From: Amoebophrya sp. A120
Taxonomy: Eukaryota; Protista; Dinoflagellata
DNA: 64,000 nucleotides
Reading direction: 5' to 3'
Assembly: GCA_905178155.1 (NCBI GenBank)
Contig: CAJINV010000017.1
Coordinates: 550,722 to 614,721 of the forward strand
Shown here: positions 1 to 64,000 of the stretch, piece after piece
Numbering within the stretch: the first letter of the stretch is position 1
How the letters are laid out: each line of letters opens with the position of its first letter
The notes under the pieces: generated by a model
Told to the model about the DNA's origin: nothing
What the model saw: the letters and a program-made list of their open reading frames with translations, nothing else
Databases searched by the model: none
Position numbers and translations under genes: made by a program

Positions 1-1952
1 CGTGAAGAGCGCGAGCGGGTGAGTTTTGACTTACCATTAGGATTGCAGGAGGGCTGTCCGTCCAGTCCTTGCATCTTCGTCATGGTGTTCAGCGTGATCG
101 GCCGGGCACTACGCCAGGCGCGTGCCTTGCTTCCTTCGCCGGGAGGTAACGTAGACCGCAGAGGGGTGCAGCTTCGCTGCGCCACGGGCACGCACGTAGC
201 AACCGAAAAAGAGAAATTGGAGGTCTTGCTGCGGCCGTCCCAGCAGGCTTCGGTCTCCACGTCGCGCGTGGGTTCCACGAAGTTTGCGGACGACTCAAAT
301 TTTTGGGGAGAGTCGAAAAACGGAACACCAGACTCGCACGTTCTGGATGCCACGCTGCGTGTCCTGGCTTCGGCCAGGATGGAGGAGAATTTGAAGAAGC
401 GGGTAGTGGGCAAATTGGCAGACGTAGTGGTGAAGTTTTTAGGCATTTGGCTGTCAGACGAAAAAGACACCTCCGAGCGGATAAACCGTGCCTGGAAGGC
501 ATTCCACGGGGCGCAGCGGCTTCTCGTCGGTTTTGGGGAGCTAAACAGGACACACCGGCGTGCCATCGTCGTGGCGCTTGTGCGGGGGACTATGCTTTAC
601 GGTGCAAATGGTCGCTCGTTCTCGTCGAAAGAGCTCGAGGAACTGAACACCGCCGAAAGCAGTATTTTGCGCCGCCTTTTCAACACCTCGATGCGGCAGA
701 TGGATGCGGCGCAGATTTCCCATGCTGATCTTCGTTGTCACCTCGAGATACCGCCTCTGGCTGTGGAGATCGCCTATTCAAGGCTGTCGCACGGGGGCCA
801 CCTTCTTCGTCGGGGCCAGTCCTATCCGCCGCGGCAGGCCTTTCTTGGTCGCTTTGTTATCAGCGCCGCCGATCCTGCGATCACACCGGAATCGAAGCCG
901 GAATTTTTCCTGCTGCCGCCAAGCTCTTCCCGCGTGCCGTCTGTCTACGAATCCTTCGTCGATGCATGTGCGTCGGCGAAGATCCCGGTCTCGGATTTTT
1001 CTTCCTACCTGGGGCAGGACTCCAGGAGAGAGTGGTACGTGAGGACGAGATCTTGGCACATTGATGCCACGATGCAGCATTGGTTTTTTCCGTCCTGGTC
1101 CTCGGCCACTTCTGACGAACGTGTTGCTGCTGCATTTGACAAGCTGCTGAAGAAGTACGGAATCACGGACCAGGAGTACGACGCTGCGTATGGTGATCGG
1201 CCGCGGGTGGCGAAGAAGCGAGCGGTCTTGAAGGCCACTCGCAGTCTGGCTGATTTACGGTCGCGGCAGATTGCCCTCGATGGGTCGATCACGGATAACC
1301 AGACGCAGGAGCTTGTTGCTTCTTCCGCTGGCGTTTACACTACTGCAAGAGGCGACGTCGGGGCCGTGCACTGTGAGGAGTGCAGTTGCGACCTGAAGGG
1401 GAGTAGACGGGCGCTCCGAGCACATTTGCGACTACACCAGCAGGACGAGTTTGTGCGACTTGTCCAGGAGCAGGATGGTGCGACTTGCACTCCGGTCGAA
1501 GAATTTATCTACGGGAGGTCGGGGCAGTCCATCATTCCACCGGCGTACAAGCAGACCGCGCGTGCTGTGTTGCCGCCTCGACGTTTTCTACCTGACGGGG
1601 CCGACAAATGGACTACTAGACAACTTACCTGCCCGTGCTGCTCGGTCCACGCCATTGATTGGCCCAGCTCCTTTCAGAAGAAGGTCGGTGCTGCGAGTCG
1701 TATAAAAACGCACGAGCGGAAGTGCGCCAACTCCAAGAAACTCGACCTTACGGCTGACCTCGATCCTATTCCGGAGTGTGCCGACGTTGAGCGACGAGGC
1801 GATGATGAGAAATGATGAATGGCGTTGCTATTCGATCTCGACCACAGCATTCTGCACTACCCATTTTTCGAATGCTGCGCTAAACGATAACGAGGACACG
1901 TCCCAAAACCCCTAGCAATCCTCCCCTATGCTAGCAAGATGATGATGATGAT
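1..1952 (+). mobile_element. Non-LTR retrotransposon (LINE-like), 3' part; cut by window edge
   Basis: ORF 19..1815 has RT motifs GLQEGCPSSP, KFADD and VKFLGIWL, followed by C-terminal Cys/His zinc-finger-like motifs (CEEC...HLRLH; CPCC...HERKC). A (GAT)5 run at 1938-1952 resembles a 3' microsatellite tail. Confidence 0.85.
19..1815 (+). CDS. Reverse transcriptase C-terminal half plus zinc fingers (non-LTR ORF2, 5'-truncated)
   Basis: RT motifs QEG-P-SP, FADD and FLG are in the canonical order for LINE RTs. Confidence 0.85.
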   Translation: MSFDLPLGLQEGCPSSPCIFVMVFSVIGRALRQARALLPSPGGNVDRRGVQLRCATGTHVATEKEKLEVLLRPSQQASVSTSRVGSTKFADDSNFWGESKNGTPDSHVLDATLRVLASARMEENLKKRVVGKLADVVVKFLGIWLSDEKDTSERINRAWKAFHGAQRLLVGFGELNRTHRRAIVVALVRGTMLYGANGRSFSSKELEELNTAESSILRRLFNTSMRQMDAAQISHADLRCHLEIPPLAVEIAYSRLSHGGHLLRRGQSYPPRQAFLGRFVISAADPAITPESKPEFFLLPPSSSRVPSVYESFVDACASAKIPVSDFSSYLGQDSRREWYVRTRSWHIDATMQHWFFPSWSSATSDERVAAAFDKLLKKYGITDQEYDAAYGDRPRVAKKRAVLKATRSLADLRSRQIALDGSITDNQTQELVASSAGVYTTARGDVGAVHCEECSCDLKGSRRALRAHLRLHQQDEFVRLVQEQDGATCTPVEEFIYGRSGQSIIPPAYKQTARAVLPPRRFLPDGADKWTTRQLTCPCCSVHAIDWPSSFQKKVGAASRIKTHERKCANSKKLDLTADLDPIPECADVERRGDDEK

Positions 1953-4900
1953 TTGTGCATGAAAGAAAAGGACTGACCACATTTTGAGCAGAGCGGACAC
2001 GGCAAGCAAACTGATGAATCTACTGCACAAAAAATTCTATCAGTTACCGCAACGCCTCTACCACCGAAGCAACCACCTTCAGCGACTTGATGGAGCGTGA
2101 CCGGCGAGAGGTGGTTACGAGCATTCGCCGCATGGACATCCGGTCGAACCTGCGGTCTGGCGGCGGCCGAATGCAAACGCGGGAGAAAGGGAGAGCGATT
2201 CTGGACAAGGCTATGATGGGGCGAACGCAGTGACCAAGTCCAAGGACAAAAGCCGTGCCGGTCCTCGTTTTCCAGGGGAATCTACGTTGTAAAAAACTAC
2301 TAAGCGACGAACTAGCAGCACAACATGAACTTGTATTTCTATTTCGTAGATTGATATGTAGCAAAAACCGTAAATAAAATGAGCTTCTGGCTGAGAAATT
2401 AGAGTTAGACAGAAAGCTGCAGCACTGCCCGTCAGCAACACTGCCAGCGGAAGTACTGCCAATCCACATCAACGCGAAAGCTGAAAAATGACCACTTCTG
2501 CAGCTTCATTTCTACTGAAGAACAGAACTCACAACTGTTAATCCATCAATTTACAATTTAGCAAAGCTTGTTTTACCGTTTGAAAGTTAGATTTATCAGC
2601 AGCTGGATGCACGGCTTGCTGTATCAGAATTTTATCGTAGATGACCAAATTATATGCAAGCCGCTGCTCTACTCCAGTGGGTGCTACTGCTAATGCTTGC
2701 CAGACATCCCGAATATTATGACGAGTCGAAAGATATTAATGTACACAACTCCAGCTGAAATCCAAAACCAAATCTACTATCCGCGCTGATAGATATACTC
2801 CATTGTACAATTATCCAGAGAGAAAGAAGCGCGACCAAAAGAACGTGCTTTTCGTGCAAGATGGATGCAGCAGGGAACTCCTCTGCAGTAAAACAGACGC
2901 GCGTGTTGAACTAATTGTACGAAACTGATGGTGGAGAAGAATAAAAAGCGACCAGCAGCGCCGAGCCCTTGCCCCATGATACGAATTACAAGAAGGTGCA
3001 GCGGGGCGGTGACTCGTCACAGTCATCTGGATCAATCTTCGTCGTGTGCGATGAATCGTCGGTCGTGGTTTCAACGCGTGTCACGGATCAACGGCGGAGC
3101 TGGAGCGAGGACTGAAAGAGAATCGAGGCTCTCGTAGTTGTGCGATATGATTCAGACTACTTAGCGTTCATCTACGGTTGACGTCATGAGGAGGCGTTGT
3201 CGGAGTCGCAGGCGGTCGTTGCAAGTCGTTGTGTCGGAAGAGAAGTTTTGGGGAGTGACTGCAGAGTGATGAGTTTAGTTCAAGAGTTCGTTGCTTTTTC
3301 AACTACATTTTCAGCACTGATATTGAATGAAAATAGCGACGCTTAAGGACGAAGAGAACGCGGCGAAAGAGCCGCTTTTTTCCTTCACAAGATGAACGGA
3401 TTATGGGTGGGTGAAGGGACCCGTGAGTCCCTACGAACAAATGGCTTCAAGAGCTTTGAAACAAGGAGGTCACGATCAGCAAACCCAACGTAAGTTGAGG
3501 CGTGTTTTGATTTTTCATGCATTTTTGTATGGACGATGAATTGAAAGAAATCGGTTCTTGCTCTCATGCAGCTAAGGACCAATGAAATAGTAAAGGCAAA
3601 CAAACGGAGCTGAAAAACAAAAAAGGTTTTGGGCCAACGGACCGAGGGGAAGTACGGATCGACCTTTGGCGAGTTTTTGCGAAAAGCCTCTCAACCGACC
3701 ACTAGCGGACCATCCAAGTACTTACTTCTAAGAGCCAAAATATTTTTGTTTGTGGTTTTCGTTTTTCATCATCTATTGTCTCATGGTAAGCATGCAGCTC
3801 CTTTGAAGATTCTGACTGCCGCAAACTTGCTGTTGCGGGTGAAAAACACAATGTGGTAAGTACTCTAGATGAAACTTTGAAACGTGAAAACTCGACAGGA
3901 AAACCAAACGGGCCACTTTGCCACAACAAATCGTCGGACTACCGAACGAACGCATCCCTATCCACCTATCCCTACAACTGGAGACGAGGGAAGGCAGGGA
4001 TGTGGGTGCCGAGGCAAAACAAATCCTATGACGCTTTTATGCATCCAATGGAGGGGATTGCTGGCTGGGACAACTCGTATCAAATATCTCTTTTCTGCTG
4101 CAAGATTTATTTTTTTTCCGAAACTTTATAATTCTGCATTTAGGTGGTAAATGCAACACTGTAGTACTTTCTTAAACATGAGTGACACTCCCTTTCAGCA
4201 AGCATGTGCGTGTCGTGATCGATACAGATTCTAAAATGAAATGCACAGATATACCCACCAAAACACGCACTTTGCGCCGACAAATACGCAGTACGGCAGC
4301 TTCTGGTTTGACCGGAAGCTCCAGCCAGCGCCGAGGGTATTCAACCAAACTCAGCCGGGTACGAAAATGATTTCGGAAGTGTGGACGGGGTTCAATTAGG
4401 ATTGGTATGCTGACGTTTCAGCAACTCATTTATCTGCCCACGCGCTCCCGTCGGTCATCACGTTATGCACCATGGTATGACGCTGTTGAATAAATAACCA
4501 GCATCATAACATGGTGCATGATCTTCTGCACCACGCTATAAAGAGGATCCAAAATAAATGATACTTGCCGAATTCAGTTCATCGATGACGTGTCTGTCGA
4601 ATGACAAAAATTATGTGAAAATATTTGGGATCGCATGAAAATTACCGCTCGCGGCGCGCATTGTATTTCAAGTGCAAGCGACAAAACAGAAACTACTTGC
4701 CGTCTCCTGCGCATCTTGTTGTAGTGAGCGAACGACTAATATGGTTCTGCTGTCGAAAAGTACCTTGATCATAGCATGTGGAGTAATGTTATGCAGGACG
4801 GTATGCGATCAGATGGCAAAGCGGTAATTTGGTTTCGTGCAGTGCCTCCTCGTGCATCATCTTATTCTCCATGGTACCGCCGCAAGAAAATCAATGCAAA

Positions 4901-5973
4901 TTTCATGACAGTAATACAATAGATATTGCAACGCTGACACTCGTTATCGCAATTGATTCCTTTCCAACCACCCACACTTCTTTTCATTTTCATACTCCGC
5001 GGAGGGTGGTATCCGGTGTCACACGGCCACAGACCGTGAAACGATGATGATGTTTGTCCTCTTGTATGATGGAAAAAACGCATTAGTAGCTCGTAGAGCC
5101 CTTCTTCACCTTATCCTTGTCATATCAATTTGCTAAATCGATGTAAACTATTGGACTTGTTGTGGTTGTTGAGAAAATTTGTACCAAACCAGAACCAAGC
5201 CACTGTATAGCTTCAGAAGTTTGATGCTGACCGTAAAAGAAACAGGATTTCACTAAATACATCCCGAAATTATGGCCCAATTGAAAGAAATTGGAATAGG
5301 AAATTGCTTCAAAAACTGTACCAAAGTTGAGTCCGCCTGCGGACATGGACGAAATGTCATTGTATGAAATAGACCGCACAACCGAGCAAACTTAAGAAAC
5401 ACCTTTATACGACGTCCCGCACGATTATTAGGGAGGATGCAAGTTGTTTGGCTGTTGCAACCGTGTTTACAAAAAAAGATGCTCGCAGCTCCTGTACACT
5501 GTACTTAAAATCATAGTCGGAGGGAAGTACCCGCTTCAGAGTGTGTGTGCGAGAGAGCGATGAAGGCTCTGTTTGGCGAGATTCCGATTTCTGATTCTGG
5601 ACCCTCACTTTTCCTAGTAGGATCGACGTAGGTAGGCCTGAGCTTGACTGTTCATCTTCTTGTTGTCGTCGCTAGATGAAAGATTGTTGATTCATCTTTT
5701 TCGCATCAGCAGTTTGCCTTCGGTTTATCGTTTGTCGTGTTTGTTGGATTTATTCGTTTCCGTTTCGACTTCGGATCCGTTCTCTCGGCTTGACACTTAG
5801 ACGTCAAGACCAAGAAGCAAATGCACATTTATTTTTGAAGCGATTTTGTACTAGGCAGCTACTTGTTTCAAATGTAATAGATGGCGCGTCGTGCGGTGCA
5901 CAGCAAAAACTAGGTTACCAGTTGTATCTTGCGGAGCGCGTTCCACCACGACCACGCCGGCTTGTTTTAGGAA

Positions 5974-8900
5974 ATGCCGGAGCACCCGCAACACCCGGGA
6001 TCTGACGTGGCAGGAGCGAACGCTGATCAGGGTCTGCCGAAGCGGACCTCAAATAACGAAGGGGCTGTGCTGGATAAGCCGATTGACGTAGTTGCTGCAG
6101 GAACGACACGTGAAAGTGCGACTGTTGTTCCTGTCAAGAACGATAAGACAGGCTGTACATCATCTGCAGTTCTTGTCGAGACCACTACGGGAAGAGAAGT
6201 GACTTCTACAACACGTCGCGCAGGTGGTGCTTCATCCTCCTCAACATCTTCTTGTGCCCCCGCTACTTCCTCGTCGACAACAGAAGCATCTGGACCTCTT
6301 GGGAATGACGAGAAAACGCCTGTGTCCACCGCGATTATTTCGCCGACGTCTTCATCTTCCACATGCAATCACTCGACGACGAGGACTGCATCTGTTACAG
6401 GGTCGATCCTCGAGCAACCACCACCTCCCTCTGGAACTTCCTCTGAAACAGCAGCAGCGGCGGCCGCGGGGGCCATGTCTAATACCCTTTCCACGGCTAG
6501 CACCTCCGCTGCCCGGGACTGGCCGCTTTCCAAGGCGGAGAAGCAGAAAATGCTGCGGCAGATTGACGACGACGAAAAAAAGATCATTCAGGAGGAGTGT
6601 TTGGCCGCGAGTCACGTCATCCAGAAGCTGGAAAAGGTCACGAAAAGACGGTCCATGCAGCGAGATTACTACCGAAAGCGACTGTCGCAATACGAAGAAG
6701 ACTATTTGGCTACCGCGACTACAGTGCCAGCAGGCGGGACAACTCTTTCTAGCGATGTTGTGAACAAAAAGCAGAAACGGACGACTAGTAGTAGTGGTGG
6801 TGGTGCAGGTAGTTCACTGCAGCAGGCGGGCGCGGGGGGAGGAGGCGAAAACGATTCTGCTCCTAGTACTCATGCCAATAAAGCAACTTCTTCGAGTGCA
6901 GCCGCGGCAGGTTCAGATGCTTGCTCCGGGGAGGATCTTCATACAAGCGCCGCCGGACGGGTCGAAGCAGCCAGTGGCAGTGTGGGTGAGGAAGGACAGG
7001 AGATCAAGACGGGCACGGATGACCTACATCAAGTAGCTGCAGATGATCATGACCTTCAGGAAGAAGAAGGAGATGAAGATCACACGCTGCCACCACGAAG
7101 TGCTGGACCCCACCACACCAAACTGCTTCGGGAGCACGAGCACAACAACAGTTGTCAGAGCTCTCTGTCATTCACCGTCGAGAGCCACGTTCTGGATACC
7201 GAGCACGATTTGCAAAGTAACGAACTTTCGTTCGATCTTTCCCTTTGATCCACCGCTCATTCTTTGTATCTGTCGGAAAAATGATTTGAATTTTGCTTGG
7301 AACAATCTTCGAAGGTTTCATGTCTCACACCTTTCCAGGCCTGCAGGAATCCGAAGCTACGTTCACAGCCGACGAGCACACGAGCTCCGAAACGGACGAA
7401 ATCTACGAGAACAGCATGGAAATGCAGGCGTCCTCGCAGTTGCAACACGATGGCGGAACCCGACGAAACAAAGACAAACCGGAGAGAGAGCGTGTTTTGC
7501 ATAATTGCGGAGTTCCAGGGGAGGCCTTCGTCACTGATGGCCACAGGGTGAAGATGCGGCAAGAGGACAGCGAAGTAGTGATCAACGCGACGGCGGGCGG
7601 GGAGAGGGAGAGCAAAGGGGACGAAAAAAACATGGCCGTTGACATGCGCGGTACGTCGAACGAACCCAGTTTTGTGTGGTGTTTGAGATCATTTTGTCTA
7701 ATAGAGAGAATGCTCCAGGATGAAATGTAATTGTCATTGCAAAATCACGCTCACCTTTCATAAAAATGAAATTTTAGAATTTCGCGGATTATTTTTGTCA
7801 ATAAAAATATAATTTTAAAATTTCGCGAGTTGCGACACTAACAGCAGAAGATGAAAAACACTTTATCATCCATATGCGGGAGCGTCTCTGACGTGCCTTA
7901 TAGCCGGGAATGACGTCCACTAGCTATCGAATTCATCTCCGTCAGTAATAAAAATAAAATTTTAAAAATTCGCGGATTTCGCAACTCGATAAAAATAAAA
8001 TTTTCAAATTTCGCGGATGTACACAAACGCTTCTTCAAGAACAAGCGTTGCTTGGTTTTCAGATCAAAATAAAACGCATCAGACAATAAAAGTAAAATTT
8101 TGAAATTTCGCGGATGCGCCCCGCCATTCGTCTTTCTCACATGTCGGAAATTAAAATAAACCAGATCCGAGTCCTCAAGGAGTGACCGAGTCCGGCCCTG
8201 AGTCCGTGTCCACCGAGTTCAAAAATCAATCCCGTTCTTCTAGTTCCGGATCATCTCTGGGTCGTGTATCAGGAGCGTGTGCTCCTTTCCTGGTCCTCCC
8301 CGAGCCCGAGGAATACGCTCCACTAGAGTCGAACACCCTCCCAGTAGTTCACCAGCTGCACGCCCTGGAGTTGCCGCATGTTGCGACGTTTTTTCCGCCG
8401 CCCTCGGACGATGAGGTAAGCAGTTGCGGAGCTGCTTCTGCTGCGAATCAGAAGTGCCGCGAGACGCAGGACAATGCTGCGAGTAGTCTCAGCCGCGAGA
8501 CGAGTGCACGTTCGGAACTGGATCTTGCAGAAAGGAAAACGGACCCGGAAAAGAATCACGATGTAGTTCTTGGAACCGCCGCAGCCTCTTCTGCGTCGTC
8601 GTGTGCAAACATCGGATCTTTACACCATCCGCAGTGTAATTCTCCTCTGCAACTGACGGGTGCCGCGAGCCCTTCGTTACCATCGCGTCCTTCCTCTCAA
8701 TCACCGGGCAAGAGCAAGAGGAGGGCAAGTTGTCCAGGAAAGGCAGCAAGAGCGGCATCAACCGAGCGACGGCAAAAAAGGAAAATGTTGTTACCCCAAT
8801 ATTTCTCGATTCGGGAAGACCAGGATACGGTGCTGGACAGCACGGTATGCAGCACTAGTTACATCTCGTCGGAAGCGGAAAGCAATTGTGAGAGCGGTCG

Positions 8901-9510
8901 GAGGAGGACGAAGAAATCTACACCACTGTTGGATGGACGAGGCGAACAGCCGCCAGCCCTCCAGCAGGTAGATTTCAGTGCGGACGGTCTTCGCGAAAAC
9001 TACGAGAACATTCTGAAGCAGCAGTTGGATCTTCGTAGCGCCAGTAGTAAACTCGCTCGAATCGCTGCAGCAGGGTCTTCAGACGCAACAAGCGCCAGCA
9101 TTCCGCTATCCTACGCCATCGACATGGACGTCGCACTTTCGGGCACCACGACCGGCGCAGAAGAAGCCGGAAGATCATCTTCTAGCGGGATATTACCCTC
9201 TTCCTCGCTCGAAACCGACCCGCCGCCCGCCCGGATAGCTGCGGCCCGCGCGTTCGTCTCCATCGCGCTCACGTCGACGGCACGGTGTTTGGCGGACGTG
9301 GGCCTTTTCGTTTGGCTGCAGCTCACGCGCCGACACAAGCTCGTCTTGCTCCTGCTCAGCTGGATGATCGTCTTTCTGTGCGGGTACGCCGTGGCGACGT
9401 ACTTCGACCACGACTTCGCGGGGGAAGTTAAACAGGCCTGGAAGGCGGTTGTGAGGGTTGCTGAGAAGAATTGGTTGCTGTGGTCCGACTTTTATTCAGA
9501 ATCCGAATGA
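5974..9510 (+). CDS. Hypothetical S/T/A-rich protein with C-terminal transmembrane segment (3 exons, ~966 aa)
   Basis: GT-AG introns 7217..7338 and 7651..8164 join ORFs 5974, 7293 and 8182 in frame. Hydrophobic stretch LVLLLLSWMIVFLCGYAVATYF lies near the C-terminus. Confidence 0.7.
7760..8115 (+). repeat. Five copies of a ~30-bp motif ATAAAAATAAAATTTTNAAATTTCGCGGAT inside an intron
   Basis: Copies start at 7760, 7801, 7948, 7989 and 8086 (spacings 41, 147, 41, 97). Confidence 0.8.
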
Positions 9511-9776
9511 ACATCAAAGAGCGGTCGCTGCGAGAACGAACGTAAACGTAATAAGGACGTTGCAGATATTCGGCAAAAGCACAGTGTCGCTCTTTCCCGT
9601 ATTGCCAGCTGTGTTGTCCGTGTTGCCAGCTGTGCTGTGAGCAATTAATGCTGTCGTGCTTCATCACGTTCACGTGTCGCTTATTTCGCACTTTTTGATG
9701 GTCTCGTCTTCGCGAGGGTGAGTGACTCGAACAATGAGTGGGAAAATGAGTTGTATACTAAAAGTGGTATACGTGA

Positions 9777-10625
9777 TTGATGTGCTGGTTGTCGTGGTCT
9801 CGATACTTTCTTTACGGAGCTGCGTCGACCGTCGACCGCCATATGATTGGAGCTTTAGCTTTACCCGATATAGCTGTGGCGATTGTTTTGCTCCTATTTG
9901 TTTCATCTACTTCGCAAGAACAGACACAGAGTAATGATGTACTCCTTGCAGTCGCCTCAGCCTCTACTAGCATAGGATCAAAAACTAGTACGCTGGATAG
10001 CAACACACCTAGATACCACTACTTCTTCACTCTTATGGCCGGCACCGCCCAGGACTACCTTCTCACTTCTCTTACGAAAGACTGGGGCGACGGCGCCACC
10101 GGCCACGAAGCCCTTGCGTCCGTGAAAATCGCCGGCACGGTCGCCACCAAGGCGGCGAGCTACATGATGGAGCTGGCGAACCACGCCCAAAAGAACGCCA
10201 TGGAACTCGACCGGGCAAGAAGAGCGGTTGAGAAGTACGTGCTAGGGACGGACGTGGACACCATTTCCGATGCGGATCCCTTTGTGAAAGCGCTGGACTC
10301 CCCGATGATCGTGACACCGCAGGAGTACTCCACCTTCCAAACGCCAAACGGCAGCACCACGGCGCTGGAAGAGGGGCGACGGATGTTTGGCCAGTCGGGA
10401 CTGAACACGTTTTTGCCACCGTACTTGATGTTGGACGCCCAGAAAACGCCGGGACTGCGACCCACGGAGATACCTTCCGGCGCGAACGTCGGGGCGGCCC
10501 CGCCCGGCGTCATTCCACTGTCCACGCCGGCGGATATGGACGGGCACTTTTTACAAATGTTTGACAACGCGTTAGTGGCGTCCAAACACGACGGAAAAGA
10601 AGAGATTTTGGCCAAGCTGAGCTGA
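9777..10625 (+). CDS. Hypothetical protein (start uncertain; possible N-terminal hydrophobic segment)
   Basis: 282-aa ORF; GC-rich, coding-like codons from about 10035 onward. Confidence 0.6.
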   Translation: MMCWLSWSRYFLYGAASTVDRHMIGALALPDIAVAIVLLLFVSSTSQEQTQSNDVLLAVASASTSIGSKTSTLDSNTPRYHYFFTLMAGTAQDYLLTSLTKDWGDGATGHEALASVKIAGTVATKAASYMMELANHAQKNAMELDRARRAVEKYVLGTDVDTISDADPFVKALDSPMIVTPQEYSTFQTPNGSTTALEEGRRMFGQSGLNTFLPPYLMLDAQKTPGLRPTEIPSGANVGAAPPGVIPLSTPADMDGHFLQMFDNALVASKHDGKEEILAKLS

Positions 10626-11324
10626 AAAGTCGACGTTGCAGGGAAGGCGACAGTGTCTGTAAGATTTTGAGGTAGTTTCTGTAAGAACCTGTACTGGGCA
10701 ATTCTATGACTGTGATTTCTTTGCAGCGAGAAATTGAAACCTTCTTGAGCCTAGCGTGGTAGCTGAGCTTTGTTTTTGCAAAATTGTTGAGCGATTGATT
10801 GCGTGTGCACGTGCACCACGTGCAACAAAGCCATGCATCTGAGAATGAACAGTTGGTTCTTGCAGCCATTGCTTCCGATTCCGCAGTGGCATCACTCGTC
10901 GAACTAGAAGTCATGTTTATCTGTTACTTTATTTGACGAGAAATGGATAGATCGCTACTCTTTGGTGCCTTTTAAAGAAATTGTCGTCATTGCTCTGCAG
11001 GAGCAACAGAAATCGCTTCGCGAGTCGTAAACTTCGTGGACAGCTCGCCGTTTTTGATTCGATTCGACCAGCACACCAGTCACTGCTCCCGTCAAGTAGT
11101 TGTTTGTGTATCATTGGGCTTGGTATTGGACTGAAATCCATCTTTGTAGGACGGTGATAAAGCATACGACGGGAACGCATGAGCAGTGCAAGGACAAGGT
11201 CGATCCACCATTTTTATTAGAAGACTACTATGCTAGAGGATGATATCATAAAGAGGCCATTTCAAGAACATCAGTCTATCACTATCAATTCGACTGTAGA
11301 ACCGATGAAAGTAGTCAAAGAACG

Positions 11325-11834
11325 ATGAGAAACTTGATCCCTCAGCACTTGCCTGAAGCTCCCCTGCTTGAGCACGAGATCACCGCTATCGACGTTAGTA
11401 CCACCGACGTGTGCGGCAGTTCAGGTGTAACCAGTACAGGGGCCAGTGGCGGGCGACGGAGTTGGAGACTCCGTTCTTTACAGAAATCATGTGCGCATAA
11501 TTCTAACCGCGCTTTTTCTGCCGAAAATAGCCACTTCGGATTTATCCGATATAGACCAGTCACGTCGTTCGCGGGGAACATTCCGTTACCGGAATTATTT
11601 CCCGCAGGAGACGACGTTGATCCAACCGCACCTTTGGAAACTTCGATTTATCCCCACTCGGCGAACAAAGCTCCAATTGTGACCGCCACGGCAATCTTGC
11701 GAAAGCACGTGGACCCCGAGTTGCAGCCCGGAATGCCGATGCACTGCACACGGATGATGCGGAGTATTGATTTGAAGCCTGATGAGAGGAGTGTGAAAAG
11801 AAGCCAGCTACCAGTGGGGAGCGGATTCATGTGA
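11325..11834 (+). CDS. Hypothetical protein
   Basis: ATG-initiated 169-aa ORF on the same strand as its neighbours; no recognisable motif. Confidence 0.45.
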   Translation: MRNLIPQHLPEAPLLEHEITAIDVSTTDVCGSSGVTSTGASGGRRSWRLRSLQKSCAHNSNRAFSAENSHFGFIRYRPVTSFAGNIPLPELFPAGDDVDPTAPLETSIYPHSANKAPIVTATAILRKHVDPELQPGMPMHCTRMMRSIDLKPDERSVKRSQLPVGSGFM

Positions 11835-12516
11835 GAGAAAATGCGAAGACCATGGTTGATTCTGCACTTCATCATTTCCGCTCGTGACCAAGCAGACTCC
11901 GACGCGAGGATTTTTTTGCACAATTTCAAGGCGCGACATGAGAATTAAGCAGACGACGTATGAGTAGACTGCAGAATGTCTGCACACTGCGATCGTCTGC
12001 TGTTTCCTTCCGTCTGTAGTAGAGCAAACGTCGTTGGGAGCGGCTTCATCATCTTTCGCTGACGATAACTGGAATGGAGTTCGTCATTGTTGGTTTGCAT
12101 CCGTCAAATAAACCGAGCGAGCGTGCTAGAGAGTGAGGATGAGAGGCTGTCGTGTTTCGTGGACCCCGTTGTCTGTCACACTGTCGTCATCGATTTGGAG
12201 TTATTGATGCCTGCCACATCGAGTTCCCTGAAGCATGGCAGCACACAAATCATGCACAACTTATTCGTCCAGTCTGGGACTGCTACACTTTGACTTTTCC
12301 TCGATTTTTGCTCGTTTGGTTTTTCGTTTTCCGAGTTCAAAGTCAAAAAGAAAAATCTGGATCTTCTCAGTAGTATAGCAGTACTACCTGAAACGACCAG
12401 AGAAATAAATAAACGCACGTTTACACAGACAAGTGGCGAAGAAAAAATTCATTCTACTTTCTTCTTCTCTGTGAAAAGAAAGTTGTATTTTTCGTAGATA
12501 CAACATCGACAACGGC

Positions 12517-13318
12517 ATGATCGGTGGTGGCTTTTCGACGTTGATCGACTCCGTCCGGGAGTCGTTGGACGATGTGCTCGCGCAACTCCTCGGCGGTCAG
12601 CATTTCTACAGCGATCTGCACCTGAAACAGAAACATGCGAAAGGACCACTACAGCAGTTGCGAGCAGCAACAGCAGACATTCCCGGTAGAAGAAGTACCG
12701 CAGCGTCCTCATTTTATTCATCACCGAGCTCAACAACGACCTCATCGCGATCCGCCGTCACAGCGGACACTACCACCAGTAGCACGACCCTGGAGACAGC
12801 GAGAAGCTCCAGCATGGGCAAGAAGATCGCCGAAAGGTTGATCCCGCTGAAAATCTCCGGCTTCTGTGGGTTCGGCGATAGTTGCACTGCGGACGTTTGC
12901 GACGAGCGAATGCGGTTGGCGAAGAAAGCCGCCGAATCCGAGTTCGACGACACCGGGGCGAGCGACGTATCACATGTTTGATTCATCTTTACGTCGTGCA
13001 TCAATAGTGTGATGAGGATGTAGTTGTGATGTCGATGTCGTGTTCGTGGTTTTTGTGCGCAGCAAGAACTACGGTTATGTAGAAATCGAATGCACCAACA
13101 TGCAGCTTTCCGCCTCGGCAGAGAAGCGCGCTATTCACGAAGCTTGGGTCCACGCCCGGAAGGCGCAGGACGCGGCGAAAGAAGCTGCAGACGCCGCAAT
13201 GCAATCGGTGGAAGAAGCCGCTCGGGTACAGAAATTCCTGGATCCATATCCACTGCAGATGCATCGTAGTCGTCCTGGTAGATTGCAGAGGCGTATGCAT
13301 GATGAATCTCATTTTTAA
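12517..13318 (+). CDS. Hypothetical protein, probably two exons (junction unresolved)
   Basis: Coding-like ORFs 12517..12981 and 13040..13318 (coiled-coil-like EAWVHARKAQDAAKEAADAA) are separated by a short T-rich stretch. Confidence 0.5.
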
Positions 13319-14313
13319 GCCTTATCTTGCATGACAGATTTGATCATTGCTTTTTCGAAGTTGAGAAGATTTTCTCTTCCACTGCAATTTCTACCAGACT
13401 GATGCAGATGCTTTCGCAGTGCATAGTGCGCATGACGTACTGAAAGTAGAGGATCAGACGGAAATGGACGTGAAAAAGGAGTCACTAGCCGCGGGAACGG
13501 TGGCAGAGTGAGGTGTTGTGTAGTCGGAACACGAAATTGATGTTGCACGGGAGGGAAGTAAAAAGAGTAGAACGTAGAAGAACTGTCGTGGTTTTGCTTC
13601 GTATAAGCCAAAACCTCAAGCTTGATGAGAATACAGAGACTGATTACGACGGATTTCAACTTATTTAATATCTGTGAATGGGTGGCACATGGCACTGGTG
13701 TTGTTGCGGCTACCCCGATATCGCTATTTTCTCGCAGCTAGGAGGGACCTCTGTACGCATACGTAGAGTTGTCCTCGTCGTTCTTTTGTTTGAAATGAGC
13801 TTGCTCCTGCTACCAGGGCTTTACCACAACGAATAAGACCCCACTGGCCGAGGATCATATTCTGAGCAATTTCGTATGAGGCACTTTGAGTTCGAGTTGT
13901 TCTTTCCTACAAGAAATGAAGCGGCTGTGGGTAAGCTCAAGCTGAAAAATGCTGCCGCCTTTCCGTTGATGGATGCGAGTGGCACTACGTGCGCCCTGCC
14001 CGAGAAACAACTGTAGACCAGAGCAGCAAAGAAGAAGATCATCTCGAAAGGAGAGAAGGAGTGATGCATCGTGGCAAGACGATGGTTCAATTGAACCTAT
14101 TACGCGGATTCTGTGAGTATCGTATCGTTGGGAAGACGAGATTGAGGAGGTGAAATTGTTCGAGCCGAAGCACGTAAAGATGAAGAAGAAGACGCTCTGA
14201 ATTCGACCGCCGAGGCAGTCCTCCTAGATGTTAAGATAGAAGATGAATTCGATAGACCGTGCAGGGGAATAAGTACACTGAATGAAGTCAAAACATAAAA
14301 GCACTTAGAAAAG

Positions 14314-14721
14314 ATGCCCTTCACGCATTTCGCGCACCACATCTCCTCCTTTCTCGACCGGATGGTGACCAGTTTTGCCGAGCAGCAGATTCCGGGGCAG
14401 CGCACTTGCCCCATGAGCACCGTCACCACCTCCAGCACGAAGAAAGTGGATCTGAACGGCGCGATACACCATGCGGAAATTAGCAGACAATTTGCGAACT
14501 CTTTCAAAGACACGACTTTCACCGCGGCGGCCGGGACGCCCCAGGAACACGTGATGAATATTTACTCGCAGTCCGCCGCAAACGCGGTGGCGGAGTTGTC
14601 CAAGGGGATTGACATCATGAAGAAAGAAGGCTACCAAGCAGCCGCACCGCAGGTAGATATGACGGCGGGGCAACGGGCACAAGCAGCCGGGCCAGGAGTC
14701 GGAAACGTGCAGGGATATTAA
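14314..14721 (+). CDS. Hypothetical protein, 135 aa
   Basis: ATG-initiated ORF with GC-rich third codon positions. Confidence 0.55.
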   Translation: MPFTHFAHHISSFLDRMVTSFAEQQIPGQRTCPMSTVTTSSTKKVDLNGAIHHAEISRQFANSFKDTTFTAAAGTPQEHVMNIYSQSAANAVAELSKGIDIMKKEGYQAAAPQVDMTAGQRAQAAGPGVGNVQGY

Positions 14722-15442
14722 CTAGGCGAAAGCATCCATTGTTATTTTCGCATGTCTTGGTTTTCCGTTTTGGTTCCGTCTCAGCGGATGAATATCGACC
14801 TGCACAGGAATTCCCGTAGCTGAGCTAACTTTGCGTTTCGTTCTAACTGATTTTGCGGAATGTTTCAAAGCGAAGACTTGTTTGTCGCATCTCTTATTTC
14901 TGTCTAGTACGAAGTTGCTGCAACAAATACAAACTACGTGGTGCAACTCGTGTGTCGACTCTGTGTCTACGCTCAATCTTCAAAATTCATTCCGTGTTCT
15001 TCGACCGAACAGTTTTCATGTTTCACAGCTTCAGAGTGAATGCCACACTCTTCCTTGCATGAGTGGAGTGAAGTAAGTGTCCAGTGGATGAACTAGAGAG
15101 ACTTTTTGAGCCATCATAGACCACAAGTGCCGTAGTCTAATGTTAATGACACGAACCTCCGCCTACCGGAAAAAAAAAATCTGCATGAAGAGCCAGCAGC
15201 GCGCATCGCCGTCGACCGATTTTCCAAAAACAAATACCAGAATCTCCTGAGCAGCTACATGCACCATACGCATAGTCTAACTCCGGGCGGCTTCTCCGAG
15301 CGATCCGCTTCAAAGACGTCGGTTTAAGGCTAGTTCAGCAATTCAGACTCGACAAGCACTAGCATTAAGTCTCAACTACACGAGGCATCTCTTTTAGAAA
15401 GTAAGTAACTAGTTTTGAACACTTTAATTTTAGTCTTGAAGA

Positions 15443-17158
15443 ATGCAGTGTGTCGCCGGTCTTGACGACCGATACCAAGCTGTTGCTTCGGACATTAAGA
15501 CCTTCCTTACGTCCAACCCTTCGTACGACGACGGCAGCTATGGTCCGTTGTTCATTCGGCTCGCGTGGCACGCCAGTGGAACTTTCGACCAGGCATCCCG
15601 GACGGGGGGGAGCAATGGCGCAACGATGCGGTAAAACCAAGATGCTGCAGCACCTAAGTAGTTGTACTAGTTTCTCGAAGATATAGTGGATTTTAGAAAA
15701 GATGGAAACTGGAGGCGCATTACAAAGCGATTGGCGCGGACCGAAATAGCGAAGGTGGTTGGATGAAACCCGACCGAGAGACAAGAAAACTGATGTAATC
15801 ATATCCATCAGTGTCGTCAATCTGATCATGCTCTGTCAACGAATTTGAACCCATTTATCAGATTCGCGCCCGAGTGCAGCGACGACGCAAATGCGGGATT
15901 GGATTTGGCAAGGAAATTGTTGCTGGACAACATCAAAAGCAAACACAGCTGGATATCTTTAGCGGACTTGTGGATATTAGCTTCCTACGTTGCCATCGAA
16001 GCCAGTAACGGGCCAGTGATGCAGTTCCGACCGGGGAGGACGGATGTACGTCGATTTATTTTTTGTTGCTGCTTTTCCTTGTCATCTGCATCTGGATCTG
16101 CTCAACTACCTCTTGACTCAACAACACGCAGCACTAGGATTAAGACCGAAACGCATCAGATATTTCCTAGTTTATTTCATGGTAATCTGAGTTTGGCGCA
16201 CAACTGCGAGGAAACGTCAAAGCTTCATCTGCGCAATGGAAAACAAATGATCAAAACGAAACCAGGCCCCGAACGCCGAATCAGCCAAAATTCCGCCAAA
16301 TGGGAGACTACCGGATGCTGCGATTGACTACAATGTCCAAGAAAACGTGATCAAGCACATCCGACATGTAGAAAATTACGCCGGTTAATTTTTGAGTCTG
16401 TGTACACTGTTGATACTTTTCTCGATGATTCAGTAGACGCATGATTGATAAGCCGTACGAAACAAACTGATAGAACTCGTCTACTCTGGAACATGACAAG
16501 GACTAAAAGCGTGAAAAGATGAACCGCTGGCGTACTTCACGCTCACAGGTCTTCCAAACGCAGATGGGGTTTACCGATAACGAGCTCGTTGCTCTCATTG
16601 CCGGCGGCCACGCTTACGGTCGATGCCACCGGGATAGATCCGGATTTAACGGGCCGTGGACCAACAGACCGACGAACTTTTCTAACATTTACTGCATCCG
16701 ACTGCTGAAGGACAAATGGACGCCAGTAGACGGCGTCAAGGATCTGGGACAGTCAAAGTGCCCCATTGCTCCCATCTTGGGCAATAAACAGTATTGAGTA
16801 TGGTTTTATTTTTTTCTCGGCGTCCTGTCTAGGTGCTGTGCTGAATTATTATTATATGCAACCAACACAAATGCATGCTTGTTGGTCCTGCAAGTAGGAG
16901 TGAGAATGAGTTGTGTCCACGACCTTCAATAGTCTTCAAAACAATATTAAAACGAAGTCGATCAACAGGTATGTCAACCGGCAGGGCGAAGGCGACCTGA
17001 TGATGCTGTACACGGATATGGCCATGGTGTGGGATCCGGCGTGGAAGGCGCAGATTGAAGTGTACTCGAAAAACGCCAAGCAACTGAAGGACGACTTCGG
17101 GAAGGTGTTCAAAAAACTCACGGAATTGAATTTCCCAGCACCAGGAACCAAATTGTAA
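15443..17158 (+). CDS. Class I heme peroxidase (ascorbate/cytochrome c peroxidase family), 5 exons
   Basis: Motifs [75 protein letters not shown] and LMMLYTD, joined by GT-AG introns. Confidence 0.93.
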
Positions 17159-18498
17159 AATTTCATTTTCATCTAACTCCAGCTGCGTGTGTATTTCAGC
17201 TACCAATGACAATAAAGTACACGAACTGGAACTGCCAGGGCAGAAATGCTGTGCAATCCCATTTATTCTTGATGAAATCGAACAATTATTGTTTCAGTTG
17301 TGTTGACACCAGCTGCAAAAATCTACTTCTCGTTAAAAGTGTATGCTGTGACGTAGATTTTTCGCGCAAAGTTTTCCTTTTCCATTTTCCTAGCCCACCC
17401 GATGAATCTGTGGCAACACTCCAGGCCACCATTCGCATCCGAACGATAAAAATGAGCAGCCCTAGAGTCAGTTTCATGAAGTCCGTATGTATGAGTATCT
17501 TCAGTATGTCCTCGAGCTCGAACTGCTAATGGATGAGCTGGAGAAGCAAGCACTGAAAATGCATCTGTTCGAATATTAAGCAAAAGTTCTTTTATGTAGT
17601 CGTAGGAACAAACCAATTCAAAAATGTTGAACTTGAATGAACTTCCGTGAATGAATACGAATAATTGAGAATCCATTTTCTCTTTGCACACGGAAAATCA
17701 AAACAGCGAGACGCCACGAAGTGTCTTGTTTCGTGCAGACAGATTCATGAAGATTCACGCTCATGGCAAAGTCAAGCAGAAGCTGACATATATCAATTTT
17801 GCAGCATAATTATGTGGCTGCTTCCACTTCGGAGGCACGCAGTCAGCCCTCGGCACACACCAACTAGTGTTCAGGGCATCCTGCCGCCAAGAGTATTGTG
17901 CTAGGTTTTGCGTTATTAGGAAACTGTCAATGAGAAGTCTGATTCTATTTCTACTCCGGCAGTTTTCTTACAAAGTGATATATATTCTATTCGTTCGCAA
18001 GTTCGTGCGCTTTACTGGCCATGATTTCGTCCGAAAGTCAAATCGCTTGCCTCGTCGTCGTTCTCAGCCTGAGTTTATTTGGCGTATTAACGTAAGTCGT
18101 CCTAAGCCTAACTATTGAGTTGCATCGTTCCGCAGAGAGAAAAACAGGCTGACGAGCGATAGAGAACTTGTTTGACCCTGTTCGTGGTCACCGAGCGACG
18201 TCACAACTTCGTCAGCACCCAAAGCAGGAGTATAGGCGAGAAGGTGAAAAATTATCTCCACCACCAGATTATTTAACGTACTCTAGAAGGAGAACAAGCG
18301 AAGCAGCTCCAGCTTCACCCCCCGGATCTTAGGCAGTCGCGACAGCCATTGCCATGTCGCGCCTTATGGGGTGCGCCTGAAATCTAGTTGAAGCTGCTGC
18401 TTTTCTCGGCAACTTTACCTCTAGCGTTTTATCGTAGTTGTCAAGAACAATCTGTATTATTATTTGTCACTGAGAATACAAGAAGAGCCAAATAAATA

Positions 18499-19609
18499 AT
18501 GTCGAAAGCCAACAAGGCCGCGTCTTCGGACAAACCGGTGCAACTTCCACGAAACGAGAAGGGCGGCATTCTGATCGGGGAGAAGGAGCTGAAAGTCGCA
18601 TGGGACTTTTTCGACCAGAAGGGCACCGGGAAAATATCCGCGCACGAAATCAAGAAGAGACTAGCGGTGTTCTACAAGAATGTTTCGGTGAAGGAAATCC
18701 GCTACCTGCTCAACAACCAATCGGAGATAACATTTGACGAGCTGTATAGATTCCAACCACTTTTTTGTTCTGCTTCTACAGCCCTTTTCTATTTCGAAAC
18801 TTCAATTTTCGCTCCTGCCTCATTCGATTGTTTTGCATGATGCACGGTGGAGCTGCAGCTGCATTCATCGTTTTCTTGCATCAGAAAATTGCAAATCTTC
18901 CCCAAATTTTTATTTCGTACACATGACTAGCAAATAAAAACTAAAACATAAATACAGCCGAGATCTTCTGAAAGACAACACACTCAAGAACGTCGACCCA
19001 GTAAAGGACGCGTTTCGAGTCTACGATCCAAACGACACGGGAGAAATTGACATCGGGGTATACATTATTCAGTATCAAAACTCGGCAGAAGCACGTACTT
19101 AGTGTTAGTACCACTAGTGTCAGTGATCTTGACTGCTTTAGTATCGCCTCTCCATGCCTGGCGTGCATTCATGTTCAGTTCACGCTGATGAAATTTGTAT
19201 TGCGCGATAAAAAAACTAAAACGAGCAGGTAATCCAGGAATTGTTTCAGGGCTTGGGATTCGGAGAGATATCAGACGAAGATGCGCAGTTCATAAAGGAA
19301 ATGGCGGACGCCGACGGGGTACTAACGCAAAAATTACATCAAATATCTGAACCTTGAACTCCATCATGATTACCGTTCTTATCCTCTACTTTTCGTTTTC
19401 ATATGCAAGGCTATAGGCTGCATGACTTGTTGCCGGCGTCAGAAAATCATTCATCAAGAACATGAAAAACAAAAAATCAACAGGATGGAAGAATAACGCT
19501 AGAAGACTTCCGGCAAATGGTTCCATTTGGCAAGGTGCAGAAGCCCGTGACCGAGCCCAAGAAGGAAGAGCCGAAAAAAGAAGAGCCGAAGAAGGAAGAG
19601 GCGGCGTGA
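18499..19609 (+). CDS. Calmodulin/centrin-like EF-hand protein, 4 exons
   Basis: EF-hands FDQKGTGKISAHE, YDPNDTGEIDIG and ADADGDGRITLEDF across GT-AG introns; stop TGA at 19607-19609. Confidence 0.88.
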
Positions 19610-20334
19610 GTTTGTGGCTGTCTCATTTCACTGCTCCTTGTTGAGCCTGCACTAATACTTGTATCAAGCGCTTTTGATGAGCTTCACACACTCCTTCGCA
19701 CACTGGTGGATCACCATGAGAGCTGCTGTGAACCCCGCAAGTAGCTGGGCTAGCATTTATTCCTCGTCGGTATTCAACGGAATGTGCCCTGAAATATTCA
19801 ACTTTCGTTGAGAATAAAGCGAAGCTTCTGCTATGCAGTACGGATGATACGAAAGATTGTTTTGGAGTGAAAGCTAAATCAAAGAAACGAAACTGTAGGA
19901 ATTCTTCATCATCGAAGAAAATAGGCGGATATCAATTGGAGTGTTCCCATTCCTGTTTTTGCTTCGAGCTTTTGCGTTGTGATTTCTGCAACGCAAAACG
20001 TAAAAGATTTTTGGTGAGGTGCATGGCTATTGTTACAACACAAAAGAACATTCCAATTGTTACCTATGCGATCTCGATCTGCTTCTGCACATGAACATGA
20101 TCACCTTTCCCTTGTAGATTGGTATCCCCGCGATCACACGTTTCGCTGCCAAGCCATTGCGTCCAACGAGGCAGGACCCAATTATGCGAGAATCCAGATC
20201 GTTGTTTTTTTTTCTGTCGCGGTAAAACACCCACGACGACAGAAGGAAGTTAAGTAGTACCCCACCTCCACCTTCTTGAAAGCCCAGTTTAATACATCAA
20301 GCTCCCCTACATATTTTCAGACGAAAAGTAAAGG

Positions 20335-22487
20335 ATGTTGGTCGCGCGAACAGCCACCGTGAGCAGTTCAGCCCGTTTGGGCAATCGTCTCGTTTCTTCC
20401 TGCTCAAGGGAACTTCCACGACAAGCGTCCGGGTTGGGTGCAGCTTTAGCAGAGCCAACTACATTGCGCTGTCAGTTATACTTTGGCAAAAATTCTGGTG
20501 CTGCCGAGACCTGCAGCAGTGCTTCGAGCAGCAGGCCATCAACCTCGTTGAACACGAGCATATTCACAAAAAATCCCCGGTCTGGTACAACACATAGCAG
20601 GAGATCTCTGGCAACCTTGACGGAAGTTGCGTCCTCTCAAGAACATGATCATGCAAGAAGAGCCACTGCAGAAGACGGAAAATCAAGAACTGCAACGCCT
20701 ACTACACCTGGTGCTGCATCATCGACATCAAGTAGTTTCAGTTCCTCGACGTCCTCCCAGAGTAGATCAACAGCCTCCTCCAACACAGCGGCACTGAACA
20801 AAAAGCTGGATGATCTGTTGGCAGAAGCACGCTATGAAATGTAAAAATGTCTGGGTCTGGGAACTTGTGATGCTGGGTAGCGTCTCATGATGAGGCTACA
20901 AATGCTGGCTCAGCATGACAAGTTTCTGAGCTTCTAGGTGTTGCCTATTCTGCATGACAGACTGCGCTTCTGCATCACAGAAAAACGCAGCTCTGGGGTA
21001 ACGTGCGTGACAGATTTAAGAGTCATGCCAGACAAGCATGACAAACATGAATTCTTCCAGACCCAGACATTTTTACAGTTGATACACGCACACACTTCGT
21101 GCATCAACGTTACGACGAGTGTCTGGAATCGAACCGAACGGTGATAAACCTGTACCGCGAAGAGCATCAAGCTGAGCTGCAGGAGGTAAAGCTACAGGGT
21201 GTAGTTGGAAATGCAACAGGATCCTCGTCCACCGCTAAAGACGCGACCTGGGAGCGCGCCGCCGCGGCGCACGTCAACAGCGCGTTTGTGTGCAAAATTT
21301 TGTGCAAGTTTGAGGAAGGGATGGCCCTGGTGCGAGGAGCGTTGCCTCTGTTCGAACAGCACTACAGCGAGTACAAACGGGAATTCGCTCAGGCGCACGA
21401 TTTGCTCGCGGAATTACTGCTGAACGCGTCACTGCACTACAACAAAGCTGATCCGCAGTCGATGTTGGAAGGACAAACCGGTAGTGCTAGTGCTACAGTA
21501 GAGGAACCTAGTAGTACTTCTGCGCGCGCAGGAGATGCTCTGCGCGAGGCGGAGAAGCTCGTCCTCAAGGCTTTGGAGATCAAAAGCGACTACCTCCCGT
21601 CCGAGCAGAACACGCTGGGAAGTCCCGAGCGCGCAACGAGCTACAACCTGCTCGGGCGGTGTTACGAGCTGCAGGGGGACTTGGGAAAGGCGATGGCAAA
21701 CTACTGCAAAGCGTTCGAAAGCAGTTACGATGGCAGAATGGTATTGAATAACGAGCAGGAGAACCAGAAAAACCAGACGAAGCAAAAGCCCCTCATTCAC
21801 CCCGTTGCGTGCGCGAGCTTGAGCAACTACGCGTCGTGTTTGCAGGAGCAGGGGAACTACGAGGCAGCGATGGGTGTGTACGAACGAATTCTGGAATTTT
21901 TGGAAATAAAGGCTGCCGCGGGCGGTGAGAAGGATGTAGTTGCAGCTGAAATTAGAACATCAGCTACCTCAGAGCAGGGAGGCGGCACTACTTCTACTAC
22001 ATCACAACTAATGAAGCAACAAGAAAAGCAGACGCACATGGAGGCGGAAACCCACCTTGCCCTGGGTGTGGCGGCTATGGGTGCGCGCATGAAGGACAAG
22101 AGCGCCTACCACCTGCAGGTGGCGCTTTCCTTGCACACCAACCTGTTTCCCTCCGGGCTCTCCGGCATGGAATCCCAGCCAGTGCAAAACATTTTGTCGC
22201 TGCTGATGCGGCTGAAGCAGGTGGAAAACACGAAGACGGATTTGGACCAGAAGCAGGAATGGATTGAGCAAGGGCACAAGCTTGTAGACGAGCTCTGCCG
22301 AAAGCAGCAAGTGACGTACGTGGAGTATGCGGAGAAAGAACGACGAGGAAAGAACTTGCTGAGTGTCAGCGGGGAAAGCCGGTATTTCGATCACGCGGGG
22401 CACGTAGGTCACGGACCCAGGGGAGATTCTGTTCGGCTTCGTGCAGACAATTACTTCCTGCCGTCGGAAGCAGAAACGGGCAGATGA
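20335..22487 (+). CDS. TPR-repeat protein with R/S-rich N-terminus (possible organellar transit peptide); one introner intron
   Basis: Exons 20335-20832 and 21090-22487 join as ...LLAEAR|THFVHQRY. TPR-like helices ATSYNLLGRCYELQGDLGKAMANY and ASLSNYASCLQEQGNYEAAMGVYERIL. Confidence 0.8.
20833..21084. mobile_element. Introner/MITE family A, 252 bp, TSD CACGC
   Basis: TIRs TATGAAATGTAAAAATGTCTGGGTCTGG ... CCAGACCCAGACATTTTTACAGTTGATA; CACGC on both sides; removal restores the frame. Confidence 0.92.
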
Positions 22488-23718
22488 CAGTGTTGTTGGG
22501 ATGATATAAATATTGTTATGTTGGAGGAGTATGGGGGTCGTGTGGCGCTTCTGGCACGATGACTCATTCATTGCATTGGACAACGTCCATGCATTCAGAA
22601 AATTTTCTTACCCACAATAACTTGATATCTACGTCATCAAGTGTTGTTGAGTCAAAGGCTGAATTTGATTTTTTTTTCATATAGTGTATGTGTTTTAAAT
22701 CAAAATCACGGTCAGAGGCTCTGCTTTTCCCAGTTCAAACTTCTTCGCTGTTTGTTCAAAGAAGCAAATTTTCAGGTTTGTGTCCTCATTGGTGCTGTCA
22801 CCGTTGTTTCGAGATCATCTACAACAGCTCTTTCGGATCACAGGGCTGCATGTTGAGCTGCCGAATTTAGTAATAATCCCACGGACCTGCTCTTTAAATT
22901 CGAAGTTTTTACACGGACTTGAAAAAATTTGTGAAGATCCAAAAAAAGAGTATTGGCTACCTGGCATGATTTCGGAACTCGTTTGGTCCTAATGTGAAGG
23001 TAGTGAAATGATGTTTGAGCTGTCTTTTGGACGATTACAAATCGCTTGTGATGCTTCAAGATCACCTTTTTGCTGTGCAAGATCAGCTTGAAATTATTTG
23101 AATTAAGAAGCATGCCATCATATATAAAAAAGTTGTTCAAAATTTTCCTAAAGCGTATAAGTGTCTTTCATGCGACGACATCAAAAATAAAACACACCGG
23201 AAATTAAATGTAAAACAGCACGGCGACATTGACATACATACGGGCTAGTGATGTCTACATAGAAGCCGCATCTTTAGAAAGGCCGAAAATCCAGACCTAG
23301 TTGTGAAGTTTGGGGTTCTGGTTTTCAAACATATTATCACTCCTCTGTGAAGATTCTCCCGTCCTTCTAAATTAAAATGAGTTCAGCAGCAGCAACCATG
23401 CCAAAATGATGCTACCATCAACCCGCAATATCAGTAGGGACATCGTGAAGCTGAAGTACAACTCCTGAAGAATTGGACTTTATCCCGGAGGGGGAGGACG
23501 CACACGGTTTTCTCCCGGTAGGAGCTCCAGCCGCGAACTCGAAGACGAGAAAAGTCCATACATCACTCAGCTCAACACGACCACCCAAGAACTTGTTCTC
23601 CAACTGGACCACAAGTTCCGCCTACACTTCTGCCAGCAGCACTGCGGAACAACAAGAGTGAGTCAACACAGAACAACTACAACCAGCGACCTTGAAAAAG
23701 AAATAATCAAACTCGAAG

Positions 23719-26700
23719 ATGTCGAATCCTTTCACCCCTGCGCACAGCAACATGGACGTGACTCCGGCCCATAGCATCAATATGGATGTCACGCCGGCGC
23801 ACAGCGCCCTCGCGGACGACGAACTCGAGTTCGTCGACGCCGACCGCAGCGATGTGCACATGGGGGACGAGGAAGAGTTGCAGTTCGTGGATAATCAGGA
23901 GGGCGAACAGGTACTAGAAGAAGATCCTCAACAGGGCGCGGAGCAGCGACAGCACGAGATGAATTTGGTGCAAAACGGCGTGATACCACCACCTTCGGGA
24001 GGTACTACTGGCGGAGATGACGCGGTCCTCGCCGACGAGGTACTACACCCTGCCCGGTCGCGGTCTCACAGTCGCAAAAAGCGGGAGAAGAAGCGGCTGG
24101 AGAAGCAAAACCAGCTGGATTTGCTCCTTCTGGAGCACGAAGCGCTGAGTTTAATCGGCGGTAGCGACGCTGAGGGGCTCACGACTCTGGCGCACCGGGT
24201 GACAAACAAGATCAGGTCTCTCGGGCATCTCGTGCAGGACGAAATCGAAATCCTGGTGCCCAAGACCACACAAGATAACGGGTACGGTGTTTATGTTTTT
24301 TTGATGAAGACGATTCTCTGACTGACGAGAGGACAACAGCGCGCTATGTATTATCCCTGCGACTTCATCTCATCTGGTCGTTTATATTTTTTCTTGCGCA
24401 CCGGCACCGCAAACAAGAAGTACTAGATGTATCTCTCTATTGATTCCCAATATTCGAAACTGAATTTTCCTTGCATGATCGCCAAAAGCAAAGTCTAAAA
24501 ATAACAACGCACAGCAAGCACCGGCGGATGCTGTTCAAGAACGTGCCCGCTTCCCAGCACGCGCTCGCGCTCTCCGAGATTTTGCCGCTGGTTTCCTACG
24601 CATTGCAGAAGAAGCGGGAAGATTCTGGGCGAGAGGAGTACGTGAGCATAAAGAGCAACAACGCGCCAGCCACCAGCAGCACCAGCGCGGCAGCACCTGA
24701 CACGACCGCAGCGGGAGGACCCGCCTCCAGTGCCGGCTCACTCCCGGGCGGCGGTGGTCTGAAAACGCCCGACAATGGGAGCATCGGCGGGGCGGGCGGT
24801 CTCAACTTTCAACAAGCAGGAGGATCTATTACAATGAAAAATGCCCCCACCCCCGAACTTGAAAGCATTTGTATTGCAAATCTTTCCAAATGAAACATTC
24901 GCCCTCTTGCGTGTATCAGCATCACAGAGTTCCGATCGTGAATAGCAAAAATGTGTATTGCAAAAGATCCCAGCAAGAGCGGTGCTTGTCATGCAAGCGA
25001 TGCGAAACACGACTAGAATCTGCATCAGAAAGATTCTTACTCCTTTCATGCATGACAAAAAGCTTTCATTTGGAAACTTCGCATCACAAATTGTTGCAAT
25101 TTCAGGGGTGGGGGGTATTTTTCACTGTGATAGGATCTTCGACATCTTTGCTGGTAAACGAAACGTATCAAATGTAAAAATGTCTGGGTCTGGAAGAATG
25201 CGCGATTTGTCATGCAGCTTTTCCATGACCCATGAGGCCTGGAATGCAGGACCTAGCATGACAGATTCTGCGCGATCTCTCTCATGCCTATTCTGCATGA
25301 GAAACTCCCTCCCGACTTGGTCAAAACTGGACGACTTTTGGTAATTATGCAACACAGATTTTTGCATGCTGCAGATTTAGCATGACAAGTTACATCCTTC
25401 CAGACCCAGACATTTTTACATTTGATAAAACGAGCACCTTTCCAATTCCAGCGAGAGGAGGCACAGCGACTAACCACTCAATAGGCTTCAACAGCAATAT
25501 GCCCGGAATAGATGGTCAACAGCCACCGCTTGACCAGTCCGGCCTCCAGAGCAACCCACCAATACAAGAGCAAAACGCGGGTGGCAGCTTCCGCGATGTT
25601 GATAATAGGATGTCAATGGAAAGAAGTCGGGAGCGAAGCCGCAATCGCCACAGCATGCCCCGACGAGGCTCGGGCGGCGATCTGCAGGAAGATTCGCACT
25701 CTGGAGCGGGGGGCGGCGAGGGCAAACCGCTGAAGGGCGACGGAGATAAACCTTACATCGGGTATATTCGTAACTGTAGGAAATAAATTCTAGAGGAAAA
25801 TCAAAGTTGAAGAGTTACCCACCAACTACTCCATTCAAAAAAATCAAAGTCGAAAGTAATTTTAGTATACTTACGGAATTTACTTGAACGAAAAAAAATT
25901 GCAATTGGAATTCAATATCCTTGGCTCTTTTTCAACATCACAGCAATTGGGAGCGCGGTAGGACTTTCGGCCTAGAGAAGGGCGAAATACAAAAAGTGTT
26001 GACGGTAACTGTCGACAAAATAGGGCTGCTTATCGGTCGAGGCGGGTCAAAAGTGAAAGAAATACAGGAGTCAACAGGTACGGCAAATACGGTCGTGATG
26101 ATTTGATTGTGAAATTGTTGTGGACAAGAAGAAGATATTATAGAAGATTTTTTTCTTCATACGTCATAAAAAATGCAATCTCAAAATTATCCCAGGCGCC
26201 GAGGTCGTGATCGAGCCGACGGACTACCGCACCGACCCCCCTTCCACGAAGGTGAGAGTGACCGGAGCCATCGACAAAGTCGAGAAGGCGGTTGGCATAC
26301 TAGAAGAAATTCTCGCCTGGGCAGCGGCACACCCCCGGGAGGAAGCCGGTATTGAAAAACTGCTACTGTTTGAACGTGGTAGAATAGTAGATTTTTTGTC
26401 GCACAGTTCTGTCTCTGTGCCTTTATTGCAGGAGCAACTTAGTATCGAGATCGACTCTGACACTGAGTTGTTGATTACTTGCAATTACGGCTGCATAAAT
26501 CTACTTTGACCTGCTTCCACTGACCCATAATTTTTGCCAGGTAAAAAAATGGAAGTGAATTTACACCACGTGCCGAAGCTCCTGCGTTTAAGCGCAGTGG
26601 AATACAACGATCAGCACCCGCTGTACCACATCGGCAAGATCTCCTCGAGCATGACCGGCGCCGAAAACTTGAAGGTGATCGAGGAAGAATCCGGCGCCGA

Positions 26701-28597
26701 GGTGGAAATCGACCAGACCACTGGGAACTTGGGGTACTATGTATGATGTTGACTACAGATCATGCATATAGTTGCACGTTTTGAATTGCTACTGCATGGC
26801 AAAGGCGAGAGGCTCGCGTCGCAGCAGCTTGCATGAAGACCATTAGATGGACAATCAGCAAACAGTGGCTTTTATTTTTGTTTTCAATTTTTCCACTATG
26901 TTGCCATCAGATACTCTACTATCCTGATTCGCGGGGACGAAAAATCAATGGCGGTTGCGGTGGATATTATCACGAAGGACTACGTGTTCAAGGGCGAAAA
27001 TTCCCACTTGTTTGTCGAGATGATGGCCGAGTGGATGTGCCACCCGTCGGTGTGGCAGAAGCACATGGCCGCCCGCGCCGCGGGCCTGTTTGTGCCGCCC
27101 CCGACGATCCTTCCCGGCCCCGCGCCCTTCGAGGGGCTGACCAACCCAAACGACAAGAAGGGGAAGAAGGGGAAATATTACAATGAAAAATACCCCCACC
27201 CCCGAACTTGAAAGCATTTGTATTGCAAACCTTTCCAAATGAAACATTCGCCCTCTTGCATGTATCAGCATCACAGATTTCCGATCGTGAATAGCAAAAA
27301 TTTGTATCGGATATTGATAAATATTCTTGAACTTTCGGACTCCCGCGCCCCCTTTGAATCTTCTCAAAAAAAACGAAGGGCGCGCCGGACATTCTTCTCA
27401 AGAGAAAAAGAGCGGGCGCGAGAAAGTTGAGGAATTATTAGCACGACCCACAGCATTTTTCGGATTCAACAAGGGGCCCGGGGACGCACTCCCATTTGTT
27501 TAGTAATATTTATCGACATCCGATTGCAAAAGATCCCAGCAAGAGCGGCGCTTGTCATGCAAGCGATGCGAAACACGACTAGAATCTGCATCAGAAAGAT
27601 TCATACTCCTTTCATGCATGACAAAAAGTTTTCATTTGGAAACTTCGCATCACAAATTTTGGCAACTTTGGGGGTGGGGGGTGCTTTTCATTGTAATAGG
27701 AAAAAGGGCAAGAAGGACGGGGACGCGAAGGGCAGGGGCAAGAAGGGGAAAGACAAGGACGGGAATCCGATCCCCCATGACAAAAATCCGTTCGGCGGCG
27801 ACCCCAGCAAGGGCCCCCCCGGGGGGCCCCACCACCCCTTCGGCGCCGACCCGTTCGGTAAGGGGCCCCCGCCCCACCCGGGGATGGGCGGCCCGCACCC
27901 CGGTATGGGCTTTCCGATGGACCCCCACTTGATGCACATGAAGGGCGCGGGCATGCCGCCGCACTTGCTGCACGCCGGATTTCCACCCGGAGCGCCGCCA
28001 GGAATGGATCCGATGATGATGGGTATTTTCGTTATTTCTCATTTTTTTCTTTTCAATAGCACAGTGCTCCTGCATGAAGATCAAGATGTCCGGATGTTGG
28101 GAAGTTCCATTCTTGCTCCGCACGCCCTGTCACAGGGCTTGTGGCACTACTGGTTGGTTCTTCCTCGCGACAACTGGAAAACACAAATTCCTTCTACAAA
28201 TTCAGGCAAACCCGGCATGGATAAGGGCAAGGGTTTCGGCATGCCCCCCTTCGGCGGGGATTTCGGCTTCGGAAAGGACCCGTTTGGCAAGGGCAAGGAC
28301 CTGTTTGGGAAGGGCAAGGACCCCTTCGGGAAGGGAAAGAAATTCGGCGGCGACCCCTTCAAGGGGGGTAAGCCCGACCCCTTCAAAGGTGGCGACCCCT
28401 TCAAAGGCGGCGCCCCCTTCCCCGGCGGACCCCCTCCGCCGCACTTTCCTCCCGGCGGCAAAATGGGTTTTGAGCATGGCTCCCCAAACAGCAGCCGACC
28501 CGGCATCGGCGAAGGCGGAACCCCTATCGGTGGCGGCATGCCACCACAGCAGTTTCCACCGCAAGGAGGAGGCCAGGCACCCATGATGATCGGGTAG
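23719..28597 (+). CDS. KH-domain RNA-binding protein with G/P/K/F-rich C-terminus; ~6 canonical and 3 introner introns
   Basis: KH signature VDKIGLLIGRGGSKVKEIQESTG-AEVVI; second KH-like repeat ENLKVIEEESGAEVEI; repeated KGK/DPFKG C-terminus. Confidence 0.85.
24827..25132. mobile_element. Introner/MITE family B, 306 bp, TSD GGATC
   Basis: TIRs TATTACAATGAAAAATGCCCCCACCCC ... GGGGTGGGGGGTATTTTTCACTGTGATA; removal gives QQAGGSSTSLL in frame. Confidence 0.92.
25166..25427. mobile_element. Introner/MITE family A, 262 bp, TSD AAACG
   Basis: Perfect ~31-bp TIR TATCAAATGTAAAAATGTCTGGGTCTGGAAG; removal gives LVNET|STFPIP in frame. Confidence 0.93.
27176..27698. mobile_element. Introner/MITE family B, 523 bp (contains a nested element), TSD GGAAA
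   Basis: Highly similar to 24827..25132 apart from a 217-bp insertion; removal gives KKGK|KGKKDG in frame. Confidence 0.92.
27308..27522. mobile_element. Nested MITE, 215 bp, 2-bp AT duplication
   Basis: TIRs CGGATATTGATAAATATT ... AATATTTATCGACATCCG. The empty site TGTATTGC is present in the paralogous copy at about 24954-24961. 215+2 equals the length difference between the two B copies. Confidence 0.88.
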
Positions 28598-29304
28598 AAT
28601 CGTCCGACACCACTTGACCGACACCTCTCGACGACGACGACGATGTCTACTTCAGGCTCTTCATCTCGATGCAGCTGTGAAGATGATATCCGTACGACAC
28701 AACGAAACGACAGCGGGTGCGTGGTCTTCAGGAGGAAAAAAATGAAACGCACCTTGCTGCGACAATCTGACGTCTTTAGAAGTCTCGTATAGTACATCAT
28801 GGCGAATGAATTCGAACGATCCTGAGAATATTGAAGCTACGAAGGTACAAATCCTAGCCGCGAAACAGTCGGCGGCAAGCGAGTATCTATTCTGGTAGCC
28901 GAAGCGCTACACGACCTGCGGGTAACTTGATGAACGCAGCAAAGCTGTTGTTCCGGTTCCATGCTTTAGCAACTAGGGAAGTAGTCGTGCAAGTCGAAGC
29001 CCTTTTTAGTGACAATACACTTCTTCATCGCTATGTTTTTTCTCTCTATGTATTTGATGTTCTAGATCTTGTTCTTCGCAGGAAAATTTGATGAGTGTTG
29101 TTCTACTTCGCCTCTTCACCTGAGTTCTTCTTTTTCTCTACTTCTACACTCACAGAGCATATCAATGGCGTTTTTTTAGGCCGGCGTTCTCTTTTTGCGT
29201 TTTGCAGCGTCGTCGTCTGAAGCTTCAGGTTGGAATCGTCCAGTGAAACTTACTTCGAAATATATCTTCTGCTTGCAACGACGAAGTCCACATACCGTGC
29301 GACC

Positions 29305-30792
29305 ATGACGGAAGTGCATCGATCTGATGCGCCCAAAAACTGGTCCGTATGCTCTTCGAGTTTTCGAAGTTGTCGCGCATTTTCGTCTTCGTCAAGCTCA
29401 AGAACGATGACAGGTGTCAAGAACTTCGTGCAGGCTGCGAGTGCGTGGACGAGAAATCTTTACTCGTGTGAGATCAACCCTCGCCCACATGTCCGCCGAC
29501 ATGAAGGGCCGCCACCTCGAAGTCCTTGTGACAAAGCTCTGCTCACAAAAACGTCGACTACCCTGGCAGCAGTTGTGGCCTTCTTCACAAGTCGTTTCTT
29601 GAGTCCCTTTATTTTGACCTTTTTGCCTCTGGTACAACTAGTACAGCAAGCCACCACACCAGCGGCGGCGATCACCTACGCGGGAAAGCCGCACCAGCCG
29701 TACCCACACTGTTTGGAAAAGGACGTGGTGATTCGAAATGCCGGCCGAGCGCTGTTCCTCAACATGGGTGCGTTTGGGGCGATTGAGGGCTGTTACAACG
29801 ACGACTGCACGATGACGGACAAGTTTGCGGCACCGGATTTCGAGACCTGTATCAATATGTGCTACACAATTCCGGAGTGTACCTGGTGGTCGTTCGGGAC
29901 GGAAAAGTCGGATAACATGACAAAGTGCTGTAGGGGAATGTCAGGTTTGAAATCGTCAAAGTTGAAATGATTTGCAATGCTGCATGAAATCTTCGATACC
30001 AGGCCGGAGTCAGATTCCTAAGCGGCGCTGGACGACAAATTTTGGCAGGGACTAGATCCAGTCCTCTGTCATGCTGTTTGGCGGGCAATGGGGCTTCACT
30101 TCTCTTGTCGTGCCACTAAAGCAGCTGCATCTTCAACCCCAACAGGCTAGGCATACAATCAAATCGCCCTCAGTTGTTGCATGCTCTCCAATACAGGTAG
30201 ACTGTGCGGCGCTGCATCTTATTCTATTCATCATTTACTGGTGGCGCTTACGTATCTATCTTCATATATATAAGTGGTAGTACATTTTATGCATTGGCGG
30301 GCGTTTTCTGTGGCGTTTCCGTTTGGGTATTCTTTGGTGCACTTTATGCATTCCAAATCTTGTCAACTTTGTCGATTTCGATTTTGTCGCCTCCATATTT
30401 TGGATACGCGTGGCGGACGACGGACGGGAGGAGCTCGGTGAAGGGTCGGGCTTCGTTTCCGGGGCGAAAGTAGATTTTGGCTTTTCATCGTTTTTTTTTC
30501 ACCAGCGCTGCTGCAAAAAATACTTAAGCAAAAACATATTACACTATCGCAAACCATTTCTATTCAATCTATGATTGCGTCGATTTGTTCTCGTTCTGGT
30601 TCTCACGACCAGGTCTGCCTCCCGGAGACGGTGAAAGAATACCCGATGGGTAATGCAGGATGCTGGATCGACGGGTTTGACTACGACATGTGTTGTGACC
30701 CAAAATTCGGCTCCGCGGGCAACACGCAGTGCTGGGACGGTCACTTTTCGCACGAGCGCTGCTGCGTTTCCCCAGAGCAGATAAGGAGGTGA
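29305..30792 (+). CDS. PAN/Apple-domain, Cys-rich probable secreted or surface protein (3 exons, ~290 aa; start uncertain)
   Basis: Spliced sequence CINMCYTIPECTWWSF...KCWIR...GFVSGAK fits the Apple pattern, followed by CWIDGFDYDMCC...CWDGHFSHERCC. Exons 29305-29930, 30403-30469 and 30613-30792. Confidence 0.72.
29931..30397. mobile_element. Degenerate introner family C, 467 bp, imperfect TSD TGCTG/TTTTG
   Basis: Left end TAGGGGAATGTCAGGTTTGAAATCGTCAAAGTTGAAAT; right end TCAACTTTGTCGATTTCGATTTTGTCGCCTCCATA. Removing the element plus 5 nt completes the Apple domain. Confidence 0.8.
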
Positions 30793-31261
30793 TACAGTTG
30801 TAGGCTTCATGACCGGCGCGAAATGTAACTTCCACTTCTTTTTACTTTATCTATTGATAAAAAAAAGTAAACCATGACCCTCACGTATGACTACAAAATG
30901 AACCAGGCGCAAATTAATTGTCGAAGAAGCGGAGCAAGATGGTGAAAATGCAAAAACTTTCTACACTAAGATCTGTGTTTCCGCTGTCGCAATCATGCCA
31001 GCAACGATGAAAATGATAAACCAGAGCTCGCGTAGTTACAGAAACTGCCCCACGACAAGCGTAAGCGCCCTAAACAATTTTGCAGCACTGCAGTGTCGGC
31101 TTTGATATGCTTATGTCCTCGAAATGGCAATCAATACATCCTCTGCTTGGCTGTAATCAACAGTCGCCGACATCGAGACCTAAAATAAGAATTTTCTACA
31201 CCTCCTCGTCTAGTAGATTGATACTACACCCACACAGTTGTAGTGCCCAAAATCATAGTAC

Positions 31262-32086
31262 ATGATGTCGGACCCGGCGACCGTCTCTTTTCTCCGCGAC
31301 CTTTCGGCGCCGCCCGAGCACGCATGGACGCGCGCAGCCGATGTTGCTGATTGGATGACACGAATGCAGCAGCAGTACGACCACCTGACCCGGCAAAACC
31401 TCCTGGACGCCCGGGAAAGGGAAAAGTTCCAAATCGTAAAAAGGCAAGTGGAGCAGCAGTGGAAAGAGTTGCAGAAGCAGGAACTGCTGTTGACAGGTGG
31501 AGGTGGAGGAAAAAATAAATCGTCATCCTCTTCGTCCTCGCCGAAAAATAGTGACGGAATAAACAGTACTAGGCAAAATGACAGCCACGACAGCGGCAAC
31601 CAGCGACAAAGAAACCAGTCGGAGAGGGAGGAACTAACGATCTTAAAACAGCGCACCCAGCAAGCGACCGAGCAGATGTCTTTAACCCAGAAACAGCTGG
31701 AAAAACAAGCGGAAAAGCTTACCGAAATGCAGCAAATCTTTGCTGATTTCGACTTCTCCCTGCAGGGTGCGGGCAAGGCGATGCTCCTGCTGAAGGCAAA
31801 GGCGAACGCCGATGCGAAGTACGTCTACGCTGCGTTTTACTTCTTCGTCGCCGTTTGCGTGCATATAGTGCTCCGCCGGTTGAAAGTGTACTTCTTCGCC
31901 AGCCTGTTTCTGTTCGACCTGCTGCAACCCGTGTTGATAATGCTCTGGGACGTGCTGGCTCCGTTGCTTTTTGGAGAGGAGGCTTCAGCTGGGCTGGTAG
32001 TGAAAGAAACCCTGGAGCAGGACAGGACGATACTCGCCGCCAGCAGAAATCAACCGCAAGCGCACGGCTCGTTCGGGGAATTGTAG
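31262..32086 (+). CDS. Sec20-like SNARE (coiled coil plus transmembrane segment)
   Basis: Heptad region TQQATEQMSLTQKQLEKQAEKLTEMQQIF followed by DAKYVYAAFYFFVAVCVHIVLRRL, which resembles the Sec20 C-terminal TM signature. Confidence 0.62.
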   Translation: MMSDPATVSFLRDLSAPPEHAWTRAADVADWMTRMQQQYDHLTRQNLLDAREREKFQIVKRQVEQQWKELQKQELLLTGGGGGKNKSSSSSSSPKNSDGINSTRQNDSHDSGNQRQRNQSEREELTILKQRTQQATEQMSLTQKQLEKQAEKLTEMQQIFADFDFSLQGAGKAMLLLKAKANADAKYVYAAFYFFVAVCVHIVLRRLKVYFFASLFLFDLLQPVLIMLWDVLAPLLFGEEASAGLVVKETLEQDRTILAASRNQPQAHGSFGEL

Positions 32087-32704
32087 CAGCGGAGGAGGTG
32101 GTGGTCAGCCACATTGAGGACCCCGTTAAGACAGTTGGACGAGCACAATAACGGCCTTGTAGTCATTCTCCATTTCCAAGAAAACGAAATGAATACTCGA
32201 ATCAAAAACGAAACGACTACGACAACGCATATTTGTTTACTGTGAAGTAAGGAGAGAACGCTCACAATGTACAACCAAACGGACGTTGATAACAATCGGA
32301 TGTAATATACCAAAAGCTTCATCGGCTTCGGCACGAGAACTAGATGGAGTGCCATGAGTATACATGACGAGTGTACATGTTGCTGCTCAGGTAGATTTAT
32401 TTCATCGTTGTAGGTCGTCGTATGGGAGTCAGTCGGTTTTTCTGAATCCGAGTTGCTTGTACTCGTATTGTTTGAGTGAATGACTGCATTCGTTTTCGTT
32501 GCATGATAAAAGAGAAGGGTCGCAACATTTTTTAGCGGGCGATTTTTTTTGTCACACTAAGTTACTTAGTTAGCACTGATTAGCAGGGAAGTAGGAATAG
32601 GATGAAGAAGAGCTACGAGATTGCAGCATCAACAACGCAGCTGAGCAGGTCTTGAAGCACTAGCAGTGATGTTGTCTGGACAACAAACACAACCTTTCTC
32701 GAGC

Positions 32705-35360
32705 ATGTTTCCACGTCAAGCCCGCCTGGGCTTGTCAGCTTTGTTACTTCTGGCGCCGGAGAAAACTGCTGCTCGCGAAGTGGTTGATGTCGGCACCGAT
32801 GGCCTAGCAACATCCCGAACGGATTGGATGGAGGACGGGTACGACGAGCACTCCCCTTCCGCCCCTGCTGCGGACGCCGAAGGACCGGGAGAAGAGAACA
32901 ATAGGCACCCGTCTTCAGCATCTTTAGCATCCTCGGCTTTTTCGCAAATGCACGGCATCCCAAACTTCTCGACGCCGGCGGATCCCGTTTCCAACACGCG
33001 ACCCGTTTGGGAGGACAAACTGCGATCAGCTCGCTTCGAGGGCGAATGGATGGCGTACGTTGTCAGCACCACCTCGATGGAGGAGCAGCTACTGGGAAGT
33101 GTTACTGTTGACGAGCTGTGGAAACTGCAGGTACTGATAAGAATTCTCCTTGGAGAAGGAAAATGTAGTTAAATTGGAAAACTTCTCATGAACGATTCAG
33201 ACATCAGAACCTCAAAAAAAATTCTATATTATAAATACGTATATATCTGTATCACACGGCTAAACGCTTCACTTTTAAAAACCTCACTTGCTAAAAAAAA
33301 AATTTTTTTTAGTGAGGTTTGACGCTGTTGCTTACAGCATCGGCAGCTACGTGCCGACGGCGGCGATTGCGGCGCCTGCACCTTCTGGATCAGTGGAAGG
33401 ACGACTGAGCCTTGCTTTGGGGGGCAGAGATTGGCTTTTGACTAGTGAAGACGCCACGACTTATAATTCTGAGAGCGAAAGTTCCACAGAGTCTTCATTT
33501 GAGTAAGATGAAAGCAAAAAGTCAACTTTTGTGAACGAAAAAGTGAAAAAGTCGACGACTTGAAAGTAAAATGAATCAAGCGTCATTTTTTTGAGCGTAG
33601 CACCGGCCGAAGAATTCGCAAAAATCCAAAAACTGGCTCCGGGGGCAGTTGATTCATTTTCGCCGTTTTTGGCCACCGTAGAATCGGCGCGAGCTCTCAA
33701 AAGCGAGCACTTTTGAAAATCGTCGAAATGGTGCATCAAAGCGATGCTTTTGCGAAAAGTGCTATGGTTTTGAGGCATTTCTGGAAAGAACATAGGTGGG
33801 ATTGTCATTTGATTCACCTCTCAAAACTGGCCTTTTTTGGTGGCCCGAAAGTGACTCCTTTTTCGAGGCCTTTTGGGTTGGAGCTTAGGCGTGGCTGACA
33901 AACGATTCACCTTCTCGAGGCAGCTGCTTTGCTTTCAGAGATCCAAAAAAACACCAAAAAAAAATTTTTTTTAATGAGTGAAGTTTTTAAGCGTGAAGCG
34001 TTTAGCCTTGTGATAATCTGTTGTAGTTTCGTGGCCAGTCAAGATGTCTGATCGATGCAGCCCTCCTGCTTTATGTACTTCTTGCACGAGAAAGCGTACG
34101 TAGAAACAGAAATAAACTTCTATGCCGCTCAGATACTGAAGCGGAAGTTCCAGCTCCAATTTCCCGGCCTCCTGCTCAATTTCGGCGCGTACCGGTTGGG
34201 CTTGAACGTTTTGAACTTCGATACCGACAACAACTACCGGCTTAGCAACGAGGAGTTCGCGAGGTTTTTTGAGCACCAATTGCAATTGTACCGCGCGCAG
34301 CTGCTGATTTCGTCCTCACCGTCTAACACCACCGAGATGCTGAACACATCAGCCTTGGCAAAAATAAACAACACTAGCATGACGGACGACGCGGCGTTTT
34401 GTTTCTCGCAGTTTGACACGGACCAAATACCGGTTGCCGAGCTTGTCGCCGCGGCCTGTTTGCAACAGTTCCCGGCTGACCCTACGGCAGCAAAGATCAC
34501 CAACGCCACAGCAGGCGACCCGTCGTCGACATTGGAGACGGGGATCAGCAGAACAAAGTGGTCGCTTTCGGACTACAACCCCTTTTCGACGTGCTCCTTT
34601 CCAAGCGTCGCGAGCTGTGGCGAAAATTTGTGTGGTATGAACGGACAAAATACGAGAAAAATCCTGTAATGGCATATAGCTATAGCACTACGAGTACGAG
34701 AATGACACGGGAGGGGACGTCGAGAATGACGCGAGAAGGGTTCTCGCGGGGCTTTGCATCATCATGAAACCCCTTCTTGCCATTCTCCCGAAAAGTAATG
34801 CTTTCACGAGAATGGGACGGCATCGGCATCGGATTTCACGCCAAAACTTAGCCCCTGCGAGAATGATCATTCCCACCCACCCTTTTTCGAGCCCCCCGTG
34901 TCCTTTTCGTAGCGTTGTATGCTATTACAGGAGTTTTTCCCTATTTCGTCCGTTCATATTGTGTGGCATTCGCGAATGCGTGGGGTCTCGTGTGCTCGGC
35001 GCGGCCGAATGGCAGCGCCATAACGAAGAGGTGGATCGCGAAAACGCCCGACGAAAAAAGGAGGAGGAGCGCGATGAGCGCTTCCGAGAGGAAACAAGGA
35101 GGAATGAAATCGGAAGGATTGCCCGGGAGAAAGACAGCGAAAAACGAGAACGGATGAAGAAGGCGTACATCAACCGGTATGGAGAACCACAACCACGGGA
35201 AGAACCACATTGGGATGTTGTGCGAGAAGTCGCCCGAAACGGAAAAGAGCAAAACCCGCAGCAAAGGCGAACTATGCAGGCTTTGAACGTTTTCAGAAAC
35301 CACGAGCAAAGCCAAAACGGGCTGTGGCCATTTTCAAGAGACACCGAGACCGAGAAATAA
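32705..35360 (+). CDS. Hypothetical protein with signal-peptide-like N-terminus, an EF-hand-like loop and a charged C-terminus (3 exons, ~464 aa)
   Basis: Exons 32705-33130, 34061-34635 and 34967-35360 sum to 1395 nt; loop FDTDNNYRLSNEEF. Confidence 0.68.
33250..34015. mobile_element. 766-bp TIR element, TSD ATCTG, inside canonical intron 33131..34060
   Basis: ~60-bp imperfect TIR TATCACACGGCTAAACGCTTCAC ... GTGAAGCGTTTAGCCTTGTGATA; ATCTG on both sides. Confidence 0.88.
34636..34958. mobile_element. Introner family G, 323 bp, 8-bp TSD TTGTGTGG
   Basis: TIRs TATGAACGGACAAAATACGAGAAAAATCCTGTAAT ... ATTACAGGAGTTTTTCCCTATTTCGTCCGTTCATA; removal gives ENLCG|IRECVG in frame. Confidence 0.9.
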
Positions 35361-36170
35361 AAACGAAGATTCAAGGTGGTTTTACTTAAGAAATCAATCT
35401 TTTGATTTGTCTTCGGAAGGTGTAGAGTCAACATTTTCGACAGCGCATCGTGATGAGAAGTATGAGTATCACTGATCGTTATCAGTATAACAAACTTTTG
35501 CTCCATGAAGATCACTCTCGGTGAACAGAGAAGGCCGTCAACGCAGTCTCGTTGTTCAAGAGAGTCGTCCTTCGTGATCGATCACCCACGATCCCGCATA
35601 TTTATGTCTATCAGCAACAGAGATGAACCACGCACACTTTCATCATCCGGTCTTTTCGCATGCGTGGAAGTTTCAACAGCTCTTTCACTATCTGTCATCT
35701 CCTCGTGAATAGATTTCAACAACTCCGTACCTGTTACTGCTAGCCAAGGTCGAGGTCGTGGTGCTGGTCGCCATACTGCTGTGTGCATATTCAGCAAACG
35801 CGCTGCGACAGCGCTTTTGGATTTTGTCGATCACCCGGGGACGTGCAGTACCTAACCTGTCCGTCCTTGACATTTTAAGTAATAATTCACATTCCTTCGG
35901 CCTTGTAGTTTTCTTCCCAAAAATGTTTCGTGGTCCTCGTTCTTTCATTGGATCGACGATCTCATTTACTTTGTCAGATCTTCTGGTTGCGGGTTGAAAG
36001 CGAAAGAGTGATCCGGGCGTTCTTCACCAAGAAAATGCTAAAGCATTTACCAGTGGCTGTCGTGGCACGACCATTTATTCAAATGCGCCTACAGCTCTGT
36101 GTCCCGCGCATAAGTCGAACGTAAATTTTAGCTTGTCCACACACGATCATCGACGCGATCATTTTGAAAG

Positions 36171-39100
36171 ATGTGCTCCTTCTGGTTGACCACACTTCTG
36201 ATCTCTCTCCAGGCCCAACTGGACGAGATCAACCACCACGCGGTCACGCGTGGCCCGGACCTCACGGTTGGGCTGGAATACCAGGGGTTCACGTTTGTAC
36301 ACAATCTGCTGGCGATAACCACCGCTGCAGGGCAGCGGGGAACCGCTTCATCTTCACCGACGACATCTCGTCTTGCTGAAACAGAAAGTGGAAGTAGTAC
36401 CAGCAGCGGCAACATCGCAGATGGAACAAGTGGAACAGAACAACCACCACCACCACCAGTTTCCTCCTACCCGCAAGGCGTAAAGCAGTTGCTTCGCCGG
36501 GCCAACCGCGCGGCCAACAGCATCGAGCCGGAGTTTGCGGACGCCAACGGCCAGCCGATCTTTTACGAGGATGCGGTCCTGCTATTCAACGGCGAGATCT
36601 ATAACTACCGTGAACTGCTCTACGAACACGAGTTGCCGAATCCGGGCGCCACGGAGGGACAGGTGCTGGTACAGTTGTACCGGAAACTGGGACCAGACTT
36701 CGTCAAGCAGCTTGACGGCGAATTCGCGTTGGCAATCGTGGATTTTCGCCTCCTACAGACGGTCTTCGCCACCGACGTGTTCGGCACGAAGCCCCTGTGG
36801 TTTGCGGTCGGCAGGGGCGCGACGAGAACGGGAGGGGCGAAAGCGGGCGAAAGTGGAGAAAGAAAAAGTGCCGGGGGAGAGACGAGAACGAGGAGCAGGA
36901 CCACTCTTAGTACAAGACCATCGATCCATATCGCCACCTACCGCAGTGTGTTGCTGAGGTTGATCGAGCAGCGGAGAGCGGACGCAGTAGAGTCCCACTC
37001 CTCGTCACAGGAAATTGAAGATGCTAAAAGTTCTGGCGCTGGTACTTCTGGAAGTGGCACGAGGACATCAGGCGAGGGTGGTAAGGAAGATGCAGATTCA
37101 CCGGATGATGAACTACATGGTGATGGTCTTGGTCAAGTGGTGGATTTCCAAGAGTCCGATATCCAGCACGCTGAGCCGAATCGCGTAGTCACCTGTCCGT
37201 TCACCGCGACGGCGGACTCGTTTCAAACCCTCTGCACCTTCTCCACGGTGAAGGAGTTCGACTTGCGGCAGCACAAGTCCGACTCCAGCGACTTTGATGC
37301 CGCCTTCGAGCGCGCGGTCTACAAACGCGTGCACGGCCCACCGGGGTCCCGGTTCATTCGGGTCTTCATGGGGCTTTCCACGGGCTACGATTCGGGGGCG
37401 ATCCACCTGGCGCTGGGAAAAATGCAGCGGTTGGAAGGCGTCACAAAAGACACAGGAAATGCAAATGACTTCGGGAAACAAGTAAAGATCAAATCTACAA
37501 AGGATGTGGATGCGGCGCAAACGAAGTCTTCTAGCGCTGGCGGCACTGCAGCTTCCAGTCGAGCAAGCAAAGAGGAAAGAGAGTCTTCATCTCCCTCCAT
37601 CTCAACTAATTCTGCCGGCATTGCAGCTACGTCCTCCGTTCTCGCCGGCGGCAAAATCTTCCCGAACGGGAAGCAACGGGAACGACTGCAAGGCGACGAC
37701 TTTGTGGCCTACGTGATCGTCGACGCCGCCTTCCGCGAAACGCTGAAGCAGCGGATTGCCTACAACAATGTGAACGTGAAGCTGATTTCTAAAACGTGGC
37801 AGAATTTCAAGAAGGAGCTGAATATCCTGCGCAAAAGTGTAATAAGTCGCACGCGTAATATTTATACGTATTAAATTTAAATGCCAGTCTTGCATGACAG
37901 ATTTGGTCGCTCTTACCTGAATCGGCACGACAGGTTTCACTTTTTCTCTATTTGGAAAAAAAAGACATGATACGTATTGGTATTACGATTTAATAGCTAT
38001 TGTGCACTGCATACTGACAACGCTGCAGCAAAAGACCGAGGAATACTTCTACGATGGCGGCAACTGGGCGGGCAAATCGCTCCAACAGGACGCGTCTGCC
38101 GCGCCGGGGATATCCCTGCTGACCAAACTCGCGGCGGAGGACGGCCGCAGAGTCTACTTGTCCGGCAGCGGAGCCGACGAAATCATTTCCGACTACGGGT
38201 TCAATGGCACAAAGTTTTTTCCCCACAGCTCGTTCGGCGGGCGGTTTCCGCCGGACCTGTCCAGCGTGTTCCCCTGGGCCAGCTTTTTCCTGGGCACGAT
38301 GCGCGACTACTTGATGAAGGACGAGATCATCGCCGGGTTTCACGGCATCGAGGGCCGGTACCCCTTTCTGGACTTCGAAGTGGTGCAAGAATTTCTGTGG
38401 CTCCAGGACTCCGTCAAAAACTCGCAGTACAAGAGCGCACTCGCCCGGTACCTGCAAAAACACGCGTACCCGATCGCCTTTGGCAAGCAGGGGTTCGGCG
38501 CCAGCACAGATTTGAAAGTCTACGACCCGCCGAATGGTCAAAATCTTGTTCATCCCGGAGCTGGTGCCGTCGTGGAGCTAGAGCGTGTGACTGCAGCCGA
38601 CGAGCGCGAGCGCGACACAGCTGCAGGAGAAAGTACATCAAGTAGCTCTACTTCTGCAAATATTCAAGCTGACGACGCGCCAACTGGCACTGGTTCTACT
38701 GCTGAGATGCTTTTAGACCCGGCGACCACTTCCGCCACGGCTACCAAGCCACCCACCGGCGACGGTGCTGTCACCTCCACGTTCCTTCAGCCCCCGCCGC
38801 AGTGCGGCGAGAACATGTACTTCGTGGCGCTCCGGAGCCGGTTGACCGCAAGGGTACTGGATGGTGAGGAATTTGGCTGTGCCAATGAGAATATCAAGCG
38901 CGACCGGGAAAACCTTGTTTACATTTTGTGGCACGACTTGCAGAACATGGTCACGAACCTGTTCGGGGAAAAACGCTTCAAGCAGGAATGCGCGATCGGG
39001 TTTTTCACGGCCCGGCTCCTGAAAACCGTAAGTTTAGTGGACAAGAACATGCTGGGCTCGTTGGGAGAACAACATGATCGATCTTCTCCCACGCCGCACA

Positions 39101-40248
39101 GAGTCGATGACAAAACCACTGCAGCCACGAGGACTTCTTCCTCCACTTTCTGGGACGGGCTGCACATTGAGATGCCAGATTTTCGCCTGAAGCACGTGCA
39201 TTTCGGGAACGAGGAAAGATTTGTGGCGGTGATAGAGGGCAAACAACTCATGGATTCCAACGAAATCTGGCACCACGACCAGTTGGGCGTAAGACTGCCG
39301 CCGCTCGTGGCGGAGGGCGGGAGAAGGAGGAGAAGGAATGATGATGATGATCGACCAGGATTTATGTTCTTTCATCGAAATCATCACGCAGATGTCGTCG
39401 GCGAGCGCGACAGCCACAAAAATTCCTGGTCTTCCATTTGCACCTCTGGTTTCCCGGTCTTCCGCGTGCTCCTACGCCTACCCCAGTTGTACGCAAGTGG
39501 CCAGATGATGGATCACGACAGCACGTCGTCAACAGATTCAGATTCTGAGGAGCTTTACCAGCTCTTCGTCGGGAAGTTCGAGGCGTTTTTGGCGCAGGAG
39601 CTATTGCAACATGTAGGAACAACTTCTTCTGAAGTGCGAACAATCATAAGCAACGCGGATGGTGGATATCGCTACCTTCTTGCAGAACTGCTGCACAAAT
39701 TCGATTCCGTGTTCGAATCCTGGATCCAGCAGAACGAGGAAAATTTAGCACAAATACCCTCCGTTGCGGACGCAGTTGACACAGTGCGAAGACTCACCAC
39801 CTCCTCGCGACTCTGTGCACGGGAGGAGAGAAGGAATCAAAACACGATGGACGAGTGGAAAACTGCAGGTGAGAACCACGAAGAGAGGCGGACGTCGGGC
39901 CAGCCTAGTACGGAAGAACAGCAAGACCGCGCAAACAGTATGCGGTCCTTTGATCCTGTGTACTACCTTTTTTGGATGAACACGCGAAGTCAGATTTTCC
40001 TGTCGGAGTTCGAAACGGCAGACGCCGACGTTCATGGTGTTGACACGATGTTAACCGGTGCAGGGCCCTCTAGTGCTGGAACACCTTTTCTTTTGAATGC
40101 TGTCGAATTCTCCCTGGAAATTCTCGACTTTGTCCAAACAATCTCAAACAGCTGGGTCAGTCTGAGTCGCGCCAACCAAATCGTGTCGTTCTGCAATCAG
40201 TTTCTGCATATCAACTATGCCGATGGCACTTGGTGTGATGGATATTGA
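36171..40248 (+). CDS. Asparagine synthetase-like protein (Ntn glutaminase plus ATP-pyrophosphatase domains) with long C-terminal extension; 2 exons
   Basis: N-terminal MC, RGPD, HNLLAI, QPI, FNGEIYNYREL, LDGEFA, DVFGTKPLW, LSTGYDS, LSGSGADEI and RYPFLD; probable GT-AG intron 37839..38028. Confidence 0.85.
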
Positions 40249-41156
40249 CCGAGGGACGTGGCCGGAGTGGCTTCGCCTTCCTGATGTCTCTCTTGCCACC
40301 AGTGAAGCATTGATTTGCTGGGCAGTTGAGATTTTTACAACGAATTCTGCTCTCGCAACCTGTTCGAACTTGCTCCCATGTTGTATGTCGCTCTCTTTTA
40401 CCTGCACATGAAGAAGCCGCACCATCGACAGGCGCGAATGTAACTTTCTGTCCCTCAGAAACACACACATGATGTGTGACACATCATTTGCCTTCGGTCG
40501 AGCCTTATCGAAATAAAGTTGTCGGTATGTGCTATGTATGAAATCATGCTGAATTTTTCCCACCAGTTGCATAAGTACATATTCACATTTGATTCGGTTT
40601 TTGTGCTTCCCGTAAGCAGCAGTTCTCGGTTCGTTCACAAACATTGACCTTCGTGTATGTCGTGATTAATCGTCGTTCCTTTATCTTCTACTTCTAGGCA
40701 CGACCAGTCATCTTTCGTCCTGTGTGTCGTACTGTCATGTACATCTTCAATCAAGAGGCGGCAGTCGTGCCTTCTTCTATCGTTCAAAATGGATACCACC
40801 TTCACCTCGACGACCGCCCCACAGGAACCCACTCCAACTCCCCATTATTATTTCACCGCCTGGTCATCGGCCCCATATCTATAGGAAGACGCCATACGTT
40901 TACGTTGCATTTGCGCATACTGCACATGACTAGTTTGTTGATGGCAACTACGTAATCCAACAGCTAGCAATTGCATGCAACTCTGACCGACTCGTGCAAA
41001 AATCGATTGAGGCAGCCATATGAAGAGGACCACGCGACGTTCACTCTGACGTACTTGCCGAAAAGAATCGAAGACCACGACCTCCGCCTGTAGTGCTGTC
41101 CCTACAACTCTTCCTAGCTTGTCAACAACATTCGGTGAACAAACGTCATTTCGAGG

Positions 41157-44100
41157 ATGTCGCGCAATAAGGCGGACGACATTCCGGAGTCGGCGTACTT
41201 CGTGCCCGAGGGCGTGGACGCGATTTACATCATCCGCCGGATGGCGAACTTTCCCGCCTGCCACGAGAAAATCATGGTACCCATGAACTTCCGCGAGAAC
41301 AAATACAACTACACCGGGGCGCACTTCCGAAAAGACATCCAGCGGGCCGTGATGGAGTACGACAAACTGGACTACCTCCCCTCGCCCTGCGTGCGCATGT
41401 GGCACCGCCCGCACACGGAGGCGAAGGACGCCTACTCCGTGCTCTACAGCTCCCTCGGCCGCATGAACTTGGTGACCTCGGACTTCGAGACCGGGCCGGA
41501 GTCCTCCGGGAAGGCGAAGGCCCAGAAGAGCTCCATCGAAACCGCCATCTGGGCGATTGACGGTACGACGACCGTTATCCAGGAAAAAAAGTGTCTAAGT
41601 GTAACTTTCTTCGAGGAACAGCATCACAAATTTGCGCTACATGACAGAGAAAACCTGTGACGCATGGCTTGTAAGGGAAAACACACATGAAAAGAGGACT
41701 TCATGGCTGTCTGGCATGACAGGTGTAACTCTGTTGCATATTCTGCAATACAAGTTTACACTTACACAGTTTTTTTCTTGCATAACCGTGGACGCGGTGG
41801 TGAACGGCGCGCTGCGGTTGTCCATCCAGAGGCAGCAGGACGAGGACAAGGACGCGCAACAGCAAAACGACCCGAGCTACATCTCGGCCAGCGAGAAGCA
41901 GCGGAACCCCAACAAGTTTCTGGAAATTCCGACCGGGATTTTGTCGGACATATGAAATGTAAAAATGTCTGGGTCTGGAAGAGTCATGCTGTTTTTGCAT
42001 GACAAAGAAGGTCTGGCATGGAAGCTCTAGCATCACAGGTTTCGAGAAGCTTCCGCAATGCCGAACCCGCATGAGAAATCCCCCATTTTGGTGCCAGAAA
42101 GTGGGCGCCTTTTGCTACCTATGCATGAGATATTTTTCTGGGTTCTAAAATGCGCATCACAGGTTCGGATCCTTCCAGACCCAGACACTTTTACATTTGA
42201 TAGGACAACGTGTTTCACGACCGCAACCGGGAGATCCAGGACCACTGGAACATGCGGGACATTTTCAACGACTTCGAGAATTTCGAGGACACGAAAACCA
42301 TGGTGCTGATCGAGATCGAGACGCACGGCAAGTCGCTCCGCGTCGACCAATCGTTCGAGCAGATGCTAGAGAACAACACGCACAGCTTCACCGTGGAAGA
42401 CTGGGAAATTGCGATTTACATGGTGCCGCAGAACAAGGTGCACAAGGTACTCGACGGGTACTGGGAGACCCAGGACGAGCTCCTTTCCCCCGGGGAGCTC
42501 CACCGCAAGAAGGTGAAGGAGGAGCAGATGGCCAAGGCCATGGCCATGCAGGAGGCCGCGGAGAAGGAGGCGCAGCGGCAAGCGCGCATTCTGAAGGGCC
42601 TGCCCCCGCTGCCGGAGAAGAAGGAGGGGGAAACCTCCGAGGAGGAAGAAACGCCGGGCGGCACGGGCCCGAACGGCACGCCGAGCGGGCAGGGGTCGTC
42701 CAGCAAGCGCAAAAAGCCAAACGAGAAGAAGGAGTTCAAACGGGGGCTACGCGAGATTGGGCACCTGAAGTACCCGACGCACTTGTCCAAGTGCTACGAC
42801 ACCCCCTTGCTGCGCGTCCTGGACAAGCTGGACCGCACCATCGCGCAAACCCAAAACCCCTACGTCACAGACGGGAAAGTGATCAAGAAGTCCCGGTCGT
42901 TAAAGAACTGCTGCCTATGAAATGCAAAAATGTCTGGGTCTGGAAGGATCCGAACTTGTGATGCGCATTTTAGAACACAGAAAAATCTCTCATGCATAGG
43001 TAGCAAAAGCTGCCCACTTTCTGTCACCAAAATTATCGGGGATTTCTCATGCGGGTTCGGCATTGCGGAAGCTTCTCGATGAAACCTGTGACGCTCGAGC
43101 TTCCATGCCAGACCTTCTGCGTCACGCAAAAACAGCATTACCCTTCCAGACCCAGACACTTTTGCATTTGATACTGCCTCGCTTTGATCAACTTCCACAA
43201 GAAGTTTACCAACGTGAACGCCCTCTCGGAGACCGACGGACTGTCGGCCTTGCACAAAATCACGCTGAAGTTCCTGCTGCGCGGCCGCGACGACCCCGAG
43301 GATTCCATGTCCGAGATTTTCACCGCACTGATGCGGCACCCGTACCTGAATCTGGAGACCCGGGACATGGACGGCGGGAAAACGGTGTTAGAATACGCGC
43401 TGGATGTGTACTGGGGGCAGCTGAAGGCCAACACGGAGCAGACGGGCAAGTCCGCGTCGGGCTTTCCCGAGGAGATCGTGAACATGAAAGACATGCCGAG
43501 AAATAACATCATCGGCCCGGATATGGAACTGTCAGGATTGAAATTAACAAAGTTGAAATAATTTGTGATGCATAAAATCTATACCAGTTGGACCCACAGT
43601 TTCCAATCGGCGCATGACAAATTTTCCTGGCCTCTGAAGCAAGTCTGTCATGCTGTTTAGGGCAAGATGGCTGCTCCCTGTCATGCTAGTCAGCAGCCCA
43701 ATGCTTGACCCTTACCAGCACTAGAATCTGCCTCCCTTGCGCCTTCAGCAATAGAGTCAGTCTCTGTGTCGCATTTTATGCAATACAAATTATTTCAACT
43801 TTGACGATTTCAAAGCTGACGCTTCCATACCGGAAAGGAGATATTTGCGGCACTCCGTGCTGTACGAGCTCTTCGAGCCGTTTTGGCAGCGGGACTCGAA
43901 GATGCGACCGCAGAAAATTAAGCCGTATCTGAAGTGCTTTCGCAACGCGAGGAACGCGTTGGCATTTGCGAAAAGACGGGAAACCTTCTCCATCGACGAG
44001 GAAATGGGTAAAACTTTTTCGTGCTTTTTTGGTTTTCTTTATCAAGAACAGCATCTTGCATACGTAGAAAAAGTGAAAAGAAAGAGAAGCACTTTCAGGC

Positions 44101-45585
44101 ACTAGTACTTGCCAACAACATGATCCAGTTCGAAGATTCGGTATGAAACTTTTAAAAAAATACGAATACTTCAAAAATAAACGACTTCAGATTTCCGTGC
44201 GCGCGAGGCCCGACTGCTGAAGAACCCGAAATTTCTCGACGCCCTGAATGTAACCTGTTCCTGGGACCCGCTGGACCTCCACAATGCCCGGCAGCGGGAT
44301 CGGGAACTGCGGTTCGACGGTCTGGAGATGATTGACTTCATCAAAAACCCGGTGTTCCGCCGCATCCGGAATAAGCAAATCCTGATCCGGTCCTTCCACA
44401 GCCTGCTGTCCCGGTCCCTCGTGGTCGACATCCAGAAGTCCTGGGCCATTCTGTTCAACGACCTGCAGAACGAGACCAACGTGGACGTGCATGCGTTGAT
44501 GGAGTACCCCGACGTGTCGGACGGGAACAACTGTCTGCTACACAAAATTCTCCGCGTCGGCACCGTGTACGACGTTTCCATTGCCCTGACCGGCGAGTTA
44601 TGCATTGCAAAAGCATCGTACTAGTACAAATTGCATTACAAATTTGCTCAGCATGAGAAACAACGCAATTTGTAATGCTGTTTTACCTTAGGAAGAAGAT
44701 TTCTCATGCATATTTGCAATTAGTACGAGTACGATACTTCTGCACAGGATACGAGTGCGCGGTGGAGATGAACTACGAGCCGCTGGTATCCTCAGTAAAA
44801 ACGTACCCACACCAGAGCTGTAATGCAGATTTGCAAAGACAGGGAGACTTGTAATGCGCATCCCCATGAGAGCCATTTCCAATCGTGTTTTGGAATTTGT
44901 AATGCTGTAAACAGGATTAGCAGTTGGATTTCTGATGCAGCTGGCCTTGCGAACCTGCACTACGCTACGGACTGCAGCTTGTGATGCGTGACTCACAAAA
45001 CTCCTAGGCTTGTGTTGCAAAATCCCCATCCTGACTCTGGTGTGGGTACGTTTTTACTCAGGATAGCTGGTGGCGGCGCAGTCGGTCACCAACGAGCAGA
45101 AGCGGGACAAGGAGAAGGAGATGAAGCGGCTCTACGGCGGCGCCGTGTACGCGAAAATGAAAAAGCAGCAGGACCGGGAGGAGAAGGAGAACGCGCTGCC
45201 CTTCTTTCAGTCCTACGTGGACGTTTCCAAGTCGTTTGTGGTGGAGTTCCACGGCAACCGACTGCAGCCCGTGATCGACTGGAGCTACAACGTGATCTCG
45301 AATAGGTTGCTGTCCGGGGAAAAGTCCTCCGTGTTCCTCGGGCTGATCATCGGGTATGTGCGGTCGCCGGTCTATCGAGAGTTGTTCTCAAGCAAGGTGG
45401 GCAGGAGGTGGCTGATCTCGTTTTTCGTGCGATATCGGACCTTCGCCGATTGGGACTCAGTGAACATCAACGGGCAGTCGGTGCTCTCACTGGCAAACGA
45501 TCCGAAAATGGACAAGGAATTCAGGTTGCTCATAAATTCCATCCAACAAAAGTGCATCGCCATGGTGGAAGCCAGGCAGAAATAA
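41157..45585 (+). CDS. Ankyrin-repeat-like protein, 8 exons (~918 aa); 6 of 7 introns are introners
   Basis: Exons 41157-41575, 41790-41950, 42208-42915, 43179-43521, 43835-44007, 44191-44598, 44757-44786 and 45071-45585 total 2757 nt, open frame. Ankyrin-like motifs NVNALSETDGLSALH, LETRDMDGGKTVLEYAL, DGNNCLLH and NINGQSVLSLA. Confidence 0.8.
41576..41784. mobile_element. Introner family D, 209 bp, TSD ACCGT
   Basis: TIRs TATCCAGGAAAAAAAGTGTCTAAGTGTAA ... TTACACTTACACAGTTTTTTTCTTGCATA; removal gives GTTTV|DAVV in frame. Confidence 0.9.
41951..42202. mobile_element. Introner family A, 252 bp, TSD GGACA
   Basis: Family A TIRs; removal gives ILSD|NVFHDR in frame. Confidence 0.93.
42916..43173. 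mobile_element. Introner family A, 258 bp, TSD CTGCC; inverted paralog of 41951..42202
   Basis: Family A TIRs; the internal sequence is a diverged reverse complement of the previous copy; removal gives KNCC|LALINF in frame. Confidence 0.93.
43522..43829. mobile_element. Introner family C, 308 bp, TSD CCGGA
   Basis: TIRs TATGGAACTGTCAGGATTGAAATTAACAAAGTTGAAATAATTTGT ... ACAAATTATTTCAACTTTGACGATTTCAAAGCTGACGCTTCCATA; removal gives IGP|ERRYLRH in frame. Confidence 0.92.
44599..44751. mobile_element. Introner family E, 153 bp, TSD CGAGT
   Basis: TIRs TATGCATTGCAAAAGCATCGTACTAGTACAAATTGCA ... TGCAATTAGTACGAGTACGATACTTCTGCACAGGATA; removal gives TGE|CAVEM in frame. Confidence 0.88.
44787..45065. 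mobile_element. Introner family F, 279 bp, TSD GCTGG
   Basis: 31-bp TIR TATCCTCAGTAAAAACGTACCCACACCAGAG with one mismatch; removal gives YEPL|VAAQS in frame. Confidence 0.92.
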
Positions 45586-46323
45586 TAAAATCTTGGGAGG
45601 TCGTAGACAACCCACTTAGACTTACAAAGTATAGATACCACCACGCGGGCGAGTTTCTAGTATCTTGAGTTATGATTCAGTACTTGAAAAGGTGGCAAAA
45701 TTTAGGAGTGCTAGTAGGATTTTTAGCCCATCAACATATTAGTTTTTTCGGGATTCACCATACTCTTTTTGCCGCTACCAGTTTAGATAGCATACATACA
45801 TTAGTTGAGCATGATTCTCCTTTCAATGCAACTAGCATTTGATTTCTTCCCCGCAGCATCTGCGTAACCCGCAAAAGCACTGTTCTTTCGTGTATCCCAA
45901 ACCGAAACCTGGCACCCTGTGCAACATGAAGTCACTAATTTTCATTCACACACAAAGTCAGCAAGAGAGTTGAAGGGAGTGAGTTCCCCGCAGTTCCTGC
46001 GCTTCACTACTCTGTGTCTCCTGTTCTTATGTTCTTTACCCACAGCCGATGGTGCAAACGTGTTTCTCTGTTGTACGAGTTAGCTCATTGGCAGAGTGGG
46101 AGGTTGTAGAGTTCTATCGTCGTGCGCATTAAATTCAGTTGAGCAAGTAGTTGTGCACCGCAATAAATCATGTCGAGGAGAGATGCAACCTGAGAGCAGC
46201 CGCATGGGCAGACTGTCAGAAAGAAAGAAATTGTGTTTTAGTTTTTCTTGAAAGGAAGGCATTAGCTTTTACTGAAGCCATTGTTAGGAAGCGCTCACGT
46301 TCTTGCAGTTGCGCACGAGGAAG

Positions 46324-49300
46324 ATGTTATCCTTCTGGCCCTCCTTCGTTGGTGGCAGTGCGGAGGAGGAGGAAGACCCTACCAATGGCGCAGACACAAA
46401 CTACCCCATCGGCCCGCAGCACTCCGTCACGTCCAATGCGAGTTTTGGTCGACAAAAGTCTGTTTTTAACCCGAAACAAGCGGTCAACACGATCGCGCGA
46501 GGGACGTATTTCATTAGAAACAAGTTTCTGGCGAAGACAGCCAGTATGAAGAACGAAACTGCAACGGAACGCGATACGACCCGGAATATGATCACCAGCA
46601 TCTTCTTCAGACCCTGCTGAATTGGTACATGTTGCATAACACGGAAAATGTCCTAATGTGGTTTAGCGACATTTTCTCGTAGTCGTAGTGTGCGTGGAGG
46701 TGCATACTGATACTGAACCGCAATGAAGTTGTCCACCAATAATAATTCTCGAGGAAGAGGGTGATTTTGCACGGGATACGCGAAATACCAGAAGGGTATT
46801 GCATGGAAGACTACGATTGCGAGTTCATCCTCACAACCTTGCCAGAAGTCTCTCGACTGTATCACGCTGAGTATCTACCGCTGGGATGCGACTGCAGTAT
46901 ATCTAACTTCTACTTTTTTATTTGCTGCAGATATGGTGCCGATCGACACACGTATTGCATGCAAAAATTCCATATTGTAAAAGTGGTTTCCGCCGCCCCT
47001 CCACCCGCTGCAATATTAATTCTGACTCACTTACTTGCACAGGCCTCCTGAAAGTCTACCCGGATGCGGTTCCCCGGGGAATGGACGTGTACTCGCTTTT
47101 GTCCACCATGTACAACAGTAAGTTTTCGTCTTTCCTGCCCCAATTCGGCTGCGACTTCCTTGACGGCGACGACTGCTCCTACGCCATCATTCTGGAGCCG
47201 GCGTATCAAATGCAAAAGTGTCTGGGTCTGGAAGACTGCGAGACTTGTCATGGTTGTCTGGCATGACCAAAAAGTTTGTGATGCGTGTCCAAGAAGAGGC
47301 CCTCCTGCCTGTCATGCAAAAACGCAGTTTGTCATGCGAAAAACGCAACGCAAAGAAGCGCAGACATTTCTCATGCTTGCCTGTGCATTACAGGGCATCC
47401 ACTATTCCCAACGCAGCATTACAAGTTTCCAGACCCAGACATTTTTACATTTTATACGGCCTACCCGCAGTTTATCTCCGTGCCGAATTTCATCAAGGAT
47501 TTTGCAAAACTGAAGCACAACCACGAACTGAAAAACCGGCTGCTGGCGCGGATCTTCGGCAAGTTGTTTTCCTTCTTGATCCTCACCCACGAAGAGAATT
47601 GCATGGGGTGGTTTGACTACGTGAACACAATGTACTTGGAAGCGGGGTACGAAAACTTGAAGTTTTTTCACCTGGGATTCACCCAGTATCGAATCGAAAT
47701 TTGAAGCGACGGTGCACGACTTGCTAGAATCCACATGAAGTAGAAATGCTGACGATGCCTGAGTCGTCGAGGAAGACCCAACTGTATAGCAGCTTCCTTA
47801 CGTAGGTGCAGCTTTTGCCTTGCGCTGATTACTTGCGCTTTGCATTTTTCTGCACGTGTGTGCCGGCTGCAATTTCTTTTTCAATGCATACATCCGATTC
47901 CAACAAGACGAGAATGCAGAAGATCGCGGCCGACTTCATGCAGTGTGCGGATTTGCTAGACAAGATCCTTCTTTTGGACGAAAACCCCGAGAAAATCCCC
48001 GCCGGCCACCCCTTCGCGAAGAAGAAAAAGCTCTTCGGAAGGAGCAACAGTCCGAAAATCGGTCATGGCGGTGCAGCAGCAGCAGGCGGAGCAAATTTTC
48101 ATGCCGGTATGAATTCAGCGGCGTCGCCAGGAGGCAAAGGAAACAAACCAGCTAATCGCGGCGGCGTGATGAAGCGGGACCAGACGCGGCAATTTGACTT
48201 TGCCGGCTTGGAGGATGAGACTCAACATGGCGCAGGAGATTTGAATTTTGGAAACGATCCGAATAACGCGGATCAAATCCAGAATGATTTTGGCTTTCAG
48301 CAACAGGAGCAGAACAACCTGAGCTCCATGATCATCTCGCAGGAGGAAGCGGATGACGGAAACTACGGGGAGAACTTTTACAAAAATCAGCCGCTAGAAC
48401 ATCAACTACCCTCAGATGATGGCGTCGGGAACTACCCATACGGAATGGGTTACGGTGCTGGGGCCAGTTTCGCTGGACAACTTCAAGGGTTTGGAGAACA
48501 GGACCAAACGACGTACGCGTACGGCGCATCAAGTGGTTATAACTACGCGAGCACTTCTGGAGCAAACAATGACTACGGGCATCAACCAGCAGAAGATAAT
48601 TCCAACAGCAACTACTTTTACAACAACCAGTACAACAGCAGCAACTTTTTCCAGACCGAAGGGCAGCACAATGAGGAGCCGGGTTCGGAGCAGGCGTCTT
48701 TGAACGACGTGAACGTAACGGCTGGCTGTATCGAGGTGGAAGAGGAGGAAGCAGAATTGGACTACCCGCACGACAACCTGTTGCAGCACAAATCCTTGAT
48801 GGACTTCCGGAAGACGTTGCATTTCATGACGAAGATTGAAGAAGCGGTGAACCACCCGTTTCTGATCGAGTACGAAGCGAAGAACCGTATCGATTTGCTG
48901 CACAAGCTGTTCAAACGGAACGGGAAGGACAACCTCCATCTGTCGCAAAATCTCTGTGACTCGTCCGTGATTATGGGCGCATTGCAACGGTTGGAGAAAG
49001 CGGAGGAGGCGAAAAACAGTACTAGCGGCCCTGCAGGTGCTTCTGGGGGGAGAAAAAGTACGGGTCTAGCTGCACTAGCCGGGGGGAGAAGCAGCACTGC
49101 CAGTAGTATCAACGCCGCTGCAGGAGCGCTGCAATCACAATCGGTTTTGTCGGTCTATTCTAAAACGAAGTCGGCACTCGGAGCCGGCGTGGGTCGGCAG
49201 TCAACTGTTGGAAAAGTGAAGAGTATGAAAAGTTCGAACCTGAAGCAAATTGAGGAAGAACCCGGAGCGATGACGCGGCGGCAAACGCGCACCACCAGTC

Positions 49301-49329
49301 GCAGTCCGGGAGGTGGAGGGAGGATGTAA
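46324..49329 (+). CDS. Large hypothetical multi-exon protein with N/Q/G/Y-rich low-complexity region (5' exons unresolved)
   Basis: Coding-like ORFs 46303, 46761, 46922, 47285 and 47806. Probable GT-AG intron 46897..47042, introner at 47204 and candidate degenerate introner at 47687. Confidence 0.6.
47204..47456. mobile_element. Introner family A, 253 bp, TSD CGGCG/CGGCC
   Basis: Family A TIRs; removal gives ILEPA|YPQF in frame; diverged inverted relative of 20833..21084. Confidence 0.9.
47687..47890. mobile_element. Candidate highly decayed introner, 204 bp
   Basis: TAT...ATA ends with only weak TIR similarity and mismatched flanks (CCCAG/CATCC). Removing it plus 5 nt gives FTQ|DSNKTRMQK in frame. 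I found no compatible GT-AG pair by eye. Confidence 0.4.
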
Positions 49330-51276
49330 AATCCTCTGTTCTTCCAGACATGGGAGCAGGGTCGTCTGATATCATAAAGACCAGAGTCGCTCGAAGTGAC
49401 ATCAACGTTAGTCTATGAAGACAGTGTAGTACATCACGAGAATCGAATAGCTTCGCCCGCTGGGTGTGAAATCGCAAACTTGCGCTAGAAGGTTCAGTTT
49501 AGTGGAAAAATCTTCTCCGCCCGCGGTTCGCTCTAGCCCGACGGTGCACGCTGCCGGTACTTCGTTTTCCCCTCGTGGCGACGTCGAGGTGTTGAGTCGT
49601 GCTCGACGAAGGACTACTTCGTGTAGCGTACGACACCTGCTTGAAGACTGACTGACGGACATCATGCCAACCTGTGCGTCTCTCCTCACCGCTTGCTTGC
49701 AGACTGGTGGAAGCTACTGCTACGGCAGCTGACGAAACGATCACGATCGAAAGAGAATGCGTTCGACGTCTGTCTTCGATGTGGCACACAACAGGTATGA
49801 AGAAATTTATAAGACAATAAGCATTTTTGCACTACAGTGTGGTACGTTCGGCGTAGGTTGCAGCGAATTTTGAATTGACCACGTAGCACCACGTCGTCGC
49901 GAAGGAAAAATCGATAATCTAATACTAAAAAACAGAAATCACTACGGGATCGGTGCGTTGTGCGAACAGGGAAACGGGGTCGATCAAGAGACGGGAATCA
50001 GCCGGCAAACGTGGTGAACAAAAAAAACGTCTTTTGGGTCTTGCAGTGTCCACGGATGGTTGTAATGATATACTCATTATGTTTCTGAAGCGGAAAAGAT
50101 GAAGTTTCTGGTTCGACATGTCGCCGAACTGGACTACAGCTGTCCAGTATGTGAATAAAAAATTTTGTAGTACTGTCCACACGGTGCAAAAAATGTACGA
50201 CGAAAATTTGCAATTAGAACGGATGATATGAGACGCGCACGACTTACACGGAAAGATTTGTTCGCCGCGTATGTGACGTCCTCGAGGAATCAAGGACGCG
50301 AACAGCACGAATTACAGGTTACTGATGATCTCGCGCAGGTCGAGATGGGTGAAGTGCTGATCAATCGCTGATGTTGTAAATGTATAGATCCGGAAATTGT
50401 TGCTCACGCATCAAAATTGGAGCCACTCACCAATATATGAAAAAATGTAGGATCTACAGTGATCGCATATGATCGTCGTGCACGACAAACGTCAGGTCGT
50501 GGGGAGACTGTCGTACGACAGAAGAAATTTTGATCGTGATGGGGTTGTCGTACAATAGACGGAATTAAGATCGGGGTGGGATTGTCGTGCAACGTCATAG
50601 TATCCGAATGCAGTTAGTGATCGTCATAGAAATTATGTTCAAATAGTGAGCTCATGATGCAAAAATGAAAAAATGAATCTGGATTTTTCTACGCCACAGT
50701 TTTTCACTCGGGTCGATTGTACTGAAAGTTTTTTCACCTGCGGTCCACCCAGTGACGTCTTCGAGTCCATCGTAGTTTAAAAAATTATGACTTTTTTTAT
50801 AGGGAGTTCTGGAACTTTATCAACGTTTATCAATCGATCGCGGCTACGTAAAATATTTGCGGAATAGATAGTCACAACTCTGTACAATCGGACAATCGTA
50901 ACCAAATGCAAGCATACTTTTAGGCTTTCAATTTTTTTAGCACGGGGATTTTTCAGGTGACTCTATTTGATTAGACCGCAAGTGTAATATTTACAGTTTA
51001 TTCTATACGCGGAGAGCGACTGAGTAACCCGGGCGGCACGGAATGGTGCGGCGATGCAAATTATCGTTGAGAAAAATAGGTCGTCGTGGAGTATACCACT
51101 TGATGCATGCATGAATGGCGACAAAGAAAAGTTGCATGTAGTTGGTGGGATCTGTACATGGGCCGGATTTTGGTGTGAAGTGAATGGACGGAGAATATCG
51201 CCAGTCGCCGAGCGTGGTCACGTACCATGATCAAAATGATATTGCTCCACGATGACGACTTTTGCACTTAATAAAA

Positions 51277-51927
51277 ATGCGCGGTCGAACTCGACCCCCC
51301 AATTTCTTGTACACGGGACGCCACGGCTATGGAAGCGTCAGGTTTGAAATCGTCAGAGTTGAAATAGTTTGTCATGCACAAAGTGCAGCCCTCAAGGTGC
51401 CTGCCTTGCAGAGTATGCAAGTGAGGTATATTGTAAGCCGGTTGTGGGGTAGAAACTGAGCTGCTGAAATAGCATGACAGAACGCGTCTTTCTTACCCAA
51501 ACAGCATGACAGACTGGATTGCGGCTCTGCCCAAATTGGTCATGCGCCACTTGGAAACTGGGTCACAACTTTCATCCATTTTATGCATGACAAAGTACTT
51601 CAATTTTGTCGATTTCAACTCTGAGACATCCATAACGGCTCGGCCGAAGACTCGCGAATGCAATCGTATAATTTTGCGGCGCAAGGATGCGGACGGGAAA
51701 TTAGAGCCGCCTTCGATTATGATGATGAAGTTGTTACGCTCTTCAGGATGTTTAATGATCGCCGCCCCGCCGGCAGAGGAAACATGTTGAGGGGCTCAAT
51801 CCGAGGAACACTCTCCAACAACCATGAAAATAGGTTGTGTCCGGAGTGTAGGTTGAACTTGTTTTACCTGAAGAGCTCAATCACGTCTGGACATGAGTTT
51901 GAAGCTGTCCGCCATGGACAGTCGTAA
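51277..51927 (+). CDS. Possible small gene or gene relic (~112 aa) interrupted by a family C element
   Basis: Removing 51328..51639 joins MRGRTRPPNFLYTGRHG to SAEDSRMQSYNF in frame; no recognisable domain. Confidence 0.25.
51328..51634. mobile_element. Family C element, 307 bp, TSD ACGGC; inverted relative to 43522..43829
   Basis: TIRs TATGGAAGCGTCAGGTTTGAAATCGTCAGAGTTGAAATA ... TACTTCAATTTTGTCGATTTCAACTCTGAGACATCCATA; ACGGC on both sides. Confidence 0.9.
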
Positions 51928-52121
51928 CGTATTTCTTCTTGCGGTAGCACTACTGACTGTACAGGCACGGAGGGCGTAACAATACGACACTGCATACACG
52001 AATTCTGCCGACTCCACCGCGGACTTCCGATCGAATGTTTTGAATGCGCAAAACACTTACCCATTTCAAGTTTTCGGGAAGCCGTGCAGAAGGAGGTTGG
52101 ATTTCGGCTGTTATCATCCTC

Positions 52122-52259
52122 TATGGTGTTGCTTTCGTCACGCGGATAGAAATTTGTAATGCATAAATCAGAAACATCGACCACACGCACCTCCAGCCAT
52201 ACATTTTATGCATTACAAATTATTTCAACTTTGACGATTTCAAACCTGACGCTTCCATA
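52122..52259. mobile_element. Truncated family C remnant (intact right TIR, decayed left end)
   Basis: 52203-52259 nearly matches the right end of 43522..43829. AATTTGTAATGCATAAA at about 52151 is its inverted partner. No matching TSD. Confidence 0.65.
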
Positions 52260-54138
52260 GACTATCAGGAGATAGAAGTCGCCCGCCGAGAGGATAAGAC
52301 AGGAAAAGATTTTTTCTTTGGGTTTTAAAAAAAACCAAAATAAAAAACAGAAGGCTTCGTTGCGTTTGCCTATGTATGTCGCATCTCAAAAAGTCTCTAG
52401 TTGATCCTCATTCCGTTCAGGTCCTCTTCTCGTCTTGCGGCCTGTTATCTCGTTTTTATTTCGTCATCTCTTCCATTCTTGTCTCATCGTTTTGTTCATC
52501 TTGTCGTCTCGGTAGCCTTGCTCTTCTCATTGGCCTTGTCTGGTCTGTGTTTCGAGCGCTCTTACTGTCTTGTTCTGGTTGCACGGTGGTGTCGTTTTCT
52601 GTTGTTCGCAGTAACTTTCGGTCTAGTTGTCGTCTGTCTTGTCTCGGTCACGTGTTCGTATGAGTGGAGTTGTGAATTATGAACGTCGTCCGCGAGTTTA
52701 AACATGCCACGGAAAACCTGAAAAGAAGTAGGTCATGGAAACGCAAAGAAAAATCTTTGATTTATTGTCACAAAGACGATACCGCTCCTCGAACGGTACA
52801 GCCGGGCGCAGCTTGCTGCGGGTTGTACGTACTACCGGGAATTTTGTCGGTAGAAGAAAATGGTCGAACTTTTTTACTCCGCAACACGCTCCCGGCGATC
52901 TTGCTGCTGCGAAGGGTGAGACTTGTTGCAGTTGTTTGGGAAGGTTCCACAGGAATTCGCAATAGCGAGCACAACAGGGCGGCAGACTGGCAGTCGCAGC
53001 CGCGCCAAATGGAAGCACTCGGAGTTGCTGGCCGGGTGTTGCCTTTTTGGTAGTTTCCGAAGGCCTTAAGAAGGAGACCAAAACAGGAAGCTTTTGGGAG
53101 TGCTCTTCATGAGCTACGGCCGATTTTTGTGTGCGGAGCCAGCAAAAAAGGCGAATCATATCGGGCTGAGCCCCGAAAAAAAGGGATGCGAATTAGCTAT
53201 TTTTGGCTATCTCTGGAGATCCGGAAGCGACCTCGTTTCCGACCCCTCGCGGAGAGCTACAGACAAACTTTCAGCTTGGCCGATAAAATCGGCCGAAAGA
53301 GCTCGGCGTAGGCCCGCGAAAAAAGGCCCTCCTCTTCGGGCGCCTGGTAGCGCGATTTTTTTGGCCTTCAGAAAACGTCCAAAATATGGCTTCATAACAT
53401 TTTGCTAGCAGGTCATCATCGGTGCCTCTGCATTCATTCAGCAGCGGCAGAGAAGCAAAAATTTGAAAATTTTCGTCTACAGACAAAATTAACGTTAATA
53501 GTGCGGCTAGTCAACCAACACCAAGTTTGAAGACGTGGTTCCCCGCGAAAGGCTATCGAACGAAAAAACTTCTTGCTACGATCTCGCGCTTTCTGCATTT
53601 AAGTTCTTCCGTTTTTTGCATTAAAGTGCGTCTATTGTCTGAGAGATTCAGAGGCATTAGGGCCTTAGAGCCCGAAGATGGGAGTTAGGCAGAGCCTTGG
53701 GACTTTAAAGGAGGTTGTCATGGGGTAGGGCATGCATTTTGATCGCCTTTGGTGCGCGAATTACGGGCCACCAAGTGTACCGCTCCTCAGTTCCTCGAGA
53801 AGGAATAGGACGGGTGTCCGGCTGCAAGAAAAAAATTTTTTTTTTCTGATGAGGCCCAGACCCAACAAAGTTTTTTCTGGTAAATAATAGAAAGCCGTAG
53901 CATTAGTATTTTTAGGTTCCATAAGGGTGCTATTAAGCGACGGGAAGAGGCGGCGAATTACCCCCTGCGGCGAAAAATGAAAGAGCGACTGCGTCCGTAC
54001 ACTACGCCACAGGTCGCATCCCTCGTCGGGGAGGAGTGGGGAAGAGGAAGCGCGGCCTGTTACTTCCCTTATAGGTCGATCAAGTGAGTTTGAAAATAAT
54101 TAGGTCGATAATTGAAAGCAATTAGTATTTTTTTAAAT

Positions 54139-54262
54139 GAAAAAATCGAAGATAGTAATTTTTTAAACGAAAAAAGACGAAGAATAATTTTTAATTGAAA
54201 CAGAGACGAAGAATAATATTTGATTGAAACAGAGACGAAGAATAATTTTTGATTGAAACAGA
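54139..54262 (+). repeat. Minisatellite, ~4 copies of a ~29-bp unit GAAACAGAGACGAAGAATAATTTTTGATT
   Basis: Units start at 54139, 54169, 54197 and 54226. Confidence 0.8.
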
Positions 54263-56266
54263 AAATTGCTCCGCGTTCGAACAAAGAAAGAAGGGAAAAG
54301 AATACTTTTTATGAATTGCACCAAGGAAAAAAAAAGTTGAACGTGGCTTTCGTCGGTATTTGCAAAGTTATTTCCGTGTTGTGCCATGTCGTCGTATGTT
54401 TTCAGGTCGCGCTTTCGTCGAACTCCTCGGTATCTGCCGATTACTGTGTTGTACTCTGTCAACTTGTGGTGCACTTTTTTCAGACGGGTCGGTATCTACC
54501 AACTACTGTACTATACTGCGCCGTCGTATGATCTTCTTACGACTGTCGGTTTCAACAGAGCAGACTGTTGTCGTAAGGTCATGAAGAAGTGCATCGTCCT
54601 CTGAAATGGAATCCTGCACCAAGTTCAAGTCGATACTGCTTCAAGTTCGAGTCGATCCGGTATAGAAAATTGCGATCGAGCGGAAAATGGTTCTAGTTTG
54701 TCGAAAAAATTGCGATCACGGGGAAAAATCGCGGTGAAAGATTATGACTTAGTTCAATTTCATGAATTTTACCACCTGTGACTATAATTTCACCACCTTT
54801 TACTTAGTTCAATTTCATAATTGCTCTTCGACCACCTTTCACTATACTTTTGACAAATCAGGGACTACCGAAGTATATAAAATCTTTAGAGTCGAAGCTT
54901 TAGCTTGTACTCAAGGTTTACAATATTTCACATATCAACTCATCACTTCTTCTGGTTTCATCAATTCTTGTAGAATTTATAACTTTATTGAAATTATGGA
55001 GCGACTGCAAAAACCGGGTCCATTTCTTATGCAAAGATACACTTTGTCGTGATGGCAAAATTGCAGACCCCGTCTTGGGAGGAAAGAGTTTGTCATGCGG
55101 ACGAAAGAATCACCTTTTCAGTGTTTCATGAAGTAGAAACATTAAGACGACAAAGTTTTTCTTCTTGATCGCGGGTCCGCACGAAGAGCTGCACGGTGAA
55201 GCGGAGGACGGTCGTTTTCTAGAAAACCGAAGCACGTCTACAGCTGAAAGAGTCAAAACGTTTCTTATTTTGCAGTTTCCGGCGCGTCTCTGTGGTTGTA
55301 TGTTTTTGCAGAATACAACGCTACTATGTAGCTGAGTAGGCCGATGGTCGCACGCGACCTCCGAATTCAGGCGGAGCTATTTACTACCGGTCGGCTGCGC
55401 GAATGAATCGATTCTGTCGAACAAAAAATTTATTTTTGAAGGTAAACCGGACGGCCTTGCAGGAGGTCGTCATCGGGGTAGTCTTGAGGTGTAGGGGTTG
55501 CGCCTTAAAAGTGAGGTCAAATCAACGCGGCGCCGTATAATCGGTGACCGGAATAGGTCGCCTTACCGGTTCGAGATACGGGATAGACTGAAAAAGTGTA
55601 GGACGACACTTCAACCGCAGGCCAAGGTCGTTGAGGCACCTTTTTTTTGGCTTGCCGACAAACACGGCCGATCTACTTCGAGTTCTTCCACTTCTTCGAA
55701 TGAAAAACGTCGGCACCTCCGATTGAAGACTGCACTGACGTGGAGCAGATGGTCTTCGTGGAGCCACGGCGTTCAGCAAAAATTTGAATCCTTCCGGCAC
55801 TGCATTCGGTGAAGGAGGTGCATAGATAGGTGACCGCGCCGGGAGAGTGGCCCGAAGACGAATCATTAAAGAATGTTACCTATAACGCGAAAAGCGTGCA
55901 ACAAATTGCCGCTCTTCGTTGAAGGAGTTCGGCGCAGAGGCACGCCCTGGGGGTTTGCGCCTTGCTGGTAGCTTTGGCGCTAGACTTACCCGAAAAAAGG
56001 TACTTGGACATCTCTACCCGGGTTTGCTTTTGTGGTAGAAGTGATAAACGACGACCTGATGGAAACTTCTGGAAAATGAAGATTTACGAATGACGCGCAA
56101 TAGGCTGGCCAAGTTGCATTGTGTCATCTCTCAAGCGCTTTCGAGTGAGTTGCAGTGCATTTTAGACGTGCAGAAAATACACCGAATTATGAAACATTTT
56201 GGAAGTCTTAGCTGCAGACAAATTTCAACTGAATACTGGTTCATTTTGTACGGATCGAGGAGACTA

Positions 56267-56491
56267 TATGGAGTTTTGAACCGTTGTATTCTCGACTGTT
56301 TTGTGATTTGTCATGCAAAATTACCTCGACTATCCGCACACCAAGCTGCTTCGGATCGTAAATACTTAGACGGTTAAACAGGCAGAGAATTTTTGCCAAA
56401 TCTGTCATGCGTGACGTGGAAGGCTCTTTCTATCACTTGCGTCATTACAAATCATGCAACAGTCGAGAATGTAACATTTGCGAATACCATA
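56267..56491. mobile_element. Degenerate TAT...ATA TIR element, 225 bp
   Basis: Inverted core ATTCTCGACTGTT...TGATTTGT.ATG at both ends; termini TATGG/CCATA; flanks GACTA/GATGA (3 of 5 match). Confidence 0.65.
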
Positions 56492-58462
56492 GATGAAAAA
56501 TTGGGGTCCCGTACATGAAGGTTGGGTCTGTTTCTATGTTATGTTCTGGGTTAAGGTTTTGTTTATGATATTTTTATTAATTTGTTATGCGATTTGTAGC
56601 ACAAAAAACAAAACGAAAAGAAAAACACCACCTAAAAGAGTCGAACACGGAAAACACAAAAAAAGTAAAAAAGCAACAAATCAGAGAAAACACAAAAACA
56701 ATAAAATACGAAAGGGTCAGATGGACACGCCGGACGGCTACTATTTCAATGGTGGCCAGCGACCGGCGAACTGGGCGGGAGCCTGCTACCATGGCGATAC
56801 CCACGACCACGATACGCCGCACGTCACTACTATGTCGGCTACACTTGTTACATTCTTAGTCGTCACGCTTCTTGCTATCTAGTTTTGGTATTATCGGATC
56901 GATGACTAAATTTTGCAGCCGAAAAATTTCTCGATAGATGTCTTACCTGTTGAACCAACCCCAATCTTCTGAAGCCTCGCGATCATCGGATAGTTACCGT
57001 GTTCGATTTTGATTTTTGCATGACGGGTGTGAAAATGTAACTAATGTGAATGCCATGCTGATCATTGTGCCGAAACCCCTCCAGTTATTTGTTTTTTTAG
57101 GATGGCGTACCGGGTGCGATTATGTCTACTTTTTGACAAAGCCCACCCGTGGTATCGGTGCCTCGTGGAAATATCGTTATGCAAAATAAGTAGGTCTGTG
57201 CTTCATACCTTTTGGCATTTTGTCATGCACAGTGGACCGAGGGTCGTCGCTTTTGCAGTTACTAATACCGTAATATACAGCACCGGTCGGTAGAGGTCGC
57301 TAGGTCGTTGCAGCGCGAACGAAAGGCGGAATCTAGTTTTTACGTTTATTATGTTGAATCTTTGCAGACGTGACGAATTTTAGTACCAAGCCCTGTATTT
57401 TTTCACAGACAATTTGCAAGATGATACATCGGAGGATTTTGACGGCTGGATCATCCAGCGCTTGTACGATAGAAGAAAACAGAAACACGCAGGACACGCT
57501 CAAACGGGTTGAAGGATTTTCTTGTATGTGCCGACGTCAGTCGCTATGCTCGTTTGCATGATAGATCGAATATCAAACTAAAGCGTAGCGCGCGTCCGTT
57601 CAATACTGCAATCCAGTTCGAGCGGATTTTCGTATGGCTGGTTTTTTAGGTTTATAGCAGTCGCCGCAAGGATACGCATCGGACCGTCTGTACGACTTAC
57701 TCGGGTCAGAGAGTAAAAAAAAATCGAAATATGTAGTCGCGCAAAAATGGAATGTTGGTTGCAAGACGGCGCGCATGACAGTTGCAAGCAATAGAATGGT
57801 TTCCGCTCGGGCCGTACCAAGCTTATGTGAAAAGGAAAACACTTCGATGCGACGAATTTCAGAAGATGAAGCAATGTCGAGCTTTTTGCTGAGCGTTGAC
57901 TCTTGCGATTATTTAGCAGCGACGGTTTGTGTGCATTATACTTAGGTCGATCATGTTTATTTTTTCTCTGACCGTTTCATAAAAAGGATGCGGTTCCCAG
58001 GTGAAGCACGCTTTAGCAGCGACCCGATGATCACAGCGTCTGCACGGGTCTACCTCCAAGATCTCGAACAGACGACGCTGCATTCCAAGTATGATTCTAT
58101 AGGAATGTAGTCCTTTTGATGGAATAGGATGGTCTTGCTTACGGACTGTTTTTTTGTTCTATAGAATTAGTAAATGCACACCTTAATGCAGTTTGGTAGA
58201 ATGTGCCTGCTTACAAAGAAAGTGCTCCACTCGAGGTTTATCAGCCGACTTCCAAATTTGGTTTTTTTACAGCTACGCCGGTAATTTCTCTTCTTCTGAT
58301 GAGAACGACGATGCTGACGACGATGAGGACGATGAGTAATGCAGTCGCTGCGTTGTGGCGAGGATAAGGTACGACGATAGCACGTGTAGAGGTCGATGGT
58401 CACTTTTCTTTTTTTGCGTCGATCGGTTAGTTTGAGTTTTGGAATATCCGACGCGTGATGCA

Positions 58463-58562
58463 NNNNNNNNNNNNNNNNNNNNNNNNNNNNNNNNNNNNNN
58501 NNNNNNNNNNNNNNNNNNNNNNNNNNNNNNNNNNNNNNNNNNNNNNNNNNNNNNNNNNNNNN
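58463..58562. other. Assembly gap (100 N)
   Basis: Run of N; true gap size unknown. Confidence 0.99.
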
Positions 58563-58683
58563 AATGCAAATAGGATCCTGATGGCCGTGTGCCGAGACTC
58601 TTGGGGATTACCTGGCCTATTCGGCTATAGGTTCTCCCCGAGGCGTCTCCCGCGAAATACTCACCCCAAGTCGCGCAAGCGCC

Positions 58684-61600
58684 TTGCAGCCGTCTGAGCG
58701 TTTTGCGGTTCCGCAAAGCTCGCATGCCTCGAGAAGCAGAAGCTCCGGTGCAGTACAGAAGCGCACCCCGCCTCGGAATTCGACACGAAAGAGGCCGGCC
58801 CCGCCTAGCTCGGAATCCGGCTCCAGATCGTCCAGCTCGAGCTCTGATAGTTCCAGCATCTCAGGCAGCTCTGCCTCGCCCCCGCTGGCGAAGTCTTCTT
58901 CTAATCGCAGCAAATCCGACATCGTGAGACACCAGCAGAAACGGCGAATAATCCCGGGCTCCAGGTTCAGGTCGAAGAATCGAGCTCCGATTCCTGGCGT
59001 GCACTCGGGACAAACCGAGGAGGAGAAGTCACTAGGCTTGTGCCCGCACCCGGAATTCTCTTTCCAAGACTACGTTAACGCCGGCTGCCCTACGACATCA
59101 GATGAAATCGCAGACTTTGTCAGCTCGCGGGCGGGTCCAGATGACCACTGGCGACCGCTGGAGGACAAAGCAATGATCGAGGGAAACTCACTTAATCTCG
59201 AGCAGTGTATCAGGTGGGGAGTACCGCCCGAAGTCATCCTCGAGTGGTTCGGCGGCTACGATTTCGACATCACCGACCCCGACTTAAAAATAACTCGGCA
59301 AGACAATTACTCAGGCGCGTACGACCACCCGCACGACTTCACCTCCGAGGTGTATCGTTTCTTTCACGACAAAAAACTACTAATCTACGACGCCGCGAGG
59401 AACGACCAGCCACATCCAGACAACCTCATGATCGCACCAGCGACGGTGCTCATTCAGAAGTGGGGCACCAAGCTTCGACTGGTTACGGATTGGTCCGCCC
59501 GCGGCACCATGCTTAATCAAGCGCTCTTCCCTCCGCCCGTCGACTACAGTGACGTTCACAAGCTGCTGTGGGACATGCAGCCGGGCGCTTGGATCACGGG
59601 CCTGGACTGGGCTGACTGTTTTGCACACTGGGCAATCAGTCCAGCGCGCCGTCGTTTCCTCGGAGTGCAGACGCCATTGACAGGAAAGTTCGGTGTGCAT
59701 CTCTTTACTCCTTTTGGCATCAAACCTGCACCAGGCAAGAATGATGCCAACATCAAGGTCAAGATTAATCTCGGGCTTCGTTCGGGCGTCAAAGCAGCCT
59801 CGTACGACTACGTCGACGACTTGCGCTGCCTGGCACTCGAGAACCAGCTTTGCCAAGTCACCGCTAATCGGGAACTGAAAAAAATGTTCTACTTCTACTC
59901 GGCTCTGGGTGCAAAGCTGCACACAAAGGCTGGCAAGTACATCGAAGCGACTCGAAGCTGCCCATGGCTCGGGCTGCTCATCGACACGCTACTGATGCGC
60001 GTTTTCATCGAGCCAGAGCGGTTGGAAACCTACATTATCGAGCTGTCGGAATTCATCGAGCAAGCGCAAAAAGCCCTCGACTCCGGCTCGGAAGCATGCA
60101 AGGCTAAAGAGCTCGCGGCGATCATCGGGAAAATGGAATCAGTCAAAATCGTGGTGCACAACGGGCCACTCCACCTCTTACAGGACGTGCTGAAGCACAG
60201 CAAAGTCTACAAAAGATGGCAAACCGACTCGAAGTTTAATCCACACGTGAAGATTCCCGCCCCCGCGATAAAGCAGTTGCGGTGGTGGCTCAGCATACTG
60301 AAATCTAATCCGTATGCCAAAATTTTCTCTAATCGCCCCGCAAATCACAACGGAGAAAAGTGCAGTTGTTTTCTTTGGCGCGTAGAAGTGCTTGACGCCG
60401 GCCCACAGTTTTTGCGGTCCTTACCCGCCGACCTTTTCGTCGTCATACATGGCGACGCATCCTCGAGGCGAAACAACTGGGGCTCAACGATCAGTGGTGT
60501 TTCCGAGAAGTTCCAAGGGGAGTACCCGGACAAATTCAAGAACAAAGACATCAATGTCAAAGAATCTTACGCACTCCTGGCCACACTGCGGGCCGCCAAC
60601 ACAAAGGGAATTCATCTTTCCGACAAACTAATCATCTACTACACGGACAACATGACAGCACGGAAGGTAGCAAACAAGGGTTCGTACAACAAGTCGCCCG
60701 AGCTCACCGAGATCTCGCTCGACGTTCGCGAGGAGGTGATCAAATATGGCAACGAACTCGTTGGCGCGAAAATCGACGGCGAAGCCAACCCGGTCGCCGA
60801 CGTGTTGTCGAGATTCGACGCCGAGCTGTCTTCTTTCTTCGACCCGTACGTCGAGCGCCGCTTCAACGCACGCTCCTGGGGTTCCATCTGCTCAAAATTC
60901 CCGGGGATGACGGTGGAGGCGTTCACCGCCGGTGCCGGCGATGAACTCACCAGGCTGCAACAACAGTACTGCGAAAAAATCCCCCCCTTCCACCATCACC
61001 TCGAGTGGTGCGACAAGAAATCATGGTGGTTCCCGCCCATCACGATAATCTTCCCGACGCTTAGGTTCGTGTCTAAGCTTGTCGCGTCACATCCCTTGGA
61101 GGCCAGGCCGCGCATCGCTATCTGCGCCCCAGTGATGGGCGACAGGTTTTCAAGGACGCTGGCCCCCCTGTTTTTAACCATGACCTTCAAGAAAGGGTCG
61201 CAATGTTTTGAAACGCACGGTGGCACCAAAATCACTGCCGAAGATACCTTTTGCGTCTACTCCACCGTCCCACTGTCATTGTGGTCGGCGCCGCGCAGTT
61301 GCATCAGCATCACACCGCAGGTGGAGCGGCTCCGGAAATCGACCAAGTGGAAAGCAGCCCTCGGACTACTTGACCAGCCCGTCTCGGGTGGCTTTGGCAC
61401 GGGATCGGAAGATTTCTTCGTGCACATCTGCCCCGTCGCCCCCGTCGAGACTCCAAAAGGCGTTGCTGCGGACATCTACGCCGCTTTCCCGCATGCATCA
61501 AGGTACAAAGAACCAGTCGAAAACAAACCATTCGGCGATTTCGAGATAATCGGCCGTGTAGTCAACATTTATTCGATGTTCAAGAAAGGACCTGCATCCG

Positions 61601-61884
61601 GGCCCGTCTGGTTCAAGGGATTCCAGTACAACGACTCATCCGAAGGTCGCAGAGCACGATTCGACACCGCGCTCGGAAAATTCGCGCAACACCTGATCCC
61701 TCTGCAGGCCAGCAAGCACGCGAATAATCTCCCCCCGGTATCTGTCGCGATACCGTTGAACATCGGAACGGGCTACAACGGTGGAAAAGTTGACGAGTAT
61801 GCACGCATTCTCGACCGTTTCGTGCGCGCAACACGCCCGCACGGAATCATCACCACTTTTTATCTGCCAGCCAAAAAGCACTGA
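58684..61884 (+). CDS. Pol-like polyprotein: RT, RNase H, degenerate methyltransferase-like region, macrodomain-like C-terminus
   Basis: RT motifs KLRLVTDW, GLDWADCF, PFGIKPAP, YVDD (59809-59820) and WLGLLID. RNase H motifs HGDAS..WG, INVKE, YTDN and NPVADVLSR. Downstream VEAF...WWFPP and SVAIPLNIGTGYNGG. Confidence 0.88.
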   Translation: MQPSERFAVPQSSHASRSRSSGAVQKRTPPRNSTRKRPAPPSSESGSRSSSSSSDSSSISGSSASPPLAKSSSNRSKSDIVRHQQKRRIIPGSRFRSKNRAPIPGVHSGQTEEEKSLGLCPHPEFSFQDYVNAGCPTTSDEIADFVSSRAGPDDHWRPLEDKAMIEGNSLNLEQCIRWGVPPEVILEWFGGYDFDITDPDLKITRQDNYSGAYDHPHDFTSEVYRFFHDKKLLIYDAARNDQPHPDNLMIAPATVLIQKWGTKLRLVTDWSARGTMLNQALFPPPVDYSDVHKLLWDMQPGAWITGLDWADCFAHWAISPARRRFLGVQTPLTGKFGVHLFTPFGIKPAPGKNDANIKVKINLGLRSGVKAASYDYVDDLRCLALENQLCQVTANRELKKMFYFYSALGAKLHTKAGKYIEATRSCPWLGLLIDTLLMRVFIEPERLETYIIELSEFIEQAQKALDSGSEACKAKELAAIIGKMESVKIVVHNGPLHLLQDVLKHSKVYKRWQTDSKFNPHVKIPAPAIKQLRWWLSILKSNPYAKIFSNRPANHNGEKCSCFLWRVEVLDAGPQFLRSLPADLFVVIHGDASSRRNNWGSTISGVSEKFQGEYPDKFKNKDINVKESYALLATLRAANTKGIHLSDKLIIYYTDNMTARKVANKGSYNKSPELTEISLDVREEVIKYGNELVGAKIDGEANPVADVLSRFDAELSSFFDPYVERRFNARSWGSICSKFPGMTVEAFTAGAGDELTRLQQQYCEKIPPFHHHLEWCDKKSWWFPPITIIFPTLRFVSKLVASHPLEARPRIAICAPVMGDRFSRTLAPLFLTMTFKKGSQCFETHGGTKITAEDTFCVYSTVPLSLWSAPRSCISITPQVERLRKSTKWKAALGLLDQPVSGGFGTGSEDFFVHICPVAPVETPKGVAADIYAAFPHASRYKEPVENKPFGDFEIIGRVVNIYSMFKKGPASGPVWFKGFQYNDSSEGRRARFDTALGKFAQHLIPLQASKHANNLPPVSVAIPLNIGTGYNGGKVDEYARILDRFVRATRPHGIITTFYLPAKKH

Positions 61885-62028
61885 CTTGTGCTTCAATTGC
61901 CACTCTCTAACAAGCAGTAACATTGATCGCTCGAACACACGGTGTTTTTTTCAACCACTTCTGAAAAATTACTCTCGCGAACGCACAAGCAGCTATCGCT
62001 GCGGCTCAGTTTACCCTGCCTAGGTTGG

Positions 62029-62719
62029 CCTGTCTCTCGCGCCTCGACAATCCGCGAAAGCGGTGCGTTGGCTCCGAGTCTCTCGTTCTCGGTGTTCGGT
62101 TTCAGGGCGAGCTCGACGCGTCGGCTCTTGGGCAACATAAACACCACAATCTTTAAGATCGAATAAAATTATGGATTTGAAGCAGCGCGCAGTGGTGCGT
62201 ATGAAGTCCAATTTTAAGAAGTGAATTAGATTGTGGTGTTTCTGTTTGAGTGTTCGTTCGTGTTCGCACCGGGGTCTGGTCCACGCATCCGGTATATAAA
62301 TCACGTGACCACAATATTCGTATTCTAATCTATTCGCGATCGCTATTCCTATTCCTATTCTAGTCTTATTCGATTATTCCTACTCTTATTCTACTCCCGG
62401 TACTCTATTCTTNTACTCTATTCTTCTTTTTTCCCGCCCTCCCGCACCTCGGCTTGGGCACCTATTCGGCGCAAGCCGCTTTTCGTTGTTTATCTTTCGT
62501 TTCTTCATGTTTCAACGCAATCTAATTCATCGATCCGTCACGTCCCCTCGCCCTGCCCGTTGGTGCTAGTGACACTCACCTGTCTCTCGCGCCTCGACAA
62601 TCCGCGAAAGCGGTGCGTTGGCTCCGAGTCTCTCGTTCTCGGTGTTCGGTTTCAGGGCGAGCTCGACGCGTCGGCTCTTGGGCAACATAAACACCACAAT
62701 CTTTAAGATCGAATAAAAT
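62029..62719 (+). repeat. Two identical 141-bp direct repeats (62029..62169 and 62579..62719) flanking a 409-bp spacer with a degenerate (TATTCY)n tract
   Basis: Identical by eye from CCTGTCTCTCGC to GAATAAAAT; offset 550 bp. Confidence 0.92.
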
Positions 62720-64000
62720 GAGGCCTTTCGCTGTTTCAACGCCGTGAACATCCGCGGCAGGCCGTACTTGCGACTTGCGGAGCTGCACACCGCACTGCAA
62801 GCCGTGTCCGCCAACCCGGTTTTCGATCAACTCCGGTCGAAGAGTCACAGCTTCTTCCTATGGATTGCAAAAATGTCTTGCAACTTGTCATGCTGTCTTT
62901 GGATTCCAAAAAAATCTGTATTGCGTGACCAGCAACAGGACTCCAGTTTGTGTTACGCGGAGAGGGCATTTCTCATGCGGAATAGGCATCAGCAAGCCCT
63001 GTAAAAATCTGTGATGCTAGATCATGCATTACATGCGTCGTGGATCATACGAAAGATGCATCACAAATTCCGGAATCTTCCAGACCCAGACTACATTTTT
63101 ACACTCGATACTTCCCCTTGCTGTGCAAGGCGTTTCTGAACGCGTCCGCTAACCGGGACCAACAGTGCTCCGCAGCGGACTTCGAATCCTTGTTGGAGTC
63201 CTTGTCCCTGACCCAGTTGGACGCCACGAACATTTTCCGGGCGTTCGTGCAAAACGACTTTGCGAGTCTGGACGTGTGGAGCTTCATCAACTTGATCCTC
63301 GGAGCTTTGTGTCCGTCGTTAATCCTGGAGGAGTTTCTGAACAACGATTTGTTGTGTGAAACCCTGCAGAATTTAGCCACCTGGTACTACAAACCGTTCA
63401 ACTTTGAGGAGTTTTTGAATATGTGCCAAAACTGTGGGATTTACGACAAGCGCGCGGTCCAGCTTTGCTTTTTGTTTCTGGACGTGGACAACAGTGAGCA
63501 GGTGTTTGCGCGAGAAATTCTCACCGCGTTCCACATCAAGCGGCAGCTGGCGCCGGGCGGCTCGGAAAAGAGCAGTAGTAGCAGGAAAAGACAGGGTACT
63601 TGCCGACAGTTGAAGGAAGTTGTTTTTTCTTATTTGAATGACAGAAAATCAGGCAGCACTATACATAGGAAGTTTTCGAACCTCGTTGTGTGCAAAGAAT
63701 GCGAAGTCCGGTAGTTCAAACTGTGCAGCTCTGAATAACTGCATTAAATAAACCTGCTCAGGTCAAACCAACCGCGCACGGCAGATGATTGCCGAGTCGC
63801 TAGGCAAACAATTTGCCGGGTGTTTTGCCAAGGCGGATCTGCTGAAACGGGTGGTGAAAGCGCCGTGGTCTGCTTCGGAGCAGGAAGCGGTGCAGGGCGG
63901 TTTCAAGACGCTTAAACGAATCCAGACCGGAATTCCCGTACCAAAACCGAAGAGAAAGGACGAGGACGAAGACGCCCCCCCGCCCAAACCCGGGTTCCGG
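62720..64000 (+). CDS. EF-hand-containing protein, 5'-incomplete, runs off the window
   Basis: Frame EAFRCFNAVNIRG...SHSFF|PLLCKAF after introner removal; EF loop FLDVDNSEQVFARE; GT-AG intron 63596..63761. Confidence 0.68.
62859..63110. mobile_element. Introner family A, 252 bp, TSD CTTCC, decayed left TIR
   Basis: Right end CTTCCAGACCCAGACTACATTTTTACACTCGATA; left end TATGGATTGCAAAAATGTCT; inverted relative of 25166..25427; removal restores the frame. Confidence 0.85.

Follow-up and report, generated by a model that had tools for sequence, protein, structure and literature searches.

How do genes that are repeatedly interrupted by hairpin-ended elements lacking GT-AG borders still yield an intact message? 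The question is raised by a window of 64,000 nucleotides (the whole stretch of DNA that was analyzed), in which a preliminary description had placed 14 elements with terminal inverted repeats (TIRs) in coding sequence. A rescan confirmed all 14 starts, an ATA end in 14/14, a TAT start in 13 and TAG in one, and twelve perfect target site duplications (TSDs), of which 11 are 5 bp long and one is 8 bp; the other two (29931 and 47204) are degenerate 5-bp repeats. The elements are complementary at 15 to 25 of their 25 end bases. A scan of the window for TA..TA pairs with at least 16/25 end matches and a direct repeat of at least 5 bp returned 14 distinct pairs, while three shuffled controls returned 2, 1, and 2 pairs with a direct repeat of even 3 bp. 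The count of 14 elements was too low, as at least four more had been overlooked (starting at 33250, 37823, 51328, and 56267).

The earlier sorting into seven unrelated families was fair as to the number, but the families do not appear unrelated: they have in common an end consensus as well as the internal octamer TGT[CGA]ATGC, which occurs in 13 of the 14 elements listed first and in 240/247 elements of a second assembly. Family A has six copies within the window, oriented 3:3, and 24:19 in loci of the second assembly. Summed contig depth reaches ~160,000 on element bins vs ~45 on exons, a sum that is not a copy number. The elements are short and noncoding, with TIRs, a TSD, and many copies, as is typical of MITEs, and the transposon origin proposed for these introns is supported. 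The features are as follows, with no strand assigned to the elements.

20833-21084, introner of family A, TSD CACGC, within a plus-strand gene
24827-25132, introner of family C, TSD GGATC
25166-25427, introner of family A, TSD AAACG
27176-27698, introner of family C that carries a ~215-nt internal insertion, TSD GGAAA, backed by flank codon phase
29931-30397, old introner with a TAG start, degenerate TSD TGCTG/TTTTG, ends resembling those of 43522
33250-34015, TAT..ATA element without the octamer, TSD ATCTG, outside a confident coding frame
34636-34958, TAT..ATA element without the octamer, 8-bp TSD TTGTGTGG, not confidently coding
37823-38013, degenerate introner, TSD CTGAA/CTGAC, flanked by two long plus-strand frames
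41157-45585, plus strand, host gene with a 918-aa spliced product (transcript contig X1 record 1; proteins P0001 and P0002)
41576-41784, introner, TSD ACCGT, missing from a transcript contig
41951-42202, introner of family A, TSD GGACA, missing from a transcript contig
42916-43173, introner of family A oriented opposite to 41951, TSD CTGCC
43522-43829, introner of family B, TSD CCGGA, missing from a transcript contig
44599-44751, introner, TSD CGAGT, missing from transcript contigs of two samples
44787-45065, introner, TSD GCTGG, missing from transcript contigs of two samples
47204-47456, introner of family A, TSD CGGCG/CGGCC with a silent difference, flank phase fits
51328-51634, element of family B, TSD ACGGC, not within confident coding sequence
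56267-56491, degenerate element, TSD GACTA/GATGA, not within confident coding sequence
62859-63110, introner with a family A interior and an eroded 5' repeat, TSD CTTCC, flank phase fits

A family B end stands alone at ~52200-52259. The 8-bp TSD might have pointed to another transposase, an idea weakened by the 8-bp TSD of L059, a copy of the 44787 family.

The hairpin-ended intron type is already known and is not new. Farhat et al. 2021 (PMC7789003) describe A120 introners with inverted repeats that begin with TAT, seven variable bases, and at least three A's. These introners have 3- to 5-nt direct repeats (a 5-bp example is given in the legend of Fig. S19), a size of ~240 nt, and a copy number in the tens of thousands; their removal is backed by RNA-seq, and the available text reports no autonomous transposase for them in A120 (PMC7789003). 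Exon 42204-42914 matches a protein named Amoebophrya sp. A120 at 100% identity, and the published TAT-N7-AAA motif exactly matches the start of 11/14 window elements. The organism is thus the same by protein match, there is no difference in kind from the introners of PMC7789003 as far as its text describes them, and the precedent cited in the preliminary description is correct, TAT start included. The window elements are very probably the published A120-type Amoebophrya introners, with removal at the RNA level. What goes beyond the printed text is the shared octamer, removal in either orientation, TSDs without selection for GT/AG, and a suggested fixed register; the text of PMC7789003, figures aside, makes no mention of the four, some of which figures S19 to S25 may contain. 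Literature matches listed for the octamer (both strands, with Amoebophrya) include no description of it. The sole Amoebophrya match among them is a single occurrence in the indexed text of PMC6482013.

Direct evidence for removal comes from the host gene at 41157-45585, which is interrupted by six introners as well as one GT-AG intron (44008-44190). Transcript contigs lack exactly the element plus one TSD copy at 6/6 spanned sites (41576 to 44787, i.e., 6 of the 14 elements), as predicted earlier, and no GT/AG was needed: none of the six removed elements has a GT-AG register. Removal of element+5 fits to the base in X1 record 1 and X3 record 8, and the junction 42910|43174, from which element 42916 is gone, is read directly in a transcript contig. 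Both samples are RNA by program assignment, from one study, and consist of assembled contigs, in which short exons were placed from record offsets and the joints seen are a minority. X1 and X3 nevertheless behave as RNA, since the GT-AG intron is skipped in the same contig and depth is zero in intergenic bins. They also hold element-matching contigs, for which slight DNA carry-over over many copies would suffice. An exon of only 30 nt separates introners 44599 and 44787. Because elements of one family in opposite orientations are both missing from one transcript contig, the signal is symmetric with respect to the ends, in keeping with the end-guided removal proposed before. The A25 orthologue is colinear, with no indel at 6/6 junctions, which bears out the suggestion that insertion into exons is nearly harmless. 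No Pfam family matched the orthologue P0002, and a Pfam search of seven proteins found no family.

Elsewhere in the window, the claim that removal restores the frame in every case holds to different degrees. Independent flank codon phase supports it at 20833, 27176, 29931, 47204, and 62859. Removal of 20833-21084 joins frames of 170 aa and 478 aa into 632 aa; removal of both 24827 and 25166 gives a joined open frame of 254 aa, the sole frame support for either element; and 34636 drops out, as it is not confidently coding. At 29931, a first reading as element+0 removal was dismissed by flank phase, which requires element+5. Among the transcript pieces listed, none spans 47204. The annotated protein P0003 was considered as a test of 62859; it begins downstream and does not cover the element.

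The preliminary description had left open whether the elements leave by RNA splicing or by DNA excision. A DNA-like run, X7, which may be the source of the genome assembly, has contigs that cross from exon into element at each of the seven elements 41576 through 47204, with a depth of 43 to 48, and no empty-site joint among those listed. Since transcripts lack the elements while DNA-like contigs keep them, RNA splicing is favored. Precise DNA excision in the transcribing life stage, akin to that of ciliate IESs, such that transcripts never carry the elements, would predict the observed loss of the element plus one direct repeat; X7 may come from another life stage, and contigs drop rare variants. 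We consider it very improbable, however: X7 contigs enter the elements at flank depth, the sites are filled in the second, independent assembly too, and residue evidence (see below) suggests that the first TSD bases of the mRNA come from the upstream copy, i.e., a position-specific cut. Also, when a transposon is cut out and pasted elsewhere, both TSD copies or a footprint usually stay behind. A raw-read run, X10, was uninformative: of its 90 reads, almost all fell on a single inverted repeat that had foreign flanks, and zero fell on exons.

The second assembly allows the same rules to be followed over 247 elements in filled sites, of which 193 have a perfect 5-bp TSD and whose end logo agrees with the TAT-N7-AAA motif. 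Among confidently coding elements, 61/65 require removal of the element plus one TSD (5 mod 3; one third expected by chance). Conservation is alike at the 5' and 3' ends, with TAT in 156/157 and ATA in 155/157. The 11/11 confidently coding elements whose TSD copies match at only 3/5 or 4/5 positions keep the element+5 phase, and so it is doubtful that the introns are "defined by" the TSD, as had been claimed; with the phase unchanged where the TSD has degenerated, the data can be accounted for just as well by a fixed distance from the ends of the element. These elements also bear on the idea of spliceosomal removal in which the cut is free to shift anywhere in the duplication, so that the TSD sets the outcome and not the distance from TAT. 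Six registers all yield an identical mRNA when the TSD is perfect, sites are called variable in Fig. 3 of Farhat et al. (PMC7789003), and a TAG acceptor is available in one register of L063. We regard the sliding cut as improbable in view of the phase kept by mismatched TSDs. TSDs of 4, 6, or 7 bp did not turn up on any confidently coding element, although hardly any such element was available for the comparison.

Sliding the cut across the TSD reproduced the earlier finding of GA-AG in only 3/14 elements (24827, 27176, and 41951, with TSDs GGATC, GGAAA, and GGACA), with GT/GC-AG in 0/14; any G[TCA]-AG register exists at 18/123 coding sites. G is not enriched at the would-be +1 position (36 vs 39 expected), nor is AG enriched where the acceptor would be (13 vs 12 expected). 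There is no G excess at TSD position 1 or 5 and no AG excess at positions 3 and 4. At position 3, which would be the -2 base of an N|TAT register, A occurs 51 times vs 36.8 expected (p 0.002, uncorrected); the A:T asymmetry at this position weakens under stricter thresholds (p 0.03, 0.09, and 0.29). A mutation-polarity test gave 24 vs 12 (p 0.065, not significant).

Mismatched TSDs are informative at four sites, of which one is weak, and suggest from sequence comparison that the cut falls one base before TAT, which would give NT...NN introns. In L063, where the downstream TSD copy makes a stop, and in L056, where a homologue has M, the upstream copy appears exonic at position 1; in L014, where the two closest homologues have F, it appears exonic at position 3, in a product that exceeds its homologues by one residue close to the junction. 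At L056 position 5, the downstream copy is slightly better (R against P opposite H). Codon scores did not separate mismatched TSD copies at any position, and a structure-search match for L027 did not reach the junction. In Table S4 of PMC7789003, all nine top A120 noncanonical classes start with NT and eight end with AN, although this NT bias may be an aligner artifact.

As to mechanism, we lean toward removal by a spliceosome of the U2 type that works with relaxed terminal bases and is aided by pairing of the ends. The element would be inserted in either orientation, with duplication of 5 bp, by a trans-acting cut-and-paste transposase that probably binds the shared octamers. The inverted ends would then pair in the pre-mRNA and bring the exon ends close. 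The 5' cut would fall one base before TAT, which puts the T of TAT where GU introns have their invariant +2 U. The 3' cut would lie four bases after ATA. As the stretch removed is the element plus 5 nt, the preinsertion message would be rebuilt at any target. End pairing may be dispensable, as it is predicted to be near zero at 29931, whose ends are predicted to be unpaired, and at 37823, though the phase fits; predicted hairpins range from strong at 41951-42202 (z -6.5) to weak at 62859-63110 (z -1.5). A120 keeps nearly all spliceosomal proteins plus U2, U4, U5, and U6 (PMC7789003). Counting against a spliceosome are the failure to detect U1 snRNA in A120 (PMC7789003) and the absence from TSDs of any gain in G or AG, which selection might leave.

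The noncanonical introns of Fritillaria borealis, which are MITE derived and for which the U2 spliceosome was shown to be necessary (PMC11282704; 10.1101/2025.08.15.670264), are a precedent, by analogy, for U2-spliceosome removal of TIR-bounded introns. They likewise combine TIRs and a TSD with non-GT-AG borders genome-wide, but they have fixed AG-AN ends, a TAC target, and a conserved U1, whereas in A120 the target is free and U1 was not detected.

A separate, nonspliceosomal RNA system, in which a structure-guided endonuclease and a ligase cut and join at fixed distances from the TAT..ATA stem, possibly recognizing the octamer as well, is in our judgment rather unlikely. It would explain why a terminal dinucleotide is not needed, why the two ends are equally conserved, and why either orientation works. 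Pairing of the ends is predicted for most elements of the window, U1 snRNA went undetected in A120 (PMC7789003), and euglenid introns are released as circles (PMC11282704). Still, the register hints, a T at +2 and a slight A excess at -2, are like GU..AG; elements with eroded stems (29931, 37823, and 62859) remain in phase; and transposition alone accounts for the end symmetry and the octamers. That a second, nonspliceosomal splicing system reads the transposon's stem and octamer in RNA, in any orientation and at any target with a fixed offset, is an unlikely proposition; if true, it would amount to a host-wide, RNA-level license for one transposon superfamily to enter exons. No paper resolving the removal mechanism in Amoebophrya was found in the literature searched, outside of which lay subscription papers and figures.

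Other systems share parts of this architecture. Euglenid nonconventional introns resemble the A120 elements in paired ends, TSD-like repeats, and the lack of GT-AG (PMC12501133; PMC11282704), but inspection of the end logo showed TAT..ATA and not their signature 5'-N3CDG...CH'GN5-6|R (PMC12501133); moreover, they are excised as circles and, as described, are not long-TIR repeat families with 5-bp TSDs (PMC12501133; PMC11282704). The introners of Micromonas, Aureococcus, and Symbiodiniaceae/Polarella are also TIR/TSD DNA elements that become introns and leave the mRNA unchanged, yet they carry or co-opt GY/GA and AG, for which A120 TSDs are not enriched (PMC9860276; PMC11282704). Ginger elements have TIRs too, and TDD-4/5 give 5-bp TSDs, but Ginger ends are TGTNR with mostly 4-bp TSDs, whereas the window elements have TAT termini and 5-bp TSDs (PMC2836005).

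The removal route matters for a genome in which ~65% of introns are noncanonical, and the question is narrowed here in three ways: a register is predicted, with cuts one base ahead of TAT and four bases past ATA; a shared motif is put forward as a candidate; and the same families occur in a second genome. A scarless, portable intron that works in either orientation at any target would also have practical use, provided that its machinery became known. Introners can also truncate published A120 gene models. A lead for the missing transposase comes from A120 family 38, TIR introners described as carrying integrase-like ORFs (PMC12130899).

The introners in the window are not a discovery, as this class of element is already known, also in A120 itself. 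The protein that matches exon 42204-42914 at 100% identity is labelled Amoebophrya sp. A120; an A25 protein matches it at 54%. In the accessible text of Farhat et al. 2021 (PMC7789003), non-canonical introns make up about 65% of those in A120, and the introner elements carry direct repeats of 3 to 5 nt as well as inverted repeats, which in A120 start with TAT followed by seven variable bases and a run of three or more A; that text leaves the exact border and the removal mechanism open. The TAT-N7-AAA motif is exact in 11 of the 14 elements of the preliminary description. Protein identity and motif match together assign the window elements to the class described by Farhat et al., in the strain studied there or one that cannot be told apart from it. 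The portions consulted of two further papers describe GT-AG introns in other Amoebophrya strains (PMC12005148) and attribute A120 introners to diverse TIR transposons (PMC12130899). A register prediction, a shared motif, and a second genome make the open mechanism question more directly testable.

A re-check of the window sequence bore out the positions of all 14 elements, named here by their start positions. Twelve have a perfect target duplication (TSD), of 5 bp in 11 and 8 bp in 34636, while those of 29931 and 47204 are degenerate; a GA-AG pair is available in any register only at 24827, 27176, and 41951. A scan for complementary TA..TA ends with a perfect direct repeat recovered 12 of the 14, plus 33250 and 51328; in each of three shuffled controls, no more than two pairs, and at least one, had a direct repeat of even 3 bp. 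Four further elements (33250, 37823, 51328, and 56267) bring the total to 18, or 8.7% of the window. Because three of these four lie outside a confident coding frame, insertion is not confined to exons. Density is very uneven, with six elements in one 4.4-kb gene versus none intact in the first 20 kb (1-20800), where there are two weak candidates (13247-13425 and 14995-15724). Element 27176, a copy of the 24827 family, has about 215 extra bases at 27308-27522 with their own inverted repeat (27318-27440), so that one element may be nested inside another.

Evidence for removal comes from sequencing runs, of which four of the 12 listed were aligned to 40500-57500. In X1, a single 3442-nt contig contains the pieces 40823-41570, 42203-42910, 43174-43516, 44190-44593, and 45066-45931 of the (+)-strand host gene region. 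The offsets between them equal exactly three short exons, given that six elements are each removed with one TSD copy and that the GT-AG intron 44008-44190 is removed too; junction 42910|43174 was read directly, and the others were inferred from the offsets. In X3, a different sample from the same study, elements 44599 and 44787 are spanned with the identical offset of 30 nt. Automatic prediction of run type classes X1 and X3 as RNA, consistent with the skipped GT-AG intron and with intergenic bins at zero depth. Moreover, the 918-aa spliced product aligns to its A25 orthologue with indels at none of the six junctions. The proposal that excision of an element plus one TSD copy restores the frame is thus upheld at six sites by transcript contigs and the A25 alignment, and read evidence covers 6 of the 14 elements. 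The public A120 model of this gene runs into element 44599 and ends at 745 aa, versus 918 aa in the transcript contig and A25 orthologue.

Precise excision from DNA is unlikely, as evidenced by run X7, which has DNA-like coverage of all 30 bins and contigs extending 24 to 50 nt into elements at flank depth. X7 may be the source of the assembly itself, and its joints were examined as a part listing (625 further ones exist), with which rare empty sites would be compatible. At 49436-57500, X7 depth climbs to about 110, from 45-55 or so before, with more base differences, which suggests that a duplication has been collapsed or that there is a second copy; the depth of RNA-like runs is nearly nil there. 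In X10, which carries the same species label, about 85 raw RNA reads match the 41950-41982 inverted repeat and nothing else in the region, with foreign flanks; this is one locus, a family A element in RNA of an organism without the window's exons.

An end-pattern search of metagenome contigs identified 152 loci in a single assembly (18 of 64 parts scanned). They contain 247 distinct TAT..ATA elements, among which the query favours family A; the 5-bp TSD is perfect in 193 and has four of five matches in 26. The closest named match of one locus exon (L014) is an A25 protein, at 62%, and for 14 of 17 window elements the loci contain a related copy (76-97% identity). A coding-phase test had usable flanks for 191 elements and confident phase, both sides scored independently, for 65, of which 61 require 5 mod 3 bases to be retained (66/72 and 55/57 at looser and stricter thresholds). 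With window elements added, 68 of 74 were in phase, including 11/11 with degenerate TSDs. Two ordinary-family copies, L059:1829-2108 and L138:74-328, have direct repeats of 8 and 7 bp rather than 5 and are useful for separating fixed-offset from TSD-guided removal.

A perfect TSD conceals the exact position of the cut. In Table S4 of PMC7789003, as far as accessible, all nine predominant A120 non-canonical classes start with NT; this is the pattern that cutting one base ahead of TAT gives, but the bias may reflect aligner behaviour. Mismatched TSDs lend some independent support. The downstream copy would bring an in-frame stop at L063, and only the upstream copy codes the F found in the two closest homologues at L014. 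At L056, the homologue has an M that only the upstream copy encodes (the M displayed in the query is an initial GTG as read by the tool), and opposite its H the downstream R fits better than the upstream P. In 29931, the upstream copy retains a cysteine in what we take to be an apple-domain-like ending. Together, mismatched TSDs appear to narrow the cut to a position behind base 3 or 4 of the TSD. Several results call for caution: mismatch polarity is 24 to 12 (p 0.065), the excess of A at TSD position 3 has p 0.002 with the 20 cells left uncorrected and a strand asymmetry that fades as thresholds tighten, and codon scores alone did not place the cut in mismatched copies.

The families, previously described as unrelated, share both their end logo (TAT-S-N6-AAA) and an octamer in the interior, TGT[CGA]ATGC. 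The octamer count is 48 for 17 window elements, versus 1.0 in shuffles, and 13 for the remaining 58.5 kb; the octamer is present in 13 of the reader's 14 elements and 240 of the 247 locus elements. Its copies are mirror-placed close to both element ends and look like subterminal binding sites of one transposase, judging from sequence. A literature search found no paper describing the octamer or resolving the mechanism; subscription papers and Farhat figures S19-S25 were outside its reach.

Family A lies with and against the host gene 24:19 in the loci and 3:3 in the window, and the opposite-orientation copies 41951 and 42916 are both removed from one transcript. Bases that would create GT or AG are not enriched at the 123 coding sites whose TSD is perfect; just 18 of these sites have any G[TCA]-AG register, and the TSD starts at a third codon position in 62 (p 0.0003), which in the proposed register yields phase-0 introns. 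Young elements are predicted to pair along their whole length from the ends inward (z -6.5 and -3.7), the predicted fold of 62859 is weak (z -1.5), and no end pairing is predicted for 29931 or 37823.

DNA contigs are filled, transcript contigs are scarless at six sites, orientation is irrelevant, and target sequence is free. We propose that a transposase would drive the spread of the elements, whose ends would pair in RNA and be cut at a fixed offset. The likely catalyst is a U2-type spliceosome for which the +2 U still matters and the terminal G bases do not. In the accessible text of PMC7789003, A120 has almost the full set of spliceosomal proteins, along with U2, U4, U5, and U6, with U1 snRNA undetected. 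Work on Fritillaria shows that introns bounded by TIRs can be removed by a U2 spliceosome (PMC11282704; bioRxiv 10.1101/2025.08.15.670264). A separate nuclease-ligase route, similar to one suspected in euglenids (PMC12501133 and PMC11282704), has about one chance in four; the spliceosomal route is the reading we favour.

The window has other features:

1-1812 (+), 604-codon open frame extending past the window start
7759-8124, five imperfect AT-rich repeats of 40 nt each, separating two long frames
58582-61881 (+), 1100-codon open frame
62029-62178 and 62579-62728, 150-bp direct repeat after the 1100-codon frame, directly upstream of the exon holding 62859

Neither open frame matched a Pfam family, and a structure search with the 1100-codon frame gave no useful solved structure. 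The 604-codon frame presumably looks like the end of a protein from a non-LTR retroelement. Residues 200-760 of the 1100-codon frame resemble Atlas reverse-transcriptase/RNase H clusters with scores of 0.97-0.98, and this frame is probably a retroelement.

Follow-up and report, generated by a model that had tools for sequence, protein, structure and literature searches.

Introner removal in Amoebophrya appears blind to orientation and behaves like a fixed 5-nt ruler from symmetric ends

Introners of Amoebophrya sp. A120 are very probably removed from genes irrespective of their orientation, and their removal behaves like a fixed 5-nt ruler applied from symmetric ends. We analysed a stretch of 64,000 nucleotides of the A120 genome (the window) and loci of a related genome. 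The elements are introners already known from A120, and what is new is the quantified orientation-blind, ruler-like removal. The text of Farhat et al. (2021, PMC7789003) describes the A120 introners as non-canonical, with inverted repeats (TAT, 7 nt, A-tract) and direct repeats of 3–5 nt, and calls their mechanism unknown. The elements of the window had the same TAT-N7-A-tract repeats, 5-bp direct repeats and repeated families, with family 0 making up 100 of 249 catalogued elements. In the open-access literature searched, supplementary figures of PMC7789003 and survey datasets aside, there were no counts of the orientation of Amoebophrya introners relative to the host gene. The text of PMC7789003 uses "orientation" for gene order only and contains no ruler argument; "strand" is absent from its main text and "antisense" from its supplement text. 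The filter described in PMC12130899 demanded same-orientation similarity, and that in PMC9860276 allowed both orientations. According to PMC12005148, elements of the A120 type are confined to part of the genus.

Two family 0 elements lie in opposite orientations within one gene. Element A (41951..42202, + strand, 252 nt) is in the family 0 reference orientation, and element B (42916..43173, − strand, 258 nt) has its interior inverted relative to A. The alignment of A with the reverse complement of B had 232 of 258 columns identical (90%), in agreement with the earlier note, which had taken the two for diverged reverse complements. Direct alignment of A with B (176/286) was no better than that of A with its own reverse complement (173/282). 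Both elements begin with TAT, end with ATA and carry terminal inverted repeats of ~30 bp (41951..41981, reading TAT, 7 nt and A-tract, and 42172..42202 in A), with 28 of 30 end positions complementary in each. Exact 5-bp target duplications flank them, GGACA at 41946..41950 and 42203..42207 (+ strand) for A and CTGCC at 42911-42915 and 43174-43178 for B. In the whole 64-kb window, 13 TAT...ATA segments had an exact 5-bp repeat and end complementarity of at least 11/20, compared with a mean of 0.8 in shuffled sequence (maximum 3; 30 shuffles).

The host gene (41157..45585, + strand) is conserved in A25 and has 918 codons after six TAT...ATA elements and one canonical GT-AG intron (44008..44190, + strand) are taken out. 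Besides A and B, the elements are at 41576..41784 (a different family, with an exact 5-bp duplication), 43522..43829, 44599..44751 and 44787..45065, the last with a 30-nt exon upstream. The coding exon between A and B (42208..42915, + strand, 708 nt, 236 codons) translated into a sequence with 100% identity to the annotated A120 protein P0001 and 54% to the A25 protein P0002. Taking out the element plus 5 nt at both A and B reproduced P0001 through both junctions and aligned without gaps to P0002, and in the ortholog alignment it outscored removal at −1, +2 and +8 nt. Thus A and B, despite their opposite orientations, both need exact removal for the conserved protein to be made. The earlier note had placed them in one gene and stated that both excise in frame, which is borne out by DNA, annotation and orthology. 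Over the first 737 residues, the 918-codon frame agreed with the A120 model, and it showed no gap against the A25 protein at the seven junctions. P0001 (745 aa) enters the element at 44599 and stops inside it; removing 44599-44751 and 44787-45065 gave 918 aa, and the A25 ortholog has 914 aa. This early stop is likely an annotation miss. A Pfam search assigned the protein to no family, and an Rfam search of 41400-45200 gave 0 matches at E ≤ 0.1, hence no match to a group I or II intron or a ribozyme.

To count orientations, we scanned 17 of the 64 parts of a sequence collection with the end pattern of family 0 and obtained at least 154 loci, all in contigs with the assembly prefix JACKZZ01. One JACKZZ01 exon was only 92% identical to its A120 counterpart, so the source is, judging by sequence, a close relative and not A120 itself. 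The catalogue comprised 249 distinct elements (234 in these loci and 15 in the window) with an exact or one-mismatch duplication. Host strand and frame were called by a codon model for which 5000 codons of the window served as training data; the strand was called for 185 of the 249 elements, with 64 omitted. Where both flanks were called independently (n = 104), the strands agreed in 104/104 cases and the frame was continuous after element-plus-5-nt removal in 101/104. Pfam matches occurred in 12/70 flanks on the called strand and in 0/68 opposite-strand controls.

Family 0, including A and B, had 35 sense, 37 antisense and 28 uncalled copies (confidence interval 0.37–0.61), and family 1 had 19 sense, 15 antisense and 8 uncalled copies. 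The sense-versus-antisense count proposed in the earlier note, run here on the loci of the close relative and the window, therefore showed no strong bias. The ratios were 18:14 and 11:6 for families 0 and 1 in the strict set, and 33:35 and 18:14 when window copies were left out. Eleven Pfam matches at family 0 copies, RNA polymerase large subunit among them, split 5:6 by orientation. Both orientations were present in 12 of the 13 families with at least two called copies, and the pooled data showed no bias (p = 0.54). Retention of the element would disrupt the reading frame in 96/100 strict cases.

Three further pairs within the window had been listed in the earlier note as similarly inverted, and all were, at 72–73%. 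Family 1 copies at 20833..21084 and 47204..47456 (the latter with one mismatch in its duplication) are inverted relative to each other, and the family 0 copies at 25166..25427 and 62859..63110 are oriented like A and B, respectively. Codon scores placed the host on the + strand at these four sites and at 43522. The element at 43522 is the inverted relative of 51328..51634, and for this pair the sense/antisense assignment did not stand, because 51328 showed no coding signal (codon score 2.6 vs 1.8) and its host strand was left uncalled. All open reading frames of at least 250 codons in the window were on the + strand, which fits the co-oriented gene blocks described for Amoebophrya A120.

The window and loci also held less typical elements. 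Unusually long copies at 27176-27698 (523 nt) and L073:1033-1528 (496 nt) may contain nested insertions. A 766-nt TAT...ATA element at 33250-34015 had an exact 5-bp repeat and another end type, with neither the internal motif described below nor clear coding flanks. At 13247-13425, 29931-30397, 52184-52259 and 56267-56491 the elements were older or incomplete, their repeats decayed or only one end present; of these, 13247 still restored the frame. The segment 1511-1952 was 95% identical to contig JACKZZ010005808.1 (loci L129 and L130) in non-element sequence; family elements adjoin it there and do not in the window, and the match may reflect a repeat or site polymorphism. No clean empty site was found at 1684-1952, despite a 95.5% match to L129. 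Very short exons separated adjacent elements in the strict set of loci (8, 21, 22, 27 and 30 nt), which limits how any removal machine could work.

The element ends were alike on both sides. The arms of A and B begin with TAT, 7 variable nucleotides and at least three A, and positions 11–14 were A in 84–98% of the arms of 185 elements. Most elements were 100–350 nt long with a 5-bp target duplication, a MITE-like size and structure. In these 185 elements, no difference was found between 5' and 3' arms in the host sense; strand-biased 2–5-mers did not exceed chance, and neither the target duplication nor the target site showed a base preference. These results support the inference in the earlier note that recognition depends on symmetric features. 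Its argument from strand-specific spliceosomal signals to recognition of the stem does not follow: with inverted repeats, the 5' and 3' sequences are the same whichever way the element lies, so orientation-blindness alone does not exclude the spliceosome.

A and B both have the rarer G at position 4 of their 5' ends despite their inverted interiors, and this common G raised the possibility that the outer arm bases follow the polarity of the host gene. The idea was rejected: of 32 positions compared in 106 family 0 and 1 copies, just two differed, position 15 at p = 0.014 and position 30 at p = 0.04, and neither was significant after correction. Positions 4, 5, 7, 10, 14 and 15 of the family 0 and 1 arms each took two states in free combination, with 70 haplotypes among 284 arms, which suggests that sequence is exchanged between the ends.

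The spliceosome was weighed against these data. According to the text of PMC7789003, no U1 snRNA was identified in A120 or A25, and A120 keeps nearly all spliceosomal proteins together with U2, U4, U5 and U6. GT-AG or GC-AG ends could be reached by sliding in only 11/185 elements, so the elements generally lack U2-type ends; A can be read as GA-AG, and B has no GT-AG, GC-AG or GA-AG reading. Co-option of splice sites from the duplication was rejected on this count and on the lack of base bias in the duplication. The branch-point-like YTRAY, which may not be the host's own consensus, occurred in the last 60 nt of 22/185 elements in sense and 27/185 in antisense. A conserved UUUU at −14..−11 of the 3' end could be used as a pyrimidine tract, and conserved A residues also lie near that end.

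Frame tests fix the removed length modulo 3 only, except at junctions checked against orthologs. By this measure, elements with decayed duplications still restored the frame, in 15/15 cases with one mismatch and 6/6 with two or three, indicating that identity of the repeats is not needed. Two loci bear on the join itself. In the duplication of L033, comparison with the A120 ortholog speaks for the upstream letters at positions 1–2. At 37823..38013, an older element in an asparagine-synthetase-like gene (36168-40248; GATase and Asn_synthase domains; deposited model of 1293 aa), the two duplication copies disagree at position 5, where the deposited gene model retains the downstream letter. The join would then fall inside the duplication; if these two loci, one of them a gene model, are general, the cuts lie 1–3 nt before TAT and 2–4 nt after ATA, in arbitrary host sequence. 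Such a join points to a ruler from the ends and argues against the ordinary spliceosome, which has an active-site preference for fixed terminal bases.

A modified U2 spliceosome is a tentative alternative, the next in likelihood after the non-spliceosomal machine proposed below. New proteins would replace U1 and read UAU..AAAA at the 5' end and UUUU..AUA at the 3' end, and the core would tolerate arbitrary terminal nucleotides. The inverted repeats supply these end sequences in either orientation, the A120 spliceosome described in PMC7789003 is nearly complete with U1 missing, and the host gene of A and B itself contains a canonical GT-AG intron; the conserved UUUU and A residues close to the 3' end also fit. 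A precedent exists in Fritillaria (PMC11282704, PMC13326754), where introns are MITE-derived with inverted repeats and duplications, like the A120 elements. Those introns are described as favouring AG-AC or AG-AT ends, unlike the A120 elements, which retain no preferred dinucleotides, and the U2 spliceosome of Fritillaria is conserved and includes U1. The similar frequency of YTRAY on the two strands, the lack of 5'/3' asymmetry in the arms and, if the join lies within the random duplication, the absence of a fixed base at either cut would also count against a modified U2 spliceosome.

Insertion phases, read on the sense strand where TAT begins, were 24/53/23 in the strict set (largest phase 53/100, p = 1.6e-4). 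The skew was present on both host strands and in all family groups, with no target motif. A join 4 nt into the duplication would make it the usual phase-0 excess. Where the two copies of a duplication differed by a single mismatch, the change was synonymous in 16/26 cases, against 0.38–0.46 expected with one copy free (p 0.013–0.08). Both signals could be accommodated by a join position differing from molecule to molecule or by repair at the DNA level, and both are weak or open to other readings.

Repeat-guided removal offers a further alternative, in which a polymerase or repair-like step skips the hairpin and realigns on the 5-bp direct repeat. Such microhomology would make use of the exact 5-bp repeats, which were found in 217 of 267 end-to-end copies. 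It is highly improbable in view of the decayed repeats that still restore the frame and of the downstream letter kept at position 5 of the 37823 duplication, since a polymerase jump would keep the upstream copy. Two elements (34636-34958 and L064:364-643) have flanking repeats of 8 bp (5+3) instead of 5 bp, and +5 removal would leave one extra codon; they form a natural test of a ruler versus repeat-guided removal.

The element interiors share a motif with the core TGTVATGC. B carries four copies in one direction (42957..43096, + strand; element positions 42, 73, 130 and 172) and A five copies, all opposite in direction to those of B. The core occurred 857 times in 249 interiors and 12 times in shuffles, and the motif was present in 185/185 strand-called elements and common to 28/30 sequence clusters. 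A weight matrix gave 1324 vs 18 hits, with 2 hits in 9098 nt of exon and none in the GT-AG intron. The text of PMC7789003 does not mention this motif and reports that no cognate autonomous transposase was found in A120; integrase-like ORFs are described in some A120 introners (PMC12130899). A role of the motif as a strand-specific RNA signal was rejected: copies in the sense and antisense directions numbered 370 and 333, and the 26/185 elements with a one-directional motif work both ways (14 sense one way, 12 the other). The first copy lay mostly 33–34 or 41–44 nt from an end, and copies were spaced by 30–33 nt in 17 of the 25 clusters with at least two copies, with a preference for 31–33 bp. 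Such a distance corresponds to about three helical turns and suggests that the motif is bound as double-stranded DNA; it is a candidate site for a common mobiliser.

Ciliate internal eliminated sequences are removed precisely and in either orientation, leaving one copy of the duplication, and they are cut from DNA in the somatic nucleus. Amoebophrya is not known to have a somatic nucleus of the ciliate type. Removal of the A120 elements at the DNA level would require a domesticated transposase-like enzyme, bound to the motif with its helical phasing, that cuts a transcribed copy of the genome with a stagger of 5 nt. The full two-fold symmetry of the elements, a removed length of the element plus one duplication, the cross-family motif with its regular spacing, the lack of a wobble signature in the RNA stem (see below) and the synonymous excess would all fit. 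We regard it as very unlikely: elements were present in both DNA assemblies examined, duplications with three mismatches keep the frame, which is hard to reconcile with overhang religation, the synonymous excess is weak, and Amoebophrya is not known to have a germline/soma split, of which the open-access literature searched made no mention.

In predicted folds, A and B both formed a terminal stem of ~30 bp (z −5.9 and −7.0) and differed in their inner hairpins. Mismatches in the sense-strand stems showed no excess of G.U (121 vs 151 A.C; 57 vs 84 in families 0 and 1), and thus gave no sign of RNA-level selection on the stem. Compared with shuffled arms, pairing of an element's own arms was barely higher for families 0 and 1 (p of about 0.06), higher for families 3 and 4 and lower for family 2. 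Recognition of paired ends is plausible from the modelled folds, and proteins reading the end sequences would fit equally.

The earlier note had suggested that A and B could pair with each other in the pre-mRNA. Our in silico folding favoured such a duplex (−412 kcal/mol vs about −200 for two separate folds), and the predicted equilibrium fold of 41931-43193 was the A:B duplex, with an outer stem that keeps a TAT/ATA end. Cross-pairing of the terminal stems did not depend on inversion, as A5':B3' and A5':A3' had the same predicted energy (−44.3). Pairing of A with B might cause the 708-nt exon to be skipped, as that note also proposed, or to form a circle; a product lacking the exon would be in frame and free of stops. 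Same-family neighbours less than 500 nt apart were less often inverted (3 inverted vs 8 direct) than those farther apart (8 vs 3; Fisher p = 0.09). Skipping at a detectable level is possible on the modelled energies and on balance unlikely: the exon is conserved in A25 and retained in the deposited model, and A may already have folded and left the transcript by the time transcription reaches B. Within 1.6 kb, 11 same-family neighbours were inverted and 11 direct, so no overall depletion of inverted neighbours was found, and the lower share of inverted pairs at close range is no more than a hint. Exons between elements were multiples of three in 21/46 cases, close to the expectation from the phase skew alone.

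We consider that the elements are removed at the RNA level by a non-spliceosomal machine that reads two-fold symmetric ends and cuts at a fixed distance outside them, with a probability of about one half. The machine would read TAT-N7-AAAA and its complement, likely in paired form, and would cut inside the duplication, 1–3 nt before TAT and 2–4 nt after ATA and 5 nt in all, so that both splice-site dinucleotides would be arbitrary host sequence. The reaction itself might be endonucleolytic cleavage followed by ligation, a mechanism already proposed for the nonconventional introns of euglenids. Insertion would be the work of a cut-and-paste transposase bound to the phased internal motif on DNA, and for removal the element interior would be a passenger. 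The orientation counts (35:37 and 19:15), arbitrary junctions, tolerance of decayed duplications, the missing U1 and the Euglena precedent argue for this reading. The lack of a selection signature on the stem, the near-complete spliceosome, the U2 precedent of Fritillaria and the UUUU near the 3' end argue against it.

Euglenid nonconventional introns (PMC12501133, PMC11282704) resemble the A120 elements in their terminal inverted repeats, direct repeats at the junctions and lack of GT-AG. They are described as probably non-spliceosomal, with cut sites a few nucleotides outside a paired signature, which resembles our reading of A120; PMC12501133 reports a stem with measured spacers in Euglena. 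The predicted folds of A and B had a stable stem joining the intron ends, as in euglenids. The euglenid signature N3CDG...CHGN5-6|R was absent, as positions 4–6 of A and B are not CDG for any start 1–3 nt before TAT. Euglenids are an unrelated lineage, in which circles of excised introns have been reported. Introners in two orientations have been described before (Huff 2016, via PMC10228655), and those of Aureococcus and Polarella are reported to be spliceosomal and functional in both orientations (10.1101/2020.10.14.339549). Like the A120 elements, they are DNA-transposon-derived introns. Their GT/GC/GA-AG sites come from the duplication or the element, whereas the A120 elements show no site requirement; their simpler two-orientation classes have a stated bias to one orientation, in contrast to the absence of bias in A120-type elements.

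How non-canonical introns are removed in A120 and A25 is a published question, which these findings narrow: with 50:50 orientation, random junctions and a 5-nt ruler, the cis signals needed would lie within about 15–30 symmetric terminal bases. The internal motif common across families offers a route to the mobilising protein, which is still missing. If removal is at the DNA level, tens of thousands of transposons would be deleted from A120 genes, a programmed genome editing outside ciliates that would so far have been read as RNA splicing. If it is non-spliceosomal, it would represent a second origin, beside euglenids, of such nuclear intron removal. Precise excision blind to sequence and orientation, if true, would make transposon insertions nearly harmless and would explain the invasion of the genome by these elements.
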